DNA of 64,000 bases from a virus, in the IMG/VR virus record IMGVR_UViG_3300045996_002640, positions 1 to 64,000 of that record. The stretch is one strand, 5' to 3'. Made by a program: the position numbers and the translations under genes. Below the pieces are notes generated by a model. That model had not been told where the DNA came from, did no database searches, and saw only the letters and a list, made by a program, of their open reading frames with translations. Shown here piece after piece: positions 1 through 64,000 of this stretch (positions are counted from its first letter, which is position 1; every line of letters starts with the position of its first letter).

Positions 1-257
1 GCCCATCCTCCGGCGCCGAGCACCTGACGAAGCTTTGAGACCGCGCCGCGCGGGAGCGTCATCAGGCCACGGTCGACCTTCCAGAGCACGTACTCAGGTG
101 GCTCCTTACTCGCCCAGGCACGCGACATCTGCGCGAGCCGCTTGTGCTTCGGGTTCTTGTGCGTGAACGCCGCCTTGAGGTCGTCGATCAGCTGCGCGGG
201 GAGCTGCTTAGCGTCGAGCCTTAGACGTTCGTCGACCGTAACCTGGATTCGTTTCAT
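1..257 (-). CDS. N-terminal part of a probable superfamily-2 (DEAD/DEAH-like) helicase, running off the window edge
   Basis: Manual translation from ATG at 257 (ATGA overlap with the upstream stop) gives MKRIQVTVDERLRLDAKQLPAQLIDDLKAAFTHKNPKH...LMTLPRGAVSKL. The F-x3-NP...LPRG pattern resembles N-termini of phage SF2 helicases. Helicase motifs would lie outside the window. Confidence 0.45.
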   Translation of the reverse strand, partial: MKRIQVTVDERLRLDAKQLPAQLIDDLKAAFTHKNPKHKRLAQMSRAWASKEPPEYVLWKVDRGLMTLPRGAVSKLRQVLGAGGW

Positions 258-769
258 GGGAGCTCCATCTTCTCGAGCGCCTCGCCGAGCGCGCGTACCT
301 CTGTGAGCCGCAACCGCTGGCGATTCCTCGCGCTCGCAGCAAACCCGACGAGCTCGCGCACGTTGTGGACCATCCGCTCGGGCAGCGCCGGCTCGATGTG
401 CAATTGCGCGAGCGTCAGATCGATCCAGAATTCGATCCGCCACGTGTCCTTGAACTCGAACCCACGACGCAGCGCGAACTTCTTACGCTCAGCACCAGCG
501 CGCAGCCGGTGCCGGAGGACCATGATCGCGTACCGCGCGATGACCTTGTCGACGACGAGCTCGATCACGAACTGCATCCGAACGACCAGATCTCTCTCGA
601 AGTCGTGAAAGCGAATTCGAAAGACCTGGATATCCGCCTCGTCGTACCCCCGCTCGGTGTAGCCCGGCGCTTGCTTGACGCTGAACACCTTAGAGCTCCG
701 GCCGGGGCTTGCGTTCCACGCCTTGTGCGCGCGAAAGCGCTTTGCGATCCGTTCGAACGCCTCGTTCAC
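254..769 (-). CDS. hypothetical protein with conserved C-terminal tag (ALGEALEKMELP)
   Basis: 171-aa ORF, coupled to neighbours, carrying the shared C-terminal motif. Confidence 0.75.
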   Translation of the reverse strand: MNEAFERIAKRFRAHKAWNASPGRSSKVFSVKQAPGYTERGYDEADIQVFRIRFHDFERDLVVRMQFVIELVVDKVIARYAIMVLRHRLRAGAERKKFALRRGFEFKDTWRIEFWIDLTLAQLHIEPALPERMVHNVRELVGFAASARNRQRLRLTEVRALGEALEKMELP

Positions 770-1005
770 GCACCGATAATGCCGCGCCGCGCACGGAGCT
801 CGGCGAGCGCTTCGGACACGAGCATCGCGTCCATGGACGCGTCGTGCCCCCCGACCGCCTCAGCCGAAGCGACCTCGAGCGAGCTACCTCGAGCGCGCAC
901 GCGGAGGTGTGCCTGCCCCCGTCCGGGGGCGCTCAGCACGATCGAGACGAACCCGTCGTGCGACCTGGTCCTCGAAATGACCTGCATCGCTGCACCGCCT
1001 CCCAT
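766..1005 (-). CDS. small hypothetical protein
   Basis: Fills the gap in a coupled operon; GTGA overlap with the next gene; the true start may be 987. Confidence 0.5.
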   Translation of the reverse strand: MGGGAAMQVISRTRSHDGFVSIVLSAPGRGQAHLRVRARGSSLEVASAEAVGGHDASMDAMLVSEALAELRARRGIIGA

Positions 1006-1008
1006 GTA

Positions 1009-1416
1009 TCACGCCTCCATGTGGGCGTCGATTGCACCAAGGATCTCGTCCAGCTTCTCGAGCCCGTCCAGCGCTTGAGCGGCCGCCCTGGCCTGCTCTT
1101 CCGCCTTGCGCGCCGCCGCACGCTCGGACATCTGACGCAACGCGACCTGGCTGGCGTGGTAGCGATCGACCGCGTGAGCATCGACCTCGATGTCTTCGTC
1201 CGGGTAGGGGATCCGCTTCACGTGGATCGCCCAGCCCGACGGACACTTGGCGAGCGCGCGCGACCTGATCCCGTTCTGGGTGTACGCGCTGATCGCGACC
1301 GGTGGCCAGTAGATGAGGGTGTTCCCGCCCTTGCGTGCGATCTGGAGCAAGCCCTCACCGAGCTCGTGCTCCCGCTCGATCTCCGCGAAGATGGCGCCCG
1401 CCTCGTCGTTCGTCAT
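1009..1416 (-). CDS. hypothetical protein (weak C-terminal tag LDEILGAIDAHMEA)
   Basis: ATG at 1416 overlaps the TGA of the upstream gene; 3' part of ORF 1009..1899. Confidence 0.65.
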   Translation of the reverse strand: MTNDEAGAIFAEIEREHELGEGLLQIARKGGNTLIYWPPVAISAYTQNGIRSRALAKCPSGWAIHVKRIPYPDEDIEVDAHAVDRYHASQVALRQMSERAAARKAEEQARAAAQALDGLEKLDEILGAIDAHMEA

Positions 1417-2021
1417 GGCAGCTCCATGCGGTCCAGTTGGGCGCCCAACGCATCGAGGTCGGCCGGCGTTCCGTCTTGCGGGAAGCTCGGGCCGAATCCT
1501 TCCAAAATGCCGTACCGAGACGCCTCGCGAAGTCCACGCACCGCGAGCACGCCCGCACGCTCCAGCGTCGTCATCCCGTCGAGCAGCTCGTAAAGCTTCT
1601 CGAGCCGGGTCATCCCAACCGTGTGCTTGTCGAGCCTGAGCATGCCAATCATCGAGAGGACCCCGACGTCCCACGACTGCTTGACGAGATTGACCGTGAC
1701 GATCTGAGAAACTTGCCGTAGCCGAGCATGCCGCGCCTCGATCACCGGCATGGCGAGCGCGCCCTGCACCTTGAACGAGACTTCGACCGGTTCGTCCGTC
1801 AAGAGCTGGAGCATCTGCCACACCGCGAAGGCCTGAGCTTCCTGCTGGGCGTAGGTGTGAAAGCCGTAGTTCGCGATAACCGCGATGGCCTGGCCGCAAT
1901 GGTGCTGCACCAAACCCTTGTGCAAGCCAAACTCAATTTCGAGAGCGCCCGAGACCTCGGTGAAATCGGTCAGCGCGAGGAGCTCCTCCACGCGCTCTCG
2001 GCTCGGCACCGGTTCGTTCAT
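1413..2021 (-). CDS. hypothetical protein with conserved C-terminal tag (ALGAQLDRMELP)
   Basis: Start at 2021 is preceded by the GGCATCAT-N6 motif; shared C-terminal motif. Confidence 0.75.
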   Translation of the reverse strand: MNEPVPSRERVEELLALTDFTEVSGALEIEFGLHKGLVQHHCGQAIAVIANYGFHTYAQQEAQAFAVWQMLQLLTDEPVEVSFKVQGALAMPVIEARHARLRQVSQIVTVNLVKQSWDVGVLSMIGMLRLDKHTVGMTRLEKLYELLDGMTTLERAGVLAVRGLREASRYGILEGFGPSFPQDGTPADLDALGAQLDRMELP

Positions 2022-2048
2022 GACCGGATGATGCCCCCGAAATAGGCT

Positions 2049-2152
2049 AGGCCCGGATCGCACCTTGCTGCTTTGATCATTCCGTCCACCCGAGCGCAAG
2101 AGGGCGGTCCTCTTGGGTCTTGGCCTCGAAACTCAAGGTGCGATCCGGGCCT
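2049..2152. repeat. 19-bp perfect inverted repeat enclosing 66 bp
   Basis: AGGCCCGGATCGCACCTTG (2049-2067) pairs with CAAGGTGCGATCCGGGCCT (2134-2152); inner hairpin CAAGAGG-GCGGT-CCTCTTG. Confidence 0.85.
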
Positions 2153-2677
2153 GGCGCCGAGAGTAACTGCCGCGCGCCCAACATGCAATGGGTTGCAAAC
2201 GCCACGCCTAGCACGGCATTCTCCGACCGCTTTGATCAGGTACCGTCCCGCCGCGGACCGCGCGGCACGATCAATCCCAAGCGTAAGCAGGGCCCTCGGC
2301 GGGCCCGGGTCTGCCGCGCGCGAGCGCGACCGCAGCTCCCTGAGGACGGCAGGGATGAAGGGAACCGAGCTCGAGACCATCGAGTTGGGCGCCCACGAGC
2401 CGAGCGTATCCGGGCACCGCGAAACCCCGGTCGTTCGAACCTTGTCCGCACGCTTCATAGGGCGGCCCGATCCCAGGACCCGGGTAGGCAAGGGGGCCAG
2501 CGCGGTGCAACGCGCCAGGCCCGGACGAACATAGGCCGTCAGAGGACCCGGCGATTCCGCCCAGGCCACCGGGTTTAGCAGCGACCGATTCCCCTCTCAC
2601 CCCGACGGGTTTCATCCTCGAACGGGTCTCCCCTCCAAAGCCGGGTAAGCGGCCATAGGAAGGGCCTTGGTCCTGGT

Positions 2678-2746
2678 CTATCTGAAGAAGAACCGAAGAC
2701 CCAAGAGACCGAGGACGAGGAGGAGAAACCAGGTCACGATCGGCAC
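2678..2746 (-). CDS. 22-aa hydrophobic micropeptide (MPIVTWFLLLVLGLLGLRFFFR)
   Basis: GAGGTG Shine-Dalgarno upstream of GTG; composition of a single transmembrane helix; below the ORF-track size cutoff. Confidence 0.5.
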   Translation of the reverse strand: MPIVTWFLLLVLGLLGLRFFFR

Positions 2747-2755
2747 GGTAGCACC

Positions 2756-2818
2756 TCAGCGAGCACGCTCGGCCCAGAGCTGCCGGAAGACGATCCAGGC
2801 GAAGCGAATCAGGGTCAT
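2756..2818 (-). CDS. 20-aa micropeptide (MTLIRFAWIVFRQLWAERAR)
   Basis: ATGA overlap with the upstream stop at 2815. Confidence 0.45.
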   Translation of the reverse strand: MTLIRFAWIVFRQLWAERAR

Positions 2819-2985
2819 GGCTTGTCGAGCTCCATCAGCACTCTCGGCCAGGCGCGCTGCATGCCGTCGAGCAACGCGCGGTCCTCGGGGGTCTTGGCCC
2901 GCAAGCGAGCCTGCAGGAGCTCGGCTCGCGCTTGGGTCAGGAGGAGCTGCTTCTCGAGCGAGAGTCCGGGTGGCGTCCGCATCAT
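2815..2985 (-). CDS. small hypothetical protein
   Basis: ATGA-coupled to 2982..3395. Confidence 0.55.
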   Translation of the reverse strand: MMRTPPGLSLEKQLLLTQARAELLQARLRAKTPEDRALLDGMQRAWPRVLMELDKP

Positions 2986-3395
2986 AGGTGGGCCTCGGTG
3001 AAAATGAGCATGGCGCTCGGGGCGTGTTCGATCAGGAGGTCGACTACTTTCTTGCGATCGGTCTCGAGCCGCAGCACTTCCTCGATCTCGCGCGGCCAGG
3101 TCGTCCGGCATGAGATCGGACCCTTGAGCTCGGAGAGAATGATCCAGGCGTCGAGCCAGGCCTGCTCCTCCTCGCCGAGCGGGTGAGGGACCCGCTTTTG
3201 CCAATCATCGGGATCGGGCCGCCAGGCGACCCAGGTGCCCTCCGCAGCACCGCGGGTGAGAAGCGCGTCCATCGGCGGGTTCACCACCCGGGCGGTCAAG
3301 ACGTCGACTAGGTAAGGGTCTCGCCCCGGAGAACGACGCTTGGCGCTCATGGCGCGCACCTGGTCCCGAAGGGGTTCGCCTCGCCAGACGCGCAT
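2982..3395 (-). CDS. hypothetical protein
   Basis: 137-aa ORF in a coupled run; the start could be 3350. Confidence 0.6.
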   Translation of the reverse strand: MRVWRGEPLRDQVRAMSAKRRSPGRDPYLVDVLTARVVNPPMDALLTRGAAEGTWVAWRPDPDDWQKRVPHPLGEEEQAWLDAWIILSELKGPISCRTTWPREIEEVLRLETDRKKVVDLLIEHAPSAMLIFTEAHL

Positions 3396-3486
3396 GGCGG
3401 GGCTCCACGCTCGCCCAGGGCGACCCAGGCGACCAGAGTCGCCCAGGCCAGCACCGCGAGCACCAGGCCCAACGTCGCGCGGCGAT

Positions 3487-3819
3487 TCATCGGAGGACCT
3501 TGTTCAAGAATTCGATCGCGGCGTCGATCGAATTCCGGTCGTCCTTCACCAGCTCCAGGGTCACGTACGCGAGGTTCCCGCTCAGGACCTCAACCCCGAC
3601 CGCAAAGTTCGCCGAGGGCTGACCGGCCATCGCCATGTGGACCTGCGAGGCGACCGCGTACGCCGCCGCGGCCATCGGGTGGTAGCCATCCCGGCCCGCC
3701 TTGGGCGCCGAGATCTTGATCTGCGGGGTCGTCGTGCCGTAGCGGCTCGTGCCCTTGATCGCCTCGAATCGCATGCCGACCGTCATCACCTTCGCAACCT
3801 GCTCGATAATCGCGTTCAT
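3487..3819 (-). CDS. cassette-encoded hypothetical protein
   Basis: GAGGAG RBS; directly downstream of the repeat copy at 3842. Confidence 0.8.
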   Translation of the reverse strand: MNAIIEQVAKVMTVGMRFEAIKGTSRYGTTTPQIKISAPKAGRDGYHPMAAAAYAVASQVHMAMAGQPSANFAVGVEVLSGNLAYVTLELVKDDRNSIDAAIEFLNKVLR

Positions 3820-3953
3820 CGTGAGCTCCTCGCTCGCCGGCGGCCGCCTTGGCCGTCCTGACGTCCCTACTCTTAGTGCCAGCGCGGCACTAAAGCAACA
3901 CCTGTTTTCGAAGAATCGACCGGGGGGCCCCTCGGCCCCCCGATTCTGGGTCC

Positions 3954-4205
3954 TCAGGCCTTTTCGGCGAATAGGCGCTGCAACCGAGCCAGGGCCGGGA
4001 CCTTCTGCAGCGCTTCGGCCAGCGCCGCGCGAGCCGTGTCGCCTCCGCCGAGGTAGGACGCGTCGCCCGCCTTGAGGCGGGTCGCCAGGGTGACCCGGGC
4101 CGCGTAGCCGCAGCGCGGGTTCAGGGAATCGACCGGCGCGATTCGGACGTCGCCGCCGCTTGCGGTGATCGCCTCGATCGCATCGAGCAGCATCTCGTCG
4201 GTCAT
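3954..4205 (-). CDS. cassette-encoded hypothetical protein
   Basis: MTDEMLLDAIE...; ATGA overlap with the upstream gene. Confidence 0.65.
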   Translation of the reverse strand: MTDEMLLDAIEAITASGGDVRIAPVDSLNPRCGYAARVTLATRLKAGDASYLGGGDTARAALAEALQKVPALARLQRLFAEKA

Positions 4206-4555
4206 CGTGCCCCCCGCGGCTTGATCTCGGCGCGCCAGGTCCAGGGCACCATCTGCTCGCGTGGCCCGTCCTGGCCGTCCAGCGCGAGCATCAAGGCGAC
4301 GTCGCCCAGGGCCTCGACCTCGGCTTCGGCCATCGCGTCCGCGTCCTCGACCAGGCCATCGGGCTCCAGGTAGACCGCGAGGCGGTAGCCCCACCGGTTC
4401 ATGCCGGAATTCTCGATCCGGGCGCTCAGGTTCATCTCCTGGGCCGCCGCGTGAGACTCGAGCATCCCGCCGATTGCCTCGGCGAGCTCAGGCCGGTTGC
4501 ACAGAATCCGGTTCTCGTCCTCGAACAGAATCGCTTCCAGTTTCAGTGTCGTCAT
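4202..4555 (-). CDS. cassette-encoded acidic hypothetical protein
   Basis: MTTLKLEAILF...; GAGG RBS. Confidence 0.7.
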   Translation of the reverse strand: MTTLKLEAILFEDENRILCNRPELAEAIGGMLESHAAAQEMNLSARIENSGMNRWGYRLAVYLEPDGLVEDADAMAEAEVEALGDVALMLALDGQDGPREQMVPWTWRAEIKPRGAR

Positions 4556-4604
4556 CTGGTTCTTCCTCGGTTGGGGTGGGGGGCCCGAAGGCCCCCCGGG
4601 CCGC

Positions 4605-4802
4605 TCAGCGCTTGCTGACCAAGACCTCGAATTCGGTCCCGTCCGCCAGGCGAAGGACGAAGCCTTCGGCGCGCTCATCGCCCTCATGAACGATGGTTCG
4701 GGTCCGGCATTGAACCAGCTCGTCCATCTCGGCGAGGTCGTCCGTCGTGATCGACCCGTCGAAGAGCGCCTTGATCGTCCGTGCCAATTTCGCGTTGTCC
4801 AT
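4605..4802 (-). CDS. cassette-encoded small acidic protein
   Basis: MDNAKLART...; AAGGAG RBS after the repeat at 4827. Confidence 0.75.
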   Translation of the reverse strand: MDNAKLARTIKALFDGSITTDDLAEMDELVQCRTRTIVHEGDERAEGFVLRLADGTEFEVLVSKR

Positions 4803-4853
4803 CTCGAGCTCCTTGCTCTGCCGCGCGGCCGCCTTGGCCGTGCTGACAAGAGA

Positions 4854-4884
4854 CACCTTAGTGCCAGGCTGGCACCATTGCAAC
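4854..4884 (-). promoter_or_regulatory. sigma70-type promoter with a palindromic operator in the spacer (representative copy)
   Basis: -35 TTGCAA, 17-bp spacer, -10 TAAGGT; the palindrome TTAGTGCC-N5-GGCAC(T/C)A overlaps the spacer and the -10. Confidence 0.8.
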
Positions 4885-4933
4885 TCCTTCGTTTGAGAAT
4901 CGACCGAGCCCCCCGAAGGGGGCCCGCCCCGGC

Positions 4934-5239
4934 TCAGTAGTCCTCGCCCTGGATCTGAACCGAGCACCCCGGCGAGGCCTTGAGCTCCTCGACCGAGACC
5001 AGGCCGTTCAGGCCGGCGAGCGCGCGGCCGGCGTACTCGGGGTCCCAGAAAAAAGAGATCTCGTTCTCGCCCTCGTCGTCGCTCGCCACGACGCTCAGAC
5101 CGAACGCGTCAATGATCACCATCCCGCCGAGCTCGCCCACCTGGCACTCGCCGATCAGCGGGGCCGAGCCGTCGGGGAAAGACGTCGCACCCGCGAACCC
5201 ATACCAGTCGGTCTTTGAAAACGGCTTCATCTGGATCAT
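4934..5239 (-). CDS. cassette-encoded acidic hypothetical protein
   Basis: MIQMKPFSKTDWYGFAGA...; AAGGAGG RBS after the repeat at 5262. Confidence 0.8.
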   Translation of the reverse strand: MIQMKPFSKTDWYGFAGATSFPDGSAPLIGECQVGELGGMVIIDAFGLSVVASDDEGENEISFFWDPEYAGRALAGLNGLVSVEELKASPGCSVQIQGEDY

Positions 5240-5367
5240 CGTGGCCTCCTTGGCCGCCGCGGGCCGCCTTGGCGCCGCTGACAAGAAACACCTTAGTGCC
5301 AGGCTGGCACCATTGCAACTCCTTCGTTCGAGAATCGACCAGGCCCCCGAAGGGGCCCTCGGCCACC

Positions 5368-5559
5368 TCACCGCTGAGCCTGCCGCGCTGCTTGATACTC
5401 GACGTCGGTCAGCGCGCGAACCGGCGCGTAATTGGCGAACCGCTTCGAGTAACTACGCGCCCGATTCTCCGCCGAGGCGAGAGCACGTGCCCCGCCAAAG
5501 TATACCAACCGCCCGGTCTCGGGGTCGCTGCCTACGATGCGAAAGGGATAGTGCTTCAC
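5368..5559 (-). CDS. cassette-encoded small protein
   Basis: AAGGAG RBS and GTG start after the repeat at 5583. Confidence 0.75.
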   Translation of the reverse strand: MKHYPFRIVGSDPETGRLVYFGGARALASAENRARSYSKRFANYAPVRALTDVEYQAARQAQR

Positions 5560-5690
5560 GTGAGGGCTCCTTGCCGGTCGCCGGCCGCCTTGGCCGTGCT
5601 GACAAGAAACACCTTAGTGCCAGGCCGGCACCATTGCAACTCCTTCGTTTGAGAATCGACCGGGGGCCCCGAGGCCCCCCGCGCCGGCGC

Positions 5691-5930
5691 TCAGCTCCAG
5701 AAAACCACCGCGCATCCGAGCCCGCGCGCGCCCTGGACTCCCCATGCGCGCATCTCGCCCGCAAGCTCCTCGGCCGCTTCCTCATCCTGGCAGAGGAGCT
5801 TGCCGTCCTCGGCGCCAACCACCCGAGCGTCCGTCGCCGGGCTGTAGGTCAGGTTCGCACCGTAAAGCACGATCTTCATCGTGCCGGTCTCGGAATCCGT
5901 CGTGATCTTCTGGGCGTTGATCTTGCTCAT
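5691..5930 (-). CDS. cassette-encoded small protein
   Basis: MSKINAQK...; AAGGAG RBS after the repeat at 5955. Confidence 0.75.
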   Translation of the reverse strand: MSKINAQKITTDSETGTMKIVLYGANLTYSPATDARVVGAEDGKLLCQDEEAAEELAGEMRAWGVQGARGLGCAVVFWS

Positions 5931-6063
5931 CGGGTGGCTCCTTGCCTCGTCGGGGGCCGCCTTGGCCGCCCTGACAAGAGACACCTTAGTGCCAGGTAGG
6001 CACCAACGCAACTTCTTTTTCTGAGAAAGGTGGGGGACCCCCGAAGGGGCCCCCCGGTTGGGG

Positions 6064-6363
6064 TCAGCCGGCGTGCGGATCTTCCTCGACCTCGAAGCCG
6101 AAGATCTCCGCGATGTCGCCGAGCGTCTGGTCGATCACCTTGATGTGGTCTTGCGTGAAGACCGGTTCAAAGCTTGCGTCCTCGCGCTCGATCTCGACCC
6201 GGAATCTCCAGGGCGAGTCCTGGTCGTTCACCTTGGTGAGCTTGGGAACCAAGCCGTGATCCGAGACGCCCCGCACGAAGCAGATCATCCGGAACACAAC
6301 CTCGGCTTCCTCGAGTGCCTCGGTGTAGACCGCGAACTCACCCTTGGCCAACTTGCCTTTCAT
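6064..6363 (-). CDS. cassette-encoded acidic protein
   Basis: 99-aa ORF downstream of the repeat at 6411. Confidence 0.75.
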   Translation of the reverse strand: MKGKLAKGEFAVYTEALEEAEVVFRMICFVRGVSDHGLVPKLTKVNDQDSPWRFRVEIEREDASFEPVFTQDHIKVIDQTLGDIAEIFGFEVEEDPHAG

Positions 6364-6494
6364 TTCTGTTTTTCTGCCTTCCTCCGGGCGCCTTGCCCGG
6401 CGTCGCTCGCGGCCACCTTGGCCGCGCTGACGTCCCTACTCTTAGTGCCAGCGGGGCACTAATGCAACTTCTTCGTTCGCGAGCCGGTCGATTC

Positions 6495-6686
6495 TCACCG
6501 AGGACTCGCCGTCTCGGCCAGGATCAGAACGACGCCCGCCGATGCCAGAGCCGCGCCGGCCGCCAGAGCGAGCCACCAAGCGCTCGAAGAGTCGGGCCGG
6601 CAGATCTCTCGGAAGGCCCAGGCGCCGCCCCACGAGCCCAGCAGGGCGGCCGCGCGCGCCGCATGGGCGCCCATCTCGAGCTTCAC
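6495..6686 (-). CDS. small membrane protein
   Basis: GTGA-coupled; two hydrophobic segments. Confidence 0.5.
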   Translation of the reverse strand: MKLEMGAHAARAAALLGSWGGAWAFREICRPDSSSAWWLALAAGAALASAGVVLILAETASPR

Positions 6687-6991
6687 AGGTCGACCCGTTC
6701 CAGCGCTTCGAACGCGAGGTCGAGCGGCTCGAATTCGGGGATGACCGGTTCCTTGCGAACCGCGCCGGTGAGCGCGTACTCGCCGAGCTCGTTCCGGACC
6801 AGCCGGCCCGCGTTCGTCCAGTACCGGGTCTCGCGCCAAATCCGGAACTCGCTCAGGCCGGTCGCCGCGGCGAGCTCGGGCTCCTTGAGGCCCTGTCCTG
6901 GCTTGCACTCGAAGCCGCGGATCGCCGCCTCGATCTTCTTGATCGCCATCTCGTGCGCGCGGATGGTCCGCTCCGCGATCTTCTTGGTCAT
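6683..6991 (-). CDS. possible winged-helix-like small protein
   Basis: MTKKIAERT...LKEPELAAATGLSEFRIW...GRLVRNELGEYAL resembles a wHTH pattern. Confidence 0.55.
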   Translation of the reverse strand: MTKKIAERTIRAHEMAIKKIEAAIRGFECKPGQGLKEPELAAATGLSEFRIWRETRYWTNAGRLVRNELGEYALTGAVRKEPVIPEFEPLDLAFEALERVDL

Positions 6992-7266
6992 CGACGTTCT
7001 CCTCGAAGGGCTCGTTCGCGGGCCGCCGCGCGCGCCTGGCGGCGGTCCTGGGCTCGCTTGTTCTCGACCTTGACGATCGCCCGGCAAGCGGCGAGCGCGC
7101 GGTCTCGGGGCATCCCAGCGGCTCGGCCGAGCGCGACCGCGTTCACGTCCTGCTCGCGCTGGAGCTCGGCCTCGATCTCAGCGCGGGTCGCCTCGCGCTT
7201 CTCTTCCTCGCGCGGGCAAACCAGGCGGTCGCAAATTCCCATGTAGTGCGTGCATTCGGCCTTCAT
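6988..7266 (-). CDS. small basic hypothetical protein
   Basis: MKAECTHYMGICD...; GGAG RBS after the hairpin repeat. Confidence 0.65.
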   Translation of the reverse strand: MKAECTHYMGICDRLVCPREEEKREATRAEIEAELQREQDVNAVALGRAAGMPRDRALAACRAIVKVENKRAQDRRQARAAARERALRGERR

Positions 7267-7331
7267 CGGGTAGCTCCTACGACCCGAAGCCCGGGGCTCT
7301 CGCCTCCGGGCCGTGCGGGCCGCTGTCGGCC

Positions 7332-7568
7332 TCAGCCGCGCAGCCTGCGCCGGCGAGGGATGTGGAGCTCGATTGAGTCGATCGCGCGAAAGAGCGGCGC
7401 CGGCGGGCCGAAGTGCGGGGCGAGCTCGACCACCAGGAGCTGGTAGCGACCGTGCTTGTAGACCCAAGCAGCGGTGCTCTCCTCGTCCGTTTCCGGAAGG
7501 CGGAGGTTCAGGGCCTCGATCTCGCGATTGATTTGGTCGGCTTCGGTCTGGGAAATGATGCGCGCCAT
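7332..7568 (-). CDS. cassette-encoded small protein
   Basis: MARIISQTEAD...; AAGGAG RBS after the repeat at 7591. Confidence 0.75.
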   Translation of the reverse strand: MARIISQTEADQINREIEALNLRLPETDEESTAAWVYKHGRYQLLVVELAPHFGPPAPLFRAIDSIELHIPRRRRLRG

Positions 7569-7696
7569 CTTGAGCTCCTTGCTCGCCGCGGGCCGCCTTG
7601 GCCTCGCTGACAAGAAACACCTTAGTGCCAGGCTGGCACCATTGCAACTCCTTCGTTCGAAAAAAGAAGGGGCCCATTTCGAGGCCCCGATCCGGC

Positions 7697-7918
7697 TCAG
7701 CGCTTGCGGTTCCAGCGCCGCCGCGTGACCTCGCGCCATCGGTCGATCATACGATGAACGCTCCGGAGATGGATGCCCATCAGCGGCGCCGCATGGGTCC
7801 GGTTGTCGCCGCAAGCCTCGAGGGCCATCCGGACGTAGTTCCGGTCGACCTCCTCGAGGGTCGGGTCGATGAGCTCGACCCGGCGGCCCTTGATCTCGAT
7901 CGTGACCTTGATCTTCAT
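7697..7918 (-). CDS. stand-alone Fis-family (HTH_8) DNA-binding protein
   Basis: TLEEVDRNYVRMALEACGDNRTHAAPLMGIHLRSVHRMI matches the Fis/NtrC C-terminal HTH pattern. Confidence 0.85.
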   Translation of the reverse strand: MKIKVTIEIKGRRVELIDPTLEEVDRNYVRMALEACGDNRTHAAPLMGIHLRSVHRMIDRWREVTRRRWNRKR

Positions 7919-8145
7919 CGGGCGGCCGTCTTGATGTAGAGAGGCGAGAGAATCCCCACGCTGTAAGCCAGCGATTTGAGAGCGCGCTCTCGAGCGTGAT
8001 ACCAATCCAGCCGGGCGAAACAGGCCTCCGCATCACGCGCGCAAAGCTGCGCACTGCTATGCATCGGGCGGTTCGCGAGCTCGGCGAGCTCGGCTTGAAT
8101 CCGAGCAACCCGCATCGTTTCGTAAGCTTGAGCTTCGGTCACCAT
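7915..8145 (-). CDS. cassette-encoded small protein
   Basis: MVTEAQAYE...; AAGGAGG RBS after the repeat at 8171. Confidence 0.75.
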   Translation of the reverse strand: MVTEAQAYETMRVARIQAELAELANRPMHSSAQLCARDAEACFARLDWYHARERALKSLAYSVGILSPLYIKTAAR

Positions 8146-8237
8146 CTTGGAGGCCTCCTTGGCCGTCGGGCGCCGCCTTGGCGTCCCTGACAAGAATCAC
8201 CTTAGTGCCGGGCTTGGCACTAATGCAACTCCTTCGT

Positions 8238-8519
8238 TCAGAAAAACGACCGGATCGATTCCAGCGCCGCTTCGGCCTCAAACTGGTCGTCCCAGATGTA
8301 GCCGATCGAGTCCTTGGCCGGCGGGTTCTCGAGCCTGAGCGCAGCGCGCTCGGCGGTCCAGAGACGGTCGTCGCCGATCTGGTAGCCGCGGTAGCTCGGG
8401 CTCGGGCGCTTCGCCTGAGCAGCGAGATCGAGCCGGGAACCGAGGAGCTCGAAGCCCTCGTCGCATTCCCAGCCGATCCGCCAGGCGCCGAAGAAAGGGA
8501 CCAGGATCGGGGGGTTCAT
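8238..8519 (-). CDS. hypothetical protein
   Basis: 93-aa ORF between the hairpin repeat and a promoter repeat. Confidence 0.6.
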   Translation of the reverse strand: MNPPILVPFFGAWRIGWECDEGFELLGSRLDLAAQAKRPSPSYRGYQIGDDRLWTAERAALRLENPPAKDSIGYIWDDQFEAEAALESIRSFF

Positions 8520-8575
8520 TCTACGACCCCAAGCCCGCCGAGCTCTCGCCGGGCGGGCCGTTGGGGGCAGGGCTC

Positions 8576-8773
8576 TCAGCGTAGGGCCTGCAGCCGAGCT
8601 TCGAGCTCGCGCACCAGGTTATCCCGGGTGCGTGCCAAGGCCGCCGTGCTTGGCCGTGCAGCCTTGTGGAAGGCAATCGCCATCTCGAGCCGCTCGATCC
8701 GCTGCTTGCGAGCAGCCTCACCGCCAGCCGCCAGCTCCGCCTTCTCGTTCGCGATCTTGTTCGAGTAGTCCAT
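8576..8773 (-). CDS. cassette-encoded small helical protein
   Basis: MDYSNKIANE...; AAGGAG RBS after the repeat at 8796. Confidence 0.75.
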   Translation of the reverse strand: MDYSNKIANEKAELAAGGEAARKQRIERLEMAIAFHKAARPSTAALARTRDNLVRELEARLQALR

Positions 8774-8853
8774 CTTGAGCTCCTTGCTCGTCGCGGGCCG
8801 CCTTGGCGCCGCTGACGTCCCTACTCTTAGTGCCTCCCTGGCACCATTGCAAC

Positions 8854-9357
8854 CTATTCGACTGGGGGCTCGGTCGATTTTTGGACCTTGAAGAGCGGCG
8901 ACTTTCGCCAGGCCTCGCCCGCGTCGGGTTCTTCGCCGAGGGTCTCGTAGAGCGCGCGCGCCGCCTTGCCGACCGTCTCGAGGTCGAGCCCGCGAAGAAT
9001 GAGCTCGAAGCCTCCGTCCGCCTCGTCGTACCGGCAATAGGTGTGGCGGACGCCGCGGGTGATCTCGCTCGCCATGATCCGGTTGGCTTCGTGCGCTTGC
9101 TCGCGCGCCTGAGCCTCGTTCTTCTCGCGAGCTCGCTCGATCAAGAGCTCGGCCGCCTTGGCCGGCGTCGTGACCTTGCGACGAGCCTTGCCGGTGCCTG
9201 AGCGGAACACGCCATCTGCGAAATCGAAGTCGAGCCGGCGCACCAAGCGGCCGCTGATTCGAGCGTCCTCGGGGTACTTGCCCTCGACCACCGCGCCTAG
9301 GGTTGCCGCGCGCGTGAGCGCCTCGGTCATGAAATGAACTTCGTCCAGAATCCGCAT
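8854..9357 (-). CDS. hypothetical protein
   Basis: 167 aa; GGAGG RBS; the stop abuts the -35 of the next repeat. Confidence 0.75.
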   Translation of the reverse strand: MRILDEVHFMTEALTRAATLGAVVEGKYPEDARISGRLVRRLDFDFADGVFRSGTGKARRKVTTPAKAAELLIERAREKNEAQAREQAHEANRIMASEITRGVRHTYCRYDEADGGFELILRGLDLETVGKAARALYETLGEEPDAGEAWRKSPLFKVQKSTEPPVE

Positions 9358-9421
9358 CGGGTCCTCCTACGGCCCGAAGCCCGCCGAGCTCTCGCCGGGC
9401 GGGCCGTTGGGCTCGCGCGTC

Positions 9422-9619
9422 TCAATTGCTGAGGCCGGCGAGGTTCCGGTCGATGATGTGGGTCCCGTAGAGCGGGCTCCAGCTCGCGGCGAGCTCGCCA
9501 TTCGCGGTCTCGATCCGCGCTTCGTAGCCGCGCTTCTTGGCAGCCTTGATCGCGCTCGCGAACGTCTCGGCCTGGATCGGCTGGTGAAAGTCGAAGTTCT
9601 GGCTCTTCACTACGAACAT
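9422..9619 (-). CDS. cassette-encoded small protein
   Basis: AAGGAG RBS after the partial leader repeat near 9645. Confidence 0.75.
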   Translation of the reverse strand: MFVVKSQNFDFHQPIQAETFASAIKAAKKRGYEARIETANGELAASWSPLYGTHIIDRNLAGLSN

Positions 9620-9840
9620 GCTGGGCTCCTTGCCTTTCGAACCGGGCCCGCCTTGGACCCCGGTACCGCCTAAGGCCCGGGTCCGCGCGTCCGCGGCCCG
9701 AGCCCTTGCCTCGGTTGTTCGCCCCTGCGCTGGCTTCCCCGAGGCTTCGGGGCCGGCGCTTACGTTGGCGATCTCAGTCTATCGTGGGTGAGCTCCTTGC
9801 TCGCCGGGCGGCCGCCTTGGCCGTCCTGACAAGTGAGACC

Positions 9841-10434
9841 TTAGTGCCAGGCTGGCACCATTGCAACTCCTTCGTTCGCTTTTTTCTCGAAGGCCTGGTT
9901 TCGCCGGATTACCGCGAGAACCCGCTCGTAGGTCCCGAGCCTCATCTCGGTCTGATCGAACTTGGCGTCGCATCGCCCGCGCGCGTACCCGATGATCGAG
10001 CCGCGAGCCGAGCCGCAGCGCCTGTGCGCCTCGCTGACGCGCTCCGCCGCGAGCAGGGCGGCGTTCGTGGTGGGCCCGAGCTCGAGCCCGGACAAGCCAG
10101 CCCAGGCCTCGGCGCTGAGCCTTCCCTGCTTGAGCTGCCAGACCGAGCGCGAGGTCCAGACGATCAAGCCACGCCGGCGCGAGGGATCACATTCGTCCTT
10201 TGCGCACTGGCCCGCATGGACGCGCCGGTTGAACCGGCTCTCCCACATCCCTTGCATCACCAGGAACGCGGCGAGCTCCTCAGGCGAGCGCTTCCAACTC
10301 GGGGTCTGGTGCGCCGCGGTCGTAATCGCGATTGCGATCGTGGTCATTCGCTCGTGCCGCCCGACCTCGGCCTTGTCTTGGTACCAGGGTTCGAGCGCGA
10401 GCAGCACAGTGAGAACGGCTTCGACGAAAGTCAT
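9841..10434 (-). CDS. exported lysozyme-fold / lytic transglycosylase-like protein
   Basis: Hydrophobic N-terminus; WESRF and SVWQL segments resemble the SLT catalytic Glu motif and motif II. Confidence 0.55.
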   Translation of the reverse strand: MTFVEAVLTVLLALEPWYQDKAEVGRHERMTTIAIAITTAAHQTPSWKRSPEELAAFLVMQGMWESRFNRRVHAGQCAKDECDPSRRRGLIVWTSRSVWQLKQGRLSAEAWAGLSGLELGPTTNAALLAAERVSEAHRRCGSARGSIIGYARGRCDAKFDQTEMRLGTYERVLAVIRRNQAFEKKANEGVAMVPAWH

Positions 10435-10811
10435 GGGCTCGAGCTCGTAGCATGCTGAGGCACCTCGGGTAGCGAGATCGCTTTCACGCACACCACTTCC
10501 CAGCCGAAACCAAGAACCGGAGTCCCTCCGTTCCGTCGACACGCGGGCATCAAGAATGCCTTTCGTCGCTCGATCTCGTCAGTCTCGGCTTTCGCTTTTG
10601 CCGAGCTCGCATTCAGCTTCTCGATCGACTGATCGAGCGAGTGGTTCGCCTTCTCGAGCTCAGCCTCCAGCGCGCGCCGCGAGCGCTGGTACTCGGCTTC
10701 CGAAGCCAGGTACTCGGGGCTCGGCTCGGTAAGCATCTCGCCCGCCATCCATCCGACGATCACCATCGCCGCCGCTGCGCCAATCCAGATCACCACGTTT
10801 TCGCCGTTCAT
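10431..10811 (-). CDS. membrane-anchored coiled-coil protein
   Basis: N-terminal TM helix, coiled coil, C-terminal Cys pair. Confidence 0.7.
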   Translation of the reverse strand: MNGENVVIWIGAAAAMVIVGWMAGEMLTEPSPEYLASEAEYQRSRRALEAELEKANHSLDQSIEKLNASSAKAKAETDEIERRKAFLMPACRRNGGTPVLGFGWEVVCVKAISLPEVPQHATSSSP

Positions 10812-11026
10812 TCTTCCGACCCTTCTCGTCTCGGTAGTTTCGCCACGTCGTTCACCGGCACGCCGCGTCGGCGCACCTCATCGGCTGCGTCATCGAGCCT
10901 CGGGTGCCAGCCGGTCTGCACCGCGTGGCCATCGACCACGATCCGGAACTCGGTCCGGTACCGATGGCCTGAGGACCAGGGGTCCGGGTGAGCTGTCGTC
11001 ACCCGGTATTCGACCACCGGATTCAT
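10808..11026 (-). CDS. small hypothetical protein
   Basis: ATGA-coupled on both sides. Confidence 0.6.
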   Translation of the reverse strand: MNPVVEYRVTTAHPDPWSSGHRYRTEFRIVVDGHAVQTGWHPRLDDAADEVRRRGVPVNDVAKLPRREGSEE

Positions 11027-12186
11027 CGCGAGCGGGCCTCCCACATCTTGCGGGCCGCCGCGAGCCAGCGCGCGCGTTCGTCCTTGCCCTTGGGCATCGG
11101 CGAGATCTCGGCGACCTGGAGCAAGAACTCGGAGAAGCCGTCGAGCTCGCTCGCCTCAGGAGCAGGCGCTGGTGATGGCGCGGGGGTTGGCGCCGGCGGA
11201 GGCTCGGGCGCTGGCGGGGGGATCGGAGGCTGCGCCGGCGGAGGCTCGGGCGGAAGCATCGGCACGCGAGTCTCGGCGACCACCTCAGGCGCTGAGCGCG
11301 CGATCGGGACGCCGCCGGCGAGCGCGCTATCCCGGAACCGGATCAGCATCTCGAGCGGCGTCGCTGGCGAGAGCTTCGCGAATTCGATCAGCGTGCGGTC
11401 CGAGGGGAGCGAGAGGCCGAGCTCGATCAGGGAGACCGCCGATTGATTCGGCACGTCTGGACCGAGGAGCTCGGCGAACTCGTGTTGGTAGAACCCGCCG
11501 GTGATCCTGACCATTTTGAAGAGAGATCCGATCTGAGTCGGCACGCGCTGGTACCGCGTGCGCGTTGCGATCGGTGGGCTCTTGCGAGTTGGCTTCGAGG
11601 GCTCGGCTTTCTTGAAGAGCGCACCACCCGCGCGATCGTCAGCCTCGGTGTACTCGGGCTCGATCTCGGCGATGGCCTCGGCGAGGGTGAGCGTCGGAAC
11701 CGTGGACAGTTTCTGGACGACCGCGACCGGCGGGCTCGGCGCGGGCTCGATCACCGGCGCGCGCGGCGGCTTGGTTGGCTTCTGGAAGGGGTATGGCACA
11801 GGCGCCGGCGAGCGATCGGCCTGGACCGGCTCAGGCTTCGGCGCAGGCTTCTTGGGCAAGGGCGGGGCCTTTGCCGGCTCGGGTGCGATGGCGAGCGGCT
11901 CGACCACGCGGAGCTCGGCTTTCTTCTTCTCGAGCTCGGTCCCGATCGCATCGCCCAAGGTCGCGTTCGGCGAGCTCCGGCGCGGGATCCTGACCACATC
12001 GGTGATGTCGTTCCAGCGGTAGAAATCGACCTTGCCGTTGTCCGAGGTCCGGACCATCGCGCCTTTATGCCCGAGCACCGTCACGATCTCGCCATCGACC
12101 GATTTTGGCGTGGTCTGGTTCCGGAACTTGCGCCGGACCGAGACCTTGCGACCAGGCGAAGGGAGGTCGTTCAGTTTCGGTCTCAT
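11023..12186 (-). CDS. XRE/Cro-CI-type HTH regulator with Pro-rich linkers
   Basis: IGSLFKMVRITGGFYQHEFAELLG...NQSAVSLIELGLSLPSDRTLIEFA matches the HTH_3 pattern. Confidence 0.8.
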   Translation of the reverse strand: MRPKLNDLPSPGRKVSVRRKFRNQTTPKSVDGEIVTVLGHKGAMVRTSDNGKVDFYRWNDITDVVRIPRRSSPNATLGDAIGTELEKKKAELRVVEPLAIAPEPAKAPPLPKKPAPKPEPVQADRSPAPVPYPFQKPTKPPRAPVIEPAPSPPVAVVQKLSTVPTLTLAEAIAEIEPEYTEADDRAGGALFKKAEPSKPTRKSPPIATRTRYQRVPTQIGSLFKMVRITGGFYQHEFAELLGPDVPNQSAVSLIELGLSLPSDRTLIEFAKLSPATPLEMLIRFRDSALAGGVPIARSAPEVVAETRVPMLPPEPPPAQPPIPPPAPEPPPAPTPAPSPAPAPEASELDGFSEFLLQVAEISPMPKGKDERARWLAAARKMWEARSR

Positions 12187-12677
12187 GACGCCTCCGCGCT
12201 GAGGAGCAAGTAGACCCGGTGCTTGGCGATCGGGTGCGCGAGGCGCACGACAACCGCGGTGAAATGGAAAGGGTCGCCGTCGGGGTCCCGCTGCGACGCG
12301 CGGACGATTCCCTCGATCTCGATCTCGGTGTTCGGGGGCCTGAGCGCGTTCGGTTCGAGCTCGTCAATCGCATGCGCTGCCGCGTCCTGAGTCAGGAACG
12401 CCGAGGCGTGCGGCGCCTTGCGCTTCTCGAGCTTGGTGTGAGCGTACTCGGCGTCGCCCTCTTGGAGGATCGAGAACGACTTTGCACCAGCGCGAAGCCC
12501 GCGCGCCGCATGGATGGACCGCCCAAGAAGCTCGGCGAGCTGGACGAGTAGATCGTCCGCGTACTCGTAGCCCTCGCGCGCCGCGCGCCGGATACCTTCC
12601 TCGTGCCACACGGTCTCGACCCAGCGATCGAGCGCGCGCGATTGAATGGTGGGGGTGTTCGTGGGTTGCGGGTTCAT
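12183..12677 (-). CDS. hypothetical protein
   Basis: 164-aa coupled ORF. Confidence 0.7.
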   Translation of the reverse strand: MNPQPTNTPTIQSRALDRWVETVWHEEGIRRAAREGYEYADDLLVQLAELLGRSIHAARGLRAGAKSFSILQEGDAEYAHTKLEKRKAPHASAFLTQDAAAHAIDELEPNALRPPNTEIEIEGIVRASQRDPDGDPFHFTAVVVRLAHPIAKHRVYLLLSAEAS

Positions 12678-12856
12678 GATTCCTCGGTCTCCTCTTCGTA
12701 GCGGCCAGGGACAACGATCTCGACCAGCAAGCCGTCCGCGCGCTGGTGAAGCGCTCGGTGGTTGCCGAGCTTCGTGGGTTCGAGCACCGCAAGCTCGCGG
12801 CGCTGAGCGGTCTGCTTCGCCTTGCCGCGGTAAAGGGTGCGCTTGGTTTCGTTCAT
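12674..12856 (-). CDS. cassette-encoded small protein
   Basis: AAGGAG RBS after the repeat at 12880. Confidence 0.7.
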   Translation of the reverse strand: MNETKRTLYRGKAKQTAQRRELAVLEPTKLGNHRALHQRADGLLVEIVVPGRYEEETEES

Positions 12857-13032
12857 CGGCGAGCTCCTTGCTCGTGGCGGGCCGCCTTGGCGCCGCTCAC
12901 ATCCCTACTCTTAGTGCCAGGCTGGCATTAGAGCAACCGAAATCGGTTCAAAAAGAAGGGCCCCCGGGACCTGCCCGGAAGCCCTGAGAAAGGGGGCCGA
13001 GCCCAGCAGCGGCCGGCCCCCCTGGGTAGATT

Positions 13033-13461
13033 TCAGCCGCCGGCGACCGCGAGGATCTCGCCGAGCAGCTTGTAGACCAGGCGCTTGGCGTCGAGCTCGC
13101 AGAGATGCGCGAGGTTCGCGGCCATGCTGGTCGAGGTCTCGGACCAGGCGCCCTGCCCGAGGACGCGCTCCTCGATATTCCGGCGGTACTCCTTGGCGAC
13201 CTGGGTGGTGATGTCGAGGACCATCTCCTCGCTCAGCGCCTCGGCGTCGACCGTGCGCTCGGTGATGTCCTGGATATCGGCTCGGATGTTATGAATCAGC
13301 TCGAGAACCGATTCGGCCGCCAGCGCGTCCTTCAAGTACCATTCGACCGAGCGCTTGAGCATGCGAGCGTTTGCGGCGTTCGAGGTGAACTCCTGGATCT
13401 TGTTTCCCGCCTCGATCGCCTTGGTCGCGAACATGTGCTCAATCAATTCAGACTTCTTCAT
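13033..13461 (-). CDS. cassette-encoded hypothetical protein
   Basis: AAGGAG RBS after the repeat at 13485. Confidence 0.8.
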   Translation of the reverse strand: MKKSELIEHMFATKAIEAGNKIQEFTSNAANARMLKRSVEWYLKDALAAESVLELIHNIRADIQDITERTVDAEALSEEMVLDITTQVAKEYRRNIEERVLGQGAWSETSTSMAANLAHLCELDAKRLVYKLLGEILAVAGG

Positions 13462-13564
13462 GGTGGGGCTCCTTGCCTGTCGGGGGCCGCCTTGGCCTCC
13501 CTGACAAGAAACACCTTAGTGCCTACCTGGCACCAATGCAACCAATTCGTTCGCGAATCGACAG

Positions 13565-14479
13565 TCAGACGATCCGGCCGAGATCCTGCTCCAGCTCAGC
13601 GAACGCCGCCGCGCCGAGGGCCTCGCGCAGGTTCCCTTCCGAGCTCGCCGAGCGGGTGCGGGCCGCCGGCGTCCGGCCTTGCAGGGCCTGGGTCGCCACC
13701 GGAAGCATGGTTGCGAACAAGCGCTTAACGCCTCGGACGTACAAGTCCTTCGAGGCCGTGTAGTAACCCGCGCGGCCGAGCTCGAGAGCGAAGGCCTCGG
13801 CGTCACCGGCGACTGCGGCGCTCCAACTCGCCGCGTACCGATTGTGGCCGTCGCCATCCGAGTCGACCGCGAGGAATCGAACCACGTCGACAGCGCCATC
13901 CGCGGCGCTCGCGAACGCGCGAAAGTGAGTCTGGACGTGCGGGGGGTCGAACCACACCTCTTTGCCGCCGATGATCTCGGAGCAGCGGAACATGGTCTTG
14001 AGACCACGCCATCCCTTGCCGGCCTTCACGTTGCCGAAATTGAAGTTCCAGATCGCGGTCCAGTTACCCGTCTCGAGCGCGCTCTGCGCGAGCAAGCACG
14101 CGAGCATTGCCGGGCTCGGCGGGTCGCCGGTCACTCGCTCGACCGCCTCGATGAACGCGAGCGCCGCCTGCGCTTTGCTGAGCGGGGTCTTCGCCGCGGG
14201 TACGAAGCCGGTCGCCGGGAGCGCGATCGTCGCGACCGGGGTCTCGAACACCTTGCGCGTGATCGGACCGACGATCCCGTCTTGCTTGAGGCCGTGCGCG
14301 CGCTGCAGCTTCTTGACCGCGTACTCAGTCTCGGCGTCGAAGAGGCCGTCGATATTCCCGGGCGTGTACCCGCGCTCGATCAGCGCGTGTTCGAGCGCCG
14401 CGATATCGGGCCCGTTCATGAAGATTCGTAGGACAGAGCGCCAGGTCGAGGGATCGGCGTACGCGGCAGCGGTGGTCAC
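13565..14479 (-). CDS. endolysin: peptidoglycan-binding domain plus GH73-like glucosaminidase
   Basis: DGLFDAETEYAVKKLQRAHGLKQDGIVGPIT (PG_binding_1); LAQSALETG, NFNFGNVK, FRAF and GYYT motifs. Confidence 0.9.
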   Translation of the reverse strand: MTTAAAYADPSTWRSVLRIFMNGPDIAALEHALIERGYTPGNIDGLFDAETEYAVKKLQRAHGLKQDGIVGPITRKVFETPVATIALPATGFVPAAKTPLSKAQAALAFIEAVERVTGDPPSPAMLACLLAQSALETGNWTAIWNFNFGNVKAGKGWRGLKTMFRCSEIIGGKEVWFDPPHVQTHFRAFASAADGAVDVVRFLAVDSDGDGHNRYAASWSAAVAGDAEAFALELGRAGYYTASKDLYVRGVKRLFATMLPVATQALQGRTPAARTRSASSEGNLREALGAAAFAELEQDLGRIV

Positions 14480-14491
14480 GCGCCGAGCATG

Positions 14492-15160
14492 TCACTCGGG
14501 CGTACGCTTCGGCAAGTCTGGACACGCCTTTCGACTCTTCCAAGTCGGAGCGCTGACGCGAGACTTCGGCTTCGTTGGGTCCTCGAGCGAGCCCGCCTCC
14601 CACACGATCTGGATCTCGCGTGCCTCGGCGAAGTCGGCGTCCCAGCCTTGCCGCTTCGCCTGATCGGCGAGCACCAACACGCGGCACGCGAGCGCTGCAG
14701 TCCGCATCTCTTCACGCTCGAGCCGCTCGAGTAGCTTTGCCCGCGCGTCACTCTGCGCCTTGTCCTTGGCCTGAATGTCCGCGCGAATCCCGTCGAGTGA
14801 CGGAGCGAGGAGCCGCTCCATCCCGAGACTTCCGATTGCCGTGCCGGCGCCGCCGCTCAGGATGAACGGCAGCAGGAACTTCGCGAGCGCCGGTGCACGC
14901 GTTCGCACCACCTTGCCGAGCTCGCGGTCTGCCTCGGCGTGGATCGAGACCGGCGATTGCTCGACCTTGGGCGCCCGACGCTGCTGCTCCGCTGCGATGA
15001 TCTGGAGCTCGCGGTCTCGGCGAGCGTCGTCCTCGAGCACGAGCGGATCGTCGTTGCTCCTGGACGGCATGCGCCCCCGAGGAGGGGGCACCACCGGCGT
15101 GTTGCGTTCGCTCTTGGTGGGCAAGGTCGCAGGGCCAGACCCTATCTCAAGATCGCGCAA
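14492..15160 (-). CDS. lysis-cassette membrane/coiled-coil protein (spanin- or holin-like)
   Basis: One TM segment followed by a coiled coil and two Cys; adjacent to the endolysin. Confidence 0.5.
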   Translation of the reverse strand: MRDLEIGSGPATLPTKSERNTPVVPPPRGRMPSRSNDDPLVLEDDARRDRELQIIAAEQQRRAPKVEQSPVSIHAEADRELGKVVRTRAPALAKFLLPFILSGGAGTAIGSLGMERLLAPSLDGIRADIQAKDKAQSDARAKLLERLEREEMRTAALACRVLVLADQAKRQGWDADFAEAREIQIVWEAGSLEDPTKPKSRVSAPTWKSRKACPDLPKRTPE

Positions 15161-15536
15161 GCTGCGCGACGAAGCGCGCGAGGTGTTGCAAATCGGCGCT
15201 CTTCGAAAAGACCGGATAGTCCGCGTCGAAGATCATTCTGCCAGTGCGGTGAGCGGTCACAAGTACTCGCCGAATCGCTGGCCACCGAGTGCCAACCGCC
15301 GCGAGCATGCGCGAACCGGCGAGCCCAGGCATTCGCTCGTCCGCGACGATGACCGAAGTCTCGTCAGCGCAGCCCTCGAGGAACGTCAGCGCGACGAGCG
15401 CGTTCGGTACCGGTACGACCTCGAGGCCTTGCTGCTGGAGCAAGCGAGCGAAGAGCACGCGGAACGCTTCATCGTCATCAACGAGGAGCGCGAGCCGGCG
15501 CGGAGTCTGGCTCAGCTGCTGGGTGTTGGGGGGCAT
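15147..15536 (-). CDS. stand-alone response-regulator receiver (CheY-like) protein
   Basis: LLVDDD, IVADERMPGLAG (phospho-acceptor Asp), VLVTA and FSK motifs. Confidence 0.9.
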   Translation of the reverse strand: MPPNTQQLSQTPRRLALLVDDDEAFRVLFARLLQQQGLEVVPVPNALVALTFLEGCADETSVIVADERMPGLAGSRMLAAVGTRWPAIRRVLVTAHRTGRMIFDADYPVFSKSADLQHLARFVAQLARS

Positions 15537-15951
15537 CGGGGTTCACCGCGTCGAAGGTTTCTTGGACGACCTTGGCGCTCTTGTTCACGATCTCATCGAT
15601 CCCGAACACCTTTTTGAAGGTCGACTCCGACTGAGACCGCAGGCCCGTGAGAACCTGGGTCATTGCCTCGAACTGCTCACCCAACTCTTCGAGACGCCGC
15701 AGGGCGTCAGAAAGCATCTCCCCCGAGATGGCGTTGTGCGCCTTCTGCTCGCCCTTGAACGAGACGAGCTCCCCGCGCAGCGTGATGATCTCGCCGCGAA
15801 CCGCCTCGATCTGCCCCTCGACCTTGGTGATCTGAGTCGCGACCTTCATCGCGACGTTCGCGCTCGAGCTCGCGATTGTGCGACCGAGATCGGTCTTCAG
15901 ATCGGAGAGGAGCGCGACGAGCTCCCCCTTCGTGATCGCCTCCCCACTCAT
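15478..15951 (-). CDS. coiled-coil protein
   Basis: Heptad-rich 157-aa coupled ORF. Confidence 0.7.
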   Translation of the reverse strand: MSGEAITKGELVALLSDLKTDLGRTIASSSANVAMKVATQITKVEGQIEAVRGEIITLRGELVSFKGEQKAHNAISGEMLSDALRRLEELGEQFEAMTQVLTGLRSQSESTFKKVFGIDEIVNKSAKVVQETFDAVNPDAPQHPAAEPDSAPARAPR

Positions 15952-16172
15952 CGCTTGGCTTTCGCGATCTTCGTAGCAGCCGCGCGGAATGCCCGCTTCG
16001 CACTGATCGAGACCAGCGCCTTTCGAGCAGCTTCCTCAGGGTCGTCCGACTCGACGATCGCATCCACGATCTGACCAACGAGTGACCCGATCGGCGCGAT
16101 GAGCGGAGTCGGGAGCTTCGCGAGCGAGCCCGCAATCCCGACGACCGTCTCGGCCGCCTTGCCCGGCTTCAC
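15948..16172 (-). CDS. small hypothetical protein
   Basis: GGAGGTG RBS and GTGA overlap. Confidence 0.65.
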   Translation of the reverse strand: MKPGKAAETVVGIAGSLAKLPTPLIAPIGSLVGQIVDAIVESDDPEEAARKALVSISAKRAFRAAATKIAKAKR

Positions 16173-16774
16173 TGGCACCTCCCGTCGATGCGAGCGTCGC
16201 AATCCTCATCCACGCCAGGGCAGACGTCGTTCTCGGTTGCATCGGGGCAAGCTTCGGCGCGCCGCAGCGAGCACTCGGCGATGATCGCGTTCAGCACCGC
16301 ATCATCGGGGCCGCAGCGACCGCCCGAGCACCCGAGCATGAGCAGCGCGATCATCGAGAGTGGCGCGACCTTCGTCGACAAGCCCTTGCCGACCTCGCCC
16401 TTGTACCGCTTCGAAGCCTTGTGGATCAGCGGCGCGGCGAGCCCATAGAGCGTGCCCTTGAGCGCGAGCCTCCAGTCGCCACCGGAGAGCAGCACCGGAA
16501 GCACGCCTCCGATCACCGCGCTCGGTACCGCTTGCACGAGCTCCTGCAGCGACTTGGCGATCCACCCAGATTCGTCGTCGACCGGGATGATGCGCGAGTA
16601 CGCGACCCACGACTTGGGCGCCCATTTGCGCCAGGCGTAGACCAGGTAGAACGCAGCGATCGAGAGCAGCGCCCACGGTAGCTCCGGGTCGACTCCGACG
16701 AGGAAGTTCAGCGCGTCGCGTAGCATGGGCCCAGGCCCTATCACTCGCGGCACAGATTCGTCTAGGGCCGCCAA
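16169..16774 (-). CDS. holin-like membrane protein with an internal lipobox and Cys-rich tail
   Basis: Several hydrophobic segments, then IALLMLGC; heads the lysis cassette. Confidence 0.5.
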   Translation of the reverse strand: MAALDESVPRVIGPGPMLRDALNFLVGVDPELPWALLSIAAFYLVYAWRKWAPKSWVAYSRIIPVDDESGWIAKSLQELVQAVPSAVIGGVLPVLLSGGDWRLALKGTLYGLAAPLIHKASKRYKGEVGKGLSTKVAPLSMIALLMLGCSGGRCGPDDAVLNAIIAECSLRRAEACPDATENDVCPGVDEDCDARIDGRCQ

Positions 16775-18453
16775 TTCCTCGGGCGCTTCGGAGCGCCCCT
16801 GTTCCTAAGTGAGACAGCAAGGTCGAATGCAGTCAGCGCACCGACATAGCGGAGCGTCGCCGCGCGACCGACGAGCACGTACACGCCTTGGTTCGCAAAG
16901 AGCGTCTTCGAGTGATCCCAGTCGAACGACACGTCGCGTCCTTGGAGCAGATAGGAACCGGTGTCGCAGAAGAGCGCTCGCCCTCGAGCGAAAAGCGCCG
17001 ATTGCCCGCTCACCACGAACGAGCCTGGGTCCGCGACGAGCCGATAGCCCTGGTTCAAGTTCGCGGCGTTCCCGGTGAGCGTGAAGGTTCCAGTGTTCGC
17101 CTGGAGCGCGCGCGCTGCGCGGAGCGTCGCCTGGTTCCCGGTAAGAACGAACGACCCGAGGTCCGCGGTCATCACCAGGTTCGCGCCGGTCAGGAGATTG
17201 GCCGGGTTCCCGGTGAGCGCGTACGTGCCGCTGTCTGCGCTCAGGCGCCAGGTACGGGGAAAGAGCGCGGGGTTCCCGGTGAACGCGTACGTGCCGCCAT
17301 TGGCGAGCAGCGTCCGGCCCTTAAGAAAGAACGCCGGATTGCCGGTCAAGGCGAACGAGCCGAGGTCCGCCGGCATGCGGTAGCCCTGGATCAGATTCGC
17401 CGCCGCGCCGCTGAGCGAGAACGAGCCGAGGTCCGCCGTCAGCCGGAAGCCTTGCAGCAAGCCAGCCGCCGCGCCGCTCAGGGCGAACGACCCGAGGTCG
17501 GCTGCGAGCCGGTAGCCCTGGAGCAGATTCGCCGCCGAACCGCTCAGGGCGAACGACCCGAGGTTGGCAGCCATCGAGTAGTTGGTCCCCTCGACCAGGT
17601 TCGCGGCGTTCCCGGTGAGCGCGAACGACCCGAGGTCCGAGACCAGTCGATAGCCCTGGAGCAAGTTCGCCGCCGCGCCAGTGAGCGTGAACGAACCAGA
17701 GTTGGCCGTCAGGGTGTAGGCGCCGCCCGTGTCGAACGGATCTTCGATGTCGTTGTCGGCCTCGATCTCGTCGTCGGCCGCGAGCAGAACCGTTTCATCG
17801 AAGGTGTCGTACGTCCAAAACCCGAGATAGTGCGAGTAGCCAGCATTCGCCACGGTGCCGGCACCGAACGGAGCGCCGCAGACGAGCTCGTCGGTTCCGG
17901 TCGTGATCGAGAGCGTCGTGTTCTGAGTGACCGTCGCGACTGTCGCGCTGACGGCGCTGCCCTGAAAGTACATCCGGAACCGCAAGTTCGCGGTCGCATT
18001 CGGCGTGTCGCAAACGATCCACAACCGATAGAGCGTGTTCGTCGAAAGCGTCGTCCCGGTCGTTGCCGTCAGCACTTCGCCGTTGTTGAAGACGAATCGG
18101 ATCTCGGAGCCATTGTAGTAGCAAGTCCACCGTCGGTTCCCGACCGCGTTCTCGTCCTCGCTGATGCCTACGAGTACTTCGCCGTTCTGCGGCGCAGTCG
18201 ATCCAGTCCGAAAAACGAAGCACATGATGAGCTTCGTCGCACCATGAACGCCGGTGATCAGATCCGATCCGGTCGCATTTGGCGCTGCGTTGTACTGGAC
18301 GCGGTATCCCTCACCGAGCCCGTCGCCGTTGCCATACCAGCCGCCTGACGATCCGAACGACTGGATCGATGGCCCGCCAACTGCTGCAGCGATCGTCGTA
18401 CCCGACCCGGCATCGAACGGCCAGATCGCGATCTGCGTTACGGCCATCGCCAT
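16762..18453 (-). CDS. virion fibre-like protein: lectin/LamG-like N-terminus plus ~22-aa tandem repeats
   Basis: Repeated LxADLGSFALSGxAANLLQGYR units in the C-terminal half. Confidence 0.75.
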   Translation of the reverse strand: MAMAVTQIAIWPFDAGSGTTIAAAVGGPSIQSFGSSGGWYGNGDGLGEGYRVQYNAAPNATGSDLITGVHGATKLIMCFVFRTGSTAPQNGEVLVGISEDENAVGNRRWTCYYNGSEIRFVFNNGEVLTATTGTTLSTNTLYRLWIVCDTPNATANLRFRMYFQGSAVSATVATVTQNTTLSITTGTDELVCGAPFGAGTVANAGYSHYLGFWTYDTFDETVLLAADDEIEADNDIEDPFDTGGAYTLTANSGSFTLTGAAANLLQGYRLVSDLGSFALTGNAANLVEGTNYSMAANLGSFALSGSAANLLQGYRLAADLGSFALSGAAAGLLQGFRLTADLGSFSLSGAAANLIQGYRMPADLGSFALTGNPAFFLKGRTLLANGGTYAFTGNPALFPRTWRLSADSGTYALTGNPANLLTGANLVMTADLGSFVLTGNQATLRAARALQANTGTFTLTGNAANLNQGYRLVADPGSFVVSGQSALFARGRALFCDTGSYLLQGRDVSFDWDHSKTLFANQGVYVLVGRAATLRYVGALTAFDLAVSLRNRGAPKRPRNWRP

Positions 18454-18456
18454 CGG

Positions 18457-18678
18457 TCACCTACTTCTCGCTTTTGCGACCGACTCGCTGCGGCACCAGA
18501 ACTCGTTCGCGCTCATTCTGCGACCGAGCTCGACGCTCGATCTCTGACCAAGCTCGGTCGCTTCGAGAACACCCAGCGACTCCCAACCGCGCTTGTCCTC
18601 GGTCCCGTTGACCTCGACGACCGTCCAAGTCGTGCCGCTTCGGACAACGACGTAGCTATCGCCGAGCTTGAGCTTCAT
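18457..18678 (-). CDS. small hypothetical protein
   Basis: MKLKLGDSYVVV...; fills the operon gap. Confidence 0.6.
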   Translation of the reverse strand: MKLKLGDSYVVVRSGTTWTVVEVNGTEDKRGWESLGVLEATELGQRSSVELGRRMSANEFWCRSESVAKARSR

Positions 18679-18682
18679 CGCG

Positions 18683-19141
18683 TCACGCGCTGCGGTTTTT
18701 CGGGTCCCTCGCGACGAACTTCGGGAGCGCCTCGGGCTCGAGCTCGAGCTTCGCGCAAAGCTTGCCGAGCGCAGAATCCGGATCGAAAAGCTTCGTCGGA
18801 ACCCATTCGATCGGGCCCGCGTTCCAGCCACGAACCGCTCCACGACGAGTCAGACCGCGAGCGCGGTGATCCCGGCAATTGAGGCAGCCCACCTCGAAAC
18901 CAGTCGGCTGGCGCATGCCGAACGCCGCGCCTCCGCAAGAGGGGCAAGGCTTCGCGCCGGTCGCGATGACCGTTCCAAGCTCGCTCTTGAAGAGCAGCAC
19001 GTCCTTATGCGCCGCGGTGAGCATGGCCTCGGTCACGCCCTCGGCGCCGGCGCGGTACCGCTCGAGCGTCGCGTTGTAGATGGTCTGCGCGAGCTCGATC
19101 TTTTCTTCGGCCGCTTCGATCGGGTCGATTGCTTCGGACAT
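18683..19141 (-). CDS. protein with a Lar-like (restriction alleviation) zinc ribbon
   Basis: KPCPSCGG...VGCLNC...AVRGWN. Confidence 0.55.
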   Translation of the reverse strand: MSEAIDPIEAAEEKIELAQTIYNATLERYRAGAEGVTEAMLTAAHKDVLLFKSELGTVIATGAKPCPSCGGAAFGMRQPTGFEVGCLNCRDHRARGLTRRGAVRGWNAGPIEWVPTKLFDPDSALGKLCAKLELEPEALPKFVARDPKNRSA

Positions 19142-19148
19142 GGTTTCC

Positions 19149-19565
19149 TCAGGCGAGCGCGATAGCGCCGTTCGTGCCGTCGAAGTCGATGGTGAAAGTC
19201 TCGCCGGAGGCGAGCGTAACATCCGAGCCGTAGTCGAACCAGCCGATGAGCTCGTCGTTCGTCGCGGTGTCGTTGTAGATCACGACGTAGCGGAACGCGG
19301 CCACCGAACCGCCCGACGCGGTCAAGACGAGGTCGTTAAGGGTGAGCTTGTACGAGCCGCTGGCTTGCGCCGAGCTCGCGGTCGTGATCGCTCGAGAACT
19401 CAGATTCGTGTACGAAATCTGAGTCAGGTTCGAGAGCTGAGTGTTGCTCGCGACCGGCGCGTTCGCCGCCGCGCAGAGCGCCACTACGAGCGCGTCAGAA
19501 CCGAGGTTGTGGACCTTTTCGGCGAGCGCCTCGACGAAGCTGTTGAACTTGTTGTACGTCGCCAT
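19149..19565 (-). CDS. virion structural protein
   Basis: MATYNKFNSFVEALAEKVHNLGSD...LIGWFDYGSDVTLASGETFTIDF, a pattern common in phage fibre/neck regions. Confidence 0.8.
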   Translation of the reverse strand: MATYNKFNSFVEALAEKVHNLGSDALVVALCAAANAPVASNTQLSNLTQISYTNLSSRAITTASSAQASGSYKLTLNDLVLTASGGSVAAFRYVVIYNDTATNDELIGWFDYGSDVTLASGETFTIDFDGTNGAIALA

Positions 19566-19601
19566 CGAGGCAAAGCCCTAACACCTCGAGTGGCTCGCTC
19601 G

Positions 19602-20906
19602 TCAAGGGAGGCTTGCGTGGTACTGGTCCATCGACAGCCGTTGGTCTGAGGTCGCAGCTACGTTCGCGACGACCGCGTCCTTGACCGTGATGTCCGCGTT
19701 ATTGCCACCACCACCGGTGCCATCGCGCGCGCCGATGATGAACCCCGGGCTCGCGGCGATTGTGTAGGTGTAGGTCGCTGACGCGGTTTGATCGAGCGAG
19801 CCGTTCCTCCAGTGCTGCGAGGTCGTCCCGGAATGCACCTTGGCTCGCCGGTAGAACGTGTTCTGGACGATGACGTTCGTGCTCTGACCCGTGACGCTGC
19901 CGCCGCCGCCGAACCAGGGTACATTCAAATTGCACGCGCCGATCAGCGACGAGCTGCTGCTAACTTGGGAACGGCCGTAGCAGAGCCAGCCTTGAAAGTT
20001 GCCAATGCTCGCCGCGTGGCTCTTGGCCAGGATGAACAGCGAGTGGTCGAAATTGCCAGAAAGCCCGCTTGAAGTACGCTCGAGCGACTGGAACAACGCG
20101 GCCAAGAACGTGATCCCGCTGCCGTCAGGCTCGAGATAGGGCCGCCTCGAATCAGTGGCCTGGACCAGATGCACGCCGTTGCCGCTCGCGTCGTTCCACT
20201 GATTGACGCGGCGCTGGTAGAGGTCCGAAAGGTAAACGATCAGCCCGCTCGTGCCGTCGCCCGAGTAGCTCAGCGAGTTGTCCGCGTTGCCGATCCCGAT
20301 GTCCAGGTTGTTGCTCGTCGCGCGTACCGTGTACGAGCAGAGCCACCACCCGTTCCCGAGGCTCGTGATCGAGCTGTCCCGAACGTTCGCTCCCGGGGTC
20401 GAGCCGACCGCGCCGGTCGAAACGTTGAAGTAGATTCGGTCAGTCGAGTTGTCGCCGATCCAGAGCCAGCTCCGGCCGTTCGCCTTCGCCCGGATCTGGA
20501 CGCGCATGAGCGCGCCGCTCGCCTGGTTCGTGAAGGTATGCCGCAGGTTGTGAACCAGCGTGCCGCCGCTATTCTCGGCGAGTCGGGTCGCTGAGCTACC
20601 GCCGACCGGGTCCGCCTGCCCTGTCGTGATCGTGATGTTCGTCTTCGTCCAATTGGCGTGAGCGAAGTCGTTTTCGTTGCCGAGCGTCGTGTCGGTCGTC
20701 GTGATCCCGGTGCCGTACTGCCACCACGCTTGAAACCCCGACGGGAAAATGACCGACGGGATCTGGATCGGCGATGCAGAGAAAATCGAGTGACGCGTCG
20801 CGACGATCCCGAGCGCGTGCACGCGGTCTCTTGGGCGAATCACGCGCCGCCGGTGAGGCCGCTCGACCTCGCTCACCTCGGAACCAGAGGGGAAGTAGAG
20901 CGTCAT
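19602..20906 (-). CDS. fibre/spike protein (head-spike-fibre-like domain plus LamG-like domain)
   Basis: Start MTLYFPSG at 20906 (ATGA overlap); SLGNGWWLCS and QWNDASGNGVHLVQAT..RP motifs. Confidence 0.75.
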   Translation of the reverse strand: MTLYFPSGSEVSEVERPHRRRVIRPRDRVHALGIVATRHSIFSASPIQIPSVIFPSGFQAWWQYGTGITTTDTTLGNENDFAHANWTKTNITITTGQADPVGGSSATRLAENSGGTLVHNLRHTFTNQASGALMRVQIRAKANGRSWLWIGDNSTDRIYFNVSTGAVGSTPGANVRDSSITSLGNGWWLCSYTVRATSNNLDIGIGNADNSLSYSGDGTSGLIVYLSDLYQRRVNQWNDASGNGVHLVQATDSRRPYLEPDGSGITFLAALFQSLERTSSGLSGNFDHSLFILAKSHAASIGNFQGWLCYGRSQVSSSSSLIGACNLNVPWFGGGGSVTGQSTNVIVQNTFYRRAKVHSGTTSQHWRNGSLDQTASATYTYTIAASPGFIIGARDGTGGGGNNADITVKDAVVANVAATSDQRLSMDQYHASLP

Positions 20907-21736
20907 TTGCGGAGGATCGTGGCGTCCCAGTAGGAAACCCAGTTGATGTTTTGAGCAGCGACCCCGGTCACTCGCGGGTAGAGCTTGCCGCTCGAAGCCA
21001 CGATCTCCGGGGTACCGGCCGTGAACGCGCCGCCTGAAAGATCGCGAAGCACCGTGGCCGCCGATGCATACGCGGTCGTGATGGTGCCGCTCGTATCGAC
21101 GAAGAACGCCGCCTCGACAGACCAGCTCTTGAACGAGGTGTTCGTGCCGACGCGCTGCGCCGTCGTGACGCCCCTCAGGTAAACCGTCGCTCCCCACGTG
21201 GGCGAGAAGCCATTTCCAAGTAGCGTCGGAGTCGCGTCCGTCGTCTGAGCGCGCGCCTGGTAGTACGGCAGCGCGTCGGCGATGATCTGCGAATAGTCCT
21301 CCTGCCAGCCGCGGAGCCCACCCTGAGTCGTCTCGCCAGGGATCGACTTTGCCGGCTTGCCCATCGAGAGCACGAGCTTGCGTTCGAACTGCTGAGGCCC
21401 GAGGTCAGTCGCGGCTTCGGCGCGAACGATCCAGGAGTGGGTGTCGTACTCGGTCGAGTACATGTCGATCGAACCGATCCCGCTCGCCGGGCTGACGATA
21501 TACGACTGATTGCCGTTCACCGTGATGACCGGCGCCCCCTTGCTCGAGAGTGGGTAGTCACCAGGAACCAGGTCACCAGCCGTTGGGACCGAGTAGGTGA
21601 CCAACGTCACGCTGTTGGGGTCCTCGAGCTGCAGCGAAAGCGTTTCGCCGGGGAGCGCGTAGTGGGCGTACGCGGTTGAAAGCGAGAGGCCCGAGAGCGT
21701 CCCGGTGATCTTGAACCGCGCCTTGTTCGTCGCCAT
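20903..21736 (-). CDS. tail-associated structural protein
   Basis: Thr/Ser/Gly-rich; located in the fibre cluster. Confidence 0.7.
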   Translation of the reverse strand: MATNKARFKITGTLSGLSLSTAYAHYALPGETLSLQLEDPNSVTLVTYSVPTAGDLVPGDYPLSSKGAPVITVNGNQSYIVSPASGIGSIDMYSTEYDTHSWIVRAEAATDLGPQQFERKLVLSMGKPAKSIPGETTQGGLRGWQEDYSQIIADALPYYQARAQTTDATPTLLGNGFSPTWGATVYLRGVTTAQRVGTNTSFKSWSVEAAFFVDTSGTITTAYASAATVLRDLSGGAFTAGTPEIVASSGKLYPRVTGVAAQNINWVSYWDATILRK

Positions 21737-21772
21737 CGTTGCCCCGCCATAACACCGCGGAGCGCGAGCCGG

Positions 21773-22114
21773 CTACGCTTCGCGGAGATCGCCAACGATC
21801 GAGAACTGGAGCCGTCCGAACCAACGGTTGTGGCGCTGCTCGCGCAAGACCACGAGGTGCACGCCCGCCGCCTTCGGAACGAAGATGATTCGGTCGGGTC
21901 GCGTACGCCGGTAGACGTGCTCGAAGTAGCTCACGGCGGTCGGGCCCTGGACGATGAAATCGAGCGGCAGCGCGGTGCCCTCAGGATCGCAGCTTGAGTA
22001 GTCGACCAGGATGACCGTTGGGCGCCCAACGACGGCCGGGTCTGTCGCCGGGTCGAGCGAGAGCTTGATCCTGTCCTCGCCGATGTAAGCCGGGCTGAGC
22101 TCGTCCAGGTTCAC
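21773..22114 (-). CDS. hypothetical tail-region protein
   Basis: GTGA-coupled; GGAGG RBS. Confidence 0.65.
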   Translation of the reverse strand: MNLDELSPAYIGEDRIKLSLDPATDPAVVGRPTVILVDYSSCDPEGTALPLDFIVQGPTAVSYFEHVYRRTRPDRIIFVPKAAGVHLVVLREQRHNRWFGRLQFSIVGDLREA

Positions 22115-22491
22115 GAAGCCTCCACGCAGATGTGGGTGATGAACGAGCCGCCGCGCGGCCGATAGCAGACGAGCTCGTAGTTGCCGACCGCGGGCGGCGT
22201 GAAGCGGCAGCGCGACGAGAACCCAGGATCGGAGATCGGCGTGTATGGCTCGACCGGCGCGCTCGCAAACCACCACGAGAACAGGAAGCCGCTCAGATTC
22301 GCGTCGATCTCGCCTTCGACGCCAGTCGATTCGGGAGTCGCCATCGCCTCGATCGGCGTGTTGACGACCGCCTTGAGGTAGCGGTGCGGCGAGCCCACCG
22401 GGTTCAGGCGCGAGGGGCGGTCCTCAGTCGGGTAGTCCGTCCAGTCGGCTACCTCAGCCCCGCTCGTGACTCGCATCTTGAAGTTGGCCAT
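22111..22491 (-). CDS. hypothetical tail-region protein (Ig/PKD-like)
   Basis: FSWWFASAP...FTPPAVGNYEL resembles a beta-sandwich. Confidence 0.65.
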   Translation of the reverse strand: MANFKMRVTSGAEVADWTDYPTEDRPSRLNPVGSPHRYLKAVVNTPIEAMATPESTGVEGEIDANLSGFLFSWWFASAPVEPYTPISDPGFSSRCRFTPPAVGNYELVCYRPRGGSFITHICVEAS

Positions 22492-22494
22492 CGC

Positions 22495-23598
22495 TCAGAG
22501 CCCATAGCGGTACGTCATGTGGTGAACGCCGCTCGAGCTGTTCGCAATCACCACTTGAGGGCCTGGGGACATCGCCTTGCAAAACGCACCGGCTGAGAGC
22601 TGCGCGGTGAGCTTCCAAGTCACGCCTGCATCGATCGAGCATGCGACCTCGCCATCGTCCGAGATCGCCACGAGCAGCCGGTTCCAATCGAAGAGCTGCC
22701 CGAGCGGGCCCAGGTTCGTCGAGATCAAGAACGGCAGCGTGCCGACCGCGGACCAAGAACCGGTGAGCCCGGTCGTGCTCTTGTAGACCGTGAGACCGTT
22801 CCTCAGCAGGGCATAGAACGCCTGCTGATAGTCGCTCCACCACACCGTCTCGAAATTGGCCGGGCTCGTCTGGTTCGTAAACGACCCCGCGGTGATCGTG
22901 CTCGAGCTCGTGTAGGTGTTCGTCGCCGTGCCTGAGCATGCGAGGTAGCGACCGAGCGTCGGCGAAAAGCACGCGCTCACTCGAGCAAGCGCGTCCGGTC
23001 CGACGAACGACGTCCAGGTGATTCCGTCCGCCGAAGTATCGAAATCGCCATCCGCGAATCCCGACACGAACTTGTTCACCGAGCCGGCGCAGTAGATGAG
23101 CGAGTTGGGGCCGAACGTGCTCGCCGCCTTTCCGGAAGTACGGCTCGTCCAGGTCGTTCCGTTCGTGCTCGTGCGGTACCTGAGGGTCGAGCTCGCGATC
23201 GGCGCGCCCGCGAACACCATCAAGTTCGAGCTTGGATGGATAGCCGCGTACATGCCGAGCGACCCGCCGCCACCACCGAGGCCGTTGCTCGCATCCGCGG
23301 GGATCGTGAGCGCGGTGCGTTGGGCGCCCGGCGCGATGAACGAGAAACCAGTCGGGGGGTTGCCGGCGCCGAACGAAAAGAATCGACCGAGCGACGGGCT
23401 ATAGACCAGCGCCTCGCCACCGGTGTTGTCCGTGAACGACGGCAGCCAATTCGAAAAGACCGCCATATCGGTGTAGACGCGCCCGTCCGCGCCGGCCGCC
23501 GCGTTCTCATCGATCTGAGTGATGTCCGCCGAGGGGAGCTCCTCGAAGAGTCCGTACCCGAGTGGGTTGGCGCGCTGAAAAGGATAGGTGACAGTCAT
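22495..23598 (-). CDS. tail fibre / receptor-binding protein with BNR (Asp-box) repeats
   Basis: TSTNGTTWT, TSADGITWT and SIDAGVTWK repeats; follows the baseplate genes. Confidence 0.8.
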   Translation of the reverse strand: MTVTYPFQRANPLGYGLFEELPSADITQIDENAAAGADGRVYTDMAVFSNWLPSFTDNTGGEALVYSPSLGRFFSFGAGNPPTGFSFIAPGAQRTALTIPADASNGLGGGGGSLGMYAAIHPSSNLMVFAGAPIASSTLRYRTSTNGTTWTSRTSGKAASTFGPNSLIYCAGSVNKFVSGFADGDFDTSADGITWTSFVGPDALARVSACFSPTLGRYLACSGTATNTYTSSSTITAGSFTNQTSPANFETVWWSDYQQAFYALLRNGLTVYKSTTGLTGSWSAVGTLPFLISTNLGPLGQLFDWNRLLVAISDDGEVACSIDAGVTWKLTAQLSAGAFCKAMSPGPQVVIANSSSGVHHMTYRYGL

Positions 23599-23939
23599 AC
23601 GTTCTTCAGCTCCTGTACCGGCTTCACTTCTCGCGAGCCCGCGTGCTTGGCGATCCAGCCATCCCAGCCCCCGAACGCGACGTCATCGCTGGGTGCACGT
23701 CGCACGACGAGCCATCCGGGCGGCATGGTGCCGATCACCGAAAGCTCGTCGCCCTCGCCCTCGATCCGCACGAGCTCACGAAGCGCCGCATGCTCGGCCG
23801 CGTCCTTGAGCTCCTCGAGCGAATGGAGCCTGCCGTACGCCGCAGCGCGGTGCCTGAGCTCGGCGAGCGTGAGGGGCTGGCCGTGGTTCAGCGCGAGCAG
23901 ATTGACGATCGTGACCGCGATGGTGCTCGGGGCATTCAC
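23595..23939 (-). CDS. hypothetical protein
   Basis: GTGA-coupled on both sides. Confidence 0.6.
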   Translation of the reverse strand: MNAPSTIAVTIVNLLALNHGQPLTLAELRHRAAAYGRLHSLEELKDAAEHAALRELVRIEGEGDELSVIGTMPPGWLVVRRAPSDDVAFGGWDGWIAKHAGSREVKPVQELKNV

Positions 23940-24673
23940 GTCGCGAAGCCTGTCACGTCGAGCAAGCTCTCGTCCAGGATGAAGCCGACCGCGAGCAGGA
24001 CTCCGAAATCGTTCCAAGCCGGCAGCGCCTCGTCCATCAGGTCAATCGCACGGTTCCTGATCCGCCCGATCTCTTCCGGGACCGCACCCGTAGGCGCGAC
24101 GTCGAGCACCGCGTACACCCGATGCTTGCTGCTGTGATTCGGGGCGAGCGCGTGGCTGCGCCTGAGCATCGGGCCCGCGGCGCTGAACGTGCCCTCGCCA
24201 TCAGGCGTTCCGATCGGGTCGTAGAACTTGCCCGGGATCGTTTCGTTCATGAAAGTCGCGAGCGGGTACACGAGCTCGAAATCGGGATGGAGCTCGAGCA
24301 GCTTGTCCTCGATCGGGCTCGCCACGCCCGCACTCCGATCAGTCCAGCGCGCGACGACAGCCGCTCGCCGAGTCTCGAAGTCAGCGCCCGGCGGGACCAC
24401 GATCTTCAAGATCTCTTCATAGGTCGGAAGCTCATCGGTACACGTGGTCGGCCAAGCCTGCCAGTGCGCCGCCTCCTCGACCGAGTTGAGCGCCGCGAGT
24501 CCGAACGCCTTGCTCGCGCGCCAGAGCCCGTCGATGGTCGTGAGCTCGAGATCGTCATCTGCGGGCACGCCTTGGCCAACCAGCTGCTCGCGCAGGGCCA
24601 GATACGTCGCCTCCTCAGAACTCGGCCCGCCGCCGAGCTCCATCGGGAGTCCACCAAATCCACCGAGCGGCAT
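23936..24673 (-). CDS. baseplate wedge protein (Mu gp48-like)
   Basis: PTTCTDELPTYEEIL...RRAAVVARW pattern; position after baseplate J. Confidence 0.7.
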   Translation of the reverse strand: MPLGGFGGLPMELGGGPSSEEATYLALREQLVGQGVPADDDLELTTIDGLWRASKAFGLAALNSVEEAAHWQAWPTTCTDELPTYEEILKIVVPPGADFETRRAAVVARWTDRSAGVASPIEDKLLELHPDFELVYPLATFMNETIPGKFYDPIGTPDGEGTFSAAGPMLRRSHALAPNHSSKHRVYAVLDVAPTGAVPEEIGRIRNRAIDLMDEALPAWNDFGVLLAVGFILDESLLDVTGFAT

Positions 24674-24676
24674 TGG

Positions 24677-25159
24677 TCAGGGCCCGTACAGGAAGACGCC
24701 GATCCTTGAAGCGTCCGAAGCCGAACCGTCGACCTCGGAGCGTACCCGGATGTCGCCTTGGTAGCCGTTCACGTTCATCTGGACGACCGCCGCGAGCGTC
24801 AGCGAATTAACGATCGCTTGCCCGAGGTCGAGCCCGAGCGCGACCAACGACCCGTTCGCGTCGGCGTACTGGTTCGAGCCGAAAGCGAAAGTGTACTGAC
24901 CGACGCCTGGGTGCCCGATCGTGATCGCGCTGTTGGGCAGCAAACCATCCGGGTCCCAAGCGAGCCATTTGCGAGTGACCGTCGCGCCATCCGTCACGAA
25001 GAACGCCTTCGGGACCAGACCGTTCATCCCGGCGACTTGCCAGAAAAGCAGGTTGATCTGCTCGGCGCTGACCTCCTCATCGGGTTTCTTGATCTTGCTT
25101 CGATTCTTGCGGATGGGCCCGAACCCGAGTCGCCGCAGCACGCCAGGAAAACCAGCCAT
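24677..25159 (-). CDS. hypothetical baseplate-region protein
   Basis: 160-aa ORF with GAGG RBS. Confidence 0.7.
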   Translation of the reverse strand: MAGFPGVLRRLGFGPIRKNRSKIKKPDEEVSAEQINLLFWQVAGMNGLVPKAFFVTDGATVTRKWLAWDPDGLLPNSAITIGHPGVGQYTFAFGSNQYADANGSLVALGLDLGQAIVNSLTLAAVVQMNVNGYQGDIRVRSEVDGSASDASRIGVFLYGP

Positions 25160-25169
25160 TTTCGTCCTC

Positions 25170-26756
25170 TCAATCTTCGATGTCGTAGACCCCGAGCTGC
25201 CCGAGGACGAGCATCTCCGGGCCGCTCGTTACCGAGACCGGAACCGAGGGTGCGGCCACCGTCGCGTTCGCGAGATCCGCATCGCCAGCGGCGCCGCCGA
25301 GCGCCTCGAGCAACGAGCTGGTTAGCCGCGCATTCACGCGGTTCGGGTACTCTTCGGACGTCCGCGGGAACCGGTACGCGCGGTGCGCGAGCAAGCTCGT
25401 AGACGGGTCGATAATCTCGCCTGGCCCAAGCGTGTCGAAGTACTGCTCCACCGACCGAGCGATGCCTTCGTGCTGGTCGGTGTAAGGCGAGATGTAGGCG
25501 CCGATCGAAACGTAGGCGACGCCTGTCGCGAGCTGGATTCGGTACTCGTTCACGCCCGTGTTCGAAATCGTCGTGATCGGGAGCTCGTGAAACCGGCTGA
25601 ACGTGTTGTCCCAGATCATCAGGCGCGGCAAATTCACGCCTGTCGCCGGGAGCGCGAAGTTCGGAGCGACGTCCGTCGTGATCCGGAAGTCGGTGTTGTC
25701 GACCATCGAAGTGATCGCGGCGAACTTGAAGGCGCTGCTCGAGCGGGGCCACGGCGCAAAGTCGGCCCAGCCACCACCGCTGCCGCGCTGCAGGCCGAGC
25801 TTGACCGAAATGTCCGAGGCAACGCCGAGCGGCGAGACCACGAGCACGTGGACGTTCCCCGGCACCACCGGCGAGCCAGGCGGGGTCAGGTAGGCCGTCG
25901 CCTGGCTCATGGTGACGAAGTTCGGAAGCCGCGCGTAGGGGCCAAGCGCGCGGCCGCGCTTCTGAAGAATGCAGACCGTCACGTTGCCAGCGCTGAGCGC
26001 GCACGAGTAAACGAAACCCGCCTCTACCGAAACGCTCGCCTCGCGCGCCCAGGCTCGGAAGTGACCCCGGTTGCCCGATGCCGGGCGGTACCGCTGAGCG
26101 TCCTCGATGCGCGCGGCAAACTCGGCGTCCGTCTCGGCGTTCGCGCCGCCTGTGAAGTTCTCGATCACGATCGCTTCGGGCTCGGCGTTCGCCGGCGGGT
26201 TCACCCAGGTCAGGATCGTATCGATCGGCGGGTTCGTATCATCGCCACCGTCGATCCCCTGCAGCTTGAGCTCGACCGTTCCGTCGGCCCAAGTGACCGC
26301 CGTCTGCATGAGCTGGTAACGGTTCAAGCTCGCGTCGCGTGCAATGCGTGCCGCGGGGTCGCCGAGCGTGCTCGAGCCCACCCAGACCACACTTGCGTCC
26401 GCGCGCGCTCGCACGATGCCTGAGCCACCGACCGCCGCGAGCTTACCAGTCGGGATCCACATCGGCTGATGAACGCCGACGAGGTACGCCGAGCTCGAGC
26501 GCCGCGGGAAAGTCTGGTCGACGAACCACGCCGCGCGCGCCTGTTGGGCCTGGCCCATGACGTCGATCGCGTCGGCCTCGAGCCAGTAGCGCGAGCCCTC
26601 CTGCGTGATGATCGCGATCTCGTCCGGCGTGAAGAGCGCGCCGGTGTCCGGGTTCACCATCTCGGCGAGCCCGTTCCTCAGGGTGTCGAGGATGATCGAA
26701 TCCCGCACGTGGCCGCGCGGAAAGAGAATAAAGCGTCGCTCGTCCGGCCTCGTCAC
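25170..26756 (-). CDS. baseplate J-like protein (Mu gp47)
   Basis: FTGGANAETDAEFAARI...SGNRGHFRAWARE signature. Confidence 0.9.
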   Translation of the reverse strand: MTRPDERRFILFPRGHVRDSIILDTLRNGLAEMVNPDTGALFTPDEIAIITQEGSRYWLEADAIDVMGQAQQARAAWFVDQTFPRRSSSAYLVGVHQPMWIPTGKLAAVGGSGIVRARADASVVWVGSSTLGDPAARIARDASLNRYQLMQTAVTWADGTVELKLQGIDGGDDTNPPIDTILTWVNPPANAEPEAIVIENFTGGANAETDAEFAARIEDAQRYRPASGNRGHFRAWAREASVSVEAGFVYSCALSAGNVTVCILQKRGRALGPYARLPNFVTMSQATAYLTPPGSPVVPGNVHVLVVSPLGVASDISVKLGLQRGSGGGWADFAPWPRSSSAFKFAAITSMVDNTDFRITTDVAPNFALPATGVNLPRLMIWDNTFSRFHELPITTISNTGVNEYRIQLATGVAYVSIGAYISPYTDQHEGIARSVEQYFDTLGPGEIIDPSTSLLAHRAYRFPRTSEEYPNRVNARLTSSLLEALGGAAGDADLANATVAAPSVPVSVTSGPEMLVLGQLGVYDIED

Positions 26757-26758
26757 GT

Positions 26759-27202
26759 TCAGACCCTCGCGGTGTACGTCCGGCGCCGCTCAGAAGTGGG
26801 CGCCCGATTGTTGATGTAGACGATCGTGATCTCGGCCCAGTCGCTCTCCACGACAGCTGCGACCGAGAGCAGGGTGATGTCCTGGTTTTTGGTGAGCCGG
26901 GTGAGCGCTCGCCGCGCTTCGCCCTCGAGGAGCATCTTCGCGTTCTCGTCGTTTTTGCGGACGTCCGCGAAGCGCTGCCCGAGCTCGCGATTCAGAGCGC
27001 CCGATGCGCGAACCGCCGTGAGCGCGAGTTGAACCTGCGCGTCGATCGGGTCCGCGCTTGCGGTCAAACTCACAAGATCGCGCTTCCCGTCGATCGCGTA
27101 GTCCTCGGCAGCCAGCGCCGGCGGACCCGGGTACGGCCCGATTTCATCCGGCAGCCCGATGCCGATCGGGTGGAGGCCAGCGGGGAGGATGACGATCACC
27201 AC
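26759..27202 (-). CDS. baseplate sheath-initiator (Mu gp46 / T4 gp25-like)
   Basis: Size and position before baseplate J; EARRALTRL motif. Confidence 0.65.
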   Translation of the reverse strand: MVIVILPAGLHPIGIGLPDEIGPYPGPPALAAEDYAIDGKRDLVSLTASADPIDAQVQLALTAVRASGALNRELGQRFADVRKNDENAKMLLEGEARRALTRLTKNQDITLLSVAAVVESDWAEITIVYINNRAPTSERRRTYTARV

Positions 27203-27217
27203 CCGCCCATAACACCG

Positions 27218-27526
27218 TCAGGGGTCGAGCGGACAGAAGAGCGAGGGTAGGCCGGGGAGGTCGAGCGAGGGCAGCGCGGGGAGCGGGATCGAGAACCCGG
27301 GGAGCGGAATCGTCGGGAGCCCTGGCAACGCCGGCAACGCGGGAATGCCAGGTAGGTCGAGCGAGGGCAACGCCGGCAAGGGAATCGAGAACCCGGGAAG
27401 CGCGATCGTCGGCAAGCCGGGCAAAGGCGGTAGCGCCGGCGGAACCGGTAGGTTCAGCGACGGTAGCGCCGGCAGCGGGATCGAGAACCCGGGGAGCGCG
27501 ATCGAGGGGAAGGCACAATTCGACAA
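27218..27526 (-). CDS. Pro/Leu-rich protein of three ~33-aa repeats flanked by Cys
   Basis: IxLPGFSIPLPALPSLxLP x3, with a 99-bp DNA period. Confidence 0.7.
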   Translation of the reverse strand: MSNCAFPSIALPGFSIPLPALPSLNLPVPPALPPLPGLPTIALPGFSIPLPALPSLDLPGIPALPALPGLPTIPLPGFSIPLPALPSLDLPGLPSLFCPLDP

Positions 27527-27530
27527 GCGC

Positions 27531-28028
27531 TCAGGTCCACGACATCATCATCCACCGGGTCGTCGTGATCGCGACGAACATGTTTGCCGCCGATTGCCCG
27601 GCCATGTTCTGCGAAGCCGAGCCGTCGATCGTGTCCGAACCGTTCCCGTCGATGACCAGGACGTTCGCGCTGAGGACGCTCTTTTTGACGATCACCCACT
27701 TGCCGAGATCAACAGAAGTGATGTTCGGAAGCGTGACCGTGAAGCCAGCACTCGAGCAATCGCAGAGCACGATCTCTCCGAACTGAGCGGAGTAGGCACT
27801 CGTCTTTTCCGAAGTCAGGTCGAACCAGATCATCGGAAGTAGCGTCGCCGCGAGTACGTTCGCGAGGTCGGCGATCTGGGTCTTCGACGGAACGCCTGCG
27901 GCGCCTTCGGGGAGCGCGTCTACGTAGGTGGACGACGTGATAATCGCGTCGTAAATCGTCAACGCGAGCCCTGAGCCGCTCGCGCTGCCGTCGGGGTTGA
28001 TGGTGACGCTACCGACTGTTTTGGCCAT
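27531..28028 (-). CDS. baseplate/tail-associated protein
   Basis: C-terminal KTSAYSA...FTVTLP...IVKK...GSDTIDG module typical of fibre proteins. Confidence 0.7.
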   Translation of the reverse strand: MAKTVGSVTINPDGSASGSGLALTIYDAIITSSTYVDALPEGAAGVPSKTQIADLANVLAATLLPMIWFDLTSEKTSAYSAQFGEIVLCDCSSAGFTVTLPNITSVDLGKWVIVKKSVLSANVLVIDGNGSDTIDGSASQNMAGQSAANMFVAITTTRWMMMSWT

Positions 28029-28031
28029 GAT

Positions 28032-28793
28032 TCACACCGGGCTGAGGAAAAGGGAAGGGCAGGGCGGGCTCGCGAGACCAGGCAGGAGCGGCACACCAGC
28101 AATCGGGTTCGCGCCGATGGCGACGCTTCCCTTGAGGGTGATCTGCGTCGCCTGGACCGTGAACTGGCTCGGGGGGCCCGGCTTCATGTGGGCCCAGCAA
28201 TCGGCCGCCACGTTCAACAAGATCCCTTGCCCATCCATCATCGAGATTTGGTAACCGCTGCCGTGCGTAATCGAGATCGACTCGTTGCCCGAGGTCGGGT
28301 CGAGCACGATCGCGTGGGCCTTCTGCGGTACCCCATCCGAGTCGAATTGATAGGGGCAGTAGATCACGTGGATGTTGCCCCGCTGGCTGCCAACGTTGCC
28401 CGCTGTGAGGCTCAGCGAGTAGAAGCCGCCCCCGTAGCCAGCGACCGCCACCTGGCCCTCAGCGAGGCCCGAGGGGAAGGCGTTCCAGATCCGAGAGTCC
28501 TTCCAGGCCACCGGGACCAGGCCATCGGCCGTCTTGATGCACAGTACGTCGGCATGCGCCGTGTTCCCCTTGAGCTTGCCGGCGGGGAGCTGGCGCCAGA
28601 CCACCGGGAGCGGGCCATAGAGCGGCTCCTTCTCGGCTTGCTCGCCATCGGCCACGGCGCTCGCCTCGGTCGGGTCGAGGCTCGTGTTCAGCCCAGCGAT
28701 CCCCGCGATCTGGATCAGGGTCGCTTTCGTCTTCGGGTCCACCGAGCTCGCGAGCGCGCGCCCGAAAACCGCCACGTAGTCCAGCAGTGCCAT
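28032..28793 (-). CDS. baseplate central spike (Mu gp45-like)
   Basis: Start MALLDYV at 28793; GLAEGQVAV motif; position after the hub. Confidence 0.7.
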   Translation of the reverse strand: MALLDYVAVFGRALASSVDPKTKATLIQIAGIAGLNTSLDPTEASAVADGEQAEKEPLYGPLPVVWRQLPAGKLKGNTAHADVLCIKTADGLVPVAWKDSRIWNAFPSGLAEGQVAVAGYGGGFYSLSLTAGNVGSQRGNIHVIYCPYQFDSDGVPQKAHAIVLDPTSGNESISITHGSGYQISMMDGQGILLNVAADCWAHMKPGPPSQFTVQATQITLKGSVAIGANPIAGVPLLPGLASPPCPSLFLSPV

Positions 28794-29911
28794 CAGAGCC
28801 TCCAGAGCCCGCGCGCGAGCGCAAAGAGCTGCGTCACGTCGCCGCGCTCGGCGTCCCTCGTGTGCGCCACGCGGTGAATCAGGTACGCGCCGTTCGGGCT
28901 CGCCGCCGAGGTCGTGGTGATCTCGCAGACCGTGTCGGTCCCGTACGAAATGATCTGGTTCTTGTCCCAGTACGAAAAGCCGTCCGTGGTGAGCACCCAC
29001 GTCTGGCGATTCTTGTTCCGCGCGGTCCGCTCCCGGAACGCAGCGCGCGCAGCGAGCGCCTCGCTCGTCACGCCCTCCTGAATCACGAGCACCGGTCGAT
29101 AGAACCCGGCGTCGATCACTTCCTGGTCAGAGATGACGTGGCGCACCGGGACCTGGCTCAGCCCGCCTTCACCGAGGCGACCGAAGACGCCGAGCACAGA
29201 GGGGAGCTCGGACCAGTCTCGAACGAATTGCGCCGAGAGCAGGTTGTTCGCGTAGCCACCCGGACCGTTCACCATGCGGAAGTGGTAGAGCGGCATCTGC
29301 TCGTCATCGGGCGCGCCCACCACAATCTTCCCGTCCGGTGAGTCCCAGTGCATGAGCCCGAAGCGCCTGAGGTGCTTGTCCGCGGCGGCATAGATCGCCT
29401 CCGGGGGTTGGACCTTGGCCTTGTTCTCGATCATCGACTCGAACTCGGGCGGAGGCTTCGCGCCGGTGCGCGAGACGCCGGTGAGGAGGTTCCTCGAGAC
29501 GTCCGCGTCGAAGACGAAGTCGCCCGGCCCGTACCCGAGCGGCGCGTACAGCGCGAGGACGAAATCCTTGACCGAGGTGCCCGAGACGCGCGTCTTCGGA
29601 TCGGCGCTCGCGTACATCGCATCGGCGAGCTTCGTCCGGACCGAGAAGCGCACGACGCTGCCGCGCTCATCGATCGGCACGTCGTTCAAGATCGCCTTCC
29701 CGGTGAGCTTGAGCGCGTTGTTGATGTAGACCCGGTACTTGGTACCTGGCTTGACGAACCGCTCGAGCTCCTTCCAAGAGCCGTCGTCGCCCACCTCGAA
29801 CGACGCTTCGCTCGGCGCCGTCAAGTCGTACGAAATCGCGAGGGAAGTGAATCGATCGAACGCACCGATCCCCTCGGCCTCGACTCGGACCGTGTCAGGG
29901 CGTCGCTTCAT
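28793..29911 (-). CDS. baseplate hub protein (Mu gpP/gp44-like)
   Basis: 372 aa; GLMHWDSPDGKIVVG..NNLLSA motif; synteny. Confidence 0.85.
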   Translation of the reverse strand: MKRRPDTVRVEAEGIGAFDRFTSLAISYDLTAPSEASFEVGDDGSWKELERFVKPGTKYRVYINNALKLTGKAILNDVPIDERGSVVRFSVRTKLADAMYASADPKTRVSGTSVKDFVLALYAPLGYGPGDFVFDADVSRNLLTGVSRTGAKPPPEFESMIENKAKVQPPEAIYAAADKHLRRFGLMHWDSPDGKIVVGAPDDEQMPLYHFRMVNGPGGYANNLLSAQFVRDWSELPSVLGVFGRLGEGGLSQVPVRHVISDQEVIDAGFYRPVLVIQEGVTSEALAARAAFRERTARNKNRQTWVLTTDGFSYWDKNQIISYGTDTVCEITTTSAASPNGAYLIHRVAHTRDAERGDVTQLFALARGLWRL

Positions 29912-30833
29912 TGGGCACCGGTAGGGTGATGACTGAGCCCTTCTCGACGAAGAGCGGATTGACTCCGGGGTTCAGCCGGATCAGGTCCTCCACGTTCTTG
30001 TTCGTGTTCACGGCAATCGCGTAGAGGCTCGACGTGTCTTCGATCACGATGCGCGCGATCCCTTCCGGGCTGAGGTCTTTCTTCGCCTTGCGCGCAGTGC
30101 TCTTGAGCTGGATCAGCTTCCGCTGCGTCACGCTCGCATCGGGGTCCGTGAGCTGCCGCCGCGCGCGCTCGGTGGGCCGCTCGGTGGTGAACGCGCGGAG
30201 CACGCGGTTCGTCGCCGCGACTACGATCCCCGCCTGAGCGTCCAGGTCCTGCACCGTGTCGCCCGGGAAGTTCGCGATTGCCTCGAGCTTCGCCGCCGAC
30301 TCGTTCAGGTCCGCCAGCGTCGAGTCCCAGGTGGCGTCGCTCGCCGCGCTGAACGTCGTCTGCTGCGCGAGGATGAGAGCCGTCGCCTTGACCGTGGGCG
30401 GATTGAACGCGCGCGCGCCGACCGCGTCTTCGTTGTCCTCGACCCAGGTGAACGTGGCCTTCGCCTCGTCCCGAACGTCGTACGCCTCGACCCTCGAGTA
30501 GGTCAGCGCGCGCGCTCGGATCTTCCCGACCGTCGGTAGCGTCAGGTCACCGGTCTCGTGCAGATCAAACGATCGAATGAGGTCGTTCAGGATTGCCGGG
30601 TACAGGTCGGCCTTCATGCCGGGCTCGAGCACCGAGTTGTTGAAGATCACCTCGACACGCCAGCGCCGCGCCTTCGAGCCGGTGTCGTCGATCTTGGCGC
30701 CGTCGCGGTACGGCCGCTCGCGCTCGACCAGGCGGTTCGCGCCGTCCTCGCTGATCGAAGTGCAAGCGAAGAAGAGCTCCTTGCTGGAGCTCACCTTCCA
30801 GCTCGCGGGAGGCATCGACTCGAAGAGGGTCAT
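29895..30833 (-). CDS. Mu gpN-like (DNA circularisation N-terminal domain) tail protein with C-terminal LysM-like domain
   Basis: RLVERERPYRDGAKIDDTGSKARRW; SLYAIA..VEDLIRLNP..GSVITLP. Confidence 0.85.
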   Translation of the reverse strand: MTLFESMPPASWKVSSSKELFFACTSISEDGANRLVERERPYRDGAKIDDTGSKARRWRVEVIFNNSVLEPGMKADLYPAILNDLIRSFDLHETGDLTLPTVGKIRARALTYSRVEAYDVRDEAKATFTWVEDNEDAVGARAFNPPTVKATALILAQQTTFSAASDATWDSTLADLNESAAKLEAIANFPGDTVQDLDAQAGIVVAATNRVLRAFTTERPTERARRQLTDPDASVTQRKLIQLKSTARKAKKDLSPEGIARIVIEDTSSLYAIAVNTNKNVEDLIRLNPGVNPLFVEKGSVITLPVPNEATP

Positions 30834-30850
30834 GCCCTCCCCCATAACAC

Positions 30851-32842
30851 TCAGCCGGGGGTCGGTGCGTGCCCTGGCGTGCCACCGCCGCGCGGAGTCG
30901 GGGGGCCCTTGCTCGTCCCCGTCGGGGTGCCCTGAGGCACCGAAATGTTGTCGAGCGACGCGCCCAGGCGAGCCACGGCCTTCGCCGCCTTGTCAGACGA
31001 CGCCGCCAGCTCGTCTTGCTTCTTGCGCGCGTTGTCGGCCTCGAGCGTCGCGAGCGAGGTCTTCAGCTTCGAAAGCTGTTCGTTGAACTCGGTAACCGGG
31101 TGCTTCACGTCGCCGAACTTGGTCGCCCACGAACCGAAGAGATCAGCAGCGACTCCCGGGCCGCCCTCTTTCTCCATCGTCTTGATCTTGCGCTTGAGCG
31201 CCTCGGCTGCCTCCTCGCGCTCTTTCATCGAACCGACTCCGTGCGACACCATCGAGTCCGCGGTTGCTGCGGCGTTCGAACGGTCGAGCTTCTTGTCGAA
31301 GTGCTCGTCGAGCTCGGCGTCGATCGCTTCCTGACCGATCTTGTACGCAGCGATTGCGGCGCCAGCGATCATCCCGAAGTTCATCGCGAGACGCTTCCAC
31401 CCACCGTTCTTCTCGACCGTGCCCATGAAGCCGTCGCCGGCTTTCTTGAGCCGCTCCTCCGTCCCGTCGGCAAGCTGGAGCTTCTCCATCATCTTCTCGC
31501 CGAAGCCCGACGCGAAGCCGCCAAGGGCGCCCATTCCGACCTTCGCGCCGATCGCCATACCGCCCGCCAGGAGCGGGTGCTTCGTGATGAAGTTCAGGAG
31601 CTTGATCAGGCCCTCGGCGAGCTGCGGGAGGTTGTCCGCAAGCTGGTCGATCGCGTCCATCATCTCGGGCTTTCGGAACGCCTGCTCGACCTTCTCAATC
31701 GCCATCTTGAGTCGGTTCGACGGGTCCTCGAGCTGCCCCGCCTTGCTCTCCTCGACCAGCTTCTCGTAGGTCAGGGTCGTCTTCGAAAGCTTGTGCATCG
31801 CCACGTCGAACGCCGCGAGGCCCTCGAGGGTCGCCTCCTTGGTCTTCATTCCCTGCTTTTTCGCGTCGTCGAACGCTTGCTGAAATGGCGCCGTGAGCTC
31901 GTCGAAGACCACGCGCTGCTCACCACCGAGCTTGCTCGTGATCGCCTTGCGACCCTTCTCGGTCTCGAGCAGCTTCCTGATCCGGTCCATGCCGGTCATC
32001 TGAGGATCGAACTTGATCCCCGCGTCCTTCTGGAGCGCCTTCAAGTCCTTCGACCCGGTCTTCAGAACCTGGAACAGCTTCTTGAGCGCGGGCTCCGCCT
32101 TCTCGCCCACGCGCGCGTTCAGCATCTCGAGCATCCCGAGCAGCGAGCTCAGGCCCTCGCTCCCCTCGAAGCCCGCGTCGACCGCCTCGCCGGCGAGCAG
32201 GCCGAACTTGGAGCCGAGCTCGTCCAGGCTGAGCCCGCCGGCGTCGCTCTTCTCGATGAACGCCGCGAGCATGTCGGGCAGCGCCGCTGCGTCCGCGCCA
32301 AACTTGCGCCGGAGCATCGAGGCGACGTCCGCCAGCTTCCCGACCTCCTTGCCGCTCGCGCTCGCCGCGTGGCCGATCTGCTCCATGGCGAACCGGGCGA
32401 AGTCCGCGTCGCCGGTCTCAGCGAAGATCCGCTCCATCGCATCGGCGAGGTCGCTCGAGCTCTGGCCCGTCGCGTTCGCCGCGTCCTCGGCGTCCTTCAT
32501 CAGGTCCGCCCAGCCCACGGTCACCTTGCCCGCCTTGTTCATGGCGAACTCGATGTCCCGGACCTTCTCTCGGAAGCTCACCGCGCGCGAGACCATCGAC
32601 CCAATCCCGACCGCGCCGCCGAGCGTGGCCGCCGTCGCAAGGTGACCCTTGAGCATCCCGCCCACGTCCGAGAGGCTCTGCTTCATCCCGTTGAGCGCGC
32701 CCATGCCGCCGCTCGCGAACGCCTCGCCGAAGTTCTTGCGGATCGCCGATCCGAACTCGGACGTCTTCCGCTTCATGGCGTCCATGGTCGCGACGAAGCT
32801 CCCGCCGTTCAGCGTGAGCTTGATCATGGCTTCCTTCGACAT
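30851..32842 (-). CDS. tape measure protein
   Basis: 663-aa Ala/Gly/Lys-rich helical protein between the chaperone and gpN. Confidence 0.9.
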   Translation of the reverse strand: MSKEAMIKLTLNGGSFVATMDAMKRKTSEFGSAIRKNFGEAFASGGMGALNGMKQSLSDVGGMLKGHLATAATLGGAVGIGSMVSRAVSFREKVRDIEFAMNKAGKVTVGWADLMKDAEDAANATGQSSSDLADAMERIFAETGDADFARFAMEQIGHAASASGKEVGKLADVASMLRRKFGADAAALPDMLAAFIEKSDAGGLSLDELGSKFGLLAGEAVDAGFEGSEGLSSLLGMLEMLNARVGEKAEPALKKLFQVLKTGSKDLKALQKDAGIKFDPQMTGMDRIRKLLETEKGRKAITSKLGGEQRVVFDELTAPFQQAFDDAKKQGMKTKEATLEGLAAFDVAMHKLSKTTLTYEKLVEESKAGQLEDPSNRLKMAIEKVEQAFRKPEMMDAIDQLADNLPQLAEGLIKLLNFITKHPLLAGGMAIGAKVGMGALGGFASGFGEKMMEKLQLADGTEERLKKAGDGFMGTVEKNGGWKRLAMNFGMIAGAAIAAYKIGQEAIDAELDEHFDKKLDRSNAAATADSMVSHGVGSMKEREEAAEALKRKIKTMEKEGGPGVAADLFGSWATKFGDVKHPVTEFNEQLSKLKTSLATLEADNARKKQDELAASSDKAAKAVARLGASLDNISVPQGTPTGTSKGPPTPRGGGTPGHAPTPG

Positions 32843-32982
32843 GGGCTACCTCCTCCTGCGTTTCTTTCGTTCGGCGAGCGCCGCCCGCTTGGCTTCGATC
32901 TCGGCTTCGGCTTTCTTCTTCATCTCTCGCCAAATTCCAGCGAGCTCTGCCGCCGGCGAGGGATCGATCTCGATCGTGTTCT

Positions 32983-33720
32983 TCAGGACGTCGTGTCGGG
33001 CGGGCCCTCCGCTGAGGAGCTCCCAGAGCTCTCGGGTGTTGAGGAGTCCGGCGTCGAGGTCTCGGACGATGGCGATGACGATGGTGCGGTCATCAAGCTC
33101 CGCAGCAGGAGCGCCGTAGTAACTATGAAGGCGTTCTGCGTTGCGCCATCGATACCGACTAAAGGGCTGACATCCCTCCGTTCAGAAATGCTCGAGAGCA
33201 GCGCCATGTAGTCGCTGCGCGTGAGCTTCTTGACGTGGGGATTCAGCTGCTCGCGGTAGAAGTTCATCCGTTTCGCTACGAGCGTCAGCGAGTCTTCTTC
33301 GTACGTCCGCTCGAGCTCGAGCTCGTCCATGGTGAGCGACTCGTAGGGCGGAGTCGGAGAGCGGACCGCGCGCCAGAGGTTGCAGATCGTTTCGAGCGAC
33401 GCGAACTCGAGCGGGTCGCGCTTCAAGTCGATCCCCTCCTGCGCCGCGAGCTCATGCGCGCGGATACGCGCCTTTCGGTTGTCGACCAGGCGAGGCACCC
33501 GCACCCGGATCGGGACCGACTCGAACTTGCCGTCCTTGCGCCGGCGGAGGATCTGATCCGGGAAGTAGAGGTAGCCCTGGTGCTCGACGATCTCGAGCTC
33601 GCTCCACGGCTTGGTCTCGATCGCCTTCGAGAAGATGTCCGAGCGCGCCGCGTCGATCTCGTCGTCGAGCGTCTCGTCCAGCACTTCCATCACTTCTTCG
33701 GGGGTCAATTCGCGGGGCAT
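32983..33720 (-). CDS. tail assembly chaperone (a -1 frameshift product extends to 32846)
   Basis: Between tube and tape measure; slippery heptamer C CCT TTA at 33160-33166. Confidence 0.8.
   Translation of the reverse strand: MPRELTPEEVMEVLDETLDDEIDAARSDIFSKAIETKPWSELEIVEHQGYLYFPDQILRRRKDGKFESVPIRVRVPRLVDNRKARIRAHELAAQEGIDLKRDPLEFASLETICNLWRAVRSPTPPYESLTMDELELERTYEEDSLTLVAKRMNFYREQLNPHVKKLTRSDYMALLSSISERRDVSPLVGIDGATQNAFIVTTALLLRSLMTAPSSSPSSETSTPDSSTPESSGSSSAEGPPDTTS
33160..33166 (-). other. programmed -1 ribosomal frameshift site CCCTTTA
   Basis: In-frame X XXY YYZ heptamer; the -1 frame stays open to TAG at 32846-32848. Confidence 0.8.
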
Positions 33721-33813
33721 CGGGGTCTCCTGAAAAGCGAAGGGCGGGCCGCTTTTGGCGACTCGCCCTCAGAACGCAGCTGCTTCGGGTGCTGAAGACG
33801 GCCGGCGTTCGTT

Positions 33814-34185
33814 TTAGTCCTCGAGGTGTCCGACCACGACGATGTTCTGTTTGATCGCGTCGTCGATCGGGAGCTCGGTGCCGACTTGCTTGATGGCACC
33901 GTTGATCGTGAACGTCTGGCCCGGGACCTTGATCCGGAGCTGGACGATCGCGCCTTGCTTCAGCTTCTTGAGCCAGTCGCGCTCCTGACCGTCTTCGCTC
34001 ACCACGAGGTCCATGGTGACCGTGGTCTCCTCGACGCCGAACGTGATCCCCGCACCCTTCTGCCGGATGGTGTGGACCTGCTTTGCGTTGTTGGTCGTGT
34101 CCATCTTGATGTTCACGGCCGTGACCAGGTCGCCCGTCTCCATGGCGACCTGACCGCGCGGAAAAACTTTTTGCTCTGCAGCCAT
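33814..34185 (-). CDS. tail tube protein
   Basis: 123 aa, immediately after the sheath (Mu gpM position). Confidence 0.8.
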   Translation of the reverse strand: MAAEQKVFPRGQVAMETGDLVTAVNIKMDTTNNAKQVHTIRQKGAGITFGVEETTVTMDLVVSEDGQERDWLKKLKQGAIVQLRIKVPGQTFTINGAIKQVGTELPIDDAIKQNIVVVGHLED

Positions 34186-34199
34186 GGTCTCCTACTTCC

Positions 34200-35723
34200 T
34201 CAATTCGGGCGGCGCTGAACAACGACGCCGATCTTGGCGAGCGGCGCAATGATGGTGACCGGGACCACGATATCGACCTGAGTCGGGTCGCTCGCGTTCA
34301 CCTGGACGATGAGCTCGCCGTTCGCGATTGCGGTATCGAGCGCCGCGCGGAGCGCCACGCCCTGACGACACCAGAAGGCGATTCGCGAGATGACGAACGC
34401 CTTGATGTCGCGCTCCTCTACGACTCCCGGAGGCGGAGGCTCGGCGCCCGGCAGCGAATCCTTGGCGATCTTCGCGTTCGGGAACGCCGCGGGGAGCGCC
34501 GAGCGCAAGTCGCGAGCGATCACGTACGTCGAATCGACGTTCTGCACGTCGAGCAGCCGGCGGTCCGCTCCGCCCGCGCTGTCGATCGAGTAGTTCGTGA
34601 TCGGCCGCACGAGGTAGAGCTGCGACGAGGCGTTGAACGCGAGGATCGAAATCCCGTTGGTGAGCGCGTCCTCGAGCTCGGCCACCGTCGGGTTGTCCGC
34701 GATGGTGTCGGCCGAACCGTAGACGTTGTCCATGAGCTCGCCGATCCGGTTGCCAGCCGGATCGATCGAGACCATCGCGAGGCGCCCGCCGAGCTCGCGC
34801 GCTGCCAACTCACCGGGAAGCGAGCGAGCAGCGAACGCGAACACCCACTCGAGCACCTGACTGTTCCGCCCGATAGCGGCCGTCTTGGTGTTCGTCATGG
34901 TCGTCGAAGTCGTGGCGATCACCGCTTGCTGGAGCTTGGCGTTCAGGCCCGAGTTGAAGTTACCGATATGGGTCAGCAGGCGAGCCACGTTCGAACCCGA
35001 GCCGGTCGTCTCGGCGTCCGTGTTCGAAAGGCACGGCAGGATGTACGCGTACTCGCGGCCGCTCGCATTCGAGAGAACCGTGGTGATGTCCGCGTCGGTC
35101 GTACCGCCCGAGAGGTTCGTGTAGACCACCGCGCCGGTAACCGTCTCGGTCCCAGTCTGCACCAGCAGGGTGACCTTGACCCGGATGTCGTTCGAGATCC
35201 GCCCGGTGGTCTTGCCCGTGATCGTGATGATCCCGACGCCGCCCGAGCTCGCCGTGACCGGCAAGTCCTGAGTCTTGGCAACGATCGCGTTGACCGCTCG
35301 GGTCTTGAAAGTGTCGGTGCTCTCGCCGCTGTTCCATTCGACGTCGAACTCGCGCCCGGCGATGTCGAAGTGCACTGCCGTGTTCCCGGTCGGCACGTTC
35401 GTCGCGGTGATGTTCAGCGTCGCTGCCGTCGCACCAGGGGTCGGAGAAGCGAAGTCGATCTGCGCGTCCGGCGCCTTGAGGTAGATCTGCTTCGCGGCGA
35501 GGTGCCCGATCGTACCGACGCCGAATGCGGTACCGGCCGACTCGGGACCAGCGCCCGCGCGGATCTCGGTGTCGTTCGTCAGCGTGCCGGCCGAGCCCTT
35601 CGGGGCGATCAGCAAAACGCGGAGGATGCCAGTACTCGGCGCCGCCGCGCCGGCCAGCAGGTTAATCGAGAGGTAAAGACCCGGCGTGACCTTCGCCGGG
35701 CTGACCGCGACCGGAATGCTCAT
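34200..35723 (-). CDS. contractile tail sheath protein (Mu gpL-like)
   Basis: PGLYLSIN N-terminus; LEDALTNGIS..VRPITNY..LLDVQ; C-terminal DIVVP. Confidence 0.92.
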   Translation of the reverse strand: MSIPVAVSPAKVTPGLYLSINLLAGAAAPSTGILRVLLIAPKGSAGTLTNDTEIRAGAGPESAGTAFGVGTIGHLAAKQIYLKAPDAQIDFASPTPGATAATLNITATNVPTGNTAVHFDIAGREFDVEWNSGESTDTFKTRAVNAIVAKTQDLPVTASSGGVGIITITGKTTGRISNDIRVKVTLLVQTGTETVTGAVVYTNLSGGTTDADITTVLSNASGREYAYILPCLSNTDAETTGSGSNVARLLTHIGNFNSGLNAKLQQAVIATTSTTMTNTKTAAIGRNSQVLEWVFAFAARSLPGELAARELGGRLAMVSIDPAGNRIGELMDNVYGSADTIADNPTVAELEDALTNGISILAFNASSQLYLVRPITNYSIDSAGGADRRLLDVQNVDSTYVIARDLRSALPAAFPNAKIAKDSLPGAEPPPPGVVEERDIKAFVISRIAFWCRQGVALRAALDTAIANGELIVQVNASDPTQVDIVVPVTIIAPLAKIGVVVQRRPN

Positions 35724-36058
35724 TTGCCCTTCTCCTTGGACTTCTCAGCCGCAGCCACGGCCGTCTCTTCCGCCGCTTTCGCAGCCTTTGCCTCAGCCTC
35801 GGAAGCCGCCGCTTGCGCCGCGAGCCACGCTTCGTACGCCGCCTCGGTGCGAACGATCAGAACGCCCGCGTTGACGCAGCGCGTGTACTCCTTGAGGTAG
35901 GAGCTCCACTCGCCGAGCGGGATCTTCACGACCTCGTCCGCGTTGAACGTGCTCTCGCCCGTCGCGAGGTTCACGGTCGCGCCGATGTGAGAGCGCGTTC
36001 CGTAGCGCGAGACGAGCGCGCCCGGCTTGCACGAAACGAACTTTGCTTCCTCGGGCAT
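35720..36058 (-). CDS. small protein preceding the sheath (Mu gp38 position)
   Basis: Synteny; YTRCVNAGVL. Confidence 0.65.
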   Translation of the reverse strand: MPEEAKFVSCKPGALVSRYGTRSHIGATVNLATGESTFNADEVVKIPLGEWSSYLKEYTRCVNAGVLIVRTEAAYEAWLAAQAAASEAEAKAAKAAEETAVAAAEKSKEKGK

Positions 36059-36127
36059 GGGGTATCCCCGCCCCTATCACTCGAGGTCAAGAGAACACAA
36101 GCGCGACCCGCGTTGGGCGCCCGACGC

Positions 36128-37222
36128 TCAGCGACGCGGACCGAGACCAGGCGCGAGGCGAAGCAGCGACATCCAATTGTGAGGGGTCGTGATCACCCGG
36201 CTCGGCACCTGAAGACCGCCCGAGCTCACCTGCGCGGCAGTGAAATACAGAAGCTTGCCGAAACGCGCGTCGGCCGTCGAGATCCAAGCCCCGCCGTCAC
36301 CATCGCAAACGACGCCCCACCCTTCGCCGTATGTGGCCGAGCTGTAGGTCATCGAGGCTTCGGGCGCTGGGTTCGAAGCGACGCTCGTAAGGGCCGCTAC
36401 AGTCGCCGCGCTCCAGCGCTTGAGCGTGTTCGAAATGTAGTCGAACGCGTGCAGGCGCCCGGCGTGAAATGCGATCCCGCCGATACCCGTGTCGCCATCG
36501 GTCGAAGCGCTGACATTCGACCCCTGCATCACCTTAACCGCCGGCTGGACGCCACCCTGCTTGAGCTGCGCCGGCGAGAGCGCCCACAGCTTGTTGGCGG
36601 CGCCCATCCAAACGTTGCCCGCCGCATCGAGGCACGTGTCCCAGGAGTTGCCGTTCGAATCGCTCGTCTCGATGACCCCCTGCATCGGCCACGCGTCGTT
36701 GGTCAGCAGCTGGTCGCGCTGGATCAAGCAGAGCGCTCCGCGCGTCAGAACGATCTCACCAGTCAGAAGTTCGACCACCGAGCGGGCGCCGCGCGGAGAG
36801 ATCATCCCGAGCTGCTCGGTCGAGATCCGCCGCACCAGCGGCGAGACCATCCCACCGTTCCGGGCCGCTTCCGGGTGCACCGTCCAGCGCTCGTAATCGT
36901 TGCTGACCGGGTCAAGGAGCCCCTCGCTCATCGCGACGATTGCCGTGCCGTCCTGAGTGATGCAAAGGCCGTGGCCGACGCCCGACCAAGGCACCGTTTC
37001 GAAATCGAGCGTGATCGCCGGCGGCCCGCTGTAGGCAGCCTGCGTCATCTGGTCGTGCGTGTACCCGATGAGCTGGAGCCACGTGTCGTTCGAATTGTCG
37101 AGCCCCCACAACGCGACCGGTACCGCCGGCGCCGCCGCGGGAACCTCGGGATAAGGCCCCTGCTCGAACGGGTTCGCGGGCTCGATGATCAGGTCTCGAA
37201 CCAGGCGGGTCTTCGTTTTCAT
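36128..37222 (-). CDS. beta-propeller-like protein
   Basis: Start MKTKTRL at 37222; repeated blade-like motifs (LDAAGNVWM, CDGDGGAWI). Confidence 0.7.
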   Translation of the reverse strand: MKTKTRLVRDLIIEPANPFEQGPYPEVPAAAPAVPVALWGLDNSNDTWLQLIGYTHDQMTQAAYSGPPAITLDFETVPWSGVGHGLCITQDGTAIVAMSEGLLDPVSNDYERWTVHPEAARNGGMVSPLVRRISTEQLGMISPRGARSVVELLTGEIVLTRGALCLIQRDQLLTNDAWPMQGVIETSDSNGNSWDTCLDAAGNVWMGAANKLWALSPAQLKQGGVQPAVKVMQGSNVSASTDGDTGIGGIAFHAGRLHAFDYISNTLKRWSAATVAALTSVASNPAPEASMTYSSATYGEGWGVVCDGDGGAWISTADARFGKLLYFTAAQVSSGGLQVPSRVITTPHNWMSLLRLAPGLGPRR

Positions 37223-38154
37223 TCCTCGGCCTCGCCCTGCTCGAGATCGACCGTCGTGTTGAACCGCTTGAGCTCGGCGTACTCGCGTTCGTCGAGCCGC
37301 TCGATCGTCCGGGTGAGCGCGATCGTGATCCCGAAGAGCTGCATCTGCTGAGCGAGCTCGCGCGGCAGCGCGCCAGCCTTGCCCCGACTCCTGATCTGAA
37401 TGCCCGTCGGGTTCGAGATGATGACCGCTCCGTCCTCGATCGTCTGGCGGTCGGTGAGCCGCTCGGTCACCATGTCGACCAGGCGCACGCCCTCGTTCGC
37501 GCGCTCCTCGGCGCCGTCGTTCCGGTCGACCACGATGCAAACGACGAACGTCTCGGAGTAGATCTGAACGCCCTCACCAGCGCGCGAGCGAGCTCGAGCG
37601 AGAGTACTCGTCGCCAAACCGTCCGCCGGTTCCGAGCCCTGCCAGATCACGAAGATACCGGGCAGCGCGCCGAGGTAGGTGCGCCAGAGCTCGAGCGTGT
37701 TCAGCTGCGTCCCTGGCTCGCCGATCGCCGCGCCGCGGAGGAGCGGGCCGTCCTTCGGGTTTGCGTCGGTGCCCTGGGTGGTCGGGGCGACCACCCGGGC
37801 GATCGGTTTGAAGCCAGGGACGGGCGGGTCGATCCGCATCTTGGTCCCGGGCTCCAGCGCCGCGTTAAAGCGCTTGCCGCCGAACATGGCCTTGGCCTGG
37901 ACCGTCCCCCCGTTCGGGAATTGGTAGGCCCCGCCGCGCCCGGCGTTGCCCATCGCCTGGGCCATGAACGCAAGGTCGTGCCTCAAGCCCCCGTTGACGA
38001 CCGGAACGAAGAACGTCCCGGGGAGGAACTTCCTCGGGTTCGAGTCGACCGGCGTGACCTCGATCTGGCAAACCGCCTGCTCGCCGGCGAGCGGCGCAGC
38101 GGTCGAAATCAGGCAGCGAGCGATATCGACCAGGTTGTTCGCGACGAACGCCAT
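37219..38154 (-). CDS. tail terminator / neck protein (Mu gp37 position)
   Basis: Synteny; LPGIFVIWQG...FVVCIVV motif. Confidence 0.6.
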   Translation of the reverse strand: MAFVANNLVDIARCLISTAAPLAGEQAVCQIEVTPVDSNPRKFLPGTFFVPVVNGGLRHDLAFMAQAMGNAGRGGAYQFPNGGTVQAKAMFGGKRFNAALEPGTKMRIDPPVPGFKPIARVVAPTTQGTDANPKDGPLLRGAAIGEPGTQLNTLELWRTYLGALPGIFVIWQGSEPADGLATSTLARARSRAGEGVQIYSETFVVCIVVDRNDGAEERANEGVRLVDMVTERLTDRQTIEDGAVIISNPTGIQIRSRGKAGALPRELAQQMQLFGITIALTRTIERLDEREYAELKRFNTTVDLEQGEAEE

Positions 38155-38161
38155 GTTGCGA

Positions 38162-38626
38162 TCATGCGCCTACCACCTGAGCAGCGATCAGGTCGACCGC
38201 GTCCTGTTGGATGAGCTCCATATCCACGTTGAAGAAATCGCGGAGCGGAATCACCTCGCGAGGCTCGGGGCTCACGTGGAAGACCGCGTACTCATTGTTC
38301 GTGAACGCCATCGCATAGTCGTCGCCGAAGTCGGGCATCACGCTTGCGGCCATCACGCCCGTGTCCTGGAGAATTTGGGCGCCCTTTCCTTCCTTGCGCC
38401 GGCGCTTGATCGTCTCGGGAGCGAGCTCCTTCCACTTCCCCGCCGGGCTCGCCGCGCCTTCGCTTTCGAAGTTCTCCTCTACCGCGCCGACCATGTCGCT
38501 CGCCACGATCTCGAGGACGTTCCGGAGGTTCTTGGCCTGACTCTGGATCTGCTTGAGGACCGCTTCTAGCGCCGAGGTGTCGGTGCCGACCGCAACCACG
38601 CCGTTCGCTTCGAAGACCATCGCCAT
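38162..38626 (-). CDS. virion morphogenesis protein (Mu gpG-like)
   Basis: ENFESEG..WKELAPETIKRR..ILQDTG..YAVFH..IPLRDF. Confidence 0.9.
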   Translation of the reverse strand: MAMVFEANGVVAVGTDTSALEAVLKQIQSQAKNLRNVLEIVASDMVGAVEENFESEGAASPAGKWKELAPETIKRRRKEGKGAQILQDTGVMAASVMPDFGDDYAMAFTNNEYAVFHVSPEPREVIPLRDFFNVDMELIQQDAVDLIAAQVVGA

Positions 38627-38629
38627 GGC

Positions 38630-38815
38630 TCACTCCTCGAGGTCGGGTTCGGTCAGCGGGAGCGGATGCTTCGAAGCCATCGGCTCAGTCGGGATCTCGT
38701 CTTCGTCGGTGTAGACCAAAGTGATGTGGCAGCGCGGGCACTCGCGCGGGAGCGGGAGCAAGATCGACAGCTCGCACACGTGGCACCGCTGCCAGCGATC
38801 GTCAGAAGCCACCAT
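38630..38815 (-). CDS. small zinc-ribbon protein
   Basis: CHVC...CPRC. Confidence 0.55.
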   Translation of the reverse strand: MVASDDRWQRCHVCELSILLPLPRECPRCHITLVYTDEDEIPTEPMASKHPLPLTEPDLEE

Positions 38816-39419
38816 GACCCGTCGGGTTCCTCTTGTCCGGAGCGAAGATGAAGCGCGGCTCGCAGGGCGAGCTCAGCTGCGGGTTCACCGCACCGCCTTC
38901 CTGGACGCCGACGCCGACCCGGGTCTGAGCGTTCGTATGAAGCGCCGAGCGTGCGAGCCTGTCGAAGTAGTCGTTCGCGCGCTCGTACTGGGCCCAGTAG
39001 CGGCCCTTACCGTCCGAGCCAAGGAGCTGGCCGCGCTGCTCGACCGCGAGCTCCATCGCCACCCAGGCCGCGTGCCGGCGCGCCAGACGGTCGGTCCTAC
39101 CGATCTCGTCGATCTGGTCCCGGACCGGCCAGGCCTTGAGCAGGTAGCTCGCCATGTGATCCTCCGCCGCGCAGAGGATCTCGATAAGTGGCATCGAGTC
39201 GCGGACCCCGTCGCCGTTGAAATCGAAGAGCTGGTCGATGACCGCCGCGCCGCCCGCAACGTTCTCGAGGTCCTTGGGCGTGAGGAACCGAGGAGTCGCG
39301 ACGAAGATCGGAGTCGGGTCGCCGAACGTCCGAACGCGAACGCGCGCGCGCCCGGTCGAGAAGAAGAAAGCCTTCCCCTTACCGAAGCCGCGAACGCCTA
39401 CTCGAGCGACGCCGCCCAT
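38802..39419 (-). CDS. head-tail adaptor (Mu gp36-like)
   Basis: LFDFNGDG..AAEDHMASYL..QYERANDYF pattern; synteny. Confidence 0.7.
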   Translation of the reverse strand: MGGVARVGVRGFGKGKAFFFSTGRARVRVRTFGDPTPIFVATPRFLTPKDLENVAGGAAVIDQLFDFNGDGVRDSMPLIEILCAAEDHMASYLLKAWPVRDQIDEIGRTDRLARRHAAWVAMELAVEQRGQLLGSDGKGRYWAQYERANDYFDRLARSALHTNAQTRVGVGVQEGGAVNPQLSSPCEPRFIFAPDKRNPTGHGGF

Positions 39420-39422
39420 GGC

Positions 39423-39878
39423 TCAGGCCGCCTCGTCTTCGACCTGCCACTCAGAGCCAAGCTCGCCCGCCTCAAACGCCGGCGTGGTGCCGTCGCTGAT
39501 GGGGATCGCCGGATCGAGTTGCCCGCGCACCAGGACCGTCCCAGCGCCAGTGCCGAGCGTTCCGAACGAGAACCAGAGGCCCACGCTCGAGCCGCCGGTG
39601 CAGGGCGGGAACACGATCGGCGCCGCGTTCGTCACCACGTTTCCGACGACCGAGAAGCCCGCCGCCGAGCGCACGACCCCTACTCGGGCGTAGCCGGTGT
39701 ACGCGACCTCGTTCGTGGCCTGGCTTCCGTTCGGACCCGGGTCCGCGCTGTGAAGCGCGACGTAGAACTGGCCCGCTGCAGCCGAGGGCTGGAGGCCGTC
39801 CGAATCCCCGATGTCATCGAACGGGATGTTCTGAAAGAGGAGCTTGAGGAGCGCGGTAGCGCTGAGGTTGCCGAGCAT
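39423..39878 (-). CDS. virion structural protein (fibre-like family)
   Basis: FYVALHSADPG..NEVAYTGYARV..NAAPIVFP..PAFEAGEL. Confidence 0.85.
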   Translation of the reverse strand: MLGNLSATALLKLLFQNIPFDDIGDSDGLQPSAAAGQFYVALHSADPGPNGSQATNEVAYTGYARVGVVRSAAGFSVVGNVVTNAAPIVFPPCTGGSSVGLWFSFGTLGTGAGTVLVRGQLDPAIPISDGTTPAFEAGELGSEWQVEDEAA

Positions 39879-39955
39879 GGTGGGGAGCCTCCAAACAGAA
39901 AGACCCGCTCAGGCATAACCCGAGCGGGCCGATCTTGTCTCCTCCGCCTCGCGCT

Positions 39956-40366
39956 TTATTCGAGCTCGACCGCGTCGAGCTTGAGCAAGTGAGCGGCTTC
40001 CTCTTCCGAGCACTCGAACACGGTGCCGGCGGGAATGAAGCCGTCCTTGGCTGCCGGGTGAATCATGCGAATGTCGTTCTTCGCCTTCACCTTACCGGCG
40101 AACACCTTGGATTTCGCTTTCGTCTTCTTGGGCGAGACCTTGGTGCTGAACACGGGAGGAACGTCGTCCGCGCGCGAAGCGGGCGGTGCCGGCGGAGGCG
40201 AATCCTCCGATTCGGGAACCTCTTCCTCGGCCTCGGTCTCGAGCTCCTCGTCTTCCGTTTCAGCCTCGGGGGTCGCCGCTTGGGCGCCCTTTTCTTCGGG
40301 CTGGGTCTCGGGCTTGGTCTCGGCGCCGGCCTTCGGGGGCTGGGTCGCCGCTTTTCTCGTTGCCAT
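39956..40366 (-). CDS. hypothetical head-region protein
   Basis: Follows the MCP; C-terminal PAGTVFECSEEEAAHLLKLDAVE. Confidence 0.7.
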   Translation of the reverse strand: MATRKAATQPPKAGAETKPETQPEEKGAQAATPEAETEDEELETEAEEEVPESEDSPPPAPPASRADDVPPVFSTKVSPKKTKAKSKVFAGKVKAKNDIRMIHPAAKDGFIPAGTVFECSEEEAAHLLKLDAVELE

Positions 40367-40387
40367 CAGATCTCCGTCGGGGGGTGT

Positions 40388-40426
40388 TGATAGGGGTCCG
40401 AACCGCTCGGACTCAGACCCCTATCA
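40388..40426 (-). terminator. hairpin immediately after the major capsid gene
   Basis: TGATAGGGGTC / GACCCCTATCA 11-bp inverted repeat; no strong U-tract. Confidence 0.45.
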
Positions 40427-40433
40427 TGCCGGG

Positions 40434-41480
40434 TCACTGAATGACGCCGGAGATCAGACCGCCGACGACCGTGCTGGTCATCTTGGCGATGTCCGCCATG
40501 CTGGTCACGATCATCGTGCCGCCGAGCGGGCCGCGGTCGTTCACGAAGAACTCGCGCGTCTCGAAGCCGGTACCGCTCGGGCCCTTGCGACGGAAGGTGA
40601 ACGTGCTCGCGATGTCCTCGCCCGAGGTCGGAACGCCGGGCGGGGAGTGGGTGGCGACCACGTAGCTGTCCCCGAGGAAGGGAACGATCGAGCCCGCGGC
40701 GTTCCGGTACTTGGCGCCGCAGACGTGCACCACACCGACCGCCGGGATCACGAAGTCGATCATCCGATTGACCGCGCTCGCCTCGTTCAGGCTCTGGATC
40801 GTCGATGCCATCGCGGCGTCGCCGTTCATGAACCGGAAGTGATCGCGCACCTTGTCGTGGCGAATGAAGTAGTTCGCGACCTTCTGGTTCATCCAGAATT
40901 CGACCGGGCTCATGACCGAGCGATCAGCGATCGTCATCAGATCGAAAATCGGGTCGGAGCTCGCCCCGCCGTTCCACTGGAATCCGGCCGCCAGGGTGAC
41001 CACGTTGTTCGCGTTCCACGAACCGGACGTGGTGAGCAGCGTCCAGACGTCGAGCTCGCGGTCGATCTGGAGCGCGCGCTTGCAGCGCTGCATCGCGGCT
41101 TGGCGCGGCTTGAACGCCTTCACCGCGTTGAGCTCGGTCACGGTCGGAACGAACGCGCCGACGAGGCGGTCGACCACCTTGTAGCTCAAGAGCTCGGTCT
41201 TCGCGTCGACCTCGGGCACGCGCTGCTGGTGCGACGCCTTCACGTGCACCGGCTTGAACGCGTCGTCCGAGCTCATGCTCCGGTACTTGTCCTCGTCCAC
41301 ATCGACGAGGATGATCTTGCTGGCTTCGTCCGCGCGGTAGTTCGGGACGTTGTAGCCGGCGAGATAGGTGGACATCTCCTCGGCCACGTGGACGTCGGAC
41401 GGGCTGAGCGCCAGCGTGACCTTCTGGCCTGCCTTGCCGATCGGGCTGTCCTCGGCGAGGACGATCTCCATGCGTTCCAT
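40434..41480 (-). CDS. major capsid protein
   Basis: 348 aa after the protease and decoration genes; QWNGGASSDPIFDL and GGLISGVI patterns of phage capsid proteins. Confidence 0.85.
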   Translation of the reverse strand: MERMEIVLAEDSPIGKAGQKVTLALSPSDVHVAEEMSTYLAGYNVPNYRADEASKIILVDVDEDKYRSMSSDDAFKPVHVKASHQQRVPEVDAKTELLSYKVVDRLVGAFVPTVTELNAVKAFKPRQAAMQRCKRALQIDRELDVWTLLTTSGSWNANNVVTLAAGFQWNGGASSDPIFDLMTIADRSVMSPVEFWMNQKVANYFIRHDKVRDHFRFMNGDAAMASTIQSLNEASAVNRMIDFVIPAVGVVHVCGAKYRNAAGSIVPFLGDSYVVATHSPPGVPTSGEDIASTFTFRRKGPSGTGFETREFFVNDRGPLGGTMIVTSMADIAKMTSTVVGGLISGVIQ

Positions 41481-41573
41481 TTTCTTTGCTCCTGAGAGGT
41501 TCGTTTTTTCCCGGCGCTCTGCCGGCCGATTTCTTTGGATAGAGCTCGGGTGTTGAGGCCCGAGCCCTGTTGG

Positions 41574-41966
41574 TTAGTTCGCCTCGCCGCCCGGACCGGT
41601 GAGCTCGACTTCGAAGTACTCGGTGTTGGCGCCAGCGGTGAGCGCGGTGCCGATCGTGCTGTTGCCCGAGGCAGCGGCCACGCCGTCGCCATCTGCGTCG
41701 CTCGTGACCTGAGCGCCCTGCGCCACCACGCCGCCGCCGAGGACGATCGCGACTCCGCCGATCTGCACGTCGCCGTACTCACCGTTCGGGATGTCGGCCA
41801 TCGCCACGCCGTAGAGCGGGTCGGTCGCCGCCGCGCCCACGCGGATGGTGCCAGGCACGCCCGCGGAGTGGAGCTTGACGATCTTACCCTTGACGATCGT
41901 CGAACCCGAGTCGTTGTAACCCGCCCGGATTTCCGGGGCGATCACGCGTTCCTGATTGAGTCCCAT
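41574..41966 (-). CDS. capsid decoration/cement protein (DUF2190-like)
   Basis: YGVAMADIPNGEYGDVQIGGVAIVLGGGVVAQGAQVTSDADG. Confidence 0.85.
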   Translation of the reverse strand: MGLNQERVIAPEIRAGYNDSGSTIVKGKIVKLHSAGVPGTIRVGAAATDPLYGVAMADIPNGEYGDVQIGGVAIVLGGGVVAQGAQVTSDADGDGVAAASGNSTIGTALTAGANTEYFEVELTGPGGEAN

Positions 41967-42018
41967 TTTCTAAATCCTCGTTCTGGAGAGCTGTAGTTTC
42001 GGTCGCCCAGGGTGACGC

Positions 42019-43809
42019 TCAGTCGGTGAACTGGACGCCGCTCGCACGGAGGCCGTGCGCCTCGGCGGTGACCGCATCCCAGTCGAGCTTCGGGTTCTGG
42101 GCCTTGACCCAGTTGCAAACGCGGTCGAAGGAGTTGAGCCCGGAGATCCCGGCGAGGCTCACGCTCTTCACGCCCTCGCCTGCATTGGCGCGACCGACCT
42201 GCTCGAGCCGCACGCCGCCGGCGCCGTCACTCACGAGCCGCGTCTCACCACCGAGCTTGCTCTTCGAAATGCTCTGCAGCAGGTGCGGAGCCTGGCCAGG
42301 GGTGATCGCGCCCGGTGCGGGCAACGGGTACTTCTCGAGGAACTTCGGCTTACCGAGCGTCTTGCGCTCGAGCTTGATCCCAGCGACGACCGACTTGCGG
42401 AACGTCTCGGGCAAAGCGTCGAAGCCCGGCTGCGAAGCGGCCGCCTTCTCGGCGTCCTCTTCGATCTCCTTATCCTCGGCAGCCGCCTTGGCTTCGCGCA
42501 GCTCCTTGAGCTCGGGCATGAGCGCCTCGAGCTCCTTCACCTGCGTGAACATGTTCGCGATCTTGTCGGTCGCGCCCGCACTGTCCTCGATCCCGAGGGC
42601 CTTGCAGATGGCGCCGAGCTTCTCGACCGCCGACATGGCCTTCGAGGATTCCTCGAGGATCACGGCGTCGATCACGTTCGGCGAGAGGTGTAGGTTCTTC
42701 GCGAGCGCGATACGGAACGACAGAGTCGCATCCGCCGCTTCGAGAACGGCTGCTTCGGTGTCGATGACGCGGAAACGGGTGGCGAGAGCCTTGATGATCG
42801 TCATGTTCTTCTTCTCCAGTACGGCCGGCGCTGGTTCGGCCGGGGAGGGTGCGGGAGCCGGAGCCGGCTCGGGGTTCTTGAGTGCTTCCTCTTCGAGGAG
42901 TCGCTGCAGCAGGTTCGCGCCCGCCGCGAAGACCTCCTCGTTCAAGGAGAGAGCGGGCAGATTGAAGATCTTGCGCATGGCGCCGACGAGCTCGTCGAGC
43001 TCCACGCCGAGGGGCGCCATCCCGGTCCCGACCCATTCCTGGACCAGACCGATCTGCTTGAGGACGTCGCCGATGCCCGCGGTGTTCGCGAGGCCGAACA
43101 GGTTCCGGAGCTTCTCGAGCGCGTCCTTCGGTGAGCTCGCGGCGTCGTAGTAGTAGTACCCGAGACGCGCTTCCGCGGGCTCGCGACGCTCAGCAGCGAG
43201 CGGCGTCATTCCCTCGATAAACGGCTTGTTCGTGAGCGCGATCGACGTCAGGTTCGCGCCGATGTCCGCGCCCGTGACCGGGTCGATCGAGTGGAACAGA
43301 ACTGTGACCGAACTCCACTGGTACCGGCCCTCTTTGACGTACGAGCGCGCCGGCTCGAGCCAAAGCGTGTACGCCCAGAGCTGCACCTTGCCGTCCGCGC
43401 CGACGCGAGTGTTGAGGTCGTAGACCCAGCCTTGCGCGGGGGCTCCGTTCACCGGGATCGAACCGCTCGTCGGGTTCATCTCGGAGGCGTGGTGGAAGTC
43501 CCAGGGAACGACCTTGCTCGCGCCGACGCCCAGTGCATCCGCCTTGTAGGCGGGGTGCGCTCGGAAGTTCTTGATGATCTGGTCGAAGACGCCCTGATCG
43601 AACTTGAAGGCACCCGCTGAGTACCCGGCGTAGGTTCCCTCTTGCGCGACCTGGACCCACACCGGCTTGTTCTCGTCCGCCGCCGGGAGCGCCGTGGCGT
43701 CGAGCAAGATGGACGCGACCGCCGACATAGAGCCGGGCTTCGCCTTGAGCACCACCGGTTTCGGTTGGGCGCCCAACGCAATCGCGTGAGGGTTTCGGAA
43801 TCGGGGCAT
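42019..43809 (-). CDS. Mu gpI-like prohead protease with C-terminal scaffold
   Basis: PWDFHHAS..APAQGWV..LWA..W..GRYQWSS..SIALTNKPFIEGM. Confidence 0.92.
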   Translation of the reverse strand: MPRFRNPHAIALGAQPKPVVLKAKPGSMSAVASILLDATALPAADENKPVWVQVAQEGTYAGYSAGAFKFDQGVFDQIIKNFRAHPAYKADALGVGASKVVPWDFHHASEMNPTSGSIPVNGAPAQGWVYDLNTRVGADGKVQLWAYTLWLEPARSYVKEGRYQWSSVTVLFHSIDPVTGADIGANLTSIALTNKPFIEGMTPLAAERREPAEARLGYYYYDAASSPKDALEKLRNLFGLANTAGIGDVLKQIGLVQEWVGTGMAPLGVELDELVGAMRKIFNLPALSLNEEVFAAGANLLQRLLEEEALKNPEPAPAPAPSPAEPAPAVLEKKNMTIIKALATRFRVIDTEAAVLEAADATLSFRIALAKNLHLSPNVIDAVILEESSKAMSAVEKLGAICKALGIEDSAGATDKIANMFTQVKELEALMPELKELREAKAAAEDKEIEEDAEKAAASQPGFDALPETFRKSVVAGIKLERKTLGKPKFLEKYPLPAPGAITPGQAPHLLQSISKSKLGGETRLVSDGAGGVRLEQVGRANAGEGVKSVSLAGISGLNSFDRVCNWVKAQNPKLDWDAVTAEAHGLRASGVQFTD

Positions 43810-44252
43810 CAGGAAGCCTGGTCAGCAGCAGCGAAGAAGACTTCGATCACGACCTCGCCGGCGGTGAGGCCGAGCAGCGTGTGGGCACCGTCCGGAGTGA
43901 ACGTCGCCTGGAGCAAGCGACCGCCCTGATCGCCGATTGCCACACCGGCAGTACCAGCGACCGGGTTCGCGCCGCCGGCGGTGCCGCCGAAGACGTCGAA
44001 CGTAGTGACCACTCGGTCCGGGTCCGCGGCGTCGCCGAGGATGAGGCCGACGGCCGAAGCCGCGCCGCCCGTGAACTGAGTCTTCAGGTCGATCGAGCGA
44101 CCGAGGATGACCGCGCCGGAAGGGAAGCGACCGAGGTCGAGCGCCTGAGCGGCACCGTTCGCCGCGGCAGTGAGGTCCGCGTGAGTGATCGTTCGCTTGA
44201 ACTTTCGGACGCGAGCGCCGTACGCCTGGTTGAGCCGTGCGAAGATGTTCAT
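43809..44252 (-). CDS. head decoration-like protein
   Basis: Gly/Ala-rich beta protein in the head cluster. Confidence 0.6.
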   Translation of the reverse strand: MNIFARLNQAYGARVRKFKRTITHADLTAAANGAAQALDLGRFPSGAVILGRSIDLKTQFTGGAASAVGLILGDAADPDRVVTTFDVFGGTAGGANPVAGTAGVAIGDQGGRLLQATFTPDGAHTLLGLTAGEVVIEVFFAAADQAS

Positions 44253-44304
44253 CAGGGTTTCTCCGGGCGTTCTCTAAAAACCGCCTCGAACTTCGCGAAC
44301 CCAA

Positions 44305-44910
44305 TCACGCGCGAAGACTGCGTGTCAAGCGCGCTTGATCGACCGAGCGCGCGATCTCGATCAGCCACTCGGCGAACGCGGGAGGTGATTTGCGTCGCTG
44401 CTCGGCGCTGCAGACCTTGATTCCGTCGGGTACTGGACCGCGCGGAGCGTTGCGCGAGCCGCTCGCCCAGTGCGTCGGCACGCCTCCAGTGCGCACGCCT
44501 TGCTCCACGAAATCGCGTGGAGCTCCTACGATGTAGAGCCAGGTCTTTTTGCGAGCGACGTGCCCCCACGCGCATTGCTCGACCTGGATCGTGAAGCCGC
44601 CGTACGTGTCCATGAGCTCGCCGGGGCGAGGGAGCTCGACCAGCTTCCAGAGCGTCGAGTGAGCAGGGTGCTCGAGCACGCCTCCGAACACCCGCACCTG
44701 AGCCACAGCGATCAGCGCGCAATCGTTCTCAGCGCCTTGGTACAGCTGCTTGAGCTTCGAGTAGGGGCCGCACGGAGGATGCGCGACGACCGGCCAGGGC
44801 CCGGCGTACCCGCGCGCGTCGCGCTTCGCATCCCAGCAAAACGACGACCCGAGCAGCTCCGGGTAGGGGCCGTTCGGGTCGATGTAGAGCGCTGCAACTC
44901 GAGCGGTCAT
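44305..44910 (-). CDS. minimal C5-cytosine DNA methyltransferase-like protein
   Basis: VAHPPC (motif IV), VLEHP (motif VI) and RKKTWLY (motif VIII-like); no FxGxG motif I; ATGA-coupled to the portal. Confidence 0.7.
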   Translation of the reverse strand: MTARVAALYIDPNGPYPELLGSSFCWDAKRDARGYAGPWPVVAHPPCGPYSKLKQLYQGAENDCALIAVAQVRVFGGVLEHPAHSTLWKLVELPRPGELMDTYGGFTIQVEQCAWGHVARKKTWLYIVGAPRDFVEQGVRTGGVPTHWASGSRNAPRGPVPDGIKVCSAEQRRKSPPAFAEWLIEIARSVDQARLTRSLRA

Positions 44911-53725: not shown

Positions 53726-54050
53726 CGATCGACTGCACCTGAAAACCCCACTGCTCGAAGCGCGTCTGCAGCGCGCGCTCCAAGAAACGGTTCTTCTTCT
53801 GGGCCTCGATCATGCGCGCGTTCATTCGCCCGAGCTCGACCCAGAGCCCGACCAAACCCATCGGCCACGCGAACACCGCGAAGACCATCATCAGGCTTTC
53901 GGCAAGCGCCTCGTTCCAGCCCCTCGGGTAACCCATCTCGCCCGGCCGATTCTCGATCGCAGCGCTCGCTGCGTACATGGCGGTAACGACGCCGGCGCCG
54001 AAGAGCAGGTAGCCCCCGGCGATTGCCGTCAGGATCTCGCGGTCTGTCAT
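53601..54050 (-). CDS. membrane protein
   Basis: Two TM segments; GGCATCAT-N6-ATG start. Confidence 0.6.
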   Translation of the reverse strand: MTDREILTAIAGGYLLFGAGVVTAMYAASAAIENRPGEMGYPRGWNEALAESLMMVFAVFAWPMGLVGLWVELGRMNARMIEAQKKNRFLERALQTRFEQWGFQVQSIDVARHSPVDGHDSKSEPAHSRRDGGGAEGSGEEQGPGPGPA

Positions 54051-54054
54051 GCGG

Positions 54055-54444
54055 CTATGATGCCGCGCCGAAGTACCGATCGATCAGGTCATCTTCAGGA
54101 AGCCGGCGCGCAGCGCGAGACCGAGCCTTGCGGTTCTGCTTCCAGCGCTTTCGCTTCCTGGCTTTCTTGGACCGCCTCGCGACCGCCGCGAGCGATCGCT
54201 GCTCCATCGGTCGGAACCACGAGAACACGAGCAGCGCGCCCTTGATGCGATTGCACTCGGCGCACGCTGGAACGAGGTTGTAGGCGTCGCCGCCTCCGCC
54301 CCCTCGGCTCCTCGGAATCACGTGGTCACGAGTCGTCGCTTCAGCCCTCAGGCAATACGAGCAGCGCGCGCCGTTCAGGCGCACGTCTCGGTTGGCAACG
54401 TCGACCGAGCGCCACCGAAACTCGCTCAGCCCGAGCGGTCTCAC
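54055..54444 (-). CDS. HNH endonuclease
   Basis: CSYC..TRDHVIPRSRGG..NLVPACAECNRIKG; GTGA-coupled start. Confidence 0.9.
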   Translation of the reverse strand: MRPLGLSEFRWRSVDVANRDVRLNGARCSYCLRAEATTRDHVIPRSRGGGGGDAYNLVPACAECNRIKGALLVFSWFRPMEQRSLAAVARRSKKARKRKRWKQNRKARSRAARRLPEDDLIDRYFGAAS

Positions 54445-54926
54445 GGCAGGTCCATGCGGTCCAGTTGGGCGCCCAACTCGTCGAGCAAGCCGTCCGGGAT
54501 CGGCTCGGGCGGCGCCTTCCGCGGGATCGACAACTCGGCGATGATGATCCGCTCCAGCACGACCGGCTCGCCGGTGATGACCGCGGCTGCCGTCTGGCGC
54601 GTGAACTTGATCGAGTCGCCGAGGTCGATCCCGAGCCCGGGGATTCCGCACCGGCTAAGCTCGTCAATGATCCGGCTCCGCATCTGAGGCGTCAGGTTCG
54701 GAAGCAAGACCTCGGGGTAGCACGGCTCGTTCGACCGCCAGGTGAGCGTCCAGCCCGGGTAGCCCGTGCGCTGCATCGCCTTGGTGACCGCCTGAGTGAT
54801 CTCGTACTGGGTGTCCCCATCGGAGCGCTGCGGCCCGAGCCCGAGCGCGCGCCGAATGTCGTCGAGCGGGTTCCCTGGTTTCGTATTCCAGCCGATCACC
54901 TCTTCCGCGAACCTCGGCAACGTCAT
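54441..54926 (-). CDS. hypothetical protein with C-terminal tag (ELGAQLDRMDLP)
   Basis: Coupled ORF. Confidence 0.75.
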   Translation of the reverse strand: MTLPRFAEEVIGWNTKPGNPLDDIRRALGLGPQRSDGDTQYEITQAVTKAMQRTGYPGWTLTWRSNEPCYPEVLLPNLTPQMRSRIIDELSRCGIPGLGIDLGDSIKFTRQTAAAVITGEPVVLERIIIAELSIPRKAPPEPIPDGLLDELGAQLDRMDLP

Positions 54927-55486
54927 CGCTTCGCGAGCTCCTCGAGGAACAACCGAGCGACCGCGCCGAGCAGCGAAGGCTTGGCCTTGACCTGCTGAGC
55001 AGTGAGCCCGCTCACTTCGGCAAGCTTCGCAGCGAACACGTGGTCACCCTGCACCGCTTGCTGCAGCAGCGCGCGCGACGCGTTCTCGAGAACCTCGGCC
55101 GCTTGCTTCGGGAACGCGAGCGGGTGATCTTTCACCTGGACGAGCGCGTTCGCCATGTCCGCCCACGAGAGCACCAACTTCGGTTCGACCGGGGGCTCGT
55201 CTTTCTCGCTCGCAAGCGTCGCCATCAACGCCGCCTTGGTCTGCTCGGCGTTCGACGCCGCCTTGCTCGCCGCCTGGTCAAGAAGCGCCGCGAGCTGCGG
55301 TGCCGACTGGTCCGCCTTCATCTGACCGGCGAGGTCGGTCATCACCTGGGCCGCTTGGCGCTGAGCCTTGGCGATCCCGAGCGCCTCACCAGCGCGGTAG
55401 AGCGCGAGCTCGCGCGGGCTCATGACCAGGGTCTCGGCTCCCTCAGGGATCTGGAATTGGGCGGCGTTCGGCTTCGGGGTCGTCAT
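54923..55486 (-). CDS. helical hypothetical protein
   Basis: Start MTTPKPN at 55486. Confidence 0.7.
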   Translation of the reverse strand: MTTPKPNAAQFQIPEGAETLVMSPRELALYRAGEALGIAKAQRQAAQVMTDLAGQMKADQSAPQLAALLDQAASKAASNAEQTKAALMATLASEKDEPPVEPKLVLSWADMANALVQVKDHPLAFPKQAAEVLENASRALLQQAVQGDHVFAAKLAEVSGLTAQQVKAKPSLLGAVARLFLEELAKR

Positions 55487-55494
55487 GCCCCCCA

Positions 55495-55989
55495 TCATGC
55501 CAGACGGAAGACCCGCCCTTCGAGCATCCCGAGCCCCCGAGCGACCAGGCCCTTGGCGTACTCGAGCTCGAACCGCTCGATCGGGGTTGCCCCGCCGTGG
55601 GCCCTGGCTCGCCCTACAATCGCTTTCTGCTTTTGGGATAGCCAGCGCTCCGCCGGAGGCCTCGCCGGCGCGGGGCGCCTCGGCCTGGTCGGTCTGGGAG
55701 CGGGTTGCGCCGGTACCGCCCGAAGGCCGTGCGCGTTCCACCGATGGGCGCCCAACGCGCTCTTCGTCGCGAAGCTCGAGCCGCACGCGCAACGGTAATC
55801 GGTGGGGAGCGGGGCCGGCTGGTTCCCCTTCCAATCGCTAGCAGCGACCTCGGGCTCGAGATGAACCGTCGCCCCGCCAGGCGCACGCGTCAGCGTCAGC
55901 ACCTCAGTCCATCCGCGTCGGGCGTCGCCCTTGGTCTGCGCCTCAGCAAAGAGCTCCAGGATGTCGAGCCTGAGCGCAGGGTAGTTCAT
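55495..55989 (-). CDS. protein with a C2H2-like zinc finger
   Basis: YRCACGSSFATKSALGAHRWNAH. Confidence 0.65.
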   Translation of the reverse strand: MNYPALRLDILELFAEAQTKGDARRGWTEVLTLTRAPGGATVHLEPEVAASDWKGNQPAPLPTDYRCACGSSFATKSALGAHRWNAHGLRAVPAQPAPRPTRPRRPAPARPPAERWLSQKQKAIVGRARAHGGATPIERFELEYAKGLVARGLGMLEGRVFRLA

Positions 55990-56009
55990 CGGCGAGCGGT
56001 CACCATAAC

Positions 56010-56423
56010 TCAGGGCTGGTCGAGCTTGGCGAGCTCTTCGTCGAGCCGCTCGTAATCCTCGAGGGTGTCCGCTGGTGGGGCTGGGCGAACCGACGCAATC
56101 CCGAACGCCTCGGCAAGCACGCGCATGTGCAGCGGGAGACCAACGACCCCACCCGACACGCGCCAGATCATGTCGCGCACCGCTTCATCGACCGTTTCGA
56201 TCAGCAGGTCGTCCTCGTCCTGCCTGAGCGCATACACGTCCTCGGGCGTGAACGTCGCGAGGTGCTGGTCATCGACCAAGATTCTGACCTTGGTGATCGT
56301 GCCACTCGCGCGCGCCGCACCGTAGAACCCGCCACGCGACTCGTCCCAACGAAGCACCGCAAGCGTCGTCTTGTCGCTCTGGTCCCGAGCCAGCAGGGTG
56401 ACTCGCTCCTTACCCTGAGCCAT
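56010..56423 (-). CDS. hypothetical protein with C-terminal tag (RLDEELAKLDQP)
   Basis: TGATG-coupled start at 56423. Confidence 0.75.
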   Translation of the reverse strand: MAQGKERVTLLARDQSDKTTLAVLRWDESRGGFYGAARASGTITKVRILVDDQHLATFTPEDVYALRQDEDDLLIETVDEAVRDMIWRVSGGVVGLPLHMRVLAEAFGIASVRPAPPADTLEDYERLDEELAKLDQP

Positions 56424-57001
56424 CAGGGAAGCTCCATCCGGTCGAGCTCGGCGCCAAGCTCGGCGCACCGGCGCTCGCCTTCGACACGCTGCACCTCGCG
56501 CATGCTCGCTCGATCCGCTTCGCTCACCGGAGGCTCGTCCACCAACTTGCTCGCCTCTGAAAACTTCCGTAAGTACTTGGCGAATGGCGAGTCGCCGATC
56601 TCTCGCGGCGGTGTTGGCGTCCCTCGGTACTGAGTGGTGAAGCCCTGACCAGTGCTCGGCGGGTTGAAGCTCGGACGATGCATCGAGTGCATCGAGACGT
56701 ACCGTTCGTAGGCCTCGCAGATATCGGCATCCGACACGCCCGCTTCCTTGAGGCGCTGGACCGCTTCGTTCGCACTCAATCGCTCGAACGCCATCGAGAT
56801 GTCCCGGCGGGAGACAATTGCATCGCGAGTCGCTGTCTCACGCACCCGGCGCTCGAGCTCGGCAAGCTTCGCCATTGCAGCCTGCGTGTCGTCCGAGGAG
56901 CCGAACGCCGCGAGCGCGCGCTTCATGTGCGAGCCCACGGCGTCCAGCTTGCTCGAGTCGATCCCGATACTGAACCGCGGCTTGCCGTCGTCTTTCGCCA
57001 T
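56423..57001 (-). CDS. hypothetical protein with C-terminal tag (ELGAELDRMELP)
   Basis: 192-aa ORF. Confidence 0.75.
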   Translation of the reverse strand: MAKDDGKPRFSIGIDSSKLDAVGSHMKRALAAFGSSDDTQAAMAKLAELERRVRETATRDAIVSRRDISMAFERLSANEAVQRLKEAGVSDADICEAYERYVSMHSMHRPSFNPPSTGQGFTTQYRGTPTPPREIGDSPFAKYLRKFSEASKLVDEPPVSEADRASMREVQRVEGERRCAELGAELDRMELP

Positions 57002-57016
57002 CGCTTCGAGAATGCC

Positions 57017-57475
57017 CTACTCGGTTGGGTTCATCTTCTCGAGCTCGGCGCCGAGCCGGTCGATCTGGTCCGGGTCGGGAACCAGCTTCTTGGCGCGCGC
57101 CGCGAGGATTGCGTTCGACACCAGCATGTTCGCCATCCGGAGCCGCTTGCCGGCGAGCTGCTCGGGCTGAGGCTTGAGCGTGATCACCGCGATGAGCGGG
57201 CCGAGCCCGAAGCCGATGTGGACCATGGTCGGGTCGTTCTTGTCGATATCGACGACGATGTTCTCGCGCACCGACGGGAGCGTCTCGTGCACCGCAAGGA
57301 ACGTCGGCACCCCGGTCTCAATGATCGTACCCTCGATCGCCGCCATCCGCGGCACGTACTCGTCCGCGCCAAACTCGAAGTCGGCAAGCGCGATCGTATT
57401 GCCGAGCGCGCCAGCAGCCTTGTACTCCGCCGGCGTGGGGACCGGACCGCTCTTCACCAGAACCAGGTACTTCAT
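57017..57475 (-). CDS. hypothetical protein with C-terminal tag (RLGAELEKMNPTE)
   Basis: Start MKYLVLV at 57475. Confidence 0.75.
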   Translation of the reverse strand: MKYLVLVKSGPVPTPAEYKAAGALGNTIALADFEFGADEYVPRMAAIEGTIIETGVPTFLAVHETLPSVRENIVVDIDKNDPTMVHIGFGLGPLIAVITLKPQPEQLAGKRLRMANMLVSNAILAARAKKLVPDPDQIDRLGAELEKMNPTE

Positions 57476-57822
57476 TTCGTCGTCTCCTCGAGGGCCGCGA
57501 ACGCGGCGTTCAATCCAGTCATCGCTTCCAGCACTGGGTCGTCCGACTCGCGATAGACCGAGATCTTGATCAGGTGGGACACCAAGACCGGCATCTTGCC
57601 GCGCACGTCCGAGACCAGCGCATGGCAAAGGACCGTGTCCGCGTCATCGGTCACGATGATCTGGAGCTCAGCGAATGCGTCCGGTGCCTGCAGCGCGCGC
57701 GCCGCGACGACCTTGAGCCCGAGCAGCTGAGCGCTCAGCCCAGCCTGCGTGCAGACCGCCTGGCACGCAGCTCGCGCGGCGATGACGTCGGTTGGCGAAA
57801 CGGACACGTCGTTCAATCCCAT
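57472..57822 (-). CDS. hypothetical protein (weak tag GLNAAFAALEE)
   Basis: Coupled ORF. Confidence 0.7.
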   Translation of the reverse strand: MGLNDVSVSPTDVIAARAACQAVCTQAGLSAQLLGLKVVAARALQAPDAFAELQIIVTDDADTVLCHALVSDVRGKMPVLVSHLIKISVYRESDDPVLEAMTGLNAAFAALEETTK

Positions 57823-58535
57823 GGGCGGTCCATCTTCTCGAGTTGGGCGCCCAACTCGTCCAACAAATGAGGGTCGAGGCGCACTCGCTTACTCGGTACC
57901 GGCTTGCTCACCATGCCCTGCAGCGCGCGCGCGACCAGCGCGAACGGGACCTCAACGTTCCCCTCGCCATCGTCGGCCAGGCTGTCTTCGAGGGGCACCG
58001 TACGCGTCGTGCTGCCGAAGCCGCCAGGCGCGCCGCTCTGAATCATCAGGTGCGTCGGGGCAATCGCCGAGATGATGCGCCCTCGCCAGACCGGAAAGTC
58101 CCGGTCGGGACCGGCGCAATAGAAGTTGAACGGCACCGTGATCGGGCGAGGCTTCTCCGTCATGACGCCAGGCGCGGCGAGCTCGACCGTAGTCTTTTCG
58201 ATCGCGACGCCATTGATGGCGCCGGCCGCACGCACGGCCCCGAGCTTTGCAAGCACCCAGTGCAGGTAGACCCGGTGCGTTCCGAAATTCTCGACGTGCG
58301 CACCCGGGTCAAGAGGCGTCGAAAAGAGCACGTCCTTGGCGAGCACCGCGGGCTCGTTCTGTCTCGTCAGGCTGAGCTTACCGAACGTCGCCGAGACTGG
58401 TATTCCCTGTCGCTCTCCGGCGCCGATGTAGTTGCCGGTGCTATCCAGCACCGTGAGCGAGATCGTGCGATTCGCGGAGTCGGTCAAGAAGACGCCGAGC
58501 CCGTCCAGCTCGACCAGGTTCTTAGTCCTGGTCAA
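57813..58535 (-). CDS. hypothetical protein with C-terminal tag (ELGAQLEKMDRP)
   Basis: 240-aa coupled ORF. Confidence 0.75.
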   Translation of the reverse strand: MTRTKNLVELDGLGVFLTDSANRTISLTVLDSTGNYIGAGERQGIPVSATFGKLSLTRQNEPAVLAKDVLFSTPLDPGAHVENFGTHRVYLHWVLAKLGAVRAAGAINGVAIEKTTVELAAPGVMTEKPRPITVPFNFYCAGPDRDFPVWRGRIISAIAPTHLMIQSGAPGGFGSTTRTVPLEDSLADDGEGNVEVPFALVARALQGMVSKPVPSKRVRLDPHLLDELGAQLEKMDRPWD

Positions 58536-59023
58536 AGCAAGACCCCGGTGTCCTTGATCGGGCCGACGACCGTGCCCTCGGCGCGCAAGCGGTAAGCTTG
58601 GCCGAGCTGGTAGTACTCGCGCGGGAAGCCCTCACGCGGCTCGCCATCAAAGCCCTTCTCGAACGCGTTGGTCTGGTCGATCCAGTCGACGATCGAACCG
58701 CCGAGGAGCCGAGTGAACGCGCGCGCCGATTCGTCCGACATCGGGTAGGCGTCGAAAAACATCTTCAGCACCGCCACGTTCGACCGGATCGCCGCCATCC
58801 GGTTCGCCGCCGTCCAGCCCGCGCGCCTGGCCTTCGCCTCGGTGCTGGCCAGGTTCGCCATAAGCGTGACCGCTCCCATCGGGCAGCAGCGGCCGTAGGT
58901 GACCGGCGCGTCCCGCCCGAGATGGGCGCCCATCGCGCCGGCGAGCAAGCAAGCGTCCGCGACCTTGGCGGCGAACCGCCGGAACTTCTCATCGTTGGGC
59001 CAGGCCCGAGCTCGTCGTCCCAT
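58532..59023 (-). CDS. hypothetical protein
   Basis: CCPMGA..AFEKGFDG..YYQLG; GGCATTCT-N6-ATG start. Confidence 0.7.
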   Translation of the reverse strand: MGRRARAWPNDEKFRRFAAKVADACLLAGAMGAHLGRDAPVTYGRCCPMGAVTLMANLASTEAKARRAGWTAANRMAAIRSNVAVLKMFFDAYPMSDESARAFTRLLGGSIVDWIDQTNAFEKGFDGEPREGFPREYYQLGQAYRLRAEGTVVGPIKDTGVLL

Positions 59024-59044
59024 GGCTCGAGAATGCCCCGAACG

Positions 59045-59080
59045 AAAGAAAGCCCCCGAGGACCATCAACCTCGGGGGCC
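59045..59080 (-). terminator. rho-independent terminator
   Basis: GCCCCCGAGG-N8-CCTCGGGGGC followed by TTTCTTT. Confidence 0.8.
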
Positions 59081-59140
59081 TTCCGCGCCTGGCCCGCAAA
59101 CTGTCTCCTGGTTCCTAACACGAACCAGGCGCTGCGGACA

Positions 59141-59599
59141 TCACTCGATCGTCTCGGCCGCGAGCCAGTCGCCCGAGCTCGCGCCGAACGCGACCACCGT
59201 CACCATCTGGCCGGTGCGGTTCTCGTACTCGAGATCGGGCGAGACCATGTCCGAGCTCCCGTCGAGCACCCGGAACGCGAGCTGCTCGCCGCTGGTGAAG
59301 AACCGCGCGCGGCGATTCGGCGGGACGACGAACTTGAAGAACGTCCCGTCTGCGTCGCAAGGCTCAGCGACCGTGACCGCCGTGCTCCAGTTCTGGCCGA
59401 CCACAATCTCGGCCTCGCAGGAGAAGCAGCTGTCGGGAACGTACTCGGGAGCGTCCGAGCATGCACCCGAGCAATCGATCTGAGCGAAGCCGTCCGGGGT
59501 CGCGCAGGCGAGCGGCTCGCCAATCGACCCAGCGAGCTCGCCCGCGACCGAGCACCCAACCAATCCAAGAACCATCGAAACCAGGAGGAGCGTTTTCAT
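59141..59599 (-). CDS. Cys-rich lipoprotein
   Basis: MKTLLLVSMVLGLVGC lipobox. Confidence 0.8.
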   Translation of the reverse strand: MKTLLLVSMVLGLVGCSVAGELAGSIGEPLACATPDGFAQIDCSGACSDAPEYVPDSCFSCEAEIVVGQNWSTAVTVAEPCDADGTFFKFVVPPNRRARFFTSGEQLAFRVLDGSSDMVSPDLEYENRTGQMVTVVAFGASSGDWLAAETIE

Positions 59600-59606
59600 G
59601 TGGTCC

Positions 59607-59652
59607 AGGATGCCCATCTTAGTGCCAAGTGCAACACCTTTTTGGCACTAAG
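59607..59652 (-). promoter_or_regulatory. promoter with two operator half-sites flanking the -35
   Basis: CTTAGTGCCA (59618) / TGGCACTAAG (to 59652); -35 TTGCAC, 16-bp spacer, -10 CATCCT. Confidence 0.7.
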
Positions 59653-60445
59653 CGCCGCCCGGCCCGGCAAGCTCGAGAGAAACGGCATGCGAGGCACAGG
59701 CCCAGATGTAGGCACCGCGCGAGCCGCGCCCGGGGAGCCGAGCTCGGGCGACCCCTGGGCACTTCGGCTTCGTGCAGTAAAAAATCTCGATCCTGCCCTT
59801 ACTGCCGCCGTAGCCGCCGCGCCCGCGCGTCCGGCGGTACCCGATGACCAGGCACTTCGCGCATTGGAAGACGCGGCCCTTGGGCTCGGCGGGGAGCGGG
59901 TAATCGCGCCAGGCGTGGTCGCAATGAGTGTGGTCGGGCTGGGCTGATTCCTCGAGCGCCTCGAGCGCCGGCGAGCCTTTCGATTCTGAAACCTCGGGGC
60001 CGACCTCGGGCGCGTCCTCGAGCGCAACGTGGGCGACCGCCTGAGGCTCGGCTTCACGTTCTTCGGGGGAGACCCCGGAAACCCCGGAGTTGCCCTCGAG
60101 CGGTCCTCGAGCGAGGTCGGCCGACCTTTCTGGGTAATCCACAGCGGACCCCCCGGTATCCAGGCCAGGGCCCTCGAGCGCCCTCGAGCGGTCCTCGTTT
60201 GGGTTGGCCGACCGCAAACGTACGCCCGACGTCGGTTCGCTCCTGAGCTCGTAGTGCACCGGCTCGCGCGGGGTCGCCCGGATGTCCTCGCTCGGGTTCA
60301 CGTTGATGACCGCGCCTTGGATGACCTGGACCTCGGTGGTGCCGTCCTTGCGCCGGCGGACGACCCTGAGCGGGGGGATCAACCCGAGCCCCCGGAGCAA
60401 CGTCGTCTGCTCGCCCTCGTTCAACCGACCAAACGGGATACGCAT
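59648..60445 (-). CDS. hypothetical protein with Cys/His-rich (Zn-binding) C-terminus
   Basis: CDHAW..CAKC..CTKPKC..CASH. Confidence 0.65.
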   Translation of the reverse strand: MRIPFGRLNEGEQTTLLRGLGLIPPLRVVRRRKDGTTEVQVIQGAVINVNPSEDIRATPREPVHYELRSEPTSGVRLRSANPNEDRSRALEGPGLDTGGSAVDYPERSADLARGPLEGNSGVSGVSPEEREAEPQAVAHVALEDAPEVGPEVSESKGSPALEALEESAQPDHTHCDHAWRDYPLPAEPKGRVFQCAKCLVIGYRRTRGRGGYGGSKGRIEIFYCTKPKCPGVARARLPGRGSRGAYIWACASHAVSLELAGPGGA

Positions 60446-60446
60446 C

Positions 60447-64000: not shown

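What the first reader, a model, noticed from the sequence alone, without database searches (positions are those of the whole stretch)
254..58535. A shared C-terminal helical tag on at least 13 small proteins: candidate cargo-addressing system
Seen: 13 proteins, mostly with no other visible similarity, end in the same amphipathic motif. They are 254 (ALGEALEKMELP), 1413 (ALGAQLDRMELP), 48766 (DLDRELAALDQ), 49449 (ELDAELEKMELPN), 49946 (ALGRELERLELP), 50458 (ALGRELDRLTLPS), 50997 (QLGAQLDGMMPS), 51524 (KLQAALDEMELPR), 54441 (ELGAQLDRMDLP), 56010 (RLDEELAKLDQP), 56423 (ELGAELDRMELP), 57017 (RLGAELEKMNP) and 57813 (ELGAQLEKMDRP). Weaker cases are 1009, 6683 and 57472. The tag often follows a Pro-containing linker, and 11 of the 13 genes lie between terminase and portal. 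Established: short terminal peptides address cargo into protein shells, as with the T4 internal-protein capsid-targeting sequence and encapsulin cargo-loading peptides. Inference: the tag docks diverse effectors onto one partner, most attractively the procapsid (capsid, scaffold or portal) for co-injection. Alternatives are a degron or a host-complex docking helix.
Basis: partly seen in the sequence, partly recalled or inferred. Interest (0 to 1): 0.92.

Follow-up and report, generated by a model that had tools for sequence, protein, structure and literature searches.

The report
Shared C-terminal tag on phage proteins
In a 94-kb uncultured phage genome, 17 otherwise unrelated small accessory proteins end in the same 12-15-residue helical peptide on a flexible linker. 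This looks like a portable address label, possibly for loading cargo into the capsid, but the partner it binds is still unknown.

Summary
The consensus is phi-D-x-L-G-A-[EQ]-L-[DE]-[RK]-M-E-L-P. It ends 12 proteins in the window and 5 more beyond it, so 17 of about 135 proteins in the 93.8-kb genome carry it. Gene 48766 is marginal; 1009, 6683 and 57472 are not supported. All 18 regex matches lie 3-7 residues from a stop and none is internal; shuffled proteomes give 0.036 matches.

The tag bearers are not paralogues by BLAST or hhalign. One is a DUF7448 domain plus linker plus tag, and the 119 closest listed DUF7448 homologues all lack the tag. AlphaFold2 shows two different folds, each followed by a disordered linker and a terminal helix. 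In a sister phage (JGI contigs up to 95.7 kb), three orthologues keep the tag at 69% identity while their domains share 37%.

The DNA also carries a second signal. A palindrome centred on GGCGCC shows significant synonymous-codon bias, and GGAG in ATG-GAG can serve as the ribosome-binding site of the next gene.

The tag is absent from IMG/VR, GTDB genomes, PDB, Pfam and PHROGs. This scan had already noted the tag in an overlapping window of the same genome, not on other DNA.

The parts
254..769 (-). Tagged gene (171 aa); tag plus stop at 254-301, ...EVRALGEALEKMELP*
   Evidence: PSSM 31.6 bits. The stop overlaps the downstream ATG.
1413..2021 (-). Tagged gene (202 aa); tag plus stop at 1413-1460, ...DLDALGAQLDRMELP*
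   Evidence: Best PSSM score, 42.6 bits. Contains the palindrome TTGGGCGCCCAA at 1437-1448. No Pfam, PHROG or NCBIfam hit.
48766..49452 (-). Marginal case (228 aa), ...ELTDLDRELAALDQHDRNR*
   Evidence: PSSM 19.3 bits against a shuffle maximum of 18.6. Lacks M-x-L-P. Its tail matches portal residues 76-91 at 10 of 16 positions.
49449..49949 (-). Tagged gene: DUF7448 domain, 25-aa Pro/Lys linker, then tag; tag plus stop at 49449-49499, ...AIDELDAELEKMELPN*
   Evidence: Pfam PF24240 at residues 15-126, E=2.6e-22, and phrog_2650. None of 119 homologues has the tag. AlphaFold2 gives a beta domain at 1-125, coil at 126-143 and a helix at 144-156.
49946..50461 (-). Tagged gene (171 aa); tag plus stop at 49946-49993, ...DYEALGRELERLELP*
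   Evidence: PSSM 36.0 bits. Shares only its last 24 aa with 50458.
50458..51000 (-). Tagged gene (162-180 aa); tag plus stop at 50458-50508, ...DYVALGRELDRLTLPS*
   Evidence: PSSM 32.6 bits.
50997..51506 (-). Tagged gene (169 aa); tag plus stop at 50997-51044, ...YLEQLGAQLDGMMPS*
   Evidence: PSSM 29.9 bits. Palindrome at 51021-51032.
51524..51889 (-). Tagged gene (115-121 aa); tag plus stop at 51524-51574, ...PFPKLQAALDEMELPR*
   Evidence: PSSM 28.9 bits.
54441..54926 (-). Tagged gene (161 aa); tag plus stop at 54441-54488, ...LLDELGAQLDRMDLP*
   Evidence: PSSM 40.1 bits. Sister-phage orthologues P0143 and P0002 keep ...ELGAQLEAMKLP* at 47% overall identity. AlphaFold2 gives an alpha/beta core, a disordered stretch at 130-144 and a helix at 145-157.
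56010..56423 (-). Tagged gene (137 aa); tag plus stop at 56010-56057, ...DYERLDEELAKLDQP*
   Evidence: PSSM 31.0 bits.
56423..57001 (-). Tagged gene (192 aa); tag plus stop at 56423-56470, ...RCAELGAELDRMELP*
   Evidence: PSSM 37.8 bits.
57017..57475 (-). Tagged gene (152 aa); tag plus stop at 57017-57067, ...QIDRLGAELEKMNPTE*
   Evidence: PSSM 33.3 bits. CTCGGCGCCGAG is a perfect palindrome.
57813..58535 (-). Tagged gene (240 aa); tag plus stop at 57813-57866, ...LLDELGAQLEKMDRPWD*
   Evidence: PSSM 35.7 bits. Palindrome at 57843-57854, which extends to 18 bp with its flanks as read from the codon listing.
60447..62069 (-). Large terminase; upstream boundary of the 12.8-kb island that holds 11 of the tagged genes
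   Evidence: tblastn hits to annotated terminase large subunits of T7-like phages.
44907..47609 (-). Portal fused to a MuF domain; downstream boundary of the island and a candidate receptor
   Evidence: Pfam Portal_Mu at 4.2e-59 and Phage_Mu_F at 2.3e-20. In relatives L001-L004, terL and the portal are only 640-770 nt apart.
42019..43809 (-). Mu-like prohead protease with a C-terminal helical (scaffold-like) half; candidate receptor
   Evidence: Pfam Mu-like_Pro at 1e-14 and phrog_328. Sequence inspected.
40434..41480 (-). Major capsid protein (HK97-fold, Phage_cap_E family); candidate receptor
   Evidence: Pfam PF03864 at 5.1e-07 and phrog_1005.
54055..54444 (-). HNH endonuclease gene that starts on the stop codon of tagged gene 54441
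   Evidence: Pfam HNH at 4.9e-10.

Best explanation
SHOWN. The motif is a portable, translated C-terminal module. The architecture is a folded domain of any kind, then a Pro-rich disordered linker of about 15-25 residues, then an amphipathic helix (hydrophobic residues at -3, L0 and L4, then M7), then an extended M-x-L-P end. The module has been appended to at least 17 unrelated, mostly acidic, soluble accessory proteins. It is kept under purifying selection in a sister phage.

INFERRED. Such a design serves to bring many different proteins to one shared receptor. I take the most likely receptor to be the inside of the assembling procapsid (scaffold/protease core or capsid protein). The tagged proteins would then be loaded as cargo and delivered with the DNA into the next cell. 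This is the functional equivalent of the T4 capsid-targeting sequence or an encapsulin cargo-loading peptide.

Probabilities. That the tag is a protein-level addressing or docking peptide with a common receptor: about 0.75. That the receptor is the procapsid: about 0.35 overall, which is the confidence given here.

SEPARATE SIGNAL. The coding DNA of the tag also carries a palindromic site and the ribosome-binding site of the next gene. These shape codons 0-3 and 7-8 but cannot explain the rest of the motif.
For: - Position and statistics: 18 of 18 regex hits lie at C-termini, against 0.036 in shuffles, and the PSSM scores are bimodal.
- Not paralogues: blastp similarity covers the tail only, and hhalign gives at most 4.7% probability for any body pair.
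- Appended module: 49449 is DUF7448 plus linker plus tag, while 119 homologues (median 129 aa, up to 58% identity) end where the domain ends.
- Structure: an all-beta fold and an alpha/beta fold are each followed by coil and a terminal helix.
- Protein-level selection: the information profile follows codon position 2 > 1 > 3. Conserved columns use varied codons: L9 is CTC/CTG/CTT, P10 is CCA/CCC/CCG, column 6 is AAG or CGS (K or R), and the hydrophobic -3 position is CTC/ATC/TAC/TTC/GTG.
- Evolution: three orthologue pairs with the sister phage share 37% identity in the domain and 69% in the last 14 residues. The sister tags read M-K-L, so the GGAG ribosome-binding site is not what is conserved.
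- Capsid reading: 11 tagged genes sit in a 12.8-kb lineage-specific island inside the terL-portal junction of the head operon. That junction is 640-770 nt in relatives, and no consensus promoter or excess of terminators was found in it. The proteins are small (111-240 aa) and soluble, like known packaged anti-defence proteins (T4 internal proteins, PMC3012670; P1 DarA/Hdf, PMC12810830).
Against: - No receptor was identified. No head protein carries a tag-like segment, and the C-terminus of the scaffold/protease is unlike the tag.
- Seven tags lie outside the head operon: five between a RusA-like resolvase gene and terL, and two at the far end after the promoter cassettes. Their timing need not match head assembly.
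- The tagged proteins are acidic, with a median pI of 5.0. By my recollection the T4 internal proteins are basic.
- The portal and capsid relatives in IMG/VR have no tag and no other recurrent C-tail, so the capsid family as such does not require it.
- Significant synonymous-codon constraint in the tag core shows that not all of the conservation is at protein level.
Confidence: 0.35

Rival explanations
1. The tag docks onto a hub that is not part of the capsid. The hub would be a host machine (for example RNA polymerase, a chaperone or a secretion or translocation ATPase) or a phage-built scaffold or compartment. The tag would concentrate many accessory proteins there.
For: The domain-linker-helix architecture and the conservation fit any groove-binding short linear motif. 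The tagged proteins are acidic small ORFans, typical of host-takeover or anti-defence genes. The tags occur in three genome regions that may be expressed at different times.
Against: Seventeen different proteins competing for one stoichiometric host site would be an odd design. No peptide-binding domain (TPR, PDZ or similar) was seen in the roughly 40 proteins scanned. The motif matches no known clamp-binding or SSB-tail consensus; this is by my own inspection, not a tool test.
Confidence: 0.2
2. The tag is a degron. A host or phage AAA+ protease or adaptor would recognise the exposed C-terminal helix and clear all tagged proteins on a common schedule.
For: The tag is strictly C-terminal and sits on a disordered linker, which is the geometry unfoldases use. 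A catalytic receptor tolerates many substrates.
Against: The last residues vary (P, PN, PS, PR, PK, PTE, PWD, GG) and are polar, unlike the non-polar ssrA-type ends known to me. The tag is acidic. No protease other than the prohead protease was found. The 'protease' label of phrog_11227 for 63408-63866 rests only on a stomatin/prohibitin-like coiled coil.
Confidence: 0.15
3. The conserved element works mainly as nucleic acid. It would be a junction module (a palindromic protein-binding or recombination site plus the ribosome-binding site and start of the next gene) that spreads by gene conversion or cassette shuffling. The peptide would be a by-product.
For: - All six LGAQ tags use the rare codons TTG and CAA (8% and 15% genome usage), which gives the perfect palindrome TTGGGCGCCCAA.
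- Ala at column 2 is GCC in 10 of 11 cases (genome 26%), and Gly is GGC in 13 of 13.
- The 10-mer TGGGCGCCCA occurs 17 times against 0.14-0.22 expected, including 11 sites outside the tags.
- By my reading of the sequences, about 13 of 17 tag stops overlap the next start, with GGAG 5-6 nt upstream.
- An HNH endonuclease gene abuts one tag.
- The same genome uses another repeated junction module, the promoter cassettes.
Against: - Columns 4-10 and -3 are conserved as amino acids while their codons vary.
- The information profile follows codon positions.
- All 18 six-frame matches to the peptide pattern are translated in frame from a real gene through a unique linker; there are no untranslated or out-of-frame matches.
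- 64 other xTGA-type stop/start junctions in the genome work without the tag.
- The sister phage keeps M-x-L-P but not GGAG.
- There is no common RNA hairpin: the folding energy of the last 60 nt in tagged versus untagged genes gives p=0.10.
Confidence: 0.1
4. The tags bind each other. They would form two-heptad coiled coils and so assemble the accessory proteins into mixed oligomers or a condensate.
For: The hydrophobic residues are spaced like a heptad repeat (-3, 0, 4, 7), flanked by paired acidic and basic residues.
Against: The helix is only about 13 residues long and has a conserved Gly-Ala, which is short for a stable coiled coil. AlphaFold2 leaves it isolated with modest confidence.
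Confidence: 0.08
5. The tag is a nascent-chain arrest or termination-pausing peptide. It would end in Pro-UGA and stall the ribosome at the stop codon to promote re-initiation on the overlapping downstream start.
For: The conserved stretch is about 12-15 residues, roughly the length of the ribosomal exit tunnel. It ends in Pro followed by TGA in 8 tags. By my reading, most junctions are start/stop overlaps.
Against: The distance from Pro to the stop varies from 0 to 2 residues, and one tag has no Pro. TGA is the stop of 83% of all genes. Four tag junctions are not overlapped, by my reading. Other coupled junctions need no such peptide.
Confidence: 0.04

Closest known systems
T4 capsid-targeting sequence (CTS) of the internal proteins IPI, IPII and IPIII
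   Same: A short conserved terminal peptide is shared by otherwise highly diverse small anti-defence proteins. It is sufficient to load foreign proteins into the prohead scaffolding core (PMC3012670, read).
   Different: By my recollection the T4 peptide is N-terminal and is removed by the prohead protease. The peptide here is C-terminal, has no sequence resemblance, sits in a Mu-like rather than T4-like head module, and has no shown encapsidation or cleavage.
Encapsulin cargo-loading peptides
   Same: A C-terminal short peptide on a flexible linker is attached to diverse cargo enzymes and binds the inner face of an HK97-fold shell. This is established knowledge; see for example the abstracts of PMC10960027 and PMC10402063, listed. 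The phage capsid protein here is HK97-fold.
   Different: Encapsulin peptides as I recall them are Gly/Ser-containing extended motifs, not an acidic amphipathic helix. An encapsulin usually has only one or a few cargo types. No binding has been shown here.
Bacterial-microcompartment encapsulation peptides
   Same: The architecture is the same: a terminal amphipathic helix of about 15-20 residues, separated from unrelated enzyme domains by a poorly conserved linker. This is my recollection of established knowledge and was not checked in a paper here.
   Different: No microcompartment shell genes were seen in the proteins scanned. The container here would be a viral capsid.
Capsid-binding C-terminal helices of phage scaffolding proteins (P22; 80alpha and SaPI1 CpmB)
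   Same: A C-terminal helical segment docks onto the capsid protein and can carry fused cargo into procapsids. This is established knowledge from memory.
   Different: The scaffold/protease of this phage ends in an unrelated sequence. The tag bearers are globular accessory proteins, not scaffolds.
Start-associated sequences of Cluster K mycobacteriophages and other repeated gene-junction DNA modules
   Same: A repeated short sequence at gene junctions includes the ribosome-binding site of the next gene and overlaps the end of the upstream gene. This is from memory. The tag DNA does hold GGAG and a palindrome.
   Different: Here the repeat is always read in one frame as the end of a real protein. 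It varies at synonymous positions in most columns and is conserved as a peptide in a sister phage.

Membership tests
T4-type capsid-targeting sequence | N-terminal position on the cargo protein | tested here: not met
   All 17 tags lie 0-3 residues from the C-terminus.
T4-type capsid-targeting sequence | Directs the protein into the prohead core and is cleaved by the prohead protease | not testable with these tools
   Needs virion proteomics or an encapsidation assay.
Encapsulin cargo-loading peptide | C-terminal peptide separated from the cargo domain by a flexible linker | tested here: met
   AlphaFold2 gives domain, coil and terminal helix in two proteins. Pro is enriched 2-fold in the linkers.
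Encapsulin cargo-loading peptide | Binds the luminal face of an HK97-fold shell protein | not testable with these tools
An alignment of the capsid protein (A6) and of the tags (A4) had been prepared.
Encapsulin cargo-loading peptide | Sequence match to a known peptide or family model | tested here: not met
   No Pfam, PHROG or NCBIfam model covers the tag. A profile search of PDB sequences gave only chance hits, E about 1.
ssrA-like or ClpX C-terminal degron | Non-polar extreme C-terminus (such as LAA-COOH) recognised at the carboxylate | tested here: not met
   The termini are P, PN, PS, PR, PK, PTE, PWD or GG. The definition of the degron class is from memory.
Paralogous protein family with a conserved C-terminal domain | Detectable similarity outside the last 25 or so residues | tested here: not met
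   blastp all-vs-all. hhalign on 136 body pairs gives at most 4.7% probability. The two models show different fold classes.
Non-coding gene-junction repeat (ribosome-binding site or operator module) | Conservation is at nucleotide level, independent of reading frame and codon position | tested here: inconclusive
   Met for codons 0-3: the GGCGCC palindrome and the TTG, GCC and CAA codon biases. Not met for codons 4-10 and -3 or for frame use.
DUF7448 (PF24240), for gene 49449 only | Match to the Pfam model above its gathering score | tested here: met
   79.6 bits against a cut-off of 27, residues 15-126.

The most novel reading that the evidence does not exclude
A tailed phage runs a general cargo-addressing system. 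One C-terminal peptide would load at least 17 different accessory (probably anti-defence) proteins into its HK97-fold capsid for co-injection. That would be a viral counterpart of encapsulin cargo loading, with far more cargo types than the T4 internal-protein system. A second layer is possible: the tag DNA doubles as a palindromic site through which new genes are captured in frame, rather like integron cassettes.
Probability: 0.3. Interest if true: 0.9.

Novelty: new variant of a known kind. Interest (0 to 1): 0.74.

Why it matters
Terminal addressing peptides are known for T4 internal proteins, encapsulins and microcompartments. A single peptide shared by 17 unrelated proteins of one phage has not, to my knowledge, been described, and no database model or solved structure matches it.

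If the tag is an address label, it marks a whole set of otherwise uninterpretable ORFans as one functional class. It gives a direct handle to find their common partner by peptide pull-down or co-folding. It could also serve as a natural, compact tag for loading foreign proteins into a phage capsid.

If the receptor is the capsid, the system links phage heads and encapsulins functionally and shows how phages pre-arm virions with many counter-defence proteins.

The overlay of a peptide motif, a DNA palindrome and a ribosome-binding site in 45 nt is also a clean case of multi-layer coding.

Tried and rejected
SEARCHES FOR RELATIVES
- Megablast of the head region against GenBank phages found nothing.
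- IMG/VR relatives found with the portal (17 loci) carry no tag and no other recurrent C-tail.
- Scans of IMG/VR with the tag alignment, with a degenerate DNA pattern, and with P0003 and P0022 found nothing usable.
- The same DNA pattern in GTDB genomes gave 4 single, chance-level hits.
- Two metagenome scans for the 54441 orthologue found nothing.
- A word-indexed profile search returned only the phage's own proteins.
- The exhaustive HMM search of 1.84 billion proteins added only two sister-phage orthologues and two repeat proteins. The repeat proteins carry the motif internally and I take them as chance.

BINDING, EXPRESSION AND FUNCTION
- For sequencing runs, none was listed and no RNA holder was listed.
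- The ESM Atlas lead for 57813 (ApeA-like, score 0.83) is below a useful level.
- A Foldseek search of PDB with the DUF7448 model gave nothing at E<=0.001.

IDEAS REJECTED
- The tag copies the scaffold C-terminus or another head-protein segment: no internal PSSM hit above chance.
- A conserved RNA hairpin: not found.
- The tag is required for translational coupling: 64 other xTGA-type stop/start junctions lack it.
- The rare Q-to-H variant in P0003 as evidence for the palindrome: it is a single-contig variant, and the common form has Q.
- The 'protease' label of 63408-63866 as a tag receptor: only a stomatin/prohibitin-like coiled coil supports it.

Full report
WHAT THE WINDOW IS

The window is the first 64 kb of a single 93,801-bp contig held as a virus record. 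It is 65% G+C, and nearly all genes lie on the minus strand.

The head module is Mu-like:
- a portal fused to a MuF domain (44907-47609);
- a Mu-like prohead protease with a long helical C-terminal half (42019-43809);
- a cement/decoration-like protein (41574-41966);
- a Phage_cap_E-type major capsid protein (40434-41480).

TerL (60447-62069) is distantly T7-like. No cultured phage is close.

THE OBSERVATION

A regex for the core hits 18 times in the 135 proteins I called for the whole genome. Every hit lies 3-7 residues from a stop codon and none is internal. Shuffled proteins give 0.036 C-terminal hits on average.

A 15-column PSSM separates 17 tags (28.9-42.6 bits) from everything else. 48766 reaches only 19.3 bits, against 18.6 for the best shuffled proteome. 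The three 'weaker cases' (1009, 6683, 57472) score 6.8 bits or less.

Five strong tags lie outside the window, at genome positions 66318, 66784, 67377, 68019 and 68351. The scan had already listed these from an overlapping window.

So the real count is 17 solid tags, 12 of them in the window, plus one marginal case.

THE BEARERS ARE UNRELATED AND THE TAG IS AN ADD-ON

All-vs-all blastp finds similarity essentially only in the last 11-25 residues; two pairs extend to 55-66 residues at about 33% identity. With the tags cut off, hhalign gives at most 4.7% probability for any of the 136 pairs. Sixteen of the 17 have no Pfam, PHROG or NCBIfam match.

The exception is informative. 49449 is a DUF7448 domain (residues 15-126) followed by a 25-residue Pro/Lys-rich stretch and then the tag. 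The 119 best of 1,295 DUF7448 homologues (median 129 aa, up to 58% identity) stop where the domain stops, and none has the tag.

AlphaFold2 with a deep alignment gives a confident all-beta domain (1-125), coil (126-143) and a helix (144-156). For 54441, with a shallow alignment, it gives an alpha/beta core, a disordered stretch (130-144) and again a terminal helix (145-157).

Proline is enriched 2-fold in the 20 residues before the tags. The tagged proteins are soluble and mostly acidic, with a median pI of 5.0.

PROTEIN-LEVEL OR DNA-LEVEL? BOTH

Evidence for selection on the peptide:
- The information profile across the 18 regex-matched copies follows codon position 2 > 1 > 3.
- Conserved residues are written with varied codons: L9 is CTC, CTG or CTT; P10 is CCA, CCC or CCG; column 6 is AAG or CGS (K or R); the hydrophobic residue at -3 is Leu, Ile, Tyr, Phe or Val.
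- All 18 six-frame matches to the peptide pattern are read in frame from a real gene through a unique linker, with no orphan or out-of-frame match.
- 64 other xTGA-type stop/start junctions in this genome do without the tag.

The sister phage adds evolutionary support. It is seen on 42-50 JGI contigs of up to 95,725 bp. Three orthologues there keep the tag (...ELGAQLEAMKLP...ELGAQLERMKLT...ELGAQLDAMELPP). The last 14 residues are 69% identical, while the domains are 37% identical. Because two of these read M-K-L, the GGAG of ATG-GAG is not what is being conserved.

Evidence for an additional nucleotide-level constraint:
- All six LGAQ tags use TTG GGC GCC CAA, although TTG and CAA are rare codons (8% and 15%).
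- Ala at column 2 is GCC in 10 of 11 cases (genome 26%), and Gly is GGC in 13 of 13.
- The result is a perfect palindrome, TTGGGCGCCCAA. In LGAE tags it is CTCGGCGCCGAG, so the outer bases co-vary.
- The 10-mer TGGGCGCCCA occurs 17 times in the genome against 0.14-0.22 expected. Eleven of those sites are outside the tags, and 14 of the 17 lie in the frame xTG GGC GCC CAx.

I found no common RNA hairpin.

By my reading of the sequences, about 13 of 17 tag stop codons overlap the next gene's ATG, GTG or TTG, with GGAG 5-6 nt upstream.

The first four codons and the M-E pair are therefore dual-coded. The rest of the motif is explained only by selection on the peptide.

DISTRIBUTION

The tag is confined to this phage and its sister.
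- It is absent from 17 IMG/VR loci related through the portal.
- A degenerate DNA pattern finds nothing in all of IMG/VR.
- GTDB species genomes give 4 singletons, which is chance level.
- An exhaustive HMM search of 1.84 billion proteins adds only the sister-phage orthologues.
- PDB sequences give nothing.

In the relatives L001-L004, terL and the portal are 640-770 nt apart. Here they are 12.8 kb apart, and none of the intervening genes has a homologue in those loci. The main tag cluster is therefore a lineage-specific island inserted into the head operon.

MECHANISM

What is shown is a portable domain-linker-helix design under purifying selection. A design like this brings many proteins to one receptor, and receptors that tolerate 17 clients are multivalent or catalytic.

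I rank the options as follows:
- loading into the procapsid, about 0.35;
- another docking hub, about 0.2;
- a degron, about 0.15;
- a nucleic-acid module with no peptide function, about 0.1;
- tag-tag association, about 0.08;
- a termination-pausing peptide, about 0.04.

Points in favour of the capsid:
- The island sits inside the late head operon, and no consensus promoter or excess of terminators was found in it.
- The proteins are small, as T4 internal proteins are.
- Precedents exist: the T4 capsid-targeting sequence (PMC3012670), P1 DarA/Hdf bound to the inner capsid surface (PMC12810830) and encapsulin loading peptides.

Points against the capsid:
- No head protein carries a similar segment.
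- Seven tags lie outside the head operon.
- The cargo is acidic.
- Related capsids do without the tag.

COMPARISON AND NOVELTY

Functionally the closest known things are the T4 capsid-targeting sequence, encapsulin cargo-loading peptides and microcompartment encapsulation peptides. By sequence, position or context the tag is a member of none of them (see the membership table).

I rate it a new variant of a known kind, a terminal addressing peptide. It is unusual for the number of unrelated clients (17) and for the overlay of three codes in about 45 nt.

Interest is 0.74. Its function is still inferred, and the phage is uncultured with an unknown host.

Noticed in passing
window 1438, 2386, 6664, 16615, 22019, 43766, 51022, 54466, 55745, 57844, 58923; genome 64512, 66343, 68379, 70375, 75842, 79892: The 10-bp palindrome TGGGCGCCCA occurs 17 times against 0.14-0.22 expected. 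Fourteen copies lie in the frame xTG GGC GCC CAx, and ten of the 17 fall between 51 and 70 kb. Only six are in tags, so it is an independent DNA motif of unknown function, perhaps a binding, cleavage or modification site.
   Followed up: partly
window 47610-60446: The terL-portal junction is 640-770 nt in four IMG/VR relatives. Here it holds a 12.8-kb island of about 27 small genes, none with a homologue in those loci.
   Followed up: yes
window 54055-54444 (-): A free-standing HNH endonuclease gene has its GTG start overlapping the stop codon of tagged gene 54441, about 25 nt downstream of the palindrome. It could drive gene conversion between tag copies.
   Followed up: no
window 3823-13543; genome about 88651: Ten to eleven copies of a 74-78-nt module sit upstream of small-gene cassettes. 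On the coding strand it reads TTGCAA, a GTGCC-N-GGCAC operator, TAAG, then CCAAGGCGGCC. One further operator copy lies near 88.65 kb.
   Followed up: partly
window 59617-59655 (-): A perfect inverted repeat, CTTAGTGCCAA...TTGGCACTAAG, ends directly on the ATG of gene 59141-59617. Its half-sites resemble the cassette operator.
   Followed up: no
window 48766-48830 versus 47337-47384: The C-terminal tail of 48766 (EELTDLDRELAALDQH) matches portal residues 76-91 (KDLTDLSRETCALDPH) at 10 of 16 positions, with no DNA-level repeat. The meaning is unclear.
   Followed up: partly
window 49449-49949 (-): The best structural neighbours of the DUF7448 model with a reasonable TM-score are chains D and E of PDB entry 8owu, a polymorphic toxin PT7(Bc) with its cognate immunity protein PIM7(Bc) (probability 0.97-0.98, TM about 0.5, E about 0.04). 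Which protein those chains are was not checked. This is only a weak lead to the domain's function.
   Followed up: no
window 63408-63866 (-): This gene matches phrog_11227, labelled 'protease', at 1.6e-50. The only other similarity is to the coiled-coil part of prohibitin/stomatin (E about 1e-3), so the label probably comes from 'membrane protease subunit' annotations.
   Followed up: partly
protein P0018 (metagenomic, 269 aa): An unrelated repeat protein carries GELDAELEKLxLP three times internally, within a repeat unit of about 90 residues. It scores 44 bits against the tag profile. This is probably coincidence, but it is the only tag-like sequence found outside this phage lineage.
   Followed up: no

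What the first reader, a model, noticed from the sequence alone, without database searches (positions are those of the whole stretch)
3487..13565. Array of 12 gene cassettes, each headed by the same 58-bp promoter-operator-leader module
Seen: all 12 copies keep the same length (one has +1 bp) and layout. On the minus strand this is an optional GC hairpin (often cUUCGg), TTGCAA-17 bp-TAAGGT/TAAGAG, GTCAG-N7-CCAAGGCGGCC, usually an AAGGAG RBS, then one to several mostly small unrelated ORFs. Upstream ORFs run up to or into the repeat: 9841..10434 ends inside a copy, and the stops at 8854 and 8238 abut copies, as expected at recombination junctions. Established: PeSL (promoter-early stem-loop) elements of T4-like phages mediate shuffling of early genes. 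Inference: an integrase-independent, co-regulated and expandable cassette array of host-takeover or anti-defence genes.
Basis: partly seen in the sequence, partly recalled or inferred. Interest (0 to 1): 0.85.

Follow-up and report, generated by a model that had tools for sequence, protein, structure and literature searches.

The report
Twelve repeated promoter-leader modules in phage
An uncultured 94-kb tailed phage carries twelve near-identical terminator, promoter, operator and structured-leader modules, each heading a small set of unknown genes, much like the early-gene cassettes known from T4-like phages and SPO1; whether they shuffle genes is unproven.

Summary
Twelve same-strand copies of one module lie at 3.8-13.5 kb. 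None is expected by chance, and there are no other copies in the 93.8-kb virus record.

Each copy has TTGCAA, a 17-nt spacer and TAAG(G/A)(T/G). A dyad, TTAGTGCC-N5-GGCACTAA, covers the spacer and the -10. A ~45-nt leader follows, then AAGGAG and ATG. Seven copies also have a GC-rich terminator hairpin just upstream.

New here:
- The leader folds into two hairpins with AAGGN pentaloops, the second holding the ribosome-binding site. Compensatory changes and strand-specific G-U pairs support this, so the module is transcribed on the minus strand.
- Module blocks are mosaic (all four combinations of two blocks occur), so copies have exchanged sequence.

The array follows the endolysin in a one-directional myophage genome. 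It encodes about 27 mostly unknown proteins, including one Fis-type HTH, one weak XRE-like HTH and one SLT-like protein.

In the nearest known relatives the capsid and sheath proteins are 94% and 91% identical. Array proteins are 33%, 44% or have no homologue.

Best reading: co-regulated, probably early, transcription units of PeSL / SPO1-takeover type. Cassette mobility could not be tested because the relatives' DNA could not be fetched. This is a new variant of a known kind, of moderate interest.

The parts
3487..13598 (-). Whole array: 12 transcription units, about 27 ORFs, all on the minus strand, directly downstream of the endolysin gene
13459..13541 (-). Module 1 (-35 to ATG), type A; heads ORF 13033-13461 (142 aa, four-helix bundle)
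12854..12985 (-). Module 2, type B, with terminator hairpin 12957-12985. Heads a six-gene operon, 12674-12856 through 9841-10434, which includes the XRE-like ORF 11023-12186 and the SLT-like ORF 9841-10434
9779..9866 (-). Module 3, type A. It has no start codon after its ribosome-binding site, and the upstream ORF ends inside its -10
9612..9672 (-). Promoterless partial leader (CCAAGGCGG hairpin plus GGC-AAGGA-GCC) in front of ORF 9422-9619; a degraded half-module
   Evidence: 20 bits, E=0.05
8771..8852 (-). Module 4, type B; heads ORFs 8576-8773 and 8238-8519
8143..8228 (-). Module 5, type A, dyad centre N6; heads ORF 7915-8145 and the Fis-type HTH ORF 7697-7918
7566..7688 (-). Module 6, type A, with terminator hairpin 7669-7688; heads four ORFs from 7332-7568 to 6495-6686
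6361..6467 (-). Module 7, type B, perfect 8-bp dyad arms, longer and aberrant leader; heads ORF 6064-6363
5928..6055 (-). Module 8, type A, with terminator hairpin 6032-6055 (TTCG loop); heads ORF 5691-5930
5557..5686 (-). Module 9, type A, with hairpin 5657-5686; heads ORF 5368-5559 (GTG start)
5237..5358 (-). Module 10, type A, with hairpin 5341-5358 (TTCG loop); heads ORF 4934-5239
4800..4926 (-). Module 11, type A, with hairpin 4905-4926 (TTCG loop); heads ORFs 4605-4802, 4202-4555 and 3954-4205
3817..3943 (-). Module 12, type B, perfect dyad, with hairpin 3920-3943. Heads ORF 3487-3819 and probably the downstream genes, since no later terminator or module was seen
9359..9424 (-). Second repeat family: intercistronic GC hairpin plus GTAGGAG between the first and second gene of a unit. 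Other copies at 8513-8578 and 7268-7293
   Evidence: (D10, D13)
59618..59652 (-). Extra operator half-sites outside the array: CTTAGTGCC-N17-GGCACTAAG, just upstream of a lipoprotein-like gene

Best explanation
The array is a block of twelve independent, co-regulated transcription units of accessory genes in a lytic-looking myophage. They are probably early genes.

Each unit starts with one composite module, made of these parts in order:
1. In 7 of 12 copies, the intrinsic terminator of the preceding unit.
2. A promoter of -35/17-nt/-10 layout: TTGCAA, then TAAGGT, or (T)AAGAGT in the four type-B copies.
3. A 21-bp dyad, TTAGTGCC-N5-GGCACTAA, lying over the spacer and the -10. I read it as the operator of a dimeric DNA-binding protein that switches all twelve promoters together, most simply as a repressor.
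4. A transcript that begins at or near the G of GTCAG and folds at once into a 5'-terminal stem-loop with an invariant AAGGC pentaloop.
5. A second small hairpin that presents the AAGGA(G) ribosome-binding site in its loop, 5-8 nt before the start codon.

The 5' hairpin is inferred to stabilise the mRNA. Because its loop does not vary, it may also bind a common RNA-binding factor.

The copies stay alike through functional constraint plus exchange of sequence between copies.

Status of each step:
- Shown: the repeat, the layout, the RNA pairing pattern, the mosaic blocks, and the divergence of the gene content.
- Inferred: which RNA polymerase form reads the promoter, early timing, repression at the dyad, and the role of the leader.
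For: Repeat and layout.

RNA-level structure:
- The consensus fold has 13 pairs, 5 of them with compensatory changes (pair 11/34 CG6:GC5; 41/51 AU6:GC6; 8/36 compensates the single GTGAG copy).
- 96% of cells are paired, against 86% after shuffling and 28-67% when slid.
- U-G pairs at 7/37 and 5/40 work only on the minus-strand transcript.
- All 10 leaders folded singly give this same structure as the minimum-energy fold, at ensemble frequency 0.65-0.93.

Terminators upstream of 7 of 12 copies.

A strong AAGGAG ribosome-binding site and an ATG/GTG follow 11 of 12 copies, and IMG called the same genes for all 17 array ORFs checked.

Dyad: perfect 8-bp arms in copies 3847 and 6416, an invariant right arm, and further dyad copies outside the array at 88648 and 59618/59644.

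Candidate regulators:
- ORF 7697-7918 matches HTH_8 at 29 bits, above the Pfam cut-off of 22.
- ORF 11023-12186 is XRE-like, below threshold.
- A weak wHTH ORF lies beside the 88648 dyad.

Position: the whole genome is read in one direction. The array follows tail and endolysin genes, so on a circular map it comes before the replication genes.

No T7-type RNA polymerase was found (though the control genomes did not match either).

The PeSL and SPO1 precedents come from PMC2839356, PMC4122927 and PMC6873191.
Against: - The hexamers match the E. coli sigma-70 consensus in only 4/6 and 3/6 positions, and the consensus scan reports no promoter in 1-16000.
- The host is unknown.
- The apparent -10 may be conserved only because it is part of the dyad.
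- The phage encodes a sigma-like protein at 83325-83915 (19 bits, below threshold), which could read these sites instead of the host sigma.
- One operon carries an SLT-like protein and a membrane coiled-coil protein, which suggests lysis or late functions rather than takeover.
- There are no transcript data.
- No regulator has been linked to the dyad.
Confidence: 0.6

Rival explanations
1. The modules are, as in PeSLs, the actual crossover points for cassette gain, loss and exchange. Homologous recombination between direct-repeat modules would excise units as circles and insert foreign units. On this reading the array is an expandable gene-shuffling platform, and that role explains the repeat's conservation.
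For: - All 12 copies are direct repeats 321-4084 bp apart, with exact shared stretches of 41-56 nt.
- The phage encodes a RecA-like recombinase.
- All four combinations occur of the discriminator block (A/B) with the 19-nt stem block: copies 5267, 8801/12885, 9815 and 3847. The same holds for the left dyad arm against the discriminator. So copies have recombined.
- There are degraded or odd junctions: a module with no ORF start, a promoterless half-leader at 9612-9672, and an ORF fused into a module.
- Array genes are 33-44% identical to, or absent from, relatives whose MCP and sheath are 94% and 91% identical.
- PeSL mini-circles are documented in T4-like phages (PMC2839356).
Against: - No relative's DNA could be compared, so no indel has been placed at a module.
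- Mosaic blocks could arise from gene conversion without any movement of cassettes.
- Two of four structural proteins checked are also below 90% identity to the relatives, so the divergence is not confined to the array.
- No paralogous cassettes exist within the array.
- Distant relatives (MCP about 50% identical) have no such module.
Confidence: 0.35
2. The modules are promoters for a phage-directed transcription machinery, not host early promoters. The reader would be the phage sigma-like protein, or host polymerase plus a phage activator bound at the dyad. The units would then be middle or late genes.
For: - The match to the sigma-70 hexamers is poor.
- GGCACTAAG is invariant, always in the same orientation, and overlaps the -10.
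- A sigma-like ORF lies at 83325-83915.
- Lysis-like gene content sits next to the endolysin.
- T4-like phages have middle-promoter versions of PeSLs, called PmSLs (PMC4122927).
Against: - The motif is absent upstream of the replication, structural and lysis genes, where a phage-specific promoter would be expected.
- The 17-nt spacing and the TTGCAA element fit a housekeeping sigma.
- A dyad placed over the spacer and -10 is a usual position for a repressor, not an activator (established knowledge of bacterial promoters).
- The sigma-like match is below the family cut-off.
Confidence: 0.2
3. The repeats are a mobile element (a MITE-like or integron attC-like site) that merely happens to lie between genes.
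For: It is a dispersed direct repeat containing an internal dyad.
Against: - There is no integrase.
- Every copy is in the same orientation and at a fixed distance from a ribosome-binding site and start codon.
- There are no terminal inverted repeats or target duplications.
- The leader shows RNA-type covariation.
- The motif occurs nowhere else in IMG/VR or in the metagenome contigs searched.
Confidence: 0.03

Closest known systems
PeSL (promoter-early stem-loop) elements of T4-like phages (Arbiol et al. 2010, PMC2839356; Comeau et al. 2014, PMC4122927)
   Same: Composite unit of a stem-loop terminator, a -35/N17/-10 promoter, a ribosome-binding site and a start codon. Many direct copies cluster among genes of unknown function in a variable region. 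Degraded half-copies occur. The copies are long enough for homologous recombination.
   Different: - The phage lineage is unrelated (lambda-gpE-type capsid, T7-like terminase, 66% GC).
- The copies are much more uniform.
- There is an added 21-bp dyad over the spacer and -10, and a conserved two-hairpin 5' leader with covariation.
- There is no AT-rich upstream tract.
- Recombination at the modules and promoter activity have not been demonstrated here.
Host-takeover module of Bacillus phage SPO1 (Stewart et al. 1998, cited in PMC6873191)
   Same: A compact block of about two dozen small, mostly unknown genes arranged in about a dozen operons, each with its own promoter (26 genes per PMC6873191).
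   Different: - SPO1's module lies in the terminal redundancy, and its early timing and toxicity have been tested.
- Here the position relative to the genome ends, the timing and the functions are unknown.
- SPO1's promoters are not embedded in a ~100-nt repeat with an operator and a leader.
Start-associated sequences (SAS/ESAS) of Cluster K mycobacteriophages (Pope et al. 2011, PMC3203893)
   Same: A conserved motif lies immediately upstream of many start codons, often preceded by an inverted repeat with a variable spacer, all in one orientation. The function is unknown but is presumed to be translational or regulatory.
   Different: - SAS sites are dispersed over the genome and are not tied to a promoter or terminator.
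- Here the leader is fused to a promoter-operator unit and is confined to one 10-kb array.
- There is no sequence similarity.

Membership tests
PeSL elements (T4-like phages) | Stem-loop (terminator) immediately upstream of the promoter | tested here: met
   GC-rich hairpins lie upstream of 7 of the 12 copies; two have classical T-tracts
PeSL elements (T4-like phages) | Sigma-70-like early promoter, -35 N17 -10 | tested here: inconclusive
   TTGCAA-N17-TAAGGT or TAAGAG matches the consensus at 4/6 and 3/6 positions. This fails the consensus scan. The spacing is right. No activity data
PeSL elements (T4-like phages) | Shine-Dalgarno sequence and start codon of the downstream gene at the 3' end of the element | tested here: met
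   AAGGAG (GAGGAG in copy 3847; in copy 6416 an SD-like GGAGGAAGG further downstream in its longer leader) and an ATG/GTG in 11 of 12 copies
PeSL elements (T4-like phages) | Located in hyperplastic regions next to ORFans that differ between close relatives | tested here: inconclusive
   No Pfam or PHROG hits for nearly all ORFs. Identity to relatives is 33%, 44% or none, against 91-94% for core proteins. Gene order in the relatives was not seen
PeSL elements (T4-like phages) | Indel breakpoints at the elements; mini-circle formation | not testable with these tools
Relatives were not returned by the locus scans. No sequencing runs were listed
PeSL elements (T4-like phages) | Host phage belongs to the T4-like myoviruses | tested here: not met
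   T7-like large terminase, lambda-gpE-type capsid family on homologues, and no capsid match to any cultured phage
Integron cassette array | Tyrosine integrase and attC sites at the 3' ends of promoterless cassettes | tested here: not met
   No PF00589 match in the record, which is 83% complete. The repeats lie at 5' ends and carry a promoter and ribosome-binding site
Sigma-54 promoter (TGGCAC-N5-TTGCW) | GG and GC elements exactly 10 nt apart | tested here: not met
   TGGCAC is present, but no GC lies at the required distance on either strand (read directly)

The most novel reading that the evidence does not exclude
A PeSL-type 'plug-in socket' has evolved independently in a phage lineage unrelated to T4. 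Any gene that lands between two modules by recombination would automatically acquire a terminator, a promoter under one shared operator, a protein-binding 5' hairpin and a presented ribosome-binding site. It would then be co-regulated at three levels with the rest of the array. The invariant AAGGC and AAGGA pentaloops would be paired targets of one RNA-binding regulator, in the manner of CsrA-type or T4 RegB-type control of early mRNAs (comparison from memory).
Probability: 0.25. Interest if true: 0.65.

Novelty: new variant of a known kind. Interest (0 to 1): 0.45.

Why it matters
Composite terminator-promoter repeats that flank genes of unknown function are the proposed engine of accessory-gene turnover in T4-like phages. 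Finding the same architecture in an unrelated, uncultured, high-GC myophage lineage suggests it is a general solution rather than a T4 peculiarity. This one is more uniform than the T4 elements and has a built-in operator and a covarying 5' leader.

The module is also a compact, self-contained expression unit. It offers a clean system for asking how a phage co-regulates many unrelated genes at both the transcription and the mRNA level. The roughly 27 proteins of unknown function that it drives are candidates for host-interaction functions.

Tried and rejected
**Searches for the module elsewhere**
- The full module pattern, the promoter core and the leader core were scanned in IMG/VR. Only single chance hits came back.
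- The promoter core in the metagenome contigs gave none.
- Megablast of the array against cultured phages gave none.

**Attempts to reach relatives' DNA**
- The search for related loci was run with the endolysin, with ORF 11023-12186, with its homologue and with their alignment. No relatives were returned from the viral or metagenome collections.
- The look-up of sequencing runs: none was listed, so read laying could not be used.

**Distant relatives**
- Relatives with MCP about 50% identical (52-73 kb, one a provirus in a Polyangiaceae MAG) have no comparable repeated 12-mers, no homologue of ORF 11023-12186 and no match to the leader model.

**RNA and protein annotation**
- Rfam found no family in 1-16000.
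- Pfam, PHROGs and NCBIfam on the array ORFs gave almost nothing. In one search one ORF was given in the wrong frame (4605-4801). It was repeated as 4605-4802, with no hit.
- The AlphaFold model of ORF 13033-13461 is a four-helix bundle (pLDDT 84) with no informative PDB match.
- The model of the HTH_8 ORF was poor and matched nothing.
- All-against-all BLASTP of the array proteins found no paralogues.

**Readings rejected**
- A sigma-54 promoter (wrong spacing).
- An N4-type hairpin promoter (no giant virion RNA polymerase gene in the record; the largest ORF is 890 aa).
- An integron.
- A terminator role for the dyad. The T-tract occurs only in type-A copies, and the dyad lies downstream of the -35.


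Full report
**1. Observation**

The repeat is real and striking.
- The repeat finder reports families of 10-11 copies of 74-78 nt.
- A 25-base-specified pattern finds 12 copies, all in one orientation, against 0.00 in shuffles.
- The whole 93,801-bp IMG/VR record has only these 12. The record is linear, CheckV puts it at 83% complete, and the window is its first 64 kb.

Printed in register on the minus strand, each copy reads as follows:
- Optional GC hairpin.
- (TCGATTCTC)AACGAAGGAG-like segment.
- TTGCAA-like hexamer.
- T(G/A)GTGCC-N5-GGCAC.
- TAAGGT plus GTYTCTT (type A, 8 copies), or TAAGAG plus TAGGGAC (type B, 4 copies).
- GTCAG.
- 7 nt, then AAGGC, then 7 nt.
- A short linker.
- AAGGAG.
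- 5-8 nt, then ATG or GTG.

Only copy 8176 has one extra base.

**2. Genome context**

A GC3-based gene call shows essentially every gene on the minus strand. PHROG and Pfam matches give the following order in the direction of transcription:
- DnaB-like helicase, Dam methylase, primase.
- MoxR/VWA, PolB, a RecA-like protein.
- T7-like large terminase.
- Portal, protease, major capsid, sheath, tape measure, baseplate, fibres.
- Endolysin (13565-14479; PG_binding_1 plus glucosaminidase).
- The array.
- More small genes, then the end of the contig.

On a circular map the array therefore sits between the late/lysis genes and the replication genes, which is the usual place for early genes.

No integrase was found. 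No T7-type RNA polymerase was found either, though that search has no positive control. A sub-threshold sigma-like ORF lies at 83325-83915.

The phage has no close cultured relative.

**3. The module as DNA**

The dyad is longer than first described. It reads TTAGTGCC-N5-GGCACTAA.
- The arms are perfect in copies 3847 and 6416.
- The right arm, GGCACTAAG, is invariant and overlaps the putative -10.
- The left arm is degenerate (TGGTGCC) in most type-A copies.

I confirmed three:
- An inverted pair with a 17-bp gap at 59618/59644, upstream of a lipoprotein-like gene.
- A lone half-site at 48124, which could be chance (0.64 expected per genome).
- A full N5 dyad at record position 88648, next to a weak winged-helix ORF. 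I found this one myself.

A dyad over the spacer and -10 is most simply an operator for a dimeric repressor.

Candidate binders:
- The Fis-type HTH protein 7697-7918 (HTH_8, 29 bits against a cut-off of 22).
- The proline-rich, XRE-like 11023-12186. Its homologue scores 20.7 bits against a cut-off of 27; the protein itself scores 12.5 bits.
- ORF 6683-6991 (weak PHROG hit).
- The ORF at 88693-88965.

None of these is linked to the dyad by evidence.

The hexamers are only moderately sigma-70-like, and the consensus scan calls no promoter. The identity of the polymerase form therefore remains an inference.

**4. The module as RNA**

This is the main new result. RNAalifold on the 12 leaders predicts two hairpins:
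- H1: GUC(A)G-S..GSCC[AAGGC]GGSC..S-C(G/C)(A/G)C.
- H2: (G/A)(G/C)C[AAGGA]G(C/G)(C/U), with the ribosome-binding site in the loop.

Pair counting gives these figures:
- 96.2% of cells are paired, against 86.3 +/- 1.7% after shuffling (0 of 500 shuffles reach it) and 28-67% when the partners are slid.
- Five pairs carry double changes: 11/34 CG6:GC5; 41/51 AU6:GC6; 42/50 GC10:CG2; 14/26 with one CG; and 8/36.
- At 8/36, the only copy with GTGAG instead of GTCAG has the compensating GAC-to-CAC change.

Pairs 7/37 and 5/40 alternate U-A and U-G. That is tolerated only in RNA of the minus-strand sense.

Each of 10 leaders folded alone gives this same structure as its minimum-energy fold, at ensemble frequency 0.65-0.93.

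So the region from GTCAG onward functions as RNA, which independently implies a transcription start just upstream. With the -10 as assigned, the G of GTCAG lies 7-8 nt downstream of it. That would place H1 at the very 5' end of the mRNA.

A 5'-terminal stem-loop is a known mRNA stabiliser in E. coli (established knowledge). The invariance of the AAGGC loop suggests, in addition, sequence-specific recognition.

Rfam has no matching family. A covariance model of the leader finds only the 12 copies plus a promoterless partial copy at 9612-9672, and nothing in distant relatives.

**5. Signs of rearrangement inside the array**

- Two multi-base blocks assort independently. The discriminator (A or B) and the 19-nt H1 stem block (CGGCGCC..GGCCCGC or GACGGCC..GGCCGCC) occur in all four combinations: copies 5267, 8801/12885, 9815 and 3847.
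- The left dyad arm also assorts against the discriminator: 8176 is TAG with A, and 8801 is TGG with B.
- Recurrent mutation is an unlikely cause of whole-block sharing, so the copies have exchanged sequence.
- Exact shared stretches reach 56 nt (7596 with 5267) and 41 nt in several pairs. The phage has a RecA-like gene.
- Copy 9815 lacks a start codon. About 165 nt further on lies a half-module without a promoter, in front of ORF 9422-9619.
- ORF 9841-10434 is fused into a module.
- A second repeat, an intercistronic hairpin, occurs three times.
- There are no paralogous proteins in the array.

**6. Relatives**

The capsid protein has 291 homologues. The nearest cluster (94% identity) is seen on 49 JGI contigs of up to 95.7 kb. 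The sheath is 91% identical.

The array proteins compare as follows:
- ORF 13033-13461: 33% by BLASTP (38% in the phmmer listing) to its only homologue, which lies on the same 49 contigs.
- ORF 11023-12186: 44%.
- ORF 8854-9357: no homologue at all among 5.8 billion proteins.

All 17 array proteins looked up are alone in their 90% clusters. However, so are two of the four structural proteins checked, so that particular fact is weak.

The relatives' DNA could not be obtained. Whether differences map to the modules is therefore untested.

Distant relatives (capsid about 50% identical) are 52-73 kb phages. One is a provirus in a Polyangiaceae MAG contig. None has such a module.

**7. Gene content**

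Almost all of the ORFs are unknown. The exceptions are:
- The HTH proteins listed above.
- An SLT-like fold for 9841-10434 (Atlas structural neighbours, TM 0.65-0.84; a lead only).
- A membrane-anchored coiled-coil protein, 10431-10811.

Nothing supports or excludes anti-defence roles.

**8. Verdict**

The best reading is a set of twelve co-regulated transcription units, probably early, built on a composite terminator-promoter-operator-leader module. This is the same kind of thing as PeSL-flanked ORFan clusters and the SPO1 takeover module, but in an unrelated lineage and with two extra layers: a shared operator and a covarying two-hairpin leader.

Sequence exchange between copies is shown. 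Cassette mobility is plausible but unproven.

Noticed in passing
window 1413-1450, 50997-51040, 54441-54480, 57820-57860; record 66318-66360 and 68351-68395: The dispersed 14-bp palindrome GTTGGGCGCCCAAC is in fact the coding sequence of a shared C-terminal peptide (..LGAQLDxMELP-stop). It ends several otherwise unrelated small proteins, and the stop overlaps the next gene's start. Earlier notes of this scan describe the same tag.
   Followed up: partly
window 9359-9424, 8513-8578, 7268-7293 (minus strand): Three copies of a second repeat. It is a long GC hairpin (loop GCGAGAGC) followed by GTAGGAG and a start codon, lying between the first and second gene of three units. It may be an RNA-processing or stabilising site.
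   Followed up: partly
record G000 88640-88680 (locus L221 about 5240-5280): A full copy of the operator dyad (CTAGTGCC-ACTGA-GGCACTAA) lies just after a 90-aa weak winged-helix ORF (88693-88965). It precedes about 350 nt with no convincing ORF.
   Followed up: partly
record G000 83325-83915 (locus L222 1186-1776, minus strand): A 196-aa ORF with a sub-threshold sigma-70 region-2 match (19 bits). It is a possible phage sigma factor, located between the PolB and MoxR/VWA genes.
   Followed up: partly
window 9841-10434 (minus strand): A 197-aa protein with an SLT-like (lytic transglycosylase) predicted fold according to Atlas neighbours. Its last 11 residues are encoded by the next promoter module.
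   Followed up: partly
window 48502-48579 (minus strand): ARAGORN calls a tRNA-Ile with the unusual anticodon AAT. Another note of this scan discusses odd tRNA-like RNAs at this place.
   Followed up: no
locus L219 (MAG contig DATAZL010000008.1, Polyangiaceae) = provirus G001: A distant relative (capsid 48% identical) is integrated in a 155-kb Polyangiaceae MAG contig. This is the only host hint for the lineage. Record G001 ends in a 15-bp tandem repeat array (73194-73420).
   Followed up: no
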